The notes under the pieces were generated by a model. The model had not been told where the DNA came from and ran no database searches. It was given only the letters and a program-made list of their open reading frames with translations. Source: a virus. From it: 37,713 nucleotides of DNA. The translations under genes and the position numbers were made by a program. Position 1 is the stretch's first letter, and every line of letters begins with the position of its first letter. The stretch covers positions 84,139-121,851 of the IMG/VR virus record IMGVR_UViG_3300036770_003386. One strand, 5' to 3'. Positions 1-37,713 of this stretch are shown here, in pieces.

Positions 1-52
1 CTAGGTGTGATTGATTCTTAATTCTTTATACTCTCATTCTTCATTCTTTTCT

Positions 53-184
53 TTATACTAATTCTGCAGGTGATCCACATGATCTATAAAACTCTATCAT
101 TCTTTGCGCTTCCTCAAGTGTAGCGAATGATTGAATGTTCCAGGATTGAGAATAAGGTCGAAAGTAGCGAATTGCGAATCGCAT
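53..184 (-). CDS. Small hypothetical phage protein (43 aa, MRFAIRYFRP...FYRSCGSPAELV)
   Basis: Manually translated ORF below track cutoff; CACAC-rich leader like neighbouring genes. Confidence 0.7.
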   Translation of the reverse strand: MRFAIRYFRPYSQSWNIQSFATLEEAQRMIEFYRSCGSPAELV

Positions 185-191
185 GATAATA

Positions 192-316
192 AACTCGATG
201 TGAATGTGTGTATGATCTAGACATGTTGTTACATCATCTCGATCATGTTGTGTGTATCTCGTCGAGAGTATTGTGTGCGCTCTCGACGAGATTATGATGC
301 GCGATCTCGACTAGAT
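192..316. repeat. Cluster of near-palindromic TCTCGWCGAGA/CTCGACTAGA repeats, about 20-25 bp period
   Basis: Copies near 192, 215, 236, 256, 281, 304. Confidence 0.7.
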
Positions 317-433
317 TTTGTTTTGCCTCCCTAATGCTGCCCAGGTGACTGCATTTGCGCTGTGAATCTTGACGCTGTTACGGACCCATACGATCTGGCG
401 GGTCTGTAGGTTGCTGGCGATGTTGAGAGTCAT
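311..433 (-). CDS. Small hypothetical protein (40 aa, MTLNIASNLQ...)
   Basis: Manual ORF; CACACCACAAACACC leader before ATG. Confidence 0.55.
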   Translation of the reverse strand: MTLNIASNLQTRQIVWVRNSVKIHSANAVTWAALGRQNKI

Positions 434-490
434 GGTGTTTGTGGTGTGAATGGGAGACCCTTGCGGATCTCCCAGAATCATAGCATGGAT

Positions 491-751
491 TCAACCGATC
501 AAGGCAGCGATCAGGCGGTCACGCTTGCGGATCGCGGTGGAATGAATGAACCACAGATCACGCTTGCCGTTGTCGGTACGGGTGGCACCCAGGATGCCGC
601 TGCGCTCCATTTCAACCATGAGAGCGTGAATGGTGCCCTTGTGCTTGGTAGGGTTGAGACCCATGCCCCTGACGATCTGAGAGCAGGTTTGCGGTCCCTG
701 CTGAATCAGGGTGGAGCGAACGGCGGTGCGAATGATGGTGCGGAAGTTCAT
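491..751 (-). CDS. Putative winged-helix DNA-binding protein (86 aa)
   Basis: LIQQGPQTCSQIVRGMGL...KGTIHALMVEMERSGIL...LWFI resembles a wHTH pattern; start moved to ATG 751 downstream of promoter. Confidence 0.6.
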   Translation of the reverse strand: MNFRTIIRTAVRSTLIQQGPQTCSQIVRGMGLNPTKHKGTIHALMVEMERSGILGATRTDNGKRDLWFIHSTAIRKRDRLIAALIG

Positions 752-776
752 CGGAGTGGTGTGGTGAACTGAAGGT

Positions 777-805
777 AGTATGAACGCAAACGGCACCAGA
801 GTCAA
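777..805 (-). promoter_or_regulatory. sigma70-type early promoter
   Basis: TTGACT-17bp-CATACT on minus strand. Confidence 0.65.
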
Positions 806-842
806 GAGGGTGAACCATAAGGATTACTGATCGGTCAAAGGG

Positions 843-873
843 TTGACATAGGGTGCGGGTGCCGTGCTAAGAT
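843..873 (+). promoter_or_regulatory. Plus-strand sigma70-type promoter with no downstream ORF
   Basis: TTGACA(843)-19bp-TAAGAT(868) with extended TGn. Confidence 0.45.
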
Positions 874-907
874 GAAGGTAGAACCTTTTTTTGGTGGAGT
901 TAGGTAT

Positions 908-932
908 AAAAAAAGGGAGCGAAGTTGCTCCC
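908..932 (-). terminator. Rho-independent terminator
   Basis: GGGAGC-N6-GCTCCC followed by T7 on minus strand, just after stop of 939..1190. Confidence 0.85.
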
Positions 933-938
933 AATTCT

Positions 939-1190
939 TTATAGCATCTCAATCAATCGCATCATGGTAGTGATCTGAACTGGTGTCTGCCAGCAAATAA
1001 CATCATCCAACATGTTGCCATTTGGGCGCATCACAGCGACCTCAAATGTATCATGCTCAATGTCACCATAAAGACCCGAATCTTTGGGACCTGATACAAC
1101 CGAAATGGTCCAACCATTCTCAAAGGTATGCTGTGCAATTGTTGCACCTTTGATCGCATGATCCCGAAAGGTCAGAGAAGAGAAGTTCAT
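939..1190 (-). CDS. Hypothetical phage protein (FENGWTISVV...GLYG...FEVAV type)
   Basis: ORF with own promoter module and terminator. Confidence 0.85.
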   Translation of the reverse strand: MNFSSLTFRDHAIKGATIAQHTFENGWTISVVSGPKDSGLYGDIEHDTFEVAVMRPNGNMLDDVICWQTPVQITTMMRLIEML

Positions 1191-1215
1191 CGGTGGTGTG
1201 GTGTGAACTGAGAGA

Positions 1216-1273
1216 ATCCTATAGCATCATGGGCACCATGCGACCAGGTTGTGCCAGTTGTCAGACTGTCCGC
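1216..1273 (-). promoter_or_regulatory. Palindrome-promoter module 1
   Basis: TGTGCCAGTTGTCAGACTGTCC at 1250-1271; -10 TAGGAT. Confidence 0.85.
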
Positions 1274-1303
1274 CATGGCGGTCTGATGGGTCTGTGGCGC
1301 CTG

Positions 1304-1383
1304 TAGACTATGGGGACAATCGGCACCAACGGCAGCAGGGTCGCTGCCTGATCAAAGGTCGCCACCGCCCCTGCCATAAAATA
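1304..1383 (+). ncRNA. Putative small non-coding element, copy A (strand uncertain)
   Basis: -10 TAGACT, GGGACAATC, 37 nt, TCGCCACCGCCCCTGCCATAAAATA; same architecture at 3215-3294. Confidence 0.45.
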
Positions 1384-1399
1384 ATGCCGCCCAAAGTAT

Positions 1400-1425
1400 A
1401 AAAAAAGGAGGCAGATTGTGCCTCC
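1400..1425 (-). terminator. Rho-independent terminator
   Basis: GGAGGCA-N5-TGCCTCC plus T7 on minus strand. Confidence 0.85.
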
Positions 1426-1442
1426 TTAATTATACTTTAAGA

Positions 1443-1715
1443 TCAGACTTCGATCTGTTCGATGTCACCATGCTTCAGGGCACGATTAAACTCACGCCCC
1501 CAACTTGTTGCCGCTTTTGCTTCATCATCAGAGAGAAGATTGAACCAGCGTTCACACTCTCCTTCATCTTCCCAAGCGTAGCGATAAACTTTATCGCTGC
1601 TGTTAAATGTAACCAACAGATCGTAGCAGTTATCATCAACTGCGACAATCTCAAGGTGAGCAATGGCGCTGCTGGTGACGGCGGCGCTGATCGAAAGGTC
1701 GGTGGCAGTGGTCAT
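1443..1715 (-). CDS. KTSC-like domain protein
   Basis: SSAI...LLVTFNSSDKVYRY...SWGREFNR matches KTSC pattern. Confidence 0.65.
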   Translation of the reverse strand: MTTATDLSISAAVTSSAIAHLEIVAVDDNCYDLLVTFNSSDKVYRYAWEDEGECERWFNLLSDDEAKAATSWGREFNRALKHGDIEQIEV

Positions 1716-1740
1716 CGGTGTCTGTGTGGTTGATTCGTTA

Positions 1741-1809
1741 AGTCTACAGCATGGGCGGCGGATCTGGTGAGATCAGCGCCGCCCAGTGGACAGTTCTCAG
1801 ACTGTCACA
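1741..1809 (-). promoter_or_regulatory. Palindrome-promoter module 2 (39-bp spacer with GC hairpin)
   Basis: GTGGACAGTTCTCAGACTGTCACA 1786-1809; -10 TAGACT; upstream stop at 1797 inside palindrome. Confidence 0.8.
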
Positions 1810-2534
1810 GACAGTTTCTTACTGTAACCACTAAATTGATGCTTAGAACGACGAGCACGAATTGCCTTGCCATAGATAGAACCTTTAGGTTGAGTTCCAT
1901 GCACTAACAGCGCGAAAGGTTTATCACCAAAACAATGCGAATCGTCGTGATCAACTTCTAATCCTGCTGCGTTTGCTTCCTCTTCAGTCATGAAGACTTT
2001 CGCATAACGATTAAACAATCCTGCATCAATTAGATGATCCCACTTGCCACCATATGATGCGGTGAAGTAGAAGTTAGCAGGAAGATTAAAGTTCAGGAAC
2101 AGTTGCAAACTCTTAGAGTAGCAGTAGAATTTAAGATCAGGATTGCGGATTGCAACTTCAATCCAAGCATCCAAATATGCACCAGAAAAGAAATCGCCAG
2201 ACTCATGAATTCTCACAAGTTTGGTATTCTTTGTGCGGTGCTCTTGGATGCCTTGGTTGATAAGATCCACAGCAGATCCATCCTGCAGAGCATCAACAAT
2301 CAGGCGCAAATTGTTGGCGCGATTCTCAAACGCTGCATCATATTGCACCTCAGAAGATGCAGCGAAGCAACGGAAGATAGTGTGCTCGCCGTCTTGAATG
2401 GTACGCTTGCCATTGTCATCAACAACAGCAAAAGACTTGCAAAACAATGCACCTGGGCAGGTTTTACCTGCTGGCAGGTTAAAGATTAGGGTTTGCTTGC
2501 CGAGTTTGGCGTTGCCTTTGGTGAAGTTCAGCAT
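1797..2534 (-). CDS. Gene product 88 (GP88)-like protein
   Basis: GNAKL...FNLPAGKTCPGA..C, CFA, RIHESGDFFS..YL..W, FYCYSK motifs. Confidence 0.8.
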   Translation of the reverse strand: MLNFTKGNAKLGKQTLIFNLPAGKTCPGALFCKSFAVVDDNGKRTIQDGEHTIFRCFAASSEVQYDAAFENRANNLRLIVDALQDGSAVDLINQGIQEHRTKNTKLVRIHESGDFFSGAYLDAWIEVAIRNPDLKFYCYSKSLQLFLNFNLPANFYFTASYGGKWDHLIDAGLFNRYAKVFMTEEEANAAGLEVDHDDSHCFGDKPFALLVHGTQPKGSIYGKAIRARRSKHQFSGYSKKLSVTV

Positions 2535-2558
2535 GGTGGTGTGGTGTGAACTGCGATC

Positions 2559-2618
2559 ATCCTACAGGGCAGGTTGGGGGCATCGCTGCCCCCGCTGTGC
2601 CACTTCCCCAACTGTCAC
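2559..2618 (-). promoter_or_regulatory. Palindrome-promoter module 3
   Basis: TGTGCCACTTCCCCAACTGTCAC 2596-2618; -10 TAGGAT; stop at 2615 inside. Confidence 0.8.
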
Positions 2619-3079
2619 CAGAGACCTTCTTTAGTCAAACGCACCACAAAAGCGTTAGCGATTGCACCACAATGGGGGCAAATTGTGGCGTATTTGATCT
2701 CACTCTTCAGAGAATACTTCGTAGAATCGTTATAGTAACGACCAAACTTGAAGCGATAGATTGCACTGAGAGTTTTGAGCAGTTGGCGTTGCTCAATGCT
2801 GCCAACTTTATGATACATTCCGATGAAATGGCGGAAGTCTGGGAAATAAGACTTAGCGCAACTTTCAAGTTTGTTGATAACTTGCTCCGCCAATTCTTGA
2901 CCCAAATGTGGTGTCAATTCTTGAATGGCAAACTTATTGAATGGCAGCAGTTCTTCATCCAAAGTAGAAGAAACTGGTTTTGCCATTGTTTCAGAAACCA
3001 TGCCTAAGATCTTGGCGATCTCATCAATTTGTCCCTGAACTTGGTTGCCATTGATAACAACTTGGATGGTGTTGTTCAT
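2615..3079 (-). CDS. Hypothetical protein (154 aa, CPHC near C-terminus)
   Basis: Start reassigned to ATG 3079 (MNNTIQ) downstream of module 4. Confidence 0.75.
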   Translation of the reverse strand: MNNTIQVVINGNQVQGQIDEIAKILGMVSETMAKPVSSTLDEELLPFNKFAIQELTPHLGQELAEQVINKLESCAKSYFPDFRHFIGMYHKVGSIEQRQLLKTLSAIYRFKFGRYYNDSTKYSLKSEIKYATICPHCGAIANAFVVRLTKEGLW

Positions 3080-3124
3080 CTTGGTGGGGTGGTGAGTCGG
3101 CGTCAGTGGTGCGCCGTTGACGGA

Positions 3125-3185
3125 ATGATGCCCCGCCAGAACCGAGCACCACAACCACCTTTGTGCCACCTTCTGAACTGGCACA
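3125..3185 (-). promoter_or_regulatory. Palindrome-promoter module 4 (apparently bidirectional)
   Basis: TGTGCCACCTTCTGAACTGGCACA 3162-3185; weak -10 CATCAT; plus-strand TATCTT about 30 bp on other side. Confidence 0.75.
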
Positions 3186-3214
3186 GACCTAGCGTTTTTT
3201 GTCCCGTCTGGCAG

Positions 3215-3294
3215 TATCTTATAGGGACAATCAGATGAGGGGAGGGGTATCCCTGTAGACGACAATACATCGCCACCGCTCCTGCCTTGAAATA
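3215..3294 (+). ncRNA. Putative small non-coding element, copy B (strand uncertain)
   Basis: -10 TATCTT, GGGACAATC, 37 nt, TCGCCACCGCTCCTGCCTTGAAATA. Confidence 0.45.
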
Positions 3295-3297
3295 CTC

Positions 3298-3327
3298 ATT
3301 CTCAATAAGACCTTGCTTATTGAGAAT
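3298..3327. repeat. Perfect inverted repeat ATTCTCAATAAG-N6-CTTATTGAGAAT
   Basis: Seen directly; related copy at 8283-8310. Confidence 0.75.
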
Positions 3328-3330
3328 AAG

Positions 3331-3359
3331 AAAAAGGGGATGGACACCACTCCATCCCC
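3331..3359 (-). terminator. Rho-independent terminator
   Basis: GGGGATGGA-N6-TCCATCCCC plus T5 on minus strand. Confidence 0.8.
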
Positions 3360-3457
3360 CCAGTTTCACCTTGACCCCTATGTGCTATGATTATCGGTGC
3401 TCTTACGCGCAGGGTGACTTTTCAACAAGCGGGAGGCAAACCCCTTCCTCCCTTGTC

Positions 3458-3646
3458 TTAGAATTGTATCATCCAGTCTGGGTCATTGTCAAGCGAGACC
3501 CAGAAGAAGTAGCGTTTGTTCATGGATGCAAGGAACATCTTGTTTCCTTTGCTTTGCTCAATGATACAGTGAGCATTGTTCCCCATCATGTTAGCAAAGC
3601 GGTTCTTTGCTTTCTTGGAGATGGGTGTGACTGTTGCGGTTTGCAT
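3458..3646 (-). CDS. Hypothetical phage protein (VTPISKKAKNRFANMM)
   Basis: ORF downstream of module 5. Confidence 0.8.
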   Translation of the reverse strand: MQTATVTPISKKAKNRFANMMGNNAHCIIEQSKGNKMFLASMNKRYFFWVSLDNDPDWMIQF

Positions 3647-3667
3647 GATCTCAATCTCGATGTGTGC

Positions 3668-3738
3668 AATCTAGTTGGTGATGCAGGTCTCGTCGAGATC
3701 ATGTGTGCCACTAGATGCAGTGGCACATCTCGTCGAGT
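3668..3738 (-). promoter_or_regulatory. Palindrome-promoter module 5 flanked by TCTCGTCGAG repeats
   Basis: Perfect TGTGCCACT-N6-AGTGGCACA 3704-3727; -10 TAGATT. Confidence 0.8.
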
Positions 3739-3740
3739 TT

Positions 3741-3887
3741 CTAGAACTGGATCTCGTCTAGGGTTGGAGCAGAATCTTGACTAGATTCACTGCTGTCCAT
3801 CCCAGCACACAGTGCATCGAGAATCTCCAGAATCCGTTGCCCATTTTGTCCTTGGCGAAGTTGAGAAATCAGAAGTTGCTTAGTCAT
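3741..3887 (-). CDS. Small hypothetical protein (48 aa, MTKQLLISQLRQG)
   Basis: Manual ORF packed 2 nt after previous stop. Confidence 0.7.
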   Translation of the reverse strand: MTKQLLISQLRQGQNGQRILEILDALCAGMDSSESSQDSAPTLDEIQF

Positions 3888-3889
3888 AA

Positions 3890-4069
3890 TCAAACACAAA
3901 GATAAGGGAAATTAGAATCAACAAGTCCAGGAACTGCAGAACTCGTTACTTTAAGTTCAGTTCCATCATCGTACCAACCGTCATTAGAAGAATCATAGAC
4001 GAGAACCTCTCTGTCGAGTTGATCCTTGTCGAGAGTCTGAATCATCTGGAGGAGTTGTTGGTAGGTCAT
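3890..4069 (-). CDS. Hypothetical protein (59 aa), paralog of 4069..4266
   Basis: MTYQQLLQMIQTLDKDQLDREV; TGATG coupling. Confidence 0.75.
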   Translation of the reverse strand: MTYQQLLQMIQTLDKDQLDREVLVYDSSNDGWYDDGTELKVTSSAVPGLVDSNFPYLCV

Positions 4070-4266
4070 CAGAAACGAATGATAGGGTGATCAACATCGA
4101 GGACATCACATTCCTCAGTTGCAAATACAAACTCTACACCATCCTGATAATACTCTGCGTCAGTATCATCACCACAGTCAAACTTAGAATCGCAGATGCA
4201 AACATCCTGATTCAGTTGTTCTTCTGTGAGTTGCTGTAACTGTTGCAGAAGTTCTTGGTAGGTCAT
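4069..4266 (-). CDS. Acidic hypothetical protein (65 aa, MTYQELLQQLQQLTEEQLNQDV)
   Basis: Start reassigned to ATG 4266 after module 6. Confidence 0.8.
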   Translation of the reverse strand: MTYQELLQQLQQLTEEQLNQDVCICDSKFDCGDDTDAEYYQDGVEFVFATEECDVLDVDHPIIRF

Positions 4267-4288
4267 GAGGTGTCTCAGGAACAAAGGT

Positions 4289-4349
4289 AGTATGGCAGGG
4301 ATCTTGGGGAAGATCAAGACCCCTGTGTGCCAGTTGTCAGACTGGTTTC
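4289..4349 (-). promoter_or_regulatory. Palindrome-promoter module 6
   Basis: TGTGCCAGTTGTCAGACTGG from 4326; TTGATC-17-CATACT; stop at 4337 inside. Confidence 0.85.
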
Positions 4350-4594
4350 TTGATTTGAAGAAACACCATTTGAATCGGTTCACCTTGAATGTGAAAGAAC
4401 ACATAATTGGGGTGAACTTCAATGTCACCATCAACAGTGGAAAAATCAACATAATCATTCCCATCATTGTCGGCAATGTAAGGATTGTCATCCGTATCAT
4501 AACCAACAAAGTAGAGCGTATCATTCACGCAGACAGCATAAGCATCTGCCAGAAGATTGTGAAACTGTTCAAGAGTGATGGTGGTGTTAGTCAT
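4337..4594 (-). CDS. Acidic hypothetical protein
   Basis: ORF track; ATGA coupling with upstream gene. Confidence 0.8.
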   Translation of the reverse strand: MTNTTITLEQFHNLLADAYAVCVNDTLYFVGYDTDDNPYIADNDGNDYVDFSTVDGDIEVHPNYVFFHIQGEPIQMVFLQIKKPV

Positions 4595-4746
4595 TTCAGG
4601 AGTTGGGTGAAGTTGTCAACGACAATTTGGCAGGCAAGATCTTGAACCTCTGAGAGGTAGTCTACCTCACCGAACTGTGATTCTAGCAGGCAGATCAGGT
4701 CATTCTGGATCTGTTCACGAACTGAAATAATGTCAGTTTGGGTCAT
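4591..4746 (-). CDS. Small hypothetical protein (51 aa, MTQTDIISVREQIQNDL)
   Basis: Manual ORF coupled on both sides. Confidence 0.75.
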   Translation of the reverse strand: MTQTDIISVREQIQNDLICLLESQFGEVDYLSEVQDLACQIVVDNFTQLLK

Positions 4747-5075
4747 CACACGTTGGCGGGGTGATTGACAATTTGGTCTTCAATTTGGTTAGCAAGTTCT
4801 TCCATGAACTCACGGTCTTCGCCATCCTCAAACTGTGCGTTGTTTCGCACAATTCGCATCAGGAAGTCAATCTGTTCGTCGGTGAAGTGATACTCTTTGA
4901 GTGTGTCACAGGGGAGAATTGAAGTGGCAAAGTCTAAAGAAATCTTGCTTCTTGCTGACAGTTGATGAAGTTTAACATCATCAACATTCAGAACTACATT
5001 TTCAGTTTTTGGTAGAAGTTCTTGAAAAGATTTCAGTGTGAGATAGATGTAATCCAGTTTCTCTTGTGAAGTCAT
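4746..5075 (-). CDS. Hypothetical protein (109 aa, contains KEYHFTDEQID)
   Basis: Start reassigned to ATG 5075 (ATGA overlap). Confidence 0.75.
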   Translation of the reverse strand: MTSQEKLDYIYLTLKSFQELLPKTENVVLNVDDVKLHQLSARSKISLDFATSILPCDTLKEYHFTDEQIDFLMRIVRNNAQFEDGEDREFMEELANQIEDQIVNHPANV

Positions 5076-5200
5076 TTTCTCAGAGGAGAATTGAAGTAAC
5101 GAGTGAAGCATAGCACCAGAATGATGCCAGTGGAGATGACACCGACCAGTCCGAGAACTGTCACAGTGTCGCCAGCGAAAGTGTAAGTGTCAGGTGTCAT
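5072..5200 (-). CDS. Small single-pass membrane protein (42 aa, MTPDTYTFAGDTVTVLGLVGVISTGIILVLCFTRYFNSPLRK)
   Basis: Manual ORF, hydrophobic helix, ATGA coupling on both sides. Confidence 0.7.
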   Translation of the reverse strand: MTPDTYTFAGDTVTVLGLVGVISTGIILVLCFTRYFNSPLRK

Positions 5201-5322
5201 TTCTTATCAGGAGGATGAACGGATGAAGGATCATAAAGACCACCATAACCGCTGCGGTCTTCAAGATACCAGAGGATAGAAAAGGTGGAGAGAATTACTC
5301 CACCCAGAATCAATGTTACCAT
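5197..5322 (-). CDS. Small membrane protein (41 aa, MVTLILGGVILSTFSILWYLEDR)
   Basis: Manual ORF, TGATG coupling. Confidence 0.6.
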   Translation of the reverse strand: MVTLILGGVILSTFSILWYLEDRSGYGGLYDPSSVHPPDKK

Positions 5323-5489
5323 CAATCCTCCTCATCAAAGAGAGCATGAATCTTGTTCCTGATAGCATAAACATCTTCAGGATTGAACAGATCATCATCG
5401 AGTGCATTACCGATGAAGTTGTAGATCAGATCCCACTGATCTTCGGTGAAGAGTTGGCGGTAGACTTGCTTGGAGAGTGTGTCTGCCAT
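5322..5489 (-). CDS. Small acidic hypothetical protein (55 aa, MADTLSKQVYRQLF)
   Basis: Manual ORF downstream of module 7. Confidence 0.75.
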   Translation of the reverse strand: MADTLSKQVYRQLFTEDQWDLIYNFIGNALDDDLFNPEDVYAIRNKIHALFDEED

Positions 5490-5515
5490 GGGGTTGGTGT
5501 CTCAGGAACAAAGGT

Positions 5516-5574
5516 AATGTAGAACGGATTGGGGGGAAAGTCAACCCCCCAGTGCCAGTGCTCAGAGTGTCACA
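5516..5574 (-). promoter_or_regulatory. Palindrome-promoter module 7
   Basis: AGTGCCAGTGCTCAGAGTGTCACA 5551-5574; TTGACT-17-TACATT; stop at 5562 inside. Confidence 0.85.
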
Positions 5575-5696
5575 TCACTCTGAAGGAACTGTTCCCAAGA
5601 CTGCTCCTCTTCTTCTCCATCCCACAGTTCGGGAATGTCGAAGATCTCACCAGGAGCATCTTGAATCTCAGACCAAAAATCGGTGTCGAAGTCCAT
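5562..5696 (-). CDS. Very acidic microprotein (44 aa, MDFDTDFWSEIQDAPGEIFDIPELWDGEEEEQSWEQFLQSDVTL)
   Basis: Manual ORF between modules 8 and 7; no K/R/H. Confidence 0.75.
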   Translation of the reverse strand: MDFDTDFWSEIQDAPGEIFDIPELWDGEEEEQSWEQFLQSDVTL

Positions 5697-5721
5697 AAGA
5701 GGTGTGGTTGACGACAAGGGA

Positions 5722-5781
5722 ACAATAAACGAAAAAGGGGGCGTTGCCGCCCCCCAGTGTGCCAGTTATCAGACTTCCACA
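5722..5781 (-). promoter_or_regulatory. Palindrome-promoter module 8
   Basis: TGTGCCAGTTATCAGACTTCCACA 5758-5781; GGGGGCG hairpin; -10 TATTGT; stop at 5769 inside. Confidence 0.8.
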
Positions 5782-5990
5782 AGTGCTTCGCTCTTGCGGG
5801 CGCGGTGAATGTAGGAACCCACCGAACCCTCAGGATCAGCAATCACTTGCTCCAGACTTGCAATGAAACCTGAAGGATCAGCAGCACGGAAGGTGTACTG
5901 CTTTTCACCACTGGTAAACTGGATGTTCACCTGATCACCGTCCACGCTCAGGTCAGAGATGGCGGTGCTGTTGATTTTGAAGTTACGCAT
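5769..5990 (-). CDS. KTSC-like domain protein (73 aa)
   Basis: STAISDLSV...IQFTSGEKQYTF...SVGSYIHR; start at ATG 5990 since the longer track ORF runs through the tRNA. Confidence 0.7.
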   Translation of the reverse strand: MRNFKINSTAISDLSVDGDQVNIQFTSGEKQYTFRAADPSGFIASLEQVIADPEGSVGSYIHRARKSEALVEV

Positions 5991-6036
5991 GATGTTGTTT
6001 TGGATTTTGTAGGATAATAGGCACACTGTGTGCCAG

Positions 6037-6120
6037 TAGGGCGAGGGAGACTTGAACTCCCACGGGCATAAGCCCAACAGATTTTAAGTCTGGTGTGTCT
6101 ACCGATTCCACCACCGCCCC
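6037..6120 (-). tRNA. trnL: tRNA-Leu (anticodon TAA), CCA not encoded
   Basis: GGGGCGG acceptor, CCAGA-CTTAAAA-TCTGT anticodon arm, long variable arm, GTTCAAGTC T-loop. Confidence 0.95.
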
Positions 6121-6128
6121 GTGGTATG

Positions 6129-6162
6129 TGACAATCATAGCAAGACCTGCTATGATTGTCAA
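6129..6162 (-). promoter_or_regulatory. Fully palindromic sigma70 promoter between the tRNAs
   Basis: TTGACA-17-TATGAT inside inverted repeat TGACAATCATAGCA-N5-TGCTATGATTGTCA. Confidence 0.8.
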
Positions 6163-6163
6163 G

Positions 6164-6237
6164 TGCAGGTTGTCAGGATCGAACTGACCTCTGCCGATTT
6201 ATGAGATCGGTCCCTTCAACCAGATGGGTAAACCTGC
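6164..6237 (-). tRNA. tRNA with CAT anticodon (elongator Met or Ile2), CCA not encoded
   Basis: GCAGGTT/AACCTGC acceptor, CCGAT-CTCATAA-ATCGG anticodon arm, GTTCGATCC; lacks initiator features. Confidence 0.9.
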
Positions 6238-6647
6238 TCGCTTAAGAACTCTTCCCAACTGCCCCCATAGTGTAGCATATGATGGCAGTTATGGCAAAGG
6301 AGATCGCATTTATCAACTTCCTCCTTGATAAGTTCCCATCGTCGATTTGCGAAACTTCTCCCATCAAGTTTTAGTTCTTTTTGAGATGGATCTCGATGAT
6401 GAAAACATAAAGTTGCTGGTCTATCTTCACCGCATGTTTGACACTTACCACCTTTGTATTGAAGTGCTTTCCATTTGTTGGAATATGCTCTTCCTTTTTG
6501 TTCGGTATAAGTGTTCCTGTCCTTGATTACGGGATCGTTTTTATACCTCCATTTGGCACGACAACTTTCATTACAATAAAGTTTTGCTCTGCCACCCTTT
6601 CTTTCGTGTTGGGGAACCTCTAATCCACAAGATTTGCAGACAATCAT
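6216..6647 (-). CDS. HNH homing endonuclease with N-terminal Zn finger
   Basis: CxxC..YCNESC; KGGKCQTCG, FHHRDP, EVDKCDLLCHNCH. Confidence 0.9.
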   Translation of the reverse strand: MIVCKSCGLEVPQHERKGGRAKLYCNESCRAKWRYKNDPVIKDRNTYTEQKGRAYSNKWKALQYKGGKCQTCGEDRPATLCFHHRDPSQKELKLDGRSFANRRWELIKEEVDKCDLLCHNCHHMLHYGGSWEEFLSEQVYPSG

Positions 6648-6674
6648 TTTTTATGAAGATAAACATATACCTAA

Positions 6675-7142
6675 TTATGCTGTCACATAGTTAGGAATCT
6701 CTACGAGTTCCACAGGTGCCTTATAGTTGTTCTTATAGCACTTCCAGTTATCGTCGAGATTATACAGATAAGCGTACTCTTCCCCACAAAGATTTCCAGA
6801 TACAAACTCGTCGAAACTTGTATGAGCGATCTCTAGTTCCTCACCACGCTCTGTGTAATAGAGTGGTTGAGGTTCACGATCATCCTCATACATCAGATAA
6901 CCTGCGGCATCATGAACATATTCTCCCTTCTCATCGCGGACGGGAATATCATGATTCCATGTGCCACGAGTTCGAAGATGTGACATTGAACCACCGTCGA
7001 TGAGTTCTTTTACATCTTCACGGTTCTGATAGTGTTCTACCAGGATTTTTCCGTTGTGTGATACATAACCATCCCAGTGGCAGTAAACACTAACCACAGT
7101 GTGGTCAGGAAGTTCGATACCAATGCGTGAGCGAGTTGCCAT
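6675..7142 (-). CDS. Conserved phage protein (MATRSRIG...YCHWDGY family)
   Basis: Motifs; paralog at 19489..19896. Confidence 0.9.
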   Translation of the reverse strand: MATRSRIGIELPDHTVVSVYCHWDGYVSHNGKILVEHYQNREDVKELIDGGSMSHLRTRGTWNHDIPVRDEKGEYVHDAAGYLMYEDDREPQPLYYTERGEELEIAHTSFDEFVSGNLCGEEYAYLYNLDDNWKCYKNNYKAPVELVEIPNYVTA

Positions 7143-7164
7143 GGTGTGTTGGTGAACTGTGAGA

Positions 7165-7223
7165 ATTATAGGGCACTCAGAGAGGTGTCTGTGTGCCCCG
7201 TGGACAGTTTTCAGAGTGTCACA
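7165..7223 (-). promoter_or_regulatory. Palindrome-promoter module 9
   Basis: GTGGACAGTTTTCAGAGTGTCACA 7200-7223; -10 TATAAT; stop at 7219 inside. Confidence 0.85.
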
Positions 7224-7401
7224 GAAGGTCTTCGTACTCCCCAGAGTCCAGAGCGTCCTCCAGGGCGATCACAAGACCGTCGAAGTCCTCTGACGATGGT
7301 AGCACACCGATGAGGAGATCGACAAGACCACCGTACTCCTCACGGAGTTCGTTCAGGTACTCAGTGCGGTTTGCGTAACCGTTCTCAACGTAGATCGACA
7401 T
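7219..7401 (-). CDS. Acidic hypothetical phage protein (ENGYANRTEYL...EDFDGLV)
   Basis: ORF track. Confidence 0.85.
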   Translation of the reverse strand: MSIYVENGYANRTEYLNELREEYGGLVDLLIGVLPSSEDFDGLVIALEDALDSGEYEDLL

Positions 7402-7435
7402 GAGTGGTTCAGGTGTTGAACGAGTTCAATCTACA

Positions 7436-7663
7436 TCAGAAAAACGTGAGTTGTGTCATCCCATCAGACAGTTCAGGTTTTGGCATAAGGAGACTCCTCA
7501 ACCGTTCCAGATGTGATATCCTGTCGTGCTCTTTTGCCTCTTGACAAAAATCAACAGGTACACCATGCTCAGTGTTAAAGAACCCATAAGAATCCACATT
7601 GGCTTTATATAATGCCGAATCCTTATAATAATACACCCAGTTCTCATCAATGAAAAATTTCAA
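7436..7663 (-). CDS. Hypothetical protein (TTG start)
   Basis: TTGA overlap with upstream ORF. Confidence 0.6.
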   Translation of the reverse strand: MKFFIDENWVYYYKDSALYKANVDSYGFFNTEHGVPVDFCQEAKEHDRISHLERLRSLLMPKPELSDGMTQLTFF

Positions 7664-7809
7664 AATGGATCAAACTCCTCTGTGCTTACGTGTACACTCT
7701 CATCACCTTCTAACTCTAGAAGATCTTTCCAGTCTATATCATACACATCTAGATCATCATAACAGTCTATATCTAGAGTGACAATGACCCTGCGTTTCTG
7801 CATTAGCAT
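7660..7809 (-). CDS. Acidic microprotein (49 aa, MLMQKRRVIVTLDIDCYDDL)
   Basis: Manual ORF. Confidence 0.7.
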   Translation of the reverse strand: MLMQKRRVIVTLDIDCYDDLDVYDIDWKDLLELEGDESVHVSTEEFDPF

Positions 7810-7840
7810 AAGAACTCGATGTAATGTGTACTAGATTCTA

Positions 7841-7996
7841 TCATGCATAGTGTCGATATGCAAGATCTTGATAATCTTGCCCATCGCGTGCATAATCCTC
7901 GTCGAGATCTGATGTGCCTAGTTCGGCATATGTATCTTCGTCGAGATCTGCATAATCATTGCTGTATGTATAGTCGAGATCGTAGTCGTCGTACAT
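7841..7996 (-). CDS. Asp/Tyr-rich microprotein (51 aa, MYDDYDLDYTYSNDYADLDED)
   Basis: Manual ORF downstream of module 10. Confidence 0.7.
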   Translation of the reverse strand: MYDDYDLDYTYSNDYADLDEDTYAELGTSDLDEDYARDGQDYQDLAYRHYA

Positions 7997-8019
7997 AACT
8001 CGTCGAGATAACTGTGTTT

Positions 8020-8072
8020 ATTGTACCATAAAACTCGACTAGATTCAAGCGAGTGTGCCAGTCTCGTCGAGA
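8020..8072 (-). promoter_or_regulatory. Module 10: half-palindrome fused to TCTCGTCGAGA repeat
   Basis: TGTGCCAGTCTCGTCGAGA from 8054; TTGAAT-17-TACAAT. Confidence 0.75.
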
Positions 8073-8167
8073 TTCATATAAGAATATATAGGTCTTATGA
8101 TAAAAAATGTCATATAACGCTAACATTGTATAAGATTTTGCAAGTCTTATGTGGGTCTTATGCGGGG

Positions 8168-8224
8168 TGTGCCAGTTTTTTGAGTGTCCTGGGGCTTGAC
8201 AAACTGCGCGTCTTATGGTATGCG
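8168..8224. promoter_or_regulatory. Module 11 palindrome with adjacent plus-strand TTGACA
   Basis: TGTGCCAGTTTTTTGAGTGTCC 8168-8189; TTGACA(8196)-17-TATGCG. Confidence 0.6.
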
Positions 8225-8426
8225 GGCAAAGGTCACAAGACTCAGACACATTTATAAGGATTCTCAACAATTACTCTAAATGATTCTCAATAAACATTTT
8301 TATTAAGAATGTTACAAAAAGAACAATATGATTTAATCGAAGAATAACGGAAAATAATCAAATTGCATTGTGTATTATAAAATAACAAGTGTGTTCTCTA
8401 AATAAACAATAGTGTTTTATTGTAAA

Positions 8427-9167
8427 ATGGCACAAGGAATCATCTACCTAATCATCAATAAACAAACTGGGCACAAATACGTTGGTCAAACAACAAACGC
8501 AATGAATAAAATATGGCAAGAGCATATCTCAGAAGCATTGAGAATGTCATCTTCTCCATTACATCGTGCTATGCGTAAGTATGGTAATCACAACTTCATG
8601 ATTAAAGAACTTGATGAATGTGATGATAGTTTATTAAATCAAAAAGAAGAATACTGGATTAAACAATATAATACCTCTAAAAGTGAAGAAGGATATAATA
8701 TTATAAGTGATGATGATAAAGTAGAAGTAAAAATAGAAATACCAGTACCAATACCTGAAAAAAAGATAGAAAGAACAGAACCCTGGGGATTTCAACTAAA
8801 AGAAAATAGAGGCAATGGTAAACACAGTTCAAAAAGAGTAATGGGAATCAATGTAGAAACTGGTGAACAAAAAATATGGGAAAGTATAACTGCGGCTGCA
8901 TTAGAAGTTAATGGAAAATCTGGTAACATACATGGAGCAATTAAACATGGATGGAAAGCATATGGTTACAGATGGAAGAAATTAGACAATACACCAAATA
9001 AAACTCCTATAAGAGGAGTTCATAAAAGAACATGGGAAGAAATAAGATTTGAAAGTATTAATGCAGCAGGTAGATATTTTGGATCTAGCAATATGAGCGG
9101 CATACAAAATAGTTTACGTAATCCTCACAAATACACCTACAAGCAATATTACTGGTTTTATAATTAA
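8427..9167 (+). CDS. GIY-YIG (Seg-like) homing endonuclease with C-terminal NUMOD1-like repeats
   Basis: GIIYLIIN..KYVGQT, E..WI, GYN; two ESI.AA repeats; CTAAATA at 8398 may be a late promoter. Confidence 0.9.
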   Translation: MAQGIIYLIINKQTGHKYVGQTTNAMNKIWQEHISEALRMSSSPLHRAMRKYGNHNFMIKELDECDDSLLNQKEEYWIKQYNTSKSEEGYNIISDDDKVEVKIEIPVPIPEKKIERTEPWGFQLKENRGNGKHSSKRVMGINVETGEQKIWESITAAALEVNGKSGNIHGAIKHGWKAYGYRWKKLDNTPNKTPIRGVHKRTWEEIRFESINAAGRYFGSSNMSGIQNSLRNPHKYTYKQYYWFYN

Positions 9168-9685
9168 ACAGTATAACGACCCAGTTCCCGATTGAAGAAT
9201 CTTCTTAACTTTTTGAGTCTTGAATCATGAATCTTTTCTTTTGTGGTACGATAAATATCATCCTCATATCTGGACGATTCAACATCCTGCATTGCCTTGG
9301 ATTCCATCTGAGGATAACGAATATAAGTGTCTCTGGTGGTAAAGTCACGATTTCTTCCCTTATTGGGTTGGAATCCATGAGACTGATAGAACTTCTGAAG
9401 TTTTGCCTTCTTTCCTTTCTCTGGTGCCAGAGTTAATGTAATTCTTTTCTTTTGTTTGTCCGCATACTTTGAGAGTCCTTTCATAATGCGAGATCCAATA
9501 CCACTGTTTCTTTCTTCAGGTGGAATCCAAATATTGTTCAGACGAATATCACCAGATCGATCATGAGAAGCATCAACATTCACACCATGATGCTTTTTAC
9601 CATAGGCACGGGAAATCTTATTCAGAACTTCTTGTGGTGGTTTTGCATCTTTTGCCTCTTGTACAAACTGAGAGAATGTTTTCAT
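9164..9685 (-). CDS. GNAT acetyltransferase with capsid-targeting leader (putative internal head protein)
   Basis: MKTFSQFVQEA leader; IWIPPEERNSGIGSRIM motif A; LQKFYQSHGF motif B. Confidence 0.85.
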   Translation of the reverse strand: MKTFSQFVQEAKDAKPPQEVLNKISRAYGKKHHGVNVDASHDRSGDIRLNNIWIPPEERNSGIGSRIMKGLSKYADKQKKRITLTLAPEKGKKAKLQKFYQSHGFQPNKGRNRDFTTRDTYIRYPQMESKAMQDVESSRYEDDIYRTTKEKIHDSRLKKLRRFFNRELGRYTV

Positions 9686-10368
9686 GAATTTGTAAATTCG
9701 TATTCGGTATCTGATGGTAGTGGAGTTAATCTTCCCTTACCTTTTCTTTTTTGTTTTGTATTTAATTGTCGTCCGACTTGAGCAAATTGTTTTCTAGTTT
9801 TAGGATTCATCTCACCAAATCCTGCTCTTTGATATAATTTAGATCTTGTATTTTTCTTTGTCTCACCCTTTTGATCATCATACTTATTATTTTCAGTTGG
9901 ACGATTGGTGACAACTGATCCATGTGGAAGACGATGTTCTACATCTTGTTTCCATACATCTTTTGCCGCACGAACTAATTCATTTCTTCTTTCTGGATCT
10001 TTTTCCAGTTCTGATGGTTTATCACTATGATTCCAAGTGACATTGAAAACTCTCTTTCCATCTTTTGTTCTTCCATGATGAGTCACATTATAATAAATTC
10101 CCGATTCTTTATCACCCACTGACATCCATCCTGGGCCACCAGTAACATCACTCTGTGCAGAAGAATGACGATTTAATTCTGGATTGTCTGCTCCGTGTCG
10201 AACATATCTTTTTGTTCTCATTTGTTGCAGTGCTCTCTTTGTTTTTGATGAATATGGTCTTTCATCACGATCTTCTGCCTTCTGTTCTGGGGTTTTTCCT
10301 GATGGTAATTTATCATCAGGAGCATAATACTTTTCTGCAATTGTAATGAATTCTGAGAATGTTCTCAT
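9682..10368 (-). CDS. Putative internal head protein with capsid-targeting leader, GNAT-like C-terminal motif
   Basis: MRTFSEFITIAE leader; RSKLYQRAGFG. Confidence 0.75.
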   Translation of the reverse strand: MRTFSEFITIAEKYYAPDDKLPSGKTPEQKAEDRDERPYSSKTKRALQQMRTKRYVRHGADNPELNRHSSAQSDVTGGPGWMSVGDKESGIYYNVTHHGRTKDGKRVFNVTWNHSDKPSELEKDPERRNELVRAAKDVWKQDVEHRLPHGSVVTNRPTENNKYDDQKGETKKNTRSKLYQRAGFGEMNPKTRKQFAQVGRQLNTKQKRKGKGRLTPLPSDTEYEFTNS

Positions 10369-11678
10369 TGCCTTTTCTTTGGTTGTGTTTTTGATCTTTT
10401 TGTTTTACCTTTTGCTCTAAATGTTGTTGATGGATTGCGATCAATAGACTTATTCGCAGTCTCTTTATCAATCATAATATAAGATCCTTCTGGTTGTCCT
10501 TCTCTTGGTGTGAATCCACCATGTGCATTTGGCACTCTGACAACTTTTGCACCTTGTTTAAATGCTGACTTTGCCTGATCGGAAGCACTGGTTGGTTTTC
10601 CTTTCTTATCGGCAATATCATCATCAGATGCAGATGACATCCACGACTTAATCTTCTTACCAAAATCTCTTGGTGAATCAGTGCTTGTGACTTTGGGATT
10701 GACAAGTCTCAAATTGACTCTTGAATGTGAATAATCAGATCCAACTCTGGATGATGGTGTCGTATAAACAATATCCTTTCTTTCATCTGGATGATAAGAT
10801 CCTGTTGAAGGAGAATCTCTGAATCCAGATCTCATAATCTCACTCTTATTTGATGCTGTCGTATAATGTGCAGTGCGAAGAACTCTCATTCTTCTTGCTT
10901 CATTGATGAATTCTTCAAATGTTTTTGTACTTCTTTCAAAATCTCTAATATTGTTGGATGCAGATCTTAAAGTTTTTTTTCCTTGAAGTTCTTTAAGTTT
11001 TTTTTGATTTTGAGATTTTGATGCATATTTACCAGACAATCTTGAACTTTCATCTCTATAAGATTCTCTTTTTTTCGCTCCTCTTTTTTCACGATGAACT
11101 AATCTTCTTGTCTCAGTGTGCTTATCAATGTCACTACCTGGTTCAAATCCAGTTTGCCTTTTATGCCTTACAAATTCTTTTTCGATTGGTGACAGTTTTT
11201 GATAATTATCAACCTTTGCCTCACTCACATAACCACCACCCATTGCTTTACGAATTGCATCAACTGCTTGAGTACGAAGTTGTCTTCTTTTTTCTCCCTT
11301 ACGAACTAATCCTTGTTTTTGTGCTTCGATATTTGTGCGTTCTCCTCTTTTCTTCGCTTTTTGCAGTTTTTCATATTTACCTTCTGGTTTATCACCAGAG
11401 AATTCTGCCCATCTACGATCTTCTGGTGATGATCCTGCTTGTGGTTTCTTTTTTCCTCTTTCTCCACGATGGGCGCTCTTTCTCTGGCGATCTAATGAAT
11501 CGGCATAAGGTCTTGTACCTGGTCTTGCCCAAGTAATGGTTTCTCTTTCAAAATCCTGATGAGTATCTCCACCACTAAAGCGCCCTCTTCTGGAGGACGC
11601 TTTTCTCATTGCAGTAGTTTTTATACTTTCTCCTTTTTTTTCTAAGTATTGATCTTGTTTATTACCTTCGTTGATCAT
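10365..11678 (-). CDS. Basic multi-segment virion protein with C-terminal H-Y-type ADP-ribosyltransferase-like domain
   Basis: MINE, YVSEA, KTFEEFINEA putative gp21 sites; AHYTT..EIMRSGF..IVYTTP..DY pattern. Confidence 0.7.
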   Translation of the reverse strand: MINEGNKQDQYLEKKGESIKTTAMRKASSRRGRFSGGDTHQDFERETITWARPGTRPYADSLDRQRKSAHRGERGKKKPQAGSSPEDRRWAEFSGDKPEGKYEKLQKAKKRGERTNIEAQKQGLVRKGEKRRQLRTQAVDAIRKAMGGGYVSEAKVDNYQKLSPIEKEFVRHKRQTGFEPGSDIDKHTETRRLVHREKRGAKKRESYRDESSRLSGKYASKSQNQKKLKELQGKKTLRSASNNIRDFERSTKTFEEFINEARRMRVLRTAHYTTASNKSEIMRSGFRDSPSTGSYHPDERKDIVYTTPSSRVGSDYSHSRVNLRLVNPKVTSTDSPRDFGKKIKSWMSSASDDDIADKKGKPTSASDQAKSAFKQGAKVVRVPNAHGGFTPREGQPEGSYIMIDKETANKSIDRNPSTTFRAKGKTKRSKTQPKKRQ

Positions 11679-11699
11679 TTGTAGAAATACTTTTGTGAG

Positions 11700-11707
11700 T
11701 ATTTATA
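11700..11707 (-). promoter_or_regulatory. T4-type late promoter
   Basis: Exact TATAAATA 21 nt upstream of ATG 11678. Confidence 0.9.
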
Positions 11708-11746
11708 ATTATCGGGAAAGGGGAAAAACAAGAAAAAGAAGTCGTT

Positions 11747-11947
11747 TCATTTCAAATTACGAAGTTCATTGGCAAGTGACAGCAGATCATCTTTGTTGAC
11801 GACGACCATGCTGTTCTGAGTATTATACTGTGGAATGGTGTCCAATGCAAGAGTCAAAATCTCTGCAGTCAGTTTTTCTTCTGTATCTGCTCCTGCATTT
11901 CGTGCATCCCAAATGGACTTCATCAGTTTTTCGGCATTTTCTTTCAT
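11747..11947 (-). CDS. Hypothetical protein
   Basis: ORF track. Confidence 0.75.
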   Translation of the reverse strand: MKENAEKLMKSIWDARNAGADTEEKLTAEILTLALDTIPQYNTQNSMVVVNKDDLLSLANELRNLK

Positions 11948-11948
11948 A

Positions 11949-12425
11949 TTAGTAAATATAAGATTTCCATTCAGTCACATTGGACTTATGAAGTTTCAGT
12001 GTGATTTTATTTTCCATTGGTTTTGGAATTCTTCGCAGTTTCATACCAGTTTGTTCCAATATTGTATTTCCTTTTTTGGTGTTACAGGTAGAACATGCAA
12101 CAACCATGTTTTCCCAGGTATCTTGTCCACCACGGGATCTTGGTACAATATGATCAATTGTTAGTTTTTTCTGTGACCCACAATACTGACATGTATGATC
12201 ATCCCGTTGATAGATCAGTGCTCGGGTGGGTTTTTGAATCATAATGCGGCTCAGTGGAATTTTAACATACTCAATGAGTCGTATGACTCTTGAAGAAAGA
12301 ACTTGTGCCTTTTCCTTCAAAAGTAATACGACTGCACGTTTCCAATTTGTAAAATTAATTGGTTCATAACTTGCATTGAGTACAAGAACCGTATGATGGG
12401 GATGTAATTGTAAGTATTCCATCAT
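11949..12425 (-). CDS. HNH endonuclease (McrA/HNH_5-like)
   Basis: VLVLNASYEP; RDDHTCQYCG, LTIDHIVPRSRGG..TWENMVVACSTCN.KKG. Confidence 0.92.
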   Translation of the reverse strand: MMEYLQLHPHHTVLVLNASYEPINFTNWKRAVVLLLKEKAQVLSSRVIRLIEYVKIPLSRIMIQKPTRALIYQRDDHTCQYCGSQKKLTIDHIVPRSRGGQDTWENMVVACSTCNTKKGNTILEQTGMKLRRIPKPMENKITLKLHKSNVTEWKSYIY

Positions 12426-12453
12426 TTTTCTATGACTTACAATCTATCTAGGT

Positions 12454-12699
12454 TCATTTACCAAAACGGGTTTTCCAAAGATCATAAGAACGATTTCGCA
12501 TTTCCTCAAGCATTTCATAACGCTGTCGAATTTCAGAGTCTTTAGGAAGATCATAAATGCAAGGAATTGCAAGATACATTCCATCCGCAGCATGACACAA
12601 AATAGAGTTCAGAAGATCATGCTCTTCGTAAGTAAATTCCATCGTGATAGGTTGCTGATCACAATAGTTTTCTTCGGTGAGTTCAGAAAAAGAGTTCAA
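12454..12699 (-). CDS. Hypothetical protein (start uncertain)
   Basis: ORF downstream of module 12. Confidence 0.7.
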   Translation of the reverse strand: MNSFSELTEENYCDQQPITMEFTYEEHDLLNSILCHAADGMYLAIPCIYDLPKDSEIRQRYEMLEEMRNRSYDLWKTRFGK

Positions 12700-12723
12700 G
12701 GAAGTTCTCCAATTGACAAACGT

Positions 12724-12780
12724 ATTATAAAGGATTTAATTTGAAAATGGATCGGTACTGTACCACTTAGAAAACTGGAA
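12724..12780 (-). promoter_or_regulatory. Palindrome-promoter module 12
   Basis: TGTACCACTTAGAAAACTGG from 12759; -10 TATAAT; stop at 12767 inside. Confidence 0.75.
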
Positions 12781-12916
12781 CAACCTCAACATCAAAATAC
12801 CCTTGTTCCTTAACATGCTTTTCCCACATACAAGCATCTTCAACTTTATAGAAAGTTGCGATTTGTTTGGAAGTTGCCTTCTTTTTGTTCTTGGTGTAGA
12901 TAACCTGGTACTTCAT
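12767..12916 (-). CDS. Small hypothetical protein (49 aa, MKYQVIYTKNKKK)
   Basis: Manual ORF; overlaps 3' end of 12846..13118. Confidence 0.7.
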   Translation of the reverse strand: MKYQVIYTKNKKKATSKQIATFYKVEDACMWEKHVKEQGYFDVEVVPVF

Positions 12917-13118
12917 GGGGATTTTTAATAAAAACTTCAATTTTTGTCTGTCTATTCCAATGTCGTATTACACCAGCAACAATGAAACAATTGGTAATCA
13001 AATAAGTTGCAAAGATGACCGTTCGGATCAGTGCAATCCTGTCAAACTCTTTATCACATTTAGATGCTTTTCCACCCAGTGCTTTTGCCCACCATCTCCA
13101 TGGGTTCTTAGGTTTCAT
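12846..13118 (-). CDS. Membrane protein (WRWWAKALGGKA...VAGVIRHW)
   Basis: ORF with hydrophobic helix. Confidence 0.8.
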   Translation of the reverse strand: MKPKNPWRWWAKALGGKASKCDKEFDRIALIRTVIFATYLITNCFIVAGVIRHWNRQTKIEVFIKNPHEVPGYLHQEQKEGNFQTNRNFL

Positions 13119-13359
13119 AAACAGTTTCTCTTGATTTAATGTATTCTAATTGTTTCCACTGACTTGAATAACAAAGAACGAGTAATCTTTCGTTTGCATG
13201 AAGACAACATGCCTCATAGTTTTCGCAATCTTTAAGGCGCACTGATTTCTCTATTGTAATGTATTCCTCACATTTGAAATACACCCAACCTTCCACGCCC
13301 TTACCATTATTCCACTTTACATAATCATTTATTTTCGGAATATAAAACATTGAAGACAT
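13108..13359 (-). CDS. Hypothetical cyanophage protein (EGWVYFKCEEYITIE)
   Basis: ORF track. Confidence 0.8.
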   Translation of the reverse strand: MSSMFYIPKINDYVKWNNGKGVEGWVYFKCEEYITIEKSVRLKDCENYEACCLHANERLLVLCYSSQWKQLEYIKSRETVYET

Positions 13360-13592
13360 TAGGTAGTAAAAATATCAACAATTCTTGATTTTTCTTCATC
13401 AACAAGTGCAAATTTATGAGCATTGACTACTCGTTCCATAATTCGGGAGTCATAAATGTTATCATACTCATCGCTCCATTTTAACAGAAGATCATGACAT
13501 TCATTATCATTCTCTGCGATGATACTTATGACACCACCATATTCGGAAGAAGGAAAAGGAACCCAATAATCAACAATGTAAAGATACTTCAT
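13359..13592 (-). CDS. Hypothetical cyanophage protein (YIVDYWVPFPSSEYGG)
   Basis: ORF track; AGGAG upstream. Confidence 0.85.
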   Translation of the reverse strand: MKYLYIVDYWVPFPSSEYGGVISIIAENDNECHDLLLKWSDEYDNIYDSRIMERVVNAHKFALVDEEKSRIVDIFTT

Positions 13593-13605
13593 TTGTTTGT
13601 GTAAA

Positions 13606-13776
13606 TTACTCCTTAATTTTAGATGAAACTGTAAGGTTTGTCAACTGTCTTTGAAGTTCGACTTGTATTTTAATCAGACGAATATTAAAATACTTTTGAT
13701 ACTCATTTTCTTTCAACAATGAAGTCAGATTGTCAATTTGTTGCAGTGCCAGAAGAAGTTGAGTCTTTTGATTCAT
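13606..13776 (-). CDS. Small hypothetical protein (56 aa, MNQKTQLLLALQQID)
   Basis: Manual ORF, TAATG coupling. Confidence 0.7.
   Translation of the reverse strand: MNQKTQLLLALQQIDNLTSLLKENEYQKYFNIRLIKIQVELQRQLTNLTVSSKIKE
13616..13644 (-). promoter_or_regulatory. sigma70 promoter embedded in ORF 3' end
   Basis: TTGACA-17-TAAAAT. Confidence 0.75.
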
Positions 13777-13979
13777 TACATAAACTCTGTAAGATAGTAA
13801 TCAACTGTAATTTCTAATTCTTCTGCTTTCTTTTCAATTTCCATTTCGATTACCTTTTTGCTCATTTTTTCATACTCTTCATATTCAGATCGATTTTTAA
13901 AATTCAATTCTTCAACCTCCGAATGTTTCATGAAATCAATAAATGCATTTAAAAATTGAACAATTTCTTCTTCGTTCAT
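13776..13979 (-). CDS. Acidic hypothetical protein (EKKAEELEITVDYYL.EF)
   Basis: Start at ATG 13979, ATGA overlap. Confidence 0.8.
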   Translation of the reverse strand: MNEEEIVQFLNAFIDFMKHSEVEELNFKNRSEYEEYEKMSKKVIEMEIEKKAEELEITVDYYLTEFM

Positions 13980-14131
13980 TTTGATGTACAATTAGAACTA
14001 TCCATAATAGTTAATTCGCAAATTGATGGATGATCATACATCATTGATGAACTTTTTTGTTCAATTAAAAATACACCAACTCCAACCAAAGTTCCAATTA
14101 TAAAAACAAGGGAATAATGAAAGGATTTCAT
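13976..14131 (-). CDS. Small membrane protein (51 aa)
   Basis: Manual ORF MKSFHYSLVFIIGTLVGVGVFLI. Confidence 0.6.
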   Translation of the reverse strand: MKSFHYSLVFIIGTLVGVGVFLIEQKSSSMMYDHPSICELTIMDSSNCTSK

Positions 14132-14134
14132 AAT

Positions 14135-14284
14135 CTAATTTTGAATGACTGTGGTTTGTGTTAAAATAGCACGGCGTGCCGAATATGCTTCAAATTGTGT
14201 TGAAAACGATGCAATGGTCTGGTGTGTATCAGACCAGACCAAATACCATCTACTCACAAACTGCCGAATGTAAATGGATTTCAT
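14135..14284 (-). CDS. Small hypothetical protein (49 aa, MKSIYIRQFVSRWY)
   Basis: Manual ORF, ATGA coupling. Confidence 0.65.
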   Translation of the reverse strand: MKSIYIRQFVSRWYLVWSDTHQTIASFSTQFEAYSARRAILTQTTVIQN

Positions 14285-14442
14285 ACAGTTGGAGTAACGT
14301 CGATCTCTTTAATGTTCAATCCACAGAGTTGATTGTAGACACGATTGAGAATAATTTTAGCAGCAGACTTTGCCTTGGATTTCTCATACCAGATGGTGCA
14401 AAGTCCATCAAATGTTTCAACGTAAATGCGATAGTTTTTCAT
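14281..14442 (-). CDS. Small hypothetical protein (53 aa, MKNYRIYVETFDG)
   Basis: Manual ORF. Confidence 0.7.
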   Translation of the reverse strand: MKNYRIYVETFDGLCTIWYEKSKAKSAAKIILNRVYNQLCGLNIKEIDVTPTV

Positions 14443-14451
14443 TAGTCGTTG

Positions 14452-14610
14452 TCAGTTGGAATATGATTGTAGTTTGGTCACATATAGTTCACGGGCACAT
14501 TTGTGTTCCTCATCAGTATAGTTCCCGTTGTCTATTGTCCAGATCAGTGCCTCCAAAAGAACATCAATTTGTTCATCAGTGAAGTGAAACTCTTTACGGG
14601 TGTTAGACAT
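14452..14610 (-). CDS. Small hypothetical protein (52 aa, MSNTRKEFHFTDEQID)
   Basis: Manual ORF; motif shared with 4746..5075. Confidence 0.7.
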   Translation of the reverse strand: MSNTRKEFHFTDEQIDVLLEALIWTIDNGNYTDEEHKCARELYVTKLQSYSN

Positions 14611-14764
14611 AATCAATTAGAGTTGATGAGTTGAGTGTAAGAAATCAGTACAGGAGAGAGAATGAACCACAGAAGCGACGAACCCACTGGAGAGTATCAT
14701 AATGGGAGCGAGGATTGCTCAAGGAGGGCAGAGTCACGGGGTCAATTCCCTTGATTACCTTGTA

Positions 14765-14823
14765 ATTATACAGCCCTCATCAGGCGATTGGGGAACCACT
14801 GTGCCACTTGTTGATCCGTCCAC
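14765..14823 (-). promoter_or_regulatory. Palindrome-promoter module 13 (inside peptidase 3' end)
   Basis: TGTGCCACTTGTTGATCCGTCCAC 14800-14823; -10 TATAAT supplies the stop codon. Confidence 0.75.
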
Positions 14824-15245
14824 CCGCTCTTCTCAAACAGGTACTCCAGATATAGTGTCTCTTCTTGCTCCCGTGCCTCTATTTCGTGTGGTTGATACCA
14901 ATATTCGTAATTTTCGACAGGTTCTTTACCATAACACATTTTTCCACGACGCATCCGCAGTGAACCATATACCCACTGCCTTAGATGTGTAAGTTCATGT
15001 AAAAGAGTTTTTATATAAGTTTCTTCATCCATATAAGTATCCAACTCAATCAAAAACTCACGAGGACGATAAGATTCTCCCACATAGTCACAATAACCTA
15101 CTACATTCTCACGCTTCAGACCACGATGAAGAATCTCCACCTCAATCTTATGGCGTGGAAGAAAACGATTTAAAAACCAAGAGGTAACATCCTCACAGAG
15201 GCGCTTGCGAAAACCATATCCAGAAGTGTAAATGATACTTTGCAT
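14766..15245 (-). CDS. Zincin-type metallopeptidase (HExxH)
   Basis: TLLHELTHLRQW and PHEIEA motifs; start at 15245 or 15263. Confidence 0.85.
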   Translation of the reverse strand: MQSIIYTSGYGFRKRLCEDVTSWFLNRFLPRHKIEVEILHRGLKRENVVGYCDYVGESYRPREFLIELDTYMDEETYIKTLLHELTHLRQWVYGSLRMRRGKMCYGKEPVENYEYWYQPHEIEAREQEETLYLEYLFEKSGWTDQQVAQWFPNRLMRAV

Positions 15246-15310
15246 GACCAATGAGTAAACCAAAGAAATGACGAGACAAAAATCAAACGATCAAAATTAC
15301 TGTACTTCAT
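15170..15310 (-). CDS. Small hydrophobic protein overlapping peptidase start (46 aa)
   Basis: Manual ORF MKYSNFDRLIFVSSFLWFTHW; starts 3 nt after upstream stop. Confidence 0.5.
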   Translation of the reverse strand: MKYSNFDRLIFVSSFLWFTHWSCKVSFTLLDMVFASASVRMLPLGF

Positions 15311-15313
15311 AAA

Positions 15314-15724
15314 TTAACAAGCAAATGTAAGGCCTCCAATGGCAGCACCAGCAGCAGTCGCCCAACCATAATTATCAGGATAGGCACTCGCAGCAGCACG
15401 ACCGATTGCACCACCAAGAACAGTTCCTAAAAGAGTTCTTGTAGGATTACAGTTTGGATTTGTTCGTCTTCCATAACCGCCATAACCATAACCACCGCCA
15501 CCATAATACTGATTAGTGGGTCTCCATCCTTGATTTACATTGTTGCAAGGAACATTATAGGTCTGAACACTTACACCACCAGGAACATAATTACCATACT
15601 GATCATATCCACCAGGTTGATAAACTTCCTGATTTTGAGTACAAACAGCGAACTGATTGACTTGCTGTGCCTGTACGGGAACAGAAAACAATGTAAGTGG
15701 AAGAATGAGAAGAAGTTGTTTCAT
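15314..15724 (-). CDS. Secreted/membrane glycine-zipper protein
   Basis: Signal peptide ending VQA; LLGTVLGGAIG...AAGAAIGG. Confidence 0.85.
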   Translation of the reverse strand: MKQLLLILPLTLFSVPVQAQQVNQFAVCTQNQEVYQPGGYDQYGNYVPGGVSVQTYNVPCNNVNQGWRPTNQYYGGGGYGYGGYGRRTNPNCNPTRTLLGTVLGGAIGRAAASAYPDNYGWATAAGAAIGGLTFAC

Positions 15725-15727
15725 TTT

Positions 15728-16183
15728 TCAGCGAGCGTAGAGGTATGAAGATGCCCAGTCAGCATTCTCAAGCAACCATTCACGATGCTCAATAATGCGG
15801 AGATCATAGCGAACACCCTTAGCAGGCGATTTCCAACTGGCACTTTTATAAATCTGACCAGTCTTCTTATCTATAAAGCAGTGGACGCTTCTGCTCCCAT
15901 TTGCATTCATAATAATTTTGTGATACTTGCGACCAGTCTCGGGATAGAACTCATAGTCACAAATGCCTTGCTTGAGTTTTTCAATACAAGTGAGATGATA
16001 ACATTCCTCAGCATCACTAATACCACCCAGACTTTCCAGAGAACGCTGATGTGAACGAATTGAATAGTTGATGTAGTTCTGACGCAGTGCTTCACAGAGA
16101 GCGTAAGTGTGACCCAGAACTGCAAGAGCAATGTTCTCTCGTGCTTCTTGCTGGGCAGCGTAGTCAGCGAAGATGGTGGTCAT
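15728..16183 (-). CDS. Conserved phage protein (GRKYHKI...SVHCFIDKKTG.IYKSASWKSPAKGVR)
   Basis: Widespread phage motif, function unknown. Confidence 0.9.
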   Translation of the reverse strand: MTTIFADYAAQQEARENIALAVLGHTYALCEALRQNYINYSIRSHQRSLESLGGISDAEECYHLTCIEKLKQGICDYEFYPETGRKYHKIIMNANGSRSVHCFIDKKTGQIYKSASWKSPAKGVRYDLRIIEHREWLLENADWASSYLYAR

Positions 16184-16206
16184 CTGTTTGCTTGTGAACT
16201 GAATGT

Positions 16207-16264
16207 ATTATAGGGCATTGTTCAAAGATCAGTGAAAGACAATGTGCCAGTTCAAAAAGTGGTT
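16207..16264 (-). promoter_or_regulatory. Palindrome-promoter module 14
   Basis: TGTGCCAGTTCAAAAAGTGG from 16243; -10 TATAAT; mom-like stop abuts. Confidence 0.85.
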
Positions 16265-16907
16265 ATTTTAATGGATAAATGAAGATATGTTTTCCTGGAG
16301 TCTCAATATATTTTGCTTCCCCAGATTCAAGAGCATCTTTAACTTTTTGAGCAAATGGTTTTAATCGTTTATTTCCTTTTGTATCTACATGATATGTGCG
16401 AATACATTTATCATGATATATTTTACCTTGATAATTAATTACTCTTCCTTTAGCAGTAAGTCCGTGATATTCAAAATTTGATGCTTTATAAATTGTACCT
16501 TGATGATTATGAAATGTATCGGCGTATGAAATCACTATTTTATAATTTGTATTTTTCTTTAACCATTTTAAAGTCTTGCCAATAAAATAGGATTCTGTAT
16601 TTCTTGGTGTATTATCAATACAACAAAGTCTACGAAGTTCTATAATTTCACTTTCAGAATTTACATACTTTTTCCATGTATTTGCCATTCCCAGAGGTCC
16701 ATAAATCATTGCACCAATAAGTTGGTTATTATAAAATAATCCAAAGACATGGGAAATTCGCAAACCATTAACATTTGATGAATAGTGCCAAGTTTCTACA
16801 AAATCTCTTACATATTGAATCGTAGTAAGTTTGACAACGAAATCCTTTACATTTGCATCCCTACAATCAATTTCTTCATAAAGTAGGAATGATAGTGGAT
16901 TCAACAT
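16263..16907 (-). CDS. Mom-like (GNAT-fold) DNA adenine-modifying enzyme
   Basis: WHYS, FGLF..GAMIYG, ELRRLCC.D..PRNTESYFI, ISYAD..HQGTIYKASNF.Y.G. Confidence 0.85.
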   Translation of the reverse strand: MLNPLSFLLYEEIDCRDANVKDFVVKLTTIQYVRDFVETWHYSSNVNGLRISHVFGLFYNNQLIGAMIYGPLGMANTWKKYVNSESEIIELRRLCCIDNTPRNTESYFIGKTLKWLKKNTNYKIVISYADTFHNHQGTIYKASNFEYHGLTAKGRVINYQGKIYHDKCIRTYHVDTKGNKRLKPFAQKVKDALESGEAKYIETPGKHIFIYPLK

Positions 16908-17430
16908 CGTAATATGTTTCTTGTATTACTTTAATTATTGTATCATAAACATCTGAATAATTCAAATCAATTTTTGACCAGAAAGAATTTCCACCAAGAT
17001 ATAGAATATTGTCTTTGTCATATTCATAGGATTTTCCAAGTGCCGTGACAAAAAATGGTTTAGTTCCATTTTTCTTTGTTGTATCAATTAACTTTTTAAT
17101 TGAGTCTTTTACATGTGTTCCTGTTTGAGTATTTTTATTTAATTTCATCTGACCTTCCCCAAATTCAGTGCGGAGATCAATATCAGAAATTTTTCTATTT
17201 TTGGTATCAGTGTTTATTACATTTTTTCCACATTTAGCAGCAACTTCTTGGAGTGAATATCCAAGACAAGTTGAAAATGTTCTTTCAAATGTACAAATAA
17301 CATTAAGTTTTGGAACTGCTGCTTTAATAATATTCAATTTTTTCTTATCTTCTTTAATATTTTTTTTAATTTTAGCAATAGTTTTGCTTTTAATCGGGAG
17401 AAGAATATTGTAAATTTGAGAATCAATCAT
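16876..17430 (-). CDS. Putative PD-(D/E)xK-fold restriction endonuclease
   Basis: FERTFSTCLG.SLQE, SDIDL, QMK.NKNT, GNSFW pattern reminiscent of Eco47II/TdeIII-type enzymes; by eye only. Confidence 0.6.
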   Translation of the reverse strand: MIDSQIYNILLPIKSKTIAKIKKNIKEDKKKLNIIKAAVPKLNVICTFERTFSTCLGYSLQEVAAKCGKNVINTDTKNRKISDIDLRTEFGEGQMKLNKNTQTGTHVKDSIKKLIDTTKKNGTKPFFVTALGKSYEYDKDNILYLGGNSFWSKIDLNYSDVYDTIIKVIQETYYDVESTIIPTL

Positions 17431-17474
17431 TTTTTTCTTTTTTGTGAGAAGAAAACCCACCAAGAAGCAGGTCA

Positions 17475-17494
17475 TGTGCCAGTTTCAATATTGG
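17475..17494 (-). repeat. Module 15: palindrome left arm without recognisable -10
   Basis: TGTGCCAGTTTCAATATTGG; stop at 17485 inside. Confidence 0.7.
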
Positions 17495-17637
17495 TTTTGT
17501 TTTTGTCTTTCAACTGCCTGGTCAAGTGCAAACTTTTGTATCAGTTGCACAGGGCCGTTGAATACTTGTGCAACAGTGGGAACACCAACTGTCGCAACAA
17601 TAATACCAAAGATAGTTCCAACAATGAAGTTAAACAT
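17485..17637 (-). CDS. Small membrane protein (50 aa, MFNFIVGTIFGIIVATVG)
   Basis: Manual ORF, TAATG coupling. Confidence 0.7.
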   Translation of the reverse strand: MFNFIVGTIFGIIVATVGVPTVAQVFNGPVQLIQKFALDQAVERQKQNQY

Positions 17638-18050
17638 TACTTTTTAACTGCAGGAGCTTGAATGTCAAAGGTAGGCACAGGAGCACCACCATTACTCGGA
17701 ACCATATAAACAGTTCGGTTGGTGTTCTCTTCACCTTGAGTAATCCACAAATACTGAAGATAGGCAGGATTACCTTTCAGACTATCACCGATGATTTGGT
17801 TTGCTTTGGCAACACCTTGCGCACGAATCACCTCAGCATCAGCAAGTTGTTGTGCAGAATCTTTCTTGGCTTGTGCTTCAAGAACTGCAACTTGACGAGT
17901 ATATTCTGCCTTCTGAAGTTCTGCTTTACCTTGCAGAGATTGTGCCCACACATTGTAGAGCGGACCAACCACAGCGTTGATAATAAACAGAGAAAGAATA
18001 AAAGAAACGCCAATGATACTGGCATTACGAAGTGTGTTGTCTTGTGTCAT
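17637..18050 (-). CDS. Membrane-anchored protein resembling SPFH/band-7 coiled-coil tail
   Basis: TM helix, AE..RAQGVAKANQIIGDSL..YLQY.WI. Confidence 0.75.
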   Translation of the reverse strand: MTQDNTLRNASIIGVSFILSLFIINAVVGPLYNVWAQSLQGKAELQKAEYTRQVAVLEAQAKKDSAQQLADAEVIRAQGVAKANQIIGDSLKGNPAYLQYLWITQGEENTNRTVYMVPSNGGAPVPTFDIQAPAVKK

Positions 18051-18069
18051 AATTTACCTCAAATAAAGT

Positions 18070-18498
18070 TCAGGGAGTAATCCAATCATAACTACCAGGA
18101 GTTTCTACACTCTCAGACCCATCATACTCATCAATACGATAAGGACCAGAGACTTCAGCAATAGCAAGTTTAGCACACATTCCGTTTGCTTTGTCACCCA
18201 GTTCTTCTACAACTTGAACAAGAATAGGATCGTGACGGGAAATATTATGGTCACTCCAAGTTTGTTTGGAATACTGTTCGTTAAAAGCAATACGTTCTTC
18301 TAATGGCAAAGAATGCCAATCTTTTGGTCTTGTAAGACGTTCTTCTGGTGAAACCAACCAAACAGTGAACATATCCATGAAGTCACCATCTTCAATCCAA
18401 ACTTCTTTGCCTTGAAGTTCCCAGTAACGCTTACATGCTTCACGGGACAAATTGAACCCACCGTAGCAGGCATTATATACTACTTTAGACATGATCAA
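18070..18498 (-). CDS. Conserved phage protein (VYNACYGGF...RHDPILVQVVEELG...EYDGSE)
   Basis: Widespread phage motif, function unknown. Confidence 0.9.
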   Translation of the reverse strand: MIMSKVVYNACYGGFNLSREACKRYWELQGKEVWIEDGDFMDMFTVWLVSPEERLTRPKDWHSLPLEERIAFNEQYSKQTWSDHNISRHDPILVQVVEELGDKANGMCAKLAIAEVSGPYRIDEYDGSESVETPGSYDWITP

Positions 18499-18980
18499 AG
18501 TTTGAATGGAGAAACAATAATACGAGGTTCAACATAAACAGGGCGGGTTTTGCCACTGCCAGAAGGATCAGAACACATCACCCAAGTACCTTCTGCACTG
18601 GAAGGAGAGAACAAACCATTAGGATCTGCTTGAGGAAGAGTTGTACCAGTGTATTCATACTTCTCTGGATTGGTATATTGTGTGGCAGCAGGAAGACCAT
18701 AACCAATAGAGTTACACAGAAACACTGGACGACCAGTAGTTTCGGGAACAGTGTAAGTATAAGTCACCAGACCATCCTGATCACGCATTTCAATAATCTG
18801 CTTCAGCAATTTACGTTCACGGAAGTTCTTGATGGCAGGCATACCAGTTTGAGCATTACCTTCTTTGAGGATGCGTTCTTGTTGCACTCGTTGCTTATCA
18901 TCAGAATCTCCATATTCATCACACCCAACAAGAGTTACACTCAGAAGTGCGATTGAAGCAAGAGCAATAAAAGGTTTCAT
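18495..18980 (-). CDS. Lipoprotein
   Basis: Signal peptide with lipobox LVGC. Confidence 0.85.
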   Translation of the reverse strand: MKPFIALASIALLSVTLVGCDEYGDSDDKQRVQQERILKEGNAQTGMPAIKNFRERKLLKQIIEMRDQDGLVTYTYTVPETTGRPVFLCNSIGYGLPAATQYTNPEKYEYTGTTLPQADPNGLFSPSSAEGTWVMCSDPSGSGKTRPVYVEPRIIVSPFKL

Positions 18981-18982
18981 AA

Positions 18983-19300
18983 TCAGTTAGGAAGATTGGA
19001 GATAAATGATTGGAGGTCGGTAGGCATAGCATCAGCAGGAACTTCTACGGCACGATGACGAATTATATCGGCAAGTGCTTTCTTATGTTCAGGATCTGCT
19101 TTGATGTATTCAAACTGCATATTTTGCAATTCTTGAACAGCACCAGTTCGGAAGGACTTTGACTGTTCAAAAGTATTCCTACGAACATTTTCATACTTAG
19201 GAGCAAAGAATGAAGTGAAGATCAGTTCATGGTAGGCGATGCCCCAAGTTAGAGCACCGATACCAATTACACCACCAAAGATAGCAAGAATAGGTTTCAT
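18983..19300 (-). CDS. Membrane-anchored protein
   Basis: N-terminal TM; ENVRRNTFEQSKSF. Confidence 0.85.
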   Translation of the reverse strand: MKPILAIFGGVIGIGALTWGIAYHELIFTSFFAPKYENVRRNTFEQSKSFRTGAVQELQNMQFEYIKADPEHKKALADIIRHRAVEVPADAMPTDLQSFISNLPN

Positions 19301-19485
19301 TTAGAAGATGCGTTAGATTTGAAAATAGCATTAGCAAGGAAGATAATAGCAAAGTTCTGCCAGAAGGTCAATGATACACCAAACCATGACAGAATCAGTC
19401 CAAGCAACCATGCTTCAAAAAGAAGTCCAACAGTTGCAAGGACAATCACACCGAAAGCAAGACCAAAGAAAGTAGAAGTTTTCAT
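19297..19485 (-). CDS. Small two-helix membrane protein
   Basis: Almost wholly hydrophobic. Confidence 0.8.
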   Translation of the reverse strand: MKTSTFFGLAFGVIVLATVGLLFEAWLLGLILSWFGVSLTFWQNFAIIFLANAIFKSNASSK

Positions 19486-19488
19486 AGT

Positions 19489-19896
19489 TCAAACAGCAAG
19501 GGCACCAGAGGGGATTTCGACAATTTCGGGATACTTGCTCCCGAACTCATTACGATTATAGCACACCCACTCACCATTCAGGGTGTAAAGATAGGCATAT
19601 TCTTCACCTTCTGCAAGATAATCGTATTTGTTTGCATCAAGACGAGGAGGACAATCTTCACCCCGATAGGAGTAGTAGTTAGCACCATATTGGGTTTTCT
19701 GATCGGACCCGAACACTTCATCAGTCCAGGCACAAGACATATCACCACCATCAATCAGTTCGGCGGCAAGTTCTTTGCTATTGTAGTGCGTCTTCAGGAT
19801 GCGACCCAACCATTCAGGATAGGAATCCCAGTGATGATAGCTGCTCAGAACACTTCCATCAGAAAGTTCGATTCCGATTCTTCCGCGAGTTGCCAT
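19489..19896 (-). CDS. Conserved phage protein, paralog of 6675..7142
   Basis: MATRGRIGIEL..YHHWDSY, LIDGGDMS, EEYAYLY. Confidence 0.9.
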   Translation of the reverse strand: MATRGRIGIELSDGSVLSSYHHWDSYPEWLGRILKTHYNSKELAAELIDGGDMSCAWTDEVFGSDQKTQYGANYYSYRGEDCPPRLDANKYDYLAEGEEYAYLYTLNGEWVCYNRNEFGSKYPEIVEIPSGALAV

Positions 19897-19921
19897 TGAG
19901 GTGTCTGTCGATTACCCACAT

Positions 19922-19979
19922 ATTATAAGGGGTCCCCAGTGCCCTGAGAACCCCCTGTGTGCCAGTTTATCAACTGTCC
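19922..19979 (-). promoter_or_regulatory. Palindrome-promoter module 16
   Basis: TGTGCCAGTTTATCAACTGTCC 19958-19979; -10 TATAAT; cp12 stop abuts. Confidence 0.9.
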
Positions 19980-20192
19980 TCAATCATCATAACAACGACA
20001 CTCTAATGCACCAGGATGAGCATCACAAAAAAGTTCCAATGGTGTAGGATCGTGAGTATCTTTAGGATGATTTACTTTATAAGACTCTAGTGCTTCTAAT
20101 TCTTCTTCTGTGTGTCTTCTTGCTTGAGGTGAGGTTTGTGGATTATCCAGAATTTCCTTATCCTTCTGGATGTGTTGGTCGATTGTATCCAT
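19980..20192 (-). CDS. cp12: CP12 Calvin-cycle inhibitor (auxiliary metabolic gene)
   Basis: RHTEEELEAL and PTPLELFCDAHPGALECRCYDD C-terminus. Confidence 0.92.
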   Translation of the reverse strand: MDTIDQHIQKDKEILDNPQTSPQARRHTEEELEALESYKVNHPKDTHDPTPLELFCDAHPGALECRCYDD

Positions 20193-20213
20193 TGTTTTGT
20201 ATCGTGATGATAA

Positions 20214-20221
20214 TATTTATT
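20214..20221 (-). promoter_or_regulatory. Late promoter for cp12
   Basis: AATAAATA 21 nt upstream of ATG. Confidence 0.65.
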
Positions 20222-20431
20222 TTATTGAGGTGTGCTATCACCTTTTCCTTCAAGAGATCTCACAAACAGTTCAGTAAACAATTCCATTTTTTGTGGGCAA
20301 ACTGTAGCAGGATTATCATTAATCGCATTTTTAAGAGCAACCAATTCATTCCATTCTTCTGTGCTGAGTTCTTTTGTTCCAGTTTTTGCGAGAGTCATAA
20401 GTTTCCTGCGATGTGTCCCAAATGTTAGCAT
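20222..20431 (-). CDS. Hypothetical protein (start may be internal MTLAK)
   Basis: ORF track. Confidence 0.7.
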   Translation of the reverse strand: MLTFGTHRRKLMTLAKTGTKELSTEEWNELVALKNAINDNPATVCPQKMELFTELFVRSLEGKGDSTPQ

Positions 20432-20477
20432 TCTAACATATTATTAGTTATAATTTTAACAATTTCTTTGGGATCAT

Positions 20478-20876
20478 TTAATCTTTCTTCATAAAATCTT
20501 CAAGGGCATCAAGATCATCTTTGAGTTCTTTCTCTTGCTTCTGATCGTGATAATAAGACCAGAGTGAATTATGAACGGTCATCAATTCACTAATCCAAAA
20601 CCCAGCAGGATAGATTCCCAGAGCATCTTGCAATCCTCTGTGAGATGTTCCTTCTTGTTCTGCCTTACACATAATATAACAAATTGCCTGAACCATATCA
20701 AGTTTGTCTGATTCAGGAAGCATAAAATACTTTCCTACTGCTTTTTCTAGACTTTCTTGATGTACCTTCTGCATTTCCTTATAAGCATCAGAACTCCACC
20801 ATTCTTTCAAACTATCTCCAAGAGTGTTTGGTTTATTGAGTTCTTCTGAATTCACTACTGGTTTTTCTTCTGTCAT
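20478..20876 (-). CDS. Hypothetical protein
   Basis: Start reassigned to ATG 20876 (GGAG upstream, avoids overlap). Confidence 0.8.
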   Translation of the reverse strand: MTEEKPVVNSEELNKPNTLGDSLKEWWSSDAYKEMQKVHQESLEKAVGKYFMLPESDKLDMVQAICYIMCKAEQEGTSHRGLQDALGIYPAGFWISELMTVHNSLWSYYHDQKQEKELKDDLDALEDFMKKD

Positions 20877-20880
20877 TGTG

Positions 20881-21105
20881 TTAATCTCCAAACATTGTCC
20901 CAAAAAATCCAGCGTCTCCTGGTTTACGATTCTCAAGTTTATCTAGAATCGCATCAGTACTTTGTAGTGACTCAATACGACTGATAAGGTCTGCTATAAC
21001 TGAGCATACCATTGGTCGTTCTTGACGAGCAGCGAAAGAAAGTGCGTTACGAAGACTTTGTTCCGCTTCTTTAAGTGATTCTTCAACTGATTTTGATAAC
21101 GCCAT
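20881..21105 (-). CDS. Hypothetical cyanophage protein (LRNALSFAARQERP)
   Basis: ORF track. Confidence 0.85.
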   Translation of the reverse strand: MALSKSVEESLKEAEQSLRNALSFAARQERPMVCSVIADLISRIESLQSTDAILDKLENRKPGDAGFFGTMFGD

Positions 21106-21107
21106 AA

Positions 21108-21623
21108 TTAAACTTTTTTAAGAATAAACGATCCGTCCAAATTATCTATCCATTCAACTTTGTCTCCTTCTTTTAAATTTGCTGCTTCTAGAAGATCTTC
21201 TGGAAAAGTAACAAAATATTCACCATTTACTTCTTCCTCCTCAACAGGTAGAATCCACTTTACGACTTTATCTTTCTTTTGATTTGCAATTTGATACTCC
21301 AAATCACTATGCCCCCAAGGTCTCATACCATCATCAGTTTCTTCCCAGAAAGAAGTCCAAGCACCTTTACATTCTGGTGATGGGTCATCTTTCGCACAAG
21401 ACTTTTGTGCTTTTTCTGCAACTGGACGATGACCACTCAACAGTTCCAGAAGTCCAGAAGCACGACTAATACGATCCTTATGATAATAATAATCTTCACG
21501 AACTGCTTCACGGATAGCAGAATAGATTTCGTGTGGTGAAGCATCTCCACTCATCGCATCGTGAACCCACTCCTGTAACTTTTCGAGTGAGTATTTTTTA
21601 TAATCAAAGTCAGTCATTTTCAT
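21108..21623 (-). CDS. Protein with C-terminal AbrB/MazE/SpoVT-like DNA-binding domain
   Basis: EYFVTFPEDLLEAANLKEGDKVEWIDNLDGSFILKK. Confidence 0.8.
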   Translation of the reverse strand: MKMTDFDYKKYSLEKLQEWVHDAMSGDASPHEIYSAIREAVREDYYYHKDRISRASGLLELLSGHRPVAEKAQKSCAKDDPSPECKGAWTSFWEETDDGMRPWGHSDLEYQIANQKKDKVVKWILPVEEEEVNGEYFVTFPEDLLEAANLKEGDKVEWIDNLDGSFILKKV

Positions 21624-21789
21624 AGTCCTTGATTGCTTGCTCTATTATAACCTGAATCTCCTTTGAGGTCAACCCATTCAACCAGGACCAATTTGGGTCT
21701 TGTTTGTCCCATTCTGCTGTATAAGACCCATCAGCATTTTGTATGATACGAAAACTATCAGTCTCTTGGTTTGGGTTTGTTGCACTCAT
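21610..21789 (-). CDS. Small hypothetical protein (59 aa, DGSYTAEWDKQDPNW)
   Basis: Manual ORF; resembles 23986..24159. Confidence 0.7.
   Translation of the reverse strand: MSATNPNQETDSFRIIQNADGSYTAEWDKQDPNWSWLNGLTSKEIQVIIEQAIKDYEND
21644..21672 (-). promoter_or_regulatory. sigma70 promoter embedded in ORF
   Basis: TTGACC-17-TATAAT. Confidence 0.75.
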
Positions 21790-22078
21790 TACAATAATAT
21801 GAATAACCGTGTTTGAATGATTTTACCACCTGATAATGCTCTGAGTCAAGTGGTTTTGTTTCACCACATTTAGAACAAACTCTACTTGTTGTCGTATCCG
21901 AGTTGCTACCAATCTGCCTTCTCAATCTTACGGAGTTTCTTAAGTTCTTTGTAAAGTTCCTTGATTTGCTGATAAGCGTCTTCTGGTGAGATCTTATCCG
22001 CGATTTCAAGTCCTGCAATGAGGGCGACTTTATCACCAAAACGAGCAAGGGATCGTTCAAATTCGGTGAGGGTTTCAT
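21758..22078 (-). CDS. Zn-finger protein (CSKC...CNEC); start uncertain
   Basis: Clear C4 motif in last 45 aa; 5' part overlaps another ORF. Confidence 0.55.
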   Translation of the reverse strand: MKPSPNLNDPLLVLVIKSPSLQDLKSRIRSHQKTLISKSRNFTKNLRNSVRLRRQIGSNSDTTTSRVCSKCGETKPLDSEHYQVVKSFKHGYSYYCNECNKPKPRD

Positions 22079-22082
22079 ACAT
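21906..22082 (-). CDS. Small helical cyanobacterial/cyanophage protein (58 aa, FGDKVALIAGLEIADKISPEDAYQQIK)
   Basis: Manual ORF with natural amphipathic composition. Confidence 0.75.
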   Translation of the reverse strand: MYETLTEFERSLARFGDKVALIAGLEIADKISPEDAYQQIKELYKELKKLRKIEKADW

Positions 22083-22341
22083 CGTAGTTAATTTTACAGT
22101 GCTCTGTAATAATATCTATGCGTGCATCAACGGCATCAACCGAATTCATAATTTCATAAAGAACATTTGTAGTCTCAATGTTTTCTTCTTCAAGTCTCTT
22201 AATATCCAAAAGTGCTCCTGAATACTTTTCTTGAAGTTCCTTTACTGCAATTTCTAATTGTGAGAGACGATCATAAACATCATCCATCGGAACTTCATCC
22301 AATCTACCCCACTTTTTTTGAAACCAATTTGGGTCCATCAT
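22075..22341 (-). CDS. Coiled-coil hypothetical protein (LEEENIETTNVLYE)
   Basis: ORF track. Confidence 0.85.
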   Translation of the reverse strand: MMDPNWFQKKWGRLDEVPMDDVYDRLSQLEIAVKELQEKYSGALLDIKRLEEENIETTNVLYEIMNSVDAVDARIDIITEHCKINYDV

Positions 22342-22475
22342 AATACACCAATTTCCCTCAAATAGTTATTGTACCTTATAAAAGATTGAATACGAATAGG
22401 AACACCTAGACTTTCACAACACCTACAATATGAAACGAATTCGTACCAGGGACTTGTAGGATCTGTATCACTCAT
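22338..22475 (-). CDS. Small hypothetical protein (45 aa, MSDTDPTSPWYEFVSYCRCCESL)
   Basis: Manual ORF, ATGA coupling both sides. Confidence 0.75.
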   Translation of the reverse strand: MSDTDPTSPWYEFVSYCRCCESLGVPIRIQSFIRYNNYLREIGVL

Positions 22476-22684
22476 AGTTTGCCTCCCACGACACCTTCGT
22501 GAGTTTTTTCGGGTTCAGTGAAACCTTCTTGAAGTGATTTAAGAAACCATCGCGTAGCACTTATACAAGAGTCTTGTGTTAAAGAAGTGATAATACATTT
22601 ATCCTCTTTATCATAAGAATCCCAAGTTCCCCACTTTTGCTCTACAACATAAAAAGCATCATCAATCAGTGTTTTTTCAGTCAT
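22472..22684 (-). CDS. Hypothetical protein (ends GVVGGKL)
   Basis: ORF track. Confidence 0.85.
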   Translation of the reverse strand: MTEKTLIDDAFYVVEQKWGTWDSYDKEDKCIITSLTQDSCISATRWFLKSLQEGFTEPEKTHEGVVGGKL

Positions 22685-22847
22685 ATTTGGAACTCAGTTT
22701 GTAATCTTTCTTTTTCAGTTTGTAGCGGTCAATGTGTTGCTGGCGATGTGCTTCTGTTTGGAAGTAACATTTACGGGTTTCTTTGCCGTCTTTATGAACT
22801 AATTTGTAAGGAAATTGGTCAAAAGGAAATTCTTCCGTGTGTTCCAT
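22677..22847 (-). CDS. Hypothetical protein (EEFPFDQFP...CYFQ)
   Basis: Start probably ATG 22847. Confidence 0.75.
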   Translation of the reverse strand: MEHTEEFPFDQFPYKLVHKDGKETRKCYFQTEAHRQQHIDRYKLKKKDYKLSSKYD

Positions 22848-22894
22848 AATATTGGTGAGTGATGTGTGTAGTATAAGACAAGATTGCTTAAAAG

Positions 22895-23368
22895 TCAATC
22901 TCCAAGCGTATGAATGACTGGTTTTTCGTGTGCTAGGATGCGATAAAGATCTTCATTCTGTGCTGCTGATACAGGCACAAATTCAGTCTTATCATTAAAC
23001 TCATCGTCACGAATTGCCTGATTGATGACGATAGAACCTTCTTCACCAGACCAAGAGCGATGATAGGTCATTTTAGGAATCACAAGAGCACCAGAAGAAC
23101 GATTAAGATGAACGATATGATAAGGATAACGCCACTCGGGATTCACCAACTCAAAGGTTCTACTTCCAGACAAAACACGATTATGGTCTACCTGATGATA
23201 ATGAATATAAAACTGCTTTGCTCCTACAATATCATCAGGAGGAGAGATGGCGGCACCAGTATGAACCACTAAATCTTGTGCGTTACAATCTTCTACCGAA
23301 ATATCATAGAAGATAACGGCATCTGTCTCACGAAATACTCTGTGCTTTTTGAACTGAACTTCCGACAT
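22895..23368 (-). CDS. Cupin-fold protein (cyanobacterial type)
   Basis: FYIHYHQVDHNRVLSG and LVIP..TYHRS cupin motifs. Confidence 0.8.
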   Translation of the reverse strand: MSEVQFKKHRVFRETDAVIFYDISVEDCNAQDLVVHTGAAISPPDDIVGAKQFYIHYHQVDHNRVLSGSRTFELVNPEWRYPYHIVHLNRSSGALVIPKMTYHRSWSGEEGSIVINQAIRDDEFNDKTEFVPVSAAQNEDLYRILAHEKPVIHTLGD

Positions 23369-23598
23369 TAGAATCCTTTTGCTTTTGATTTTTGTTTAAT
23401 ATCTAGCACCTCAATATGACTCAAAAAGTTCCCATTGCGATTCCACCATAAGACCTGTGCGTCCTCATAATTATCAAAGACCTGATAGGTTCCATCATCA
23501 TAAACAACCTTATAATGATGGCGAGTATAAGGTTTCTCGCAGTGTAGTTTGAATGATTTTATCTCTTGTTGATTGTTGTCAATAACACCCATAACCAA
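23368..23598 (-). CDS. Hypothetical protein (PYTRHHYKVV; start uncertain)
   Basis: ORF track. Confidence 0.7.
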   Translation of the reverse strand: MVMGVIDNNQQEIKSFKLHCEKPYTRHHYKVVYDDGTYQVFDNYEDAQVLWWNRNGNFLSHIEVLDIKQKSKAKGF

Positions 23599-23647
23599 AT
23601 CTCCAATAATACAAGTACAATAATTTCAACAAAAACTGGTGGTAATG

Positions 23648-23824
23648 TCATAGAAACTTTTTACCCTCAGTATCAAACTTAGTCCATTTAGCAATGTTAA
23701 GACACATTGAAAGTGTTGAATGTTCTCTATTATATAAGTCCCAATCTTGTTTCATTTTAGCATTATATCTGCGACGATAAGCACAACACCAGACATTAAA
23801 AAAGATTTTATCCTTTTCGGTCAT
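23648..23824 (-). CDS. Small hypothetical protein (58 aa, FFNVWCCAYRRR)
   Basis: Manual ORF. Confidence 0.65.
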   Translation of the reverse strand: MTEKDKIFFNVWCCAYRRRYNAKMKQDWDLYNREHSTLSMCLNIAKWTKFDTEGKKFL

Positions 23825-24014
23825 ATTCTATCACAATTCTTTTATGTTCGGTGGTTCTGGTGATACAAGTCTCATAAGATAATTTTCCACCAAGTGCTTC
23901 TGCTGCTGCTTCAAGAAGTAAATCTATATTAATAGCAATCTTATCCCCATCAAGTGAAAACTTTTCAAGGTCTTCAATAAATTCTTCAACTGCTCGTTTT
24001 TGTGGTTCCTTCAT
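23808..24014 (-). CDS. Hypothetical protein
   Basis: ORF track. Confidence 0.75.
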   Translation of the reverse strand: MKEPQKRAVEEFIEDLEKFSLDGDKIAINIDLLLEAAAEALGGKLSYETCITRTTEHKRIVIEYDRKG

Positions 24015-24159
24015 CTTCTTTTAATTTATCAAGGTATTCAGTAAGTGCTTGAATGAAGTCTTGTTCAGTCCAGTCATTCATTATGCTTTCTACTGGGTCA
24101 AATTCATTCCAAGAAATCTCAAACGATCCATCTTCTTTTTCAGTTACTTTAATTGTCAT
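23986..24159 (-). CDS. Small acidic protein (57 aa, MTIKVTEKEDGSFEISW)
   Basis: Manual ORF, ATGA coupling. Confidence 0.7.
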   Translation of the reverse strand: MTIKVTEKEDGSFEISWNEFDPVESIMNDWTEQDFIQALTEYLDKLKEDEGTTKTSS

Positions 24160-24362
24160 TTTTCGCAGTGTAAAAAGTAGTAATAACGAGCAGCATTTGT
24201 GGGCGAATATTGGACTACCTCACATCCTTTGTAGTTATCTACCACCGCAAACTTTTGGTCTGGTGGTGTTGGTTGTGCTTCTAACCAGTTCGCAGAAGTA
24301 TTCATAAGAAATACTAGCAGAGAAATACTAAAAACAGCAGTGAAAATAAAAGGTCCTTTCAT
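24156..24362 (-). CDS. Membrane-anchored small protein (FAVVDNYKGCEVVQY)
   Basis: N-terminal TM. Confidence 0.8.
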   Translation of the reverse strand: MKGPFIFTAVFSISLLVFLMNTSANWLEAQPTPPDQKFAVVDNYKGCEVVQYSPTNAARYYYFLHCEK

Positions 24363-24601
24363 TATTCATATTCTCCCAGTCTATAAAATGCTCTAAAACC
24401 TTTAGCAAGAGCACCTTCTGGTAAGTCCCGATAATCTGGGTCATAATATTGAACCATTCCCAAAATTGCGGTTGCTGTTTCTACTGGGTCTGGGATTTCT
24501 CCACTCCATTTTACAAGAAACCCACCATCCCCACCAATATGTTCTACAAGATGTACCATTACTTTTTCCCAAGAATTATTGGGCAAATCATTGAAGTTCA
24601 T
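24362..24601 (-). CDS. Hypothetical protein
   Basis: ORF after module 17. Confidence 0.8.
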   Translation of the reverse strand: MNFNDLPNNSWEKVMVHLVEHIGGDGGFLVKWSGEIPDPVETATAILGMVQYYDPDYRDLPEGALAKGFRAFYRLGEYE

Positions 24602-24624
24602 AATGTTTCTGTGTGTATGAAGTC

Positions 24625-24682
24625 ATTATACAACAAAAGGCACCCGATTTCAAGTGCCCTTGTTCCAGTTTATAAAGTGTTC
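24625..24682 (-). promoter_or_regulatory. Palindrome-promoter module 17
   Basis: TGTTCCAGTTTATAAAGTGTTC 24661-24682; TTGAAA-17-TATAAT; stop abuts at 24683. Confidence 0.85.
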
Positions 24683-25504
24683 TTATGATATTACTTCAAC
24701 TTTTACTATATCCTTATGTTTTTTATATTTTCTAGTATAAACATTATATGCACTACTATAAACATATCCATTTTCTTTTGCCCAACCAGTTAATCCCCAA
24801 GTAGTAATTTCACTACCATCATTAAAAGTTATTTTCCACAACTTTGACGAATGATTTTTTTCACCTTTTTGTGCTTCCTTCATTTTTAAGATTTGTTCTT
24901 TGGGAATAATTTTTCCTTTTTGAGATTTGCTTATTTTATCTCTTGTTTCTTGAGTAACAATTCTCCCTTTATTTGATTGACTTATTTTATTTTTTATTTC
25001 TTGTGAAAGTTTTTTGCCTTTATTAAACTTACTTAATTTATCTTTTGTTTCTTGCGAATGACTTTTTCCAGTATTTGATTTACTTATCTTTTTTCTAGTT
25101 TTTTCAGGTAAGGATTTACCATAATTATGGTGATTTTTACCACTTTTTACTGCACTTAGTTTTTTCTTATGGTCTTCACTTAGTTTTTTAGACCTGAATT
25201 TAGAAATAACTTCGGCAGAGTGTTTATAACCAGAACATCCATCTCCACCATCAGTTTTGTTTCTCAAAATACCAGTTCTTAAATCTTTTCTACCGAACAC
25301 TGAAATCATATAAATTTCGTGTTTGAATGCTTCTTCTTCGGTTAAATTTTGTTTTAAGTAGATTATTCTAGATTTATCTTTTGGTCGTCTAACTTCAGTT
25401 TTATCTTTATTGTATAATCTTCTTCCCGTACCTTTACCTATGTAATAAGGTGTTCTATCTTCACGCAAATATGCGTAAGTATAAAATCTGTTAAGATTTT
25501 CCAT
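24683..25504 (-). CDS. GIY-YIG homing endonuclease with tandem NUMOD3 repeats
   Basis: FYTYAYLR..PYYIGKG, E.YMI, LRNKTDGGDG; repeated (H/L)S.ET..KIS.S.KG. Confidence 0.92.
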   Translation of the reverse strand: MENLNRFYTYAYLREDRTPYYIGKGTGRRLYNKDKTEVRRPKDKSRIIYLKQNLTEEEAFKHEIYMISVFGRKDLRTGILRNKTDGGDGCSGYKHSAEVISKFRSKKLSEDHKKKLSAVKSGKNHHNYGKSLPEKTRKKISKSNTGKSHSQETKDKLSKFNKGKKLSQEIKNKISQSNKGRIVTQETRDKISKSQKGKIIPKEQILKMKEAQKGEKNHSSKLWKITFNDGSEITTWGLTGWAKENGYVYSSAYNVYTRKYKKHKDIVKVEVIS

Positions 25505-25515
25505 AACTGCTCTTA

Positions 25516-25593
25516 ACTTGGTGGTTATTATTATTTATACAGGAAAAGCACCACAAAAGGTGCTTTATCCCAACCTGAAAAGAACCACCAAGT
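25516..25593 (-). promoter_or_regulatory. Late promoter enclosed in a long hairpin
   Basis: TATAAATA 25532-25539; ACTTGGTGGTT/AACCACCAAGT outer stem; AAAGCACC/GGTGCTTT inner stem. Confidence 0.8.
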
Positions 25594-25606
25594 CAGGCAA
25601 TATTAT

Positions 25607-25948
25607 TTATTCTTCATCCCACGGAGCACGACGATTTAGAAGTTTTTTCAAACTTTCTATTTGTTCTGGGTCTGGATTGTTTATTCTCTCTACAAGGGCA
25701 TCAAAATCCTTCTCAGGCAACACAATGCGTTCAGGTTTTGCACCTTTACCCCAATACTGCTCAAATGCCCATTGATAATTCATATCAATATACCCACCAT
25801 TCAATGAACTCCAAAAAGAATTCCAAAGATAATAATCATCAAATCTAAATCCTTTGTGTGACATCAACCTGTACCACCACCATATCGGAGTATACTTAAT
25901 CGGTTTAAATCCGATTATCCACTTGTTTAAGAACACTGGAAAGTTCAT
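25607..25948 (-). CDS. Trp-rich hypothetical protein with DUF1778-like tail (IVLPEKDFDALVERINNP..APW)
   Basis: ORF track. Confidence 0.8.
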   Translation of the reverse strand: MNFPVFLNKWIIGFKPIKYTPIWWWYRLMSHKGFRFDDYYLWNSFWSSLNGGYIDMNYQWAFEQYWGKGAKPERIVLPEKDFDALVERINNPDPEQIESLKKLLNRRAPWDEE

Positions 25949-26178
25949 TTCTTACTCATCATATAAGTGTAATAAGGGTCTCTGCCCCTTAAATTATAAG
26001 GATCAAAACCTTCTTGGGACATAATGTATTCATCCATCATTTGGTGATAACCCCAGTTGAGCTCGTCAAAGAAAGCACAACGATCTATATTGTCATTATA
26101 ATCCAAACGGAACATAATGGCAATATAGATGCTGTCAAATCCATCAAGTATAGAACTAACCCATTTTGACAATTTCAT
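25945..26178 (-). CDS. Hypothetical protein
   Basis: Start probably ATG 26178 (GGAG upstream). Confidence 0.7.
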   Translation of the reverse strand: MKLSKWVSSILDGFDSIYIAIMFRLDYNDNIDRCAFFDELNWGYHQMMDEYIMSQEGFDPYNLRGRDPYYTYMMSKK

Positions 26179-26443
26179 CCAACTCCTTCTCATCAAAGAT
26201 ACTCTCCACATATGTATCAAAATCAAGGGCAGGTTCTGACATCACATAATGACCAATATCTTCCCAACCTTGAACATGATTGCTCACATAATCTTGAATA
26301 GCAAGGAAAATCTTTGCTGCTCGTTGTTTGTCGTGAGAGGTTTGAACTTTATGGGGATGAGAAACAATATTTGTAATCACATCAAAGAGTTCTTCCAGTT
26401 GAATGGAAAATGCTTTTTGATTTTGATTGATTTCAAGTGTCAC
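26156..26443 (-). CDS. Hypothetical protein
   Basis: GTGA coupling. Confidence 0.75.
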   Translation of the reverse strand: MTLEINQNQKAFSIQLEELFDVITNIVSHPHKVQTSHDKQRAAKIFLAIQDYVSNHVQGWEDIGHYVMSEPALDFDTYVESIFDEKELDEIVKMG

Positions 26444-26634
26444 GGGGTTTCATCACTCCAATAGTATTTCAGTTTATCACCATCTGCGGAAATATTCAAG
26501 TGATAAATCTTTTTGTCTTGTGTGTAAATTCCCACCCACAGGCTCCGTTCATTCATACTTTCCAGGTGAAACATTTCCACTTCTTCCAGCACGATTTCAT
26601 CTGGGTTTTCTTCCCACCTTACAAGTTTAGTCAT
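26440..26634 (-). CDS. Hypothetical protein (NPDEIV...FHLESM)
   Basis: ATGA coupling, GGAGG RBS. Confidence 0.8.
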   Translation of the reverse strand: MTKLVRWEENPDEIVLEEVEMFHLESMNERSLWVGIYTQDKKIYHLNISADGDKLKYYWSDETP

Positions 26635-26834
26635 TTTGCCTCCCAATACTTACCATCAGGGCCACAAAGAAACTCATACTGCCTCTCATAAGCACAACGA
26701 TAACCATTAGTCATTTGGGACACAAGGTTCAAATCATTAGGACGAAAACACAAATCCCAATTATCATTTTTTCTAAGAATGTTTTCTACCCAATTCATAC
26801 GATAATACTTACAATCCTTACAGAGTTTAGTCAT
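26631..26834 (-). CDS. Cys-rich small protein (LCKDCKYY...CGPDGKYWE)
   Basis: ORF track. Confidence 0.85.
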   Translation of the reverse strand: MTKLCKDCKYYRMNWVENILRKNDNWDLCFRPNDLNLVSQMTNGYRCAYERQYEFLCGPDGKYWEAK

Positions 26835-27040
26835 TTTTCAAGTTCTTCCGCAAGTTCATAAAGCATTCTAGCATCAACTACCATATCTTCACCATCACCA
26901 AAATGATAGTATTGATACTCATTAGCAATTTCTCTAATGGCAGTGGATAATGCTTGTCTTACATCTTCACCATCCTTTACACCATTATCAATCAGTTCCC
27001 CACAAAATGCTTTCCAGATTGTTTGTGCTTTTGTGTTCAT
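26831..27040 (-). CDS. Hypothetical protein
   Basis: ATGA coupling. Confidence 0.8.
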   Translation of the reverse strand: MNTKAQTIWKAFCGELIDNGVKDGEDVRQALSTAIREIANEYQYYHFGDGEDMVVDARMLYELAEELEK

Positions 27041-27186
27041 TTAGTTTTTACACCTCTTCTTCTATCGTGTTCAGCAACTCGTGCCTTATCAACATTTCTA
27101 CCCCAAATATCATATCCTTGTGTTTGAATGAACTTTTTGTTCCTTTCATCTTTCTTTTCAAATCTGTTCATTTCAATATCCTCCAT
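27037..27186 (-). CDS. Small hypothetical protein (49 aa)
   Basis: Manual ORF filling gap. Confidence 0.55.
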   Translation of the reverse strand: MEDIEMNRFEKKDERNKKFIQTQGYDIWGRNVDKARVAEHDRRRGVKTK

Positions 27187-27188
27187 AA

Positions 27189-27341
27189 TCAGTTGTAGTA
27201 AGCAGAAGAAACCCAACCAGGAATACCAGCACTATCAAGATAAGAATTGATGCGTTCTACTTCATTCTGTGCTACTTTTTCATCAGTAGTTTCATAAAGA
27301 AGTTCAGTTTCTCCATTGGTGGTTTGATAGATGTAGAACAT
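27189..27341 (-). CDS. Small hypothetical protein (50 aa, MFYIYQTT)
   Basis: Start reassigned downstream of module 18. Confidence 0.75.
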   Translation of the reverse strand: MFYIYQTTNGETELLYETTDEKVAQNEVERINSYLDSAGIPGWVSSAYYN

Positions 27342-27368
27342 TTGAAGTTCCTTTGTGTGTATGAGGAT

Positions 27369-27425
27369 ATTATAAGGCATCCAGAGGCACCCAGAGCATC
27401 CCCTGTGCCAGTTCGTCAAGTGTTT
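27369..27425 (-). promoter_or_regulatory. Palindrome-promoter module 18
   Basis: TGTGCCAGTTCGTCAAGTGT from 27404; -10 TATAAT. Confidence 0.85.
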
Positions 27426-27432
27426 TCTATTC

Positions 27433-27555
27433 TCAATACAAACCATCCCTTCTTCGTCTGTTTTTTCTTTTCCTATCCATAAAATATTCAAGAACACCAA
27501 ATCCCATAGAAATAATAATATATGGAAGTAGGAGTATCGCAATATATTCAATCAT
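27433..27555 (-). CDS. Small membrane protein with basic tail (40 aa)
   Basis: Manual ORF MIEYIAILLLPYIIISMGFG...RKRKNRRRR. Confidence 0.6.
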   Translation of the reverse strand: MIEYIAILLLPYIIISMGFGVLEYFMDRKRKNRRRRDGLY

Positions 27556-27563
27556 CAGGTGTC

Positions 27564-27863
27564 TCAACTATAATTGTAATGTAAATGGGTCTCCCACGTA
27601 AAAGCAGGTTGATCTTCACGAGCAATCATCTCTATAACATAATCTGGAACCAGTTTACCATACTTGTCCAAGAATTCGTCTTGTGTGAGTTCATCAAATC
27701 CGTGCATATAATGGTCGCAATCAACAAACTTTGCGAACCTTTCTTTCTCACGATCTCTACCATCAATAATTTGATAGTTACGGCAGATTGTTAAGAAGAA
27801 AGACCTACCTTCACCAGTGGCACAATAATCAATCGCAAAGAAACGATAAAATGGTTTAGTCAT
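27564..27863 (-). CDS. Hypothetical protein (DYCATGEGRS)
   Basis: ORF track. Confidence 0.85.
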   Translation of the reverse strand: MTKPFYRFFAIDYCATGEGRSFFLTICRNYQIIDGRDREKERFAKFVDCDHYMHGFDELTQDEFLDKYGKLVPDYVIEMIAREDQPAFTWETHLHYNYS

Positions 27864-28027
27864 TATCCTATAAAGAGATTTGTAGAAATATCGTAAAAGT
27901 ATTGAGGTGGTTCGTCTGGTTTCTTTTCTGGTTCGGGTTGATAAGAACTTTGTGGTTTTTGTTGAGTTTTTAGATACTCTTTGAGTTCTTCCACACTCAT
28001 TTCATAGAGTTTTGGTTGTTCAGTCAT
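27863..28027 (-). CDS. Small hypothetical protein (54 aa)
   Basis: Manual ORF, TAATG coupling both sides. Confidence 0.65.
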   Translation of the reverse strand: MTEQPKLYEMSVEELKEYLKTQQKPQSSYQPEPEKKPDEPPQYFYDISTNLFIG

Positions 28028-28152
28028 TAGAGAGTAACAGCATACATTAGAAGAAAAAATGACGATAGAAAAAGTAAGATTGTTGGTTTATCTTTTACAT
28101 ATAGTCCAATAAAAATGTTTGCGATGAGAAGATAAAGTTGTGTGTTAGTCAT
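28027..28152 (-). CDS. Small membrane protein (41 aa)
   Basis: Manual ORF MTNTQLYLLIANIFIG. Confidence 0.6.
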   Translation of the reverse strand: MTNTQLYLLIANIFIGLYVKDKPTILLFLSSFFLLMYAVTL

Positions 28153-28163
28153 TTTCTTTTACC

Positions 28164-28379
28164 TCATTTCTTATTCATAAACTCATTATAAGCATCCATA
28201 GCATTTTCAATTTGTTCTTTTAAGTGAACAACTTCGTCTAACGATATGATATTTCTTTGAGTAGATTGTAAATCGGACAATTCTAACTCAAACGCAATTT
28301 CTTTTTTCTCAAATGCTTCGGTAAAATTGTTATTACCATAACGAGTTGGAAATAGTTGAAGTTTAATTTTTTTAGTCAT
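28164..28379 (-). CDS. Hypothetical protein
   Basis: ATGA coupling, AGGAG RBS. Confidence 0.75.
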   Translation of the reverse strand: MTKKIKLQLFPTRYGNNNFTEAFEKKEIAFELELSDLQSTQRNIISLDEVVHLKEQIENAMDAYNEFMNKK

Positions 28380-28687
28380 TCTTTTTCTCCTTTCAGTTTT
28401 CTAACTCTTTCAAGAAACTCATCTGCTTGGTTACGAAGACCTTCAATCAATCCCTCAATATCTTCAATCGCAATGTGATTATACTCCCGATTAAGATATT
28501 CACAACGAATCGCATCAATCATACTTTCCATAGCAATAATCTGTTGATACTCTGGTGTGATTATGCCCCAAGGAAATGCAGAAGTTGCAAGATTGTGAAA
28601 GTCATTATATCGTTGAAGAACACGATTACTCTTTTCTCTCCGTTCGGCTTCCTCAAAAAATTCGTCAGGATAAAATCGGTCTTCCAT
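28376..28687 (-). CDS. Hypothetical protein (MEDRFY)
   Basis: Start reassigned downstream of module 19. Confidence 0.8.
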   Translation of the reverse strand: MEDRFYPDEFFEEAERREKSNRVLQRYNDFHNLATSAFPWGIITPEYQQIIAMESMIDAIRCEYLNREYNHIAIEDIEGLIEGLRNQADEFLERVRKLKGEKE

Positions 28688-28709
28688 AGTGGTTCCTTTG
28701 ATTTCCTCT

Positions 28710-28767
28710 ATTATACAACAAAAAAGGGCACCTGTGAAGTGCCCGTGTGCCAGTTTGTTAGGTGTCC
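28710..28767 (-). promoter_or_regulatory. Palindrome-promoter module 19
   Basis: TGTGCCAGTTTGTTAGGTGTCC 28746-28767; GGGCAC hairpin; -10 TATAAT; stop at 28758 inside. Confidence 0.9.
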
Positions 28768-28907
28768 TCTTTCTTTTGCTTTTCAATAAGTTCTCTTAGC
28801 CTTGCTCTACCATAATCTGTGAGTTCTTTTTTGGCATTTCTCAACTCTTCCACTTCCTTATCAGAAAGAAAGAAACCATCAGGAAGATGCCCATATCCTT
28901 CACTCAT
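28758..28907 (-). CDS. Small hypothetical protein (49 aa, ends KEDT)
   Basis: Manual ORF. Confidence 0.7.
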   Translation of the reverse strand: MSEGYGHLPDGFFLSDKEVEELRNAKKELTDYGRARLRELIEKQKKEDT

Positions 28908-29079
28908 CTCTAATTTTCCTCAACCATTGAGCAAAGTTATTCCAGTGTCCGTCATTCACTTCTGTTTGGAGGTCAGCAGCACGGTTGTCTTGGTTCATTT
29001 TATCAACCAAATAACTTATCTCACAGTGAATAAGATACCGATGCATTTTTAACATCGTATCAATTTGTTCGTCAGTCAT
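28900..29079 (-). CDS. Hypothetical protein (MTDEQID)
   Basis: TAATG coupling. Confidence 0.75.
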   Translation of the reverse strand: MTDEQIDTMLKMHRYLIHCEISYLVDKMNQDNRAADLQTEVNDGHWNNFAQWLRKIRDE

Positions 29080-29306
29080 TAGAAATAATCCTTCCTCACA
29101 CATTCTGTTTCAAGGTCTTCTACTCGGTCTTGTAAATCCATAATAATCTCAAGAATTTTTAAAGCATCAAGATTTCCATTCTCATCAGCAATCAAAGAGA
29201 GATATGATTGATTTATAATCTCTCTTTGTTCTTCATATGGTTTGTAATGCCACTCTTTTCTTTGTTTTTGAGTATATGTATTCCAATCTGCTGGATTGTA
29301 TCTCAT
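29079..29306 (-). CDS. Hypothetical protein (MRYNPADW)
   Basis: ATGA coupling. Confidence 0.75.
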   Translation of the reverse strand: MRYNPADWNTYTQKQRKEWHYKPYEEQREIINQSYLSLIADENGNLDALKILEIIMDLQDRVEDLETECVRKDYF

Positions 29307-29938
29307 CGCAACATTCCCTTCATTTCTTTCAAACAATCGTTGTAGCCTTCTATACTACATTCAACAAAAGTATTCTGACTTCCTGCTGCTGATTGAGGTT
29401 CAGGCAACCATTCGGCAACTGCCTCTACAATATCACCACAAGCATCTTCGGAAAACCCCCATTTGTCTTTTAAGATGTTCCAGAGTTTTTGAGATTTGCG
29501 TTCCTCTACCATCCTATTAATTACTTCATCCATAGGTTTTGGATTATCCTTTCTGTCCCATTCTACTTCATCATACCAATCGGGTTCATCAGGACAATAT
29601 GGTTCATCATACTTCCCCTTCTTCACATCATTAAACCAAAGTCCTTCAAGAAGACGATGAGTTTCGTCATCTTGAACGAATACCAACTTTGTGCCTTCAA
29701 GAACCTCATACTTTTTCATATACCAATAAACATCACCAGGAGCTTCAAGACGATAATAATTCTCACCATTATAAAAGACAACCTCAAACTTCCCAGCAAG
29801 TTCAAGTTTCATTTTGATTTGAGGATAAGCACTCTTGATTTTACCAAAAACTTCTTTTGTCTCTTCATTATACTCAACATACTTATCAATCAGTTTGAGT
29901 TCTTTCAGAGTGAGATTGAGTGTGATAGGTTCAGTCAT
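29303..29938 (-). CDS. Multi-segment hypothetical protein
   Basis: Long ORF; C-terminal WLP...GYNDCL segment shared with 30360 and 34769 ORFs. Confidence 0.85.
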   Translation of the reverse strand: MTEPITLNLTLKELKLIDKYVEYNEETKEVFGKIKSAYPQIKMKLELAGKFEVVFYNGENYYRLEAPGDVYWYMKKYEVLEGTKLVFVQDDETHRLLEGLWFNDVKKGKYDEPYCPDEPDWYDEVEWDRKDNPKPMDEVINRMVEERKSQKLWNILKDKWGFSEDACGDIVEAVAEWLPEPQSAAGSQNTFVECSIEGYNDCLKEMKGMLR

Positions 29939-30116
29939 TTTCAGGTTCTCCAACATACTTTTGTGCGTTGAGTGTTCTCCACATTATAATCTGCTCAAAA
30001 CATTCTCCAAGATTGTGACAAACGAAACTATCTTCATCAATTCCATCAGGGCCATCCCAGATTGTAGCAGTGCATCCCTTTGTGGGATGTGAAGTCATAG
30101 TGATTTCAATCTTCAT
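29931..30116 (-). CDS. Hypothetical protein (WDGPDGID...LGECFEQI)
   Basis: ORF track. Confidence 0.8.
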   Translation of the reverse strand: MKIEITMTSHPTKGCTATIWDGPDGIDEDSFVCHNLGECFEQIIMWRTLNAQKYVGEPEND

Positions 30117-30363
30117 TATTCGTCAGTCCTACTTGTTCTTCCAGTTTAGCATACTTTCCTCGCATAAAACCTTCATAGAACGATGCGTAAATCCATTTTC
30201 TCATCAGGTCTTCACGGGTCTTTGGGTCTTCAACGGCACAGTCTCCCGCAAACCATTCAACAGTCCAAGTCCATTCAGTATGATTTCCATAAAACCATTC
30301 GTTGAAGGATGTTTCAATCTCCTCAACAAACTCCCAGTCTTGTATTGGGTATTGTTTAGTCAT
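30106..30363 (-). CDS. Hypothetical protein
   Basis: ATGA coupling. Confidence 0.8.
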   Translation of the reverse strand: MTKQYPIQDWEFVEEIETSFNEWFYGNHTEWTWTVEWFAGDCAVEDPKTREDLMRKWIYASFYEGFMRGKYAKLEEQVGLTNNED

Positions 30364-30644
30364 TTGAATAAGTTCTCATTTACTCTGCGAATAGCATCAT
30401 TATAACCCACAAAATACTCTGGTAGTCCAACACCTTTTTTATATTCAGGAATATTCTCCCTAATCAAATCTCTTACCCTATCAGTCATCTCATCACACTC
30501 AACACTATCACCAAGTTTAGTTTTTAGTAATCCCCAGAGTTTATCATAAAAACTTTGAGGTTCTACTACTCGTTGATACTTCACTCCCATAATGGTTGCG
30601 TATTCTCCTTCTATGAGAACTTTTGAGATGTCGGTTTCAGTCAT
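30360..30644 (-). CDS. Hypothetical protein (related to 34769..35197)
   Basis: IMGVKYQRVVEP..GYNDA. Confidence 0.8.
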   Translation of the reverse strand: MTETDISKVLIEGEYATIMGVKYQRVVEPQSFYDKLWGLLKTKLGDSVECDEMTDRVRDLIRENIPEYKKGVGLPEYFVGYNDAIRRVNENLFK

Positions 30645-30829
30645 TAGAGGTCAAGTGGTTGTGAGTTGTCCTTGTGCCATTGTTTGGTCCAAACCAACCA
30701 TTTTTCTATGTTTGGAGACATTTCAGCACTATAATGTTCCCCATTTTCCGAGATGGCATCCAAAAAATGAATACCTGTCTTGGGGCAGATTACTCGTGAT
30801 ACTTGTGTGAATTTTACTTTTTCAGTCAT
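30644..30829 (-). CDS. Hypothetical protein (RVICPKTGIHFLDA)
   Basis: TGATG coupling. Confidence 0.8.
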   Translation of the reverse strand: MTEKVKFTQVSRVICPKTGIHFLDAISENGEHYSAEMSPNIEKWLVWTKQWHKDNSQPLDL

Positions 30830-31164
30830 CACCAATCTCCTAAATCAGGTTCAATATCACCCAGAAGTTCTTGAGCAAACTTCAAAGTTCCCCTCTCAAA
30901 GTATCCATCACGGAAGTCATCTGTGCGTCCTCTACTTTTATACCAAGACAGAATGCCGTGCCCAACATCATCTCTTTTTATAATCGTCATATTCTGTTCG
31001 TCACACCACACTCTACCTTCCTCTCCCATCTCACGAAGAGCGTTGAGTGTAGCACAGTTCCAGTTGTTTTCAAGGAAGTTTCCGTCCTTATCAAAACCAC
31101 ACTCAGGAGCATCACCACTCCAAGTTTGTCCTCTTTCAATACATCGGGGGCATTTGTAAGTCAT
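30829..31164 (-). CDS. Cys-containing phage protein (CPRC...C.F...NWNCAT)
   Basis: ORF track. Confidence 0.85.
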   Translation of the reverse strand: MTYKCPRCIERGQTWSGDAPECGFDKDGNFLENNWNCATLNALREMGEEGRVWCDEQNMTIIKRDDVGHGILSWYKSRGRTDDFRDGYFERGTLKFAQELLGDIEPDLGDW

Positions 31165-31165
31165 T

Positions 31166-31333
31166 TCAGTTCAAAATACCAAGAGCATAAAGTTGTCGTT
31201 CAATCCTTTGACTTGGTGTTCCAGTAAAGGCACCAACAAGTTCAGGATTTAGAGTATCAAGTTTAATAGCAAGTTCCCAACACTTCTCAAGTTCTTCTTG
31301 ATAATCTTTGAGAAGTTCTTCTTGTTCAGTCAT
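31166..31333 (-). CDS. Small hypothetical protein (55 aa)
   Basis: Manual ORF after module 20. Confidence 0.75.
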   Translation of the reverse strand: MTEQEELLKDYQEELEKCWELAIKLDTLNPELVGAFTGTPSQRIERQLYALGILN

Positions 31334-31356
31334 CAGGTGTCTGTGTGTATGAGAAT

Positions 31357-31413
31357 ATTATAAGGCATCCACAGGGTTTATGGAGTGTCCTTGTGCCAGT
31401 TCTTCAAGTGTCC
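31357..31413 (-). promoter_or_regulatory. Palindrome-promoter module 20
   Basis: TGTGCCAGTTCTTCAAGTGTCC 31392-31413; -10 TATAAT; stop at 31404 inside. Confidence 0.9.
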
Positions 31414-31595
31414 TTCAGTCCAATCAGTTTAGCAAATTCAGGAGTAATGGTGAGGTTTTGTTCTCTTACAAGATTACGAACTTCTTTACGGAGATGAAGA
31501 TACTTATCTCTGTATTCTGTGAGATACTTTTGTGCTCGGTTCTTTTCATCAAAGTCGCACTGGTGTTCGTAGGTTCTACTTTCGTAGTATCTCAT
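31404..31595 (-). CDS. Hypothetical protein (ends KDT)
   Basis: ATGA coupling. Confidence 0.8.
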   Translation of the reverse strand: MRYYESRTYEHQCDFDEKNRAQKYLTEYRDKYLHLRKEVRNLVREQNLTITPEFAKLIGLKDT

Positions 31596-31828
31596 TGACT
31601 TTTCAATTGACGGATTTCACTTTCAAGTTCATAAATGCGTTCAGACATTTGGTGAAGAAACATAATCAACGAACGACTACAAATGGTCTCACCACTATCT
31701 TCTGAAATTGCAGAAATAATGTCTTCTGCTTCCGAGTTGTTATAAGGAAAGAACTCTTTTGCGTGTGCTTCGGGATATTGAATGCCCCAAGTCGTTGCGG
31801 GAATAGTTCGCTCAAAAAGTGTAGTCAT
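31592..31828 (-). CDS. Hypothetical protein
   Basis: ATGA coupling. Confidence 0.8.
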   Translation of the reverse strand: MTTLFERTIPATTWGIQYPEAHAKEFFPYNNSEAEDIISAISEDSGETICSRSLIMFLHQMSERIYELESEIRQLKSQ

Positions 31829-32025
31829 TTCAGTTGCTCCAAAACACCAATAAAAGTATCAATACAATCTTTGGGAATGTGAAAAGGTTCCCCTGTTTTA
31901 GTTTCTTCAACTCCGTGAGTTGTATATTGATTAATCTCTACAAGACCTTGACCATCATCAGTAAATTGGTAGAACCAACCATCTTCGTGGTGAATACGGA
32001 TTTCTTGGGTGATAGAGTAAGTCAT
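31825..32025 (-). CDS. Hypothetical protein (MTYSITQEIRI)
   Basis: ATGA coupling. Confidence 0.8.
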   Translation of the reverse strand: MTYSITQEIRIHHEDGWFYQFTDDGQGLVEINQYTTHGVEETKTGEPFHIPKDCIDTFIGVLEQLK

Positions 32026-32252
32026 TTGATCGTCACAGTTTGATTTTTGATTTGGCAAAGACGGGAAAGATTATCACCCGCAGTAGCAACTTGGAAGAAG
32101 TTGTAGTTAGTCCCACACTGTTCGTTGAGTGCTTGTTGAGTTGTAATGACTTTCATAACTCCTATGATGGGAGCAACAGTAATAACCAAAACAGCACCAC
32201 CAGCAACCAAAACAATCCAAGCATCCATAAGATCAAAGTTGTTGCGTTTCAT
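32022..32252 (-). CDS. Membrane-anchored protein with Cys pair (pilin-like N-terminal helix)
   Basis: TM helix; QCGT...RLC. Confidence 0.8.
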   Translation of the reverse strand: MKRNNFDLMDAWIVLVAGGAVLVITVAPIIGVMKVITTQQALNEQCGTNYNFFQVATAGDNLSRLCQIKNQTVTIK

Positions 32253-32275
32253 TAGTCCTCTGTGTGTACAAGAGT

Positions 32276-32332
32276 ATTATAAGGCAAAAAGGGGTCTTGT
32301 GGAGACCCCCTGTGCCAGTTTGAGAAGTGTCC
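32276..32332 (-). promoter_or_regulatory. Palindrome-promoter module 21
   Basis: TGTGCCAGTTTGAGAAGTGTCC 32311-32332; GGGGTCT hairpin; -10 TATAAT; stop abuts. Confidence 0.9.
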
Positions 32333-32683
32333 TCAAACCCAAGTTCTTACACTTGCCTTTGGATGTTCTTTACAAGCACTCAAAACCTTCTCTACAAAAG
32401 GAACAAAGTCTTTGTAAGTTCCCCAACTATTAGGTGAGTTGAACTTTTTATAATACTCTGGATTTTCTTTGAGTTTCTTCAACCCTTCTTCCAGAGGAGC
32501 AATCAGTTTATCCGCAGTTGGATTTTCACAAAGGTCATATGGATGCCATAAAGCAGTATAAATCCCTGCTTCTTCTGCCATCTTATTCAGGTTGTGAGTG
32601 ATATTAGAAGAAAACAATTCAACTTTATGAGGTTCTTTTCCACCAGTATCAACTTCAACTTCTAACCAAATATCAAGAGACAT
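32333..32683 (-). CDS. Conserved phage protein (MSLDIWL..NITHNL..FNSPNSWG.Y)
   Basis: Start reassigned after module 22. Confidence 0.88.
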   Translation of the reverse strand: MSLDIWLEVEVDTGGKEPHKVELFSSNITHNLNKMAEEAGIYTALWHPYDLCENPTADKLIAPLEEGLKKLKENPEYYKKFNSPNSWGTYKDFVPFVEKVLSACKEHPKASVRTWV

Positions 32684-32707
32684 AATGGGTTCTGTGTGTA
32701 TGAGAGT

Positions 32708-32764
32708 ATTATAAGGCATCTGGGATGCCGTGAAGCACCCACTGTGCCAGTTTGAGAAGTGTCC
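32708..32764 (-). promoter_or_regulatory. Palindrome-promoter module 22
   Basis: TGTGCCAGTTTGAGAAGTGTCC 32743-32764, identical to module 21; stop abuts. Confidence 0.9.
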
Positions 32765-33154
32765 TCAATCTTTAATAAGTTCTACAAGGTCATAAAACTC
32801 ATTATAAACTTCTTCAAGACCATTAGAGTGTCCCTTTTCCCAAGCAAGGTCAAATGCCTTTTGCCTTTTAGGATTATCAGTCACATTAAAGTTCTCAAAA
32901 AGGTCATTCACAAACTCCTCGTGAAGTTTATGCTTTTCATCTGTATATTGAAGTTGGTGTGCTTTGTATCCTTCTTTATCAAGAACTACCTGAATCACAG
33001 CATCAGGATACTCTTCTTCTAATTCAGGTTTAGTTTTTTCATAGTCATGCCCAGACCAAAGAACTTCACCCTTATCATAAACATAATACTTGATGTAATC
33101 CTTTTTGTTGGGATAAGCAGTTTGTGATTTGGAGTAATAATCAAAGGGTTTCAT
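32765..33154 (-). CDS. Conserved phage protein (AWEKGHSNG.EEV)
   Basis: ORF track. Confidence 0.85.
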   Translation of the reverse strand: MKPFDYYSKSQTAYPNKKDYIKYYVYDKGEVLWSGHDYEKTKPELEEEYPDAVIQVVLDKEGYKAHQLQYTDEKHKLHEEFVNDLFENFNVTDNPKRQKAFDLAWEKGHSNGLEEVYNEFYDLVELIKD

Positions 33155-33164
33155 TTCAGTTTCC

Positions 33165-33491
33165 TCAAAATTGATGTTTAATTTCTTCTTCTGTTGCTAT
33201 CTCCACAATAGGATAACTCACATCTTCATAATCATACAATTGAAAATCTTTAATCAGGTCTGTAACAACATTATCACACAGATAATCAGCAAAAAATCCT
33301 GTATCAAGTTCTCCGTCATTTGTAAGCATATCATTCTTATGCTTTTCAGGGTCAAACCTCACATAAAAAGTTACTTTATAACCTTTTAGATTTTCCAAAG
33401 CATTCTTCACATTCTGTTGTTCCTTATGCTTTTGGATTTGAAGTTCAAGTTCGTTGAGTTGTTCTTCGGTCAGTTGCGAAAGGTCAATCAT
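33165..33491 (-). CDS. Hypothetical protein
   Basis: ORF after module 23. Confidence 0.85.
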   Translation of the reverse strand: MIDLSQLTEEQLNELELQIQKHKEQQNVKNALENLKGYKVTFYVRFDPEKHKNDMLTNDGELDTGFFADYLCDNVVTDLIKDFQLYDYEDVSYPIVEIATEEEIKHQF

Positions 33492-33514
33492 CAGGTGTCT
33501 GTGTCTATGAGAGT

Positions 33515-33571
33515 ATTATAAGGCAAAAAGAGCACCTTTGGAGTGCCCCTGTGCCAGTTATTCAAGTGTCC
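33515..33571 (-). promoter_or_regulatory. Palindrome-promoter module 23
   Basis: TGTGCCAGTTATTCAAGTGTCC 33550-33571; -10 TATAAT; stop at 33562 inside. Confidence 0.9.
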
Positions 33572-33714
33572 TCACCCAAGTTCTTATAAATCGCATCCAT
33601 CCATATCTTATCAATATATTTCCGTTCTTCATCAGTAATCATATTTGCTCTCATCCACTCTTCAAAGGTGATGTTATTATCATCCAAGTATTTTTGGAGT
33701 TCTTCAAAGTTCAT
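33562..33714 (-). CDS. Small hypothetical protein (ends GEDT)
   Basis: Start at ATG 33714 with GAGG RBS. Confidence 0.75.
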   Translation of the reverse strand: MNFEELQKYLDDNNITFEEWMRANMITDEERKYIDKIWMDAIYKNLGEDT

Positions 33715-33958
33715 AAAGCATAACCTCAAAGGTGATTTCATTAACCATAATATTCCCATCATTTACCATACTCATACTGACTACCTTTGCTTTTCCTTGT
33801 TTGATTTTCTCTGCGACTTGTTGAAAAGAAACATTCACACTATCAGGGTCATAAGTTGTGAGTTTTGATAGTTTTGGTTTCTCTACTGGTTTTGGAGGCT
33901 CTGGTGGTTTTGGATTGTGGATTTCATTATATTTTTCAATTAGAGGATTAGTCATCAT
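33704..33958 (-). CDS. Hypothetical protein (Pro-rich linker)
   Basis: ORF track. Confidence 0.75.
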   Translation of the reverse strand: MMTNPLIEKYNEIHNPKPPEPPKPVEKPKLSKLTTYDPDSVNVSFQQVAEKIKQGKAKVVSMSMVNDGNIMVNEITFEVMLYEL

Positions 33959-34482
33959 ACATCAATCCACTTGAACCCCAAGAGTTTGTCCATACAAAAA
34001 CGAACTACAAAATTCGGTTTTTCATCCATAAAATACTTAAAATACTTACGGTTACCGAATGTATAATAACCGACTTCTTTACCACCTTCTTTAATTATAA
34101 AACTGGAAGTAAAATTATTTGTTCCAAGATTATCACTATAAATTAATCTATGTTTTTCTGGAAATCTTCCATTTTTACGAGCATACTCAAAGTCCTCAAT
34201 AATTCTATTGAACCTTTGATTGTAGTAATACTCTTGATGACATTTGAGTTCAGCAAACTTATGCTTGATACTCTCAATATGTTTATCAATCTTCTCATCA
34301 AATTCCTGTGAGATTTCTTCTAATGACTTGCGTGGTTCTGGAATATCAAGATAAGGTTTGATTACATCAAAATACTCAAAATCTTCGGTGTAATAAAAAG
34401 CACCACAAACATAGGGAAGAATACTTTGAGGTGCTCCTTTGAGTTTCTTTGGATTGAGTTTGTATCCTATTTTTTCAGTCAT
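33955..34482 (-). CDS. Hypothetical protein (KPNFVVRFCM..LLGFKW tail)
   Basis: TGATG coupling. Confidence 0.85.
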   Translation of the reverse strand: MTEKIGYKLNPKKLKGAPQSILPYVCGAFYYTEDFEYFDVIKPYLDIPEPRKSLEEISQEFDEKIDKHIESIKHKFAELKCHQEYYYNQRFNRIIEDFEYARKNGRFPEKHRLIYSDNLGTNNFTSSFIIKEGGKEVGYYTFGNRKYFKYFMDEKPNFVVRFCMDKLLGFKWIDV

Positions 34483-34772
34483 CACCACTCTGTCTCCACC
34501 ATAACATAATTCCTCAAATAATCGGGAAGGTTTTCTTTCAAGTATTCTAACATATAATCCTGTAAATCATAAGCAGTTGGAGAACATTCTTCAATCAACA
34601 CACCATACTCCAAATCCTCATCGTGAATACTATACTTCACCCATACATCCACCACTCGTAGGTCAGCATAATTTACACCACCAAATCGTTCTGTCGAATT
34701 CTTATGGAGTTCCAGGGCTTTATTAGCAACCTCTTGAATGAGGATTAGATTTTCTTTGATGGTGTCGTTCAT
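34482..34772 (-). CDS. Hypothetical protein (FGGVNYADL)
   Basis: ATGA coupling. Confidence 0.8.
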   Translation of the reverse strand: MNDTIKENLILIQEVANKALELHKNSTERFGGVNYADLRVVDVWVKYSIHDEDLEYGVLIEECSPTAYDLQDYMLEYLKENLPDYLRNYVMVETEW

Positions 34773-35197
34773 TTGAGGTTCTCCCGAATAGTTTTTAGAC
34801 AATTGTTCCAACCATCATCTGTAAATTTAGTGCTATTTTCTACGGAAGAAGGCAACCAAGCATCAATCCTATGCACAAGTACTTCACAAGTTGGTTGATT
34901 ATCATCATCACACCACTCACGGATAATCTCAAAGAGTGTCTGTGGTTTAGGTGGTTCCACTTTCTTATATTCTACACCGTCAATTTTCACCGTATCTTCA
35001 TCAAGTCGTTGAAAGACTTTCATAGTATAATCCATAGCACTTCCGTATTTTTTCTGTTCTACGATGATTTCGGGATTAGTCATTTGAGATTTCTTATAAA
35101 GACAATATTCTGGTTCAAAACAACCACCTTGAGTTGCGTTGGTTTCTACATCTACTGGTGCATAACAGAACCCACAATCCCAGTATTTACATTTCAT
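34769..35197 (-). CDS. Hypothetical protein with Cys-rich N-terminus
   Basis: CKYWDCGFCY..C..C; WLP..GWNNCL. Confidence 0.85.
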   Translation of the reverse strand: MKCKYWDCGFCYAPVDVETNATQGGCFEPEYCLYKKSQMTNPEIIVEQKKYGSAMDYTMKVFQRLDEDTVKIDGVEYKKVEPPKPQTLFEIIREWCDDDNQPTCEVLVHRIDAWLPSSVENSTKFTDDGWNNCLKTIRENLK

Positions 35198-35475
35198 TTG
35201 GTTCCATCACAATAGATATGAGGATAAGTGTCAGGATACTTCGCAGGTGGTTTTGAAACTATAGGAGGAATTGTATAAGGAATAGGATTTGGATTTGTGA
35301 GAGGAGTATAAGGAGTGTTATAAAGTAGTGGAGATTTACTCAAATACTCTTCTACGATGTTACAGTCCCAACCATCTGCATAAATCTCCTTACCATAATC
35401 AACAGCATCTGGTCGTGCGGGAAAGGAAGCAACATAAGTTCCTTTGTGATAGAGTGAATAAACTTTCATAATCAA
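35194..35475 (-). CDS. Hypothetical protein, Pro-rich C-terminus
   Basis: ORF track. Confidence 0.75.
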   Translation of the reverse strand: MIMKVYSLYHKGTYVASFPARPDAVDYGKEIYADGWDCNIVEEYLSKSPLLYNTPYTPLTNPNPIPYTIPPIVSKPPAKYPDTYPHIYCDGTK

Positions 35476-35633
35476 TCAGTAGTTTTAGAAGAACTATAAT
35501 AGGATTGAAGCAAAACAGCAACAAAAAGAAACCATCCCCAACCAGCAATCCCGTGAAAAGCAAGAATGGTTGCTCCAATCACACAAGCAATAGAAGGTAG
35601 ATTAACAAGAAGTAGAATAAGTGCGTGGTTCAT
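35472..35633 (-). CDS. Small membrane protein (GWGWFLF)
   Basis: Start reassigned after module 24. Confidence 0.8.
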   Translation of the reverse strand: MNHALILLLVNLPSIACVIGATILAFHGIAGWGWFLFVAVLLQSYYSSSKTTD

Positions 35634-35654
35634 CGGTTCTTTGTTTGTAGAGTT

Positions 35655-35712
35655 ATTATACGACAAAAGGCACCTGATTTCAAGTGCCTTTGTGACGGTT
35701 TCTCAAGTGTCC
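35655..35712 (-). promoter_or_regulatory. Palindrome-promoter module 24
   Basis: TGTGACGGTTTCTCAAGTGTCC 35691-35712; TTGAAA-17-TATAAT; stop at 35703 inside. Confidence 0.85.
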
Positions 35713-35993
35713 TCACCAAACTCCTTTTTGAGTTGTTCATATGCCTTACGACGATTTTCTTTTCGTTCTTCTTCCAGTTTCATTCTCTTTTCATACTCTT
35801 CATCATTTTCAAGTCGGGTTTTGTAGACATAGTATTCTCTTTGATTATCGTAATTATAATCATAATCAATACCTTCCCAACCATCTTCCTTACACTTTTG
35901 AAGAGTAGAAATGATATCGTCTATTTTACCATCAAACTCACCACACAAATAAAAATCTTTCCTTTCTTTGATTGTAATGCGTTCAGCAGTCAT
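35703..35993 (-). CDS. Hypothetical protein, paralog of 36817..37146 (ends GEDT)
   Basis: FDGKIDDII..LQ..GWEGI..YK.RLENDEEY. Confidence 0.85.
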   Translation of the reverse strand: MTAERITIKERKDFYLCGEFDGKIDDIISTLQKCKEDGWEGIDYDYNYDNQREYYVYKTRLENDEEYEKRMKLEEERKENRRKAYEQLKKEFGEDT

Positions 35994-36016
35994 CAGTCCT
36001 CTGTGTGTATAGAAGT

Positions 36017-36074
36017 ATTATACAACAAAGGACACCTGATTTCAAGTGCCCTTGTGCCAGTTTAGTAAGTGTCC
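36017..36074 (-). promoter_or_regulatory. Palindrome-promoter module 25
   Basis: TGTGCCAGTTTAGTAAGTGTCC 36053-36074; TTGAAA-17-TATAAT; stop abuts. Confidence 0.9.
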
Positions 36075-36464
36075 TTATCGTCCAAACCTATTGTAAAGGA
36101 ACACTCTTCCACCTCCCGTAGGAACAGTAACCACAATTTCATAGCCCAGTTTAGTAATCATAGTTGCCAGATTGCTTCCGTGACTTTTAGCACTACAAGA
36201 AGTATGAGGATAATGGTCAATAAACTCCACACTCTTACAAGGATTTTCAAGTGCTTCTGTGATTGCTTTGTGATAAAGAATGGTAGTTCTACCCGTGCCT
36301 CTGGTTGTTGCTTCTTCGTATTTTTGAAGAACATCATCAATTAAACTCATAGTATCACCACAGTTGTTGATAGAACACCATTTGTACTTATCAACAAGAC
36401 TTTGAATTATTTTGAGTGCCTCGTAAAGTTCTTGAGCAAGTCGTTGTTTGTAGTCAGTAGTCAT
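36075..36464 (-). CDS. Hypothetical protein with P-loop-like RGTGRTT
   Basis: ORF track; AGGAG RBS. Confidence 0.8.
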   Translation of the reverse strand: MTTDYKQRLAQELYEALKIIQSLVDKYKWCSINNCGDTMSLIDDVLQKYEEATTRGTGRTTILYHKAITEALENPCKSVEFIDHYPHTSCSAKSHGSNLATMITKLGYEIVVTVPTGGGRVFLYNRFGR

Positions 36465-36466
36465 TT

Positions 36467-36730
36467 TTATTCTCCTCCAATATGAGATGTTGGTTTTTCG
36501 TCAGGATTGCGACTTACAGAAGCACACCATTCTCTACCGTCATATACTCCTGGAAAGTATGTTCTTTTATGTGTCCAAAGAGTGAATGGTGTTCCTTCAC
36601 TACATCCATAACCATCATCAAACTCTTTGAGTAGTTCTTCTTCTGTGAGAGTGGAACTTACAACATCATCAAAGGTTTCTTTATGTTTCTTCATTTCGTG
36701 TTGAATGAGTTCTTTCCAGTTAGTGTTCAT
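36467..36730 (-). CDS. Conserved phage protein (FDDGYG..G.PFTLWT..YFP.VYDG.EW..SV.RNP)
   Basis: Widespread phage motif. Confidence 0.88.
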   Translation of the reverse strand: MNTNWKELIQHEMKKHKETFDDVVSSTLTEEELLKEFDDGYGCSEGTPFTLWTHKRTYFPGVYDGREWCASVSRNPDEKPTSHIGGE

Positions 36731-36759
36731 TTACAATCCCTTTGGTTGATTATAAAATC

Positions 36760-36817
36760 ATTATACGACAAAGGACACCTGAAATCAAGTGCCCGTGTTC
36801 CAGTTCGTAAAGTGTCC
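36760..36817 (-). promoter_or_regulatory. Palindrome-promoter module 26
   Basis: TGTTCCAGTTCGTAAAGTGTCC 36796-36817; -10 TATAAT; stop abuts. Confidence 0.9.
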
Positions 36818-37146
36818 TACAGACCCAAGAGTTTTTTGTCGGCATCACTCAAGGAAGCAAGGTCTTTCTTGAGTTGTTGAAGTTTTCGTTCCTTTGCTTT
36901 TGCTTTTTCTGCTTTTTCTTTCTCCAGTTGTTTTACTCGTTTATTATACTCTTTGTCGTTTTCTTCCCGATGCTTGTAGAGATAATAGTCACCATCCTCA
37001 TATGGTTCCCAATTATATTCAAGTCCTTCCCAACCAGCATCTAACTTTGCTTGAAGTGCGGCAATAATGTCTTCAAGTTTTCCATCAAAATCTTCCCAAT
37101 ATTTTTGGGTTTCTTTGACTTGAATTCGTTCAGGTTGGTTAGTCAT
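36817..37146 (-). CDS. Hypothetical protein, paralog of 35703..35993
   Basis: FDGKLEDII..LQ..GWEGL..YKHREENDKEY. Confidence 0.85.
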   Translation of the reverse strand: MTNQPERIQVKETQKYWEDFDGKLEDIIAALQAKLDAGWEGLEYNWEPYEDGDYYLYKHREENDKEYNKRVKQLEKEKAEKAKAKERKLQQLKKDLASLSDADKKLLGL

Positions 37147-37349
37147 AATGTCGAATTAAACTCATATTCGTGTGCGATTGCTATTTTTTGGAGGTCTTTG
37201 ATTTGAGTTTCAAGACTATCAATTCTATCAATAAGTTCCCCAAAAAGACCAATTAAACATTCATAGTCAATAGTTTCTGTAGTTTCACCATCTTCTCTAC
37301 TAGAATAAGTGAAATAGCATAGTTCTTTCTTTAGATTTCTTTCAGTCAT
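37143..37349 (-). CDS. Hypothetical protein (MTERNLKKEL)
   Basis: Start reassigned to ATG 37349. Confidence 0.75.
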   Translation of the reverse strand: MTERNLKKELCYFTYSSREDGETTETIDYECLIGLFGELIDRIDSLETQIKDLQKIAIAHEYEFNSTL

Positions 37350-37518
37350 TTTTTTTATGTTCGAGCAGTTGGAACTTATGCATATGAGATTTTGATTCAA
37401 GTTCTTCTGTGCGTTCAAATAATTCTTTTAGAACATCAAAAAGTTTCTCCTTATAATTTTCATCATTATCTTCACCATCAAAGATAAAAGATAGTTTTTC
37501 CCAATAGTCATTAGTCAT
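37342..37518 (-). CDS. Small hypothetical protein (58 aa)
   Basis: Manual ORF MTNDYWEKLSF. Confidence 0.65.
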   Translation of the reverse strand: MTNDYWEKLSFIFDGEDNDENYKEKLFDVLKELFERTEELESKSHMHKFQLLEHKKND

Positions 37519-37663
37519 TTTTCAGTTTCAGCACATTATTGATTTGAGTGCGGATTTTTGATGCCTTTTGTTCCGTTTCTTCCAACTCTTCCATAAGCAT
37601 TCGTAGAGTTTTGGTTTTCATAATTGTGTTGATGTAGTTGTTGTTCATAGTTGTGTTAGTCAT
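37511..37663 (-). CDS. Small hypothetical protein (50 aa)
   Basis: Manual ORF with GAGG RBS. Confidence 0.6.
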   Translation of the reverse strand: MTNTTMNNNYINTIMKTKTLRMLMEELEETEQKASKIRTQINNVLKLKND

Positions 37664-37713
37664 TTTTGTAATACCTCTATAATAAGTTTTAGATTGTCGT
37701 TAATATCAAGAAG

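Follow-up and report, generated by a model that had tools for sequence, protein, structure and literature searches.

Repeated putative promoter units, gene arrays and a host operator

Integron arrays consist of tandem small genes with an imperfect palindrome that often holds a stop codon, and their gene content is variable. The attC site of these arrays has the form RYYYAAC ... GTTRRRY and is about 57-141 bp long. For T4-like cyanophages, Doron et al. 2016 reportedly described a regulatory element of early genes, for which no binding protein is said to have been identified. The paper on the PeSLs of phages RB49 and phi1 already draws the comparison with integrons (PMC2839356). T4-like cyanophages are described as lacking motA/asiA-type control (PMC5780444).

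In cyanobacteria the regulator PlmA is both essential and abundant, yet little of its regulon is known (PMC5083789). In the CGRE1 study, the PlmA protein PMM1637 binds CGRE1 half-sites that stand back to back at Prochlorococcus yfr2, and both EMSA and activation in E. coli by PMM1637 are described for MED4 yfr2 and yfr4 only (PMC6191309). The single half-site of yfr5 was not shifted by PMM1637 (PMC6191309), and the second arm therefore matters. The MED4 yfr2 element, given as oligo 68 of Table S1, consists of AACTGGCACA followed by TGTGACAATT and ends about 55 nt before the start (PMC6191309). CGRE1 was held to be restricted to marine picocyanobacteria; phage promoters are not mentioned in the text, where the word "phage" occurs once, in a reference title (PMC6191309).

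A repeated palindrome in a cyanophage small-gene region

The window analyzed here is a stretch of 37,713 nucleotides (IMG/VR record IMGVR_UViG_3300036770_003386, positions 84,139 to 121,851) from a contig that is 57% complete. The stretch comes from a T4-like cyanophage related to S-SRM01 and represents its small-gene region; most of the small genes belong to no known family. The 26 palindromes of the original prediction are real by comparison with shuffled sequence. With up to 5 mismatches to the ideal 24-mer, 16 matches lie on the plus strand, versus a shuffle mean of 0.23 and a maximum of 3 in 200. A weight matrix gave 26 forward matches above 8 bits, versus a null mean of 1.5 and a maximum of 4, a result that is partly circular because the matrix was trained on 24 of the copies. 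The list of 26 leaves out a weak match at 21059 and takes in the copy at 5142, whose score comes from the opposite strand. No copy equals the ideal palindrome, the closest being that at 3162 with 2 mismatches. The rest of the contig has three further copies above 18 bits, giving about 29 strong copies in this partial assembly, and the same module is present in S-PM2, Syn9 and S-SRM01.

Read from sequence, the module is probably an early promoter in which the palindrome would bind PlmA rather than a −35 box being used, with a terminating hairpin, and with the repeated units serving as seams for homologous recombination.

Promoter geometry

The predicted distance of 28-31 bp to a −10 box was confirmed on the minus strand, where 23 of the 26 copies have a −10-like hexamer at that position. 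In the wider set of 1378 unique sites (the window plus 377 loci), the best −10 lies at 28-31 bp in 952. The module at 1741..1809 (minus strand; palindrome 1786-1809) has the longer spacer claimed for it, with its −10 box, TAGACT, at 39 bp; this spacer folds almost whole (−23.4 kcal/mol), and the stop of a 245-aa gene, at 1797, is inside the palindrome. Relatives L141 and L144 have a counterpart with 40 bp and a different spacer sequence, and a second spacing class near 39-40 bp is faintly visible overall. A −35 box was said often to be lacking, and one with 5 of 6 matches was found in only 5 of 23 window spacers, and in 78 of the 628 sites of a wider set. The activator operator predicted near −54 can be counted as supported by the 28-31 bp spacing and the mostly missing −35. 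Each unit is likely to be a phage early promoter.

Spacer hairpins are usual, as originally described. Twenty-three spacers were fold-tested (22 of the 28-31 bp class plus that of 1786), and 15 fold better than shuffled sequence (p<0.05), 7 of them with a T-rich tail. Among the 628 sites, 42% of spacers fold at −9 kcal/mol or lower, versus 7% of shuffled ones. These hairpins, which lie nested in the spacer, probably terminate transcription from upstream.

Several modules show variations on this plan. The minus-strand module at 1216..1273 (palindrome 1250-1273, 28-bp spacer, −10 TAGGAT) has a second, rightward −10, TAGACT, at 1304-1309, 30 bp from the palindrome, and is therefore probably bidirectional. 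The symmetric palindrome 3162-3185, in the unit at 3125..3220, likewise has −10-like boxes at the right distance on both sides (CATCAT 31 bp to the left, TATCTT 29 bp to the right) and no upstream stop. A further symmetric palindrome, 3704-3727 (module 3668..3727, minus strand), has TAGATT at 30 bp and no hairpin, and sits within a cluster of TCTCGTCGAGA repeats. The minus-strand module at 5107..5165 lies within a 42-aa ORF; its palindrome (5142-5165) has a weak promoter-side arm, with TATGCT at 29 bp. At 14765..14823 (minus strand; palindrome 14800-14823), the upstream 165-aa ORF continues through the palindrome to the −10 box, whose TAA (14766) serves as its stop codon. The minus-strand module at 27369..27427 (palindrome 27404-27427) has a weak hairpin and TATAAT, and its nearest stop, 27433, is outside. 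The strong palindrome at 8168..8191 has no −10 at 28-31 bp on either side and has TTGACA 5 bp to its right. The degenerate minus-strand copy at 17475..17498 has one good arm and also has no −10 at 28-31 bp, with a stop at 17485 inside.

Stop codons within the palindrome

All 19 stops listed in the original prediction are in place, and all 19 overlap their site, including the seven described as flush, which in fact cover the last 2-4 bases of the 24-mer. Stops inside the palindrome occur in minus-strand modules with hairpin spacers at 2559..2619 (palindrome 2596-2619, 31-bp spacer, stop 2615), 4289..4349 (4326-4349, stop 4337), 5516..5574 (5551-5574, stop 5562) and 7165..7223 (7200-7223, TATAAT, stop 7219), and also at 5722..5781 (5758-5781, terminator-like hairpin and T run, stop 5769) and 12724..12782 (12759-12782, no hairpin, TATAAT), where stop 12767 ends a putative 57-aa ORF. 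Four proteins end in D-T-stop, on the minus strand, at 28710..28769 (28746-28769, terminator-like hairpin, stop 28758), 31357..31415 (31392-31415, hairpin, stop 31404), 33515..33573 (33550-33573, terminator-like hairpin, stop 33562) and 35655..35714 (35691-35714, hairpin, stop 35703); all four are real ORFs with no likeness evident by eye. The seven edge overlaps, also on the minus strand, are at 16207..16266 (16243-16266, no significant hairpin, stop 16263 of a Mom-like gene), 19922..19981 (19958-19981, strong hairpin, stop 19980 on the outer edge), 24625..24684 (24661-24684, terminator-like hairpin, stop 24683 of a homing-endonuclease-like gene), 32276..32334 (32311-32334, terminator-like hairpin, stop 32333), 32708..32766 (32743-32766, stop 32765), 36017..36076 (36053-36076, stop 36075) and 36760..36819 (36796-36819, stop 36817), the last two having hairpins with T-rich tails.

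With a filtered set of 114 ORFs, a stop lies inside 17 of the 26 sites, versus 1.4 at random positions and a maximum of 7 in 5000 draws. The stop coincidence had been taken as a sign of integron-like cassettes, a claim that was not borne out. Stops enter the site in all three frames, and a stop in or at the site accompanies 220/264 strong-hairpin sites (spacers folding at −9 kcal/mol or lower) versus 79/217 without a hairpin; the coincidence follows the hairpin and general compaction. The palindrome occupies the distance that normally separates a stop from its terminator, and no frame of the conserved promoter-side arm contains a stop; hence the overlap.

Gene exchange at the modules

The anticipated gain and loss of genes through modules was supported. 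The 128-aa accessory gene at 32333..32719 (minus strand), between two modules, is missing in relatives L291, L292 and L293, and the 24-mers that flank it, 32311-32334 and 32743-32766, are identical. Such a loss might suggest an integron-like system in which the palindrome is a joint cut near its center by a dedicated recombinase that captures, excises and reorders cassettes. Stops are packed into the site at 362 of 628 sites, 21 of 62 alignment ends fall in modules (0.8 each versus 0.24 per other junction), and some close pairs switch inside the palindrome, all in keeping with such a joint. With a cut at the center, the hairpin should stay with the downstream gene, as was seen in only 14/37 families; the hairpin travels with the upstream gene in 13/34 families, versus a 1% background. 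When relatives were aligned, breakpoints did not map to the palindrome alone, as had been proposed, but were distributed across palindrome, hairpin and leader. The palindrome contains just 7 of the 21 module alignment ends, the L291 crossover falls downstream of the −10 box, within the leader stretch TACACACAGA, and crossover intervals in 19 triplets are scattered with no fixed position.

Tight junctions without a site also break often, in 57-59% of comparisons at 80-90% identity (270/470 and 270/455) versus 66-76% at modules, so that crossover enrichment at modules over ordinary junctions is modest. At 80-97% identity, the rate for tight junctions that lie within a would-be cassette is 50-59% of comparisons, and above 97% identity tight junctions break as often as modules. 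Neither end of the S-PM2 deletion 5799-15339 described in PMC4503421 is at a site. The suggested search for a recombinase found no PF00589 in the phage's own contig (57% complete) or in five relatives, three of them complete by CheckV, and no PF00239 in the five relatives. On two acidobacterial chromosomes, the same site follows a stop codon at a distance of 1 nt. An integron-like joint is therefore highly improbable, and that reading is already largely refuted. Among the joints listed from assembled contigs, none closes a site-to-site circle. Of the dual function originally proposed for the site, the activator operator near −54 is supported and the integron-like recombination joint at the palindrome is not. 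The integron claim gives way to a known pattern: judged from the alignments, the exchange pattern is apparently PeSL-like homologous shuffling. The repeated units would also act as seams for gene exchange, likely via ordinary homologous recombination, and phage recombination proteins may make the exchanges.

A candidate activator shared with the host

No binding protein was named in the original prediction; a likely candidate is host PlmA. Evidence for this came from comparison with CGRE1. The phage consensus arms equal the MED4 yfr2 half-sites of oligo 68 letter for letter, and from the end of the distal arm it is 55-57 nt to the expected start, as placed from the −10 box (the distance from the distal arm being 4 + 10 + 29-30 + 6 + about 6-7 nt). 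Among exact matches in cyanobacteria, 7/14 precede a Yfr2-type 5' end, with Rfam Cyano-1 detected in 2/7 of the cyanobacterial loci submitted. Anchored yfr2 loci score at least 12 bits at a gap of 40-44 nt in 10/16 cases, and the phage geometry is found at p<0.05 before 31/32 high-GC yfr2 loci in a picocyanobacterial family sample. Since the same signal stands at the same spacing before host Yfr2 small-RNA genes, the virus likely borrows PlmA. The yfr2 loci L514, L517, L518, L525 and L527 have no palindrome and a TTGACA promoter instead, and in L551-L553, L555 and L556 no more than a fragment of a half-site is present. Six of 6 cyanobacterial orthologues and the PMM1637 primers have the identical recognition helix, TGLHRNT(I/V)SKVY. 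No paper was found that reads this phage palindrome as a PlmA site.

The prediction is that PlmA, a host regulator of the GntR family, binds the palindrome and activates in place of a −35 box. PlmA would bind the inverted arrangement with its 4-bp gap; the back-to-back arrangement is unused by the phage, an upstream third half being present in under 0.1% of sites. We infer activation by PlmA, early timing of the genes and termination by the hairpins. Separately, only 5-7% of words were shared by the RNA runs, which consist of contigs.

Instead of PlmA, the activator site could be read by another host factor or by one that the phage encodes or delivers with its virion. The proven PlmA site has a different arrangement of arms, the phage arms are closer to the ideal than those of the host (whose promoter-side arms are weaker), and a phage factor could hide among the small genes, most of which have no known family. 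No GntR gene was found in 6 phage records. A phage factor leaves unexplained both the same site and spacing before host yfr2 and the co-occurrence with acidobacterial PlmA-like genes, and the half-sites match CGRE1 in every letter; we consider a reader other than PlmA unlikely. The co-occurrence comes from an acidobacterial sample in which the motif is found in 4/8 genomes with a PlmA-like gene versus 0/73 without (Fisher p 4e-5, or 4e-4 if the seed genome is left out; neither value is corrected for kinship). The PlmA-like C-terminal domains align (HHalign probability 98%, E 6.5e-14). The other 4/8 genomes with the gene have no match at 1 mismatch, and 5/8 of the PlmA-like loci read have no site nearby.

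PlmA might also bind with a main effect other than activation, being soaked up by the sites or forming a roadblock at gene ends, for which the stoperators of mycobacteriophage L5 are a model. About 29 strong copies in a partial contig, versus a handful per host genome, would suit a sponge or a roadblock, as would 8168 and 17475, with no −10 at the usual distance, and the overlap of sites with gene ends. CGRE1 occurs nowhere else in MED4 (PMC6778093). Neither a sponge nor a roadblock needs a −10 spacing that stays within 4 bp in most sites, or the missing −35 of most sites, and yfr2 reporters were activated by PMM1637 (PMC6191309). We regard the idea as slightly less likely than a different factor.

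Activation by PlmA would give the early-promoter element of T4-like cyanophages a reader that can be tested. As a conserved host factor, PlmA would explain how a single early programme can work across hosts, and could link the course of infection to light and nitrogen conditions. On a broader proposal, for and against which we are evenly divided, these phages start infection via the host's essential PlmA at dozens of near-ideal operators, the PII-PipX-PlmA nitrogen/energy sensor setting the speed of onset, and the inverted 24-bp palindrome is a general operator of the PlmA family that reaches into Acidobacteria, before exported-protein genes. If true, this would give PlmA a general operator.

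Comparison with known systems

The likeness to integrons lies in tandem small genes, a palindrome with a stop and varying gene content. Unlike in integrons, no integrase was found in the phage's partial contig or in five relatives, the site is 24 bp long, and GTT precedes AAC (GTT-N4-AAC) rather than following it. In the phage a promoter goes with every unit, crossovers do not share a single position, and several genes between sites shuffle on their own.

PeSLs are closer. They too are repeated promoter and stem-loop units before ORFans, with the upstream stop at the start of the unit (PMC2839356), and the phage modules share the stem-loop in the promoter, the stop at the unit start and crossovers within units. 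The PeSL hairpin is often between −35 and −10, and shuffling was proposed to be homologous, without a dedicated recombinase (PMC2839356). PeSLs differ in that both their −35 and their −10 boxes match the consensus and their upstream part is AT-rich (PMC2839356); in most phage copies a palindromic operator takes the place of the −35. Mini-circles were demonstrated for PeSLs (PMC2839356), whereas the phage modules are known here from sequence alone.

The Syn9 small-gene region at 44.8-53.0 kb has six modules, each with a −10-like box at a distance of about 29-30 bp, and in one of them the gp77 stop lies on the first bases of the site. These modules may correspond to the early element of Doron et al. 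2016. The MED4 halves of CGRE1 differ in standing back to back, centered about 12 bp further upstream, and the inverted pair with a 4-bp gap is found in the phage, in most other cyanobacterial yfr2 loci scored and in Acidobacteria, but not in MED4. CGRE1 and the phage element nevertheless share the half-sites AACTGGCACA and TGTGACAATT, one of them equally far from the start, and the position upstream of the −10 box.

Palindrome modules in the window and in related phages

The original prediction described a recurring arrangement of palindrome, hairpin and promoter, and this observation is borne out. On the transcribed strand, the site consensus (n = 628) comprises a loose distal arm, xxxG[AC]CA[CG]TT, and a tight proximal arm, AA[CG]TG[GT]CACA, separated by four free bases. 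In 952 of 1378 unique sites the best −10 box is found 28–31 bp behind the palindrome. These sites were drawn from the window and from 377 compared loci that are not a random sample of phages because they were chosen by motif pattern (132), by four window genes (243) or by accession (2). One of the bait genes (24683-25504) is homing-endonuclease-like and yielded mostly distant loci. The module is also present in S-SRM01, S-PM2 and Syn9, and further strong sites lie outside the window at positions 26418, 29963 and 30735 of the same full contig (G000 C1). The 39-bp spacer noted earlier at 1786 is probably real: at two loci (L141 and L144) a junction of the same type has a 40-bp spacer of unrelated sequence, and among sites without the usual −10 there is a faint peak at 40 bp (10 sites vs about 4 at other distances). 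The palindrome element is probably identical to the early motif that Doron et al. reported in 2016; no description of that motif turned up in the literature searched.

The window forms the terminal 37.7 kb of a linear virus contig of 121.9 kb that is 57% complete. Its left 8 kb resembles Synechococcus phage S-SRM01 (73.7% over 47% of the query), and of the 294 records matched by these 8 kb, 289 carry Synechococcus, Prochlorococcus or cyanophage names. Nearly all window genes are small, lie on the minus strand and lack a known function; the annotated products among 62 scanned proteins are mostly HNH or homing endonucleases, together with a Mom-like DNA modification protein (16263-16907; phrog_1384, E 4.7e-61) encoded inside the module array. 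Genes for tRNA-Leu(TAA) and tRNA-Met(CAT) (6036-6237) adjoin an HNH endonuclease gene (6216-6647), and a half-site, TGTGCCAGT, adjoins the tRNA-Leu 3′ end at 6029. GC content is 43–49% over positions 1-8000, against mostly 32–41% over the remainder (one bin 43.5%). The −10 boxes of modules in positions 1-8000 are non-consensus; modules further right have TATAAT. Gene-poor stretches at 257-315, 3688-3738 and 7897-8072 hold clusters of a near-palindrome, TCTCGTCGAGA (13 matches vs 0.23 expected), which is also found beside an S-SRM01 site (L001:38175) and may point to an origin or packaging region.

Some elements run against the gene direction. Host-type TTGACA promoters lie on the + strand at 844-872 and 8197-8225, the latter starting 5 bp from the palindrome at 8168, an arrangement repeated at S-PM2 163156. 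At each of the sites 1250 and 3162 a rightward −10 box leads into a gene-free stretch on the + strand (1304-1400 and 3215-3310); the two stretches are alike, both starting with GGGACAATC and both containing CGCCACCGC. From their sequence, these stretches are candidate paired small RNAs; neither matched Rfam.

PlmA as the predicted activator

Evidence on what might bind the palindrome came from its occurrence in bacteria. A scan covering part of the GTDB genomes found a strict form at 121 loci, of which 84 belong to Acidobacteriota and 14 to cyanobacteria according to their record titles. In 7 of the 14 cyanobacterial loci a Yfr2-type 5′ end lies directly behind the −10 at the phage spacing, and of seven cyanobacterial loci submitted to Rfam, two have a Cyano-1 match that starts 40 nt behind the site. 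When the search began from the RNA, 10 of 16 anchored yfr2 loci in a class-wide sample scored at least 12 bits at a gap of 40–44 nt; ten yfr2 loci of this sample had no palindrome or only part of a half-site. In a family sample, taken as picocyanobacterial from genome size and GC, 48 of 51 yfr2 loci were anchored. The phage geometry was found there in 31 of 32 high-GC loci (p<0.05), with a back-to-back arrangement in 2 of the 32, and a back-to-back pair occurred in 6 of 12 low-GC loci. Elsewhere in cyanobacteria, two Mojavia sites 2 kb apart (L385:401-490 and L386:401-490) each precede a similar non-Yfr2 stretch with CAAACGTAGCTCGTTTTG, which had no Rfam match and, judging by sequence, may be a second small RNA controlled by this operator. 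At a Trichormus site (L485:301-624) the ORF that follows starts MSRLTTTQARRNF; its leader resembles phage leaders by eye, and it may be a prophage remnant or an antitoxin-like gene.

By pull-down, EMSA and reporter assays in E. coli, Lambrecht et al. showed that PMM1637, the PlmA orthologue of Prochlorococcus MED4, acts through the element CGRE1, binding and activating the promoters of yfr2 and yfr4 (PMC6191309). Their MED4 yfr2 promoter oligo reads AACTGGCACA then TGTGACAATT, with 55 nt remaining to its end. The recognition helix is identical in six cyanobacterial PlmA orthologues, two high-GC genomes among them. These data make a PlmA-activated promoter with a nested terminator, subject to homologous shuffling, the leading and a probable reading of the modules: host PlmA would activate the phage promoter through the palindrome, the hairpin nested in the promoter would terminate the upstream transcript, and modules would exchange genes by homologous shuffling. 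The PlmA link is well supported by sequence, and the binding is predicted.

Other readers of the palindrome were considered. A phage-encoded GntR protein was rejected, as a search of six phage records returned no GntR gene. NCBIfam has no PlmA model, and a PDB search found only GntR DNA-binding domains. That an activator other than PlmA reads the palindrome seems unlikely. PlmA itself is described in PMC5083789 as essential and abundant in S. elongatus and as bound by PII-PipX, and the palindromes might act as a sponge or roadblock for it, an option that we rate as somewhat less likely still. No paper linking PlmA with cyanophage was found in the literature searched, which lacked most subscription journals; the link is cheap to test.

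The acidobacterial sites bear on the PlmA reading as well. Among non-cyanobacterial matches, the best −10 is again at 28–31 bp in 47 of 107. While PlmA has been described as exclusive to cyanobacteria, the C-terminal domain of an acidobacterial GntR protein aligns with that of PlmA (BLAST 31% over 273 aa, HHalign probability 98%). The motif (at most one mismatch) occurs in 4 of 81 acidobacterial genomes, all four among the 8 with a PlmA-like gene, and the reversed pattern occurs in none of the 81; this co-occurrence, counted with kinship uncorrected, is independent support for PlmA. Three PlmA-like GntR genes (L537:1708-2671, L608 and L542) have a palindrome 1–18 nt behind their stop. Sites elsewhere in Acidobacteriota precede ORFs that look exported, many starting with apparent signal peptides by eye. 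The literature searched held no description of an acidobacterial PlmA-like regulon.

Stop codons within the palindrome

Diverged homologues validated an upstream ORF at 748 of 1181 promoter-type sites, and collapsing reduced these to 628. In 362 of the 628 the stop codon begins between offsets −3 and 13 of the site, a density of 21 per nucleotide compared with 0.6–1.8 further upstream. All three reading frames occur among the upstream genes that enter the site (166/158/130), and their stops occupy at least eight different positions. A fixed D-T-stop register was rejected, as only 50 of the 362 overlapping genes end in this way and all three frames are used. In-frame stop triplets are enriched 2–8-fold over the same positions where these are non-coding (64% vs 23% at offset 9), and pure chance read-through, which predicts that 30–44% of entering ORFs stop at or in the site, was rejected against the 80% observed; stop placement is therefore selected. 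Tight packing is general in the window, with gaps of at most 3 nt at 70 of 95 site-less junctions; T4 late promoters, tried as a compaction control, gave 21 cases with 3 overlaps, too few to be of use.

The stops track the hairpin. Where the hairpin is strong, the gene ends in or at the site in 220 of 264 cases and runs beyond it in 14; where there is no such hairpin, the corresponding counts are 79 and 49 of 217 (p 2e-8 for read-through). The median distance from the stop to the start of a terminator-like stem is 13.5 nt at junctions with a site (178 cases) and 21 nt at those without (298 cases), and the palindrome therefore fills the ordinary stop-to-terminator gap. The nested hairpin, as a putative terminator, explains the stops in the site. 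At window 14766 and at 34 of the 628 related sites, the upstream gene reads through the whole module and ends on the TAA of TATAAT.

Gene exchange at the modules

The original prediction proposed that the palindrome is an integron-like joint that shuffles cassettes. Modules do act as seams for gene gain and loss: among anchored site pairs, the upstream gene alone is common to 234, the downstream gene alone to 295 and both genes to 48. Site-specific joining at the palindrome did not hold up. The proposed cassette gene (32333-32719) is indeed absent from three compared loci (L291, L292 and L293), but L291 has the upstream module's palindrome, hairpin and −10, and its switch point falls outside the palindrome, within the leader at TACACACAGA. 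Cutting in the middle of the palindrome would always send the hairpin with the downstream gene, whereas it goes with the downstream gene in 14 of 37 families and with the upstream gene in 13 of 34 (at least 90% identity, one pair per family). These shares compare with 12 of 16 when both flanking genes are common and with 1% in genome-matched controls.

Ordinary tight junctions break almost as often as modules. In comparisons that used gene calls from an in-house script, related pairs and metagenome contigs that may be chimeric at repeats, tight junctions were broken in 57% and 59% of cases vs 66% and 76% for modules at 80–90% identity, 50% and 51% vs 63% and 69% at 90–97%, and 30% and 32% vs 30% and 37% above 97% (only 23 and 19 modules). 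Of the 62 alignment ends against the window, modules account for 21 (palindrome 7, hairpin 3, −10 or leader 11), other junctions for 23 and the remaining sequence for 18. In contigs from eight DNA runs, many joints have sides shorter than 30 nt, reflecting other modules with other hairpins, and several fall at ordinary start/stop junctions (31591-32022, 32245-33148 and 18046-19297); six RNA runs had a word overlap of only 5–7%. The S-PM2 ORFanage deletion (5799-15339), a laboratory deletion described in PMC4503421, was rejected as site-to-site excision, as both ends lie at least 723 bp from the nearest site start.

The recombinase search proposed with the integron claim returned no tyrosine recombinase (PF00589) in the phage's own contig (57% complete) or five relatives, and no serine recombinase (PF00239) in the five relatives. 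In two acidobacterial genomes a gap of 1 nt separates the stop codon of the regulator gene from the site behind it, and stop adjacency therefore needs no cassette system. With scattered crossovers and site-less junctions that break almost as often, the integron claim fails, and such a joint at the palindrome is very improbable.

Comparison with known systems

The cassette behaviour of the phage modules matches that of PeSLs, the promoter stem-loop cassettes of RB49 and phi1. Arbiol et al. describe PeSLs as beginning with the upstream stop codon, and the PeSL authors had already drawn the comparison with integrons (PMC2839356). In CGRE1 of MED4 yfr2, the halves AACTGGCACA and TGTGACAATT correspond to the phage's two arms, and the second half is placed like the phage distal arm. 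The difference between the two is the position of the partner half, which lies upstream in MED4 but downstream, after 4 bp, in the phage.
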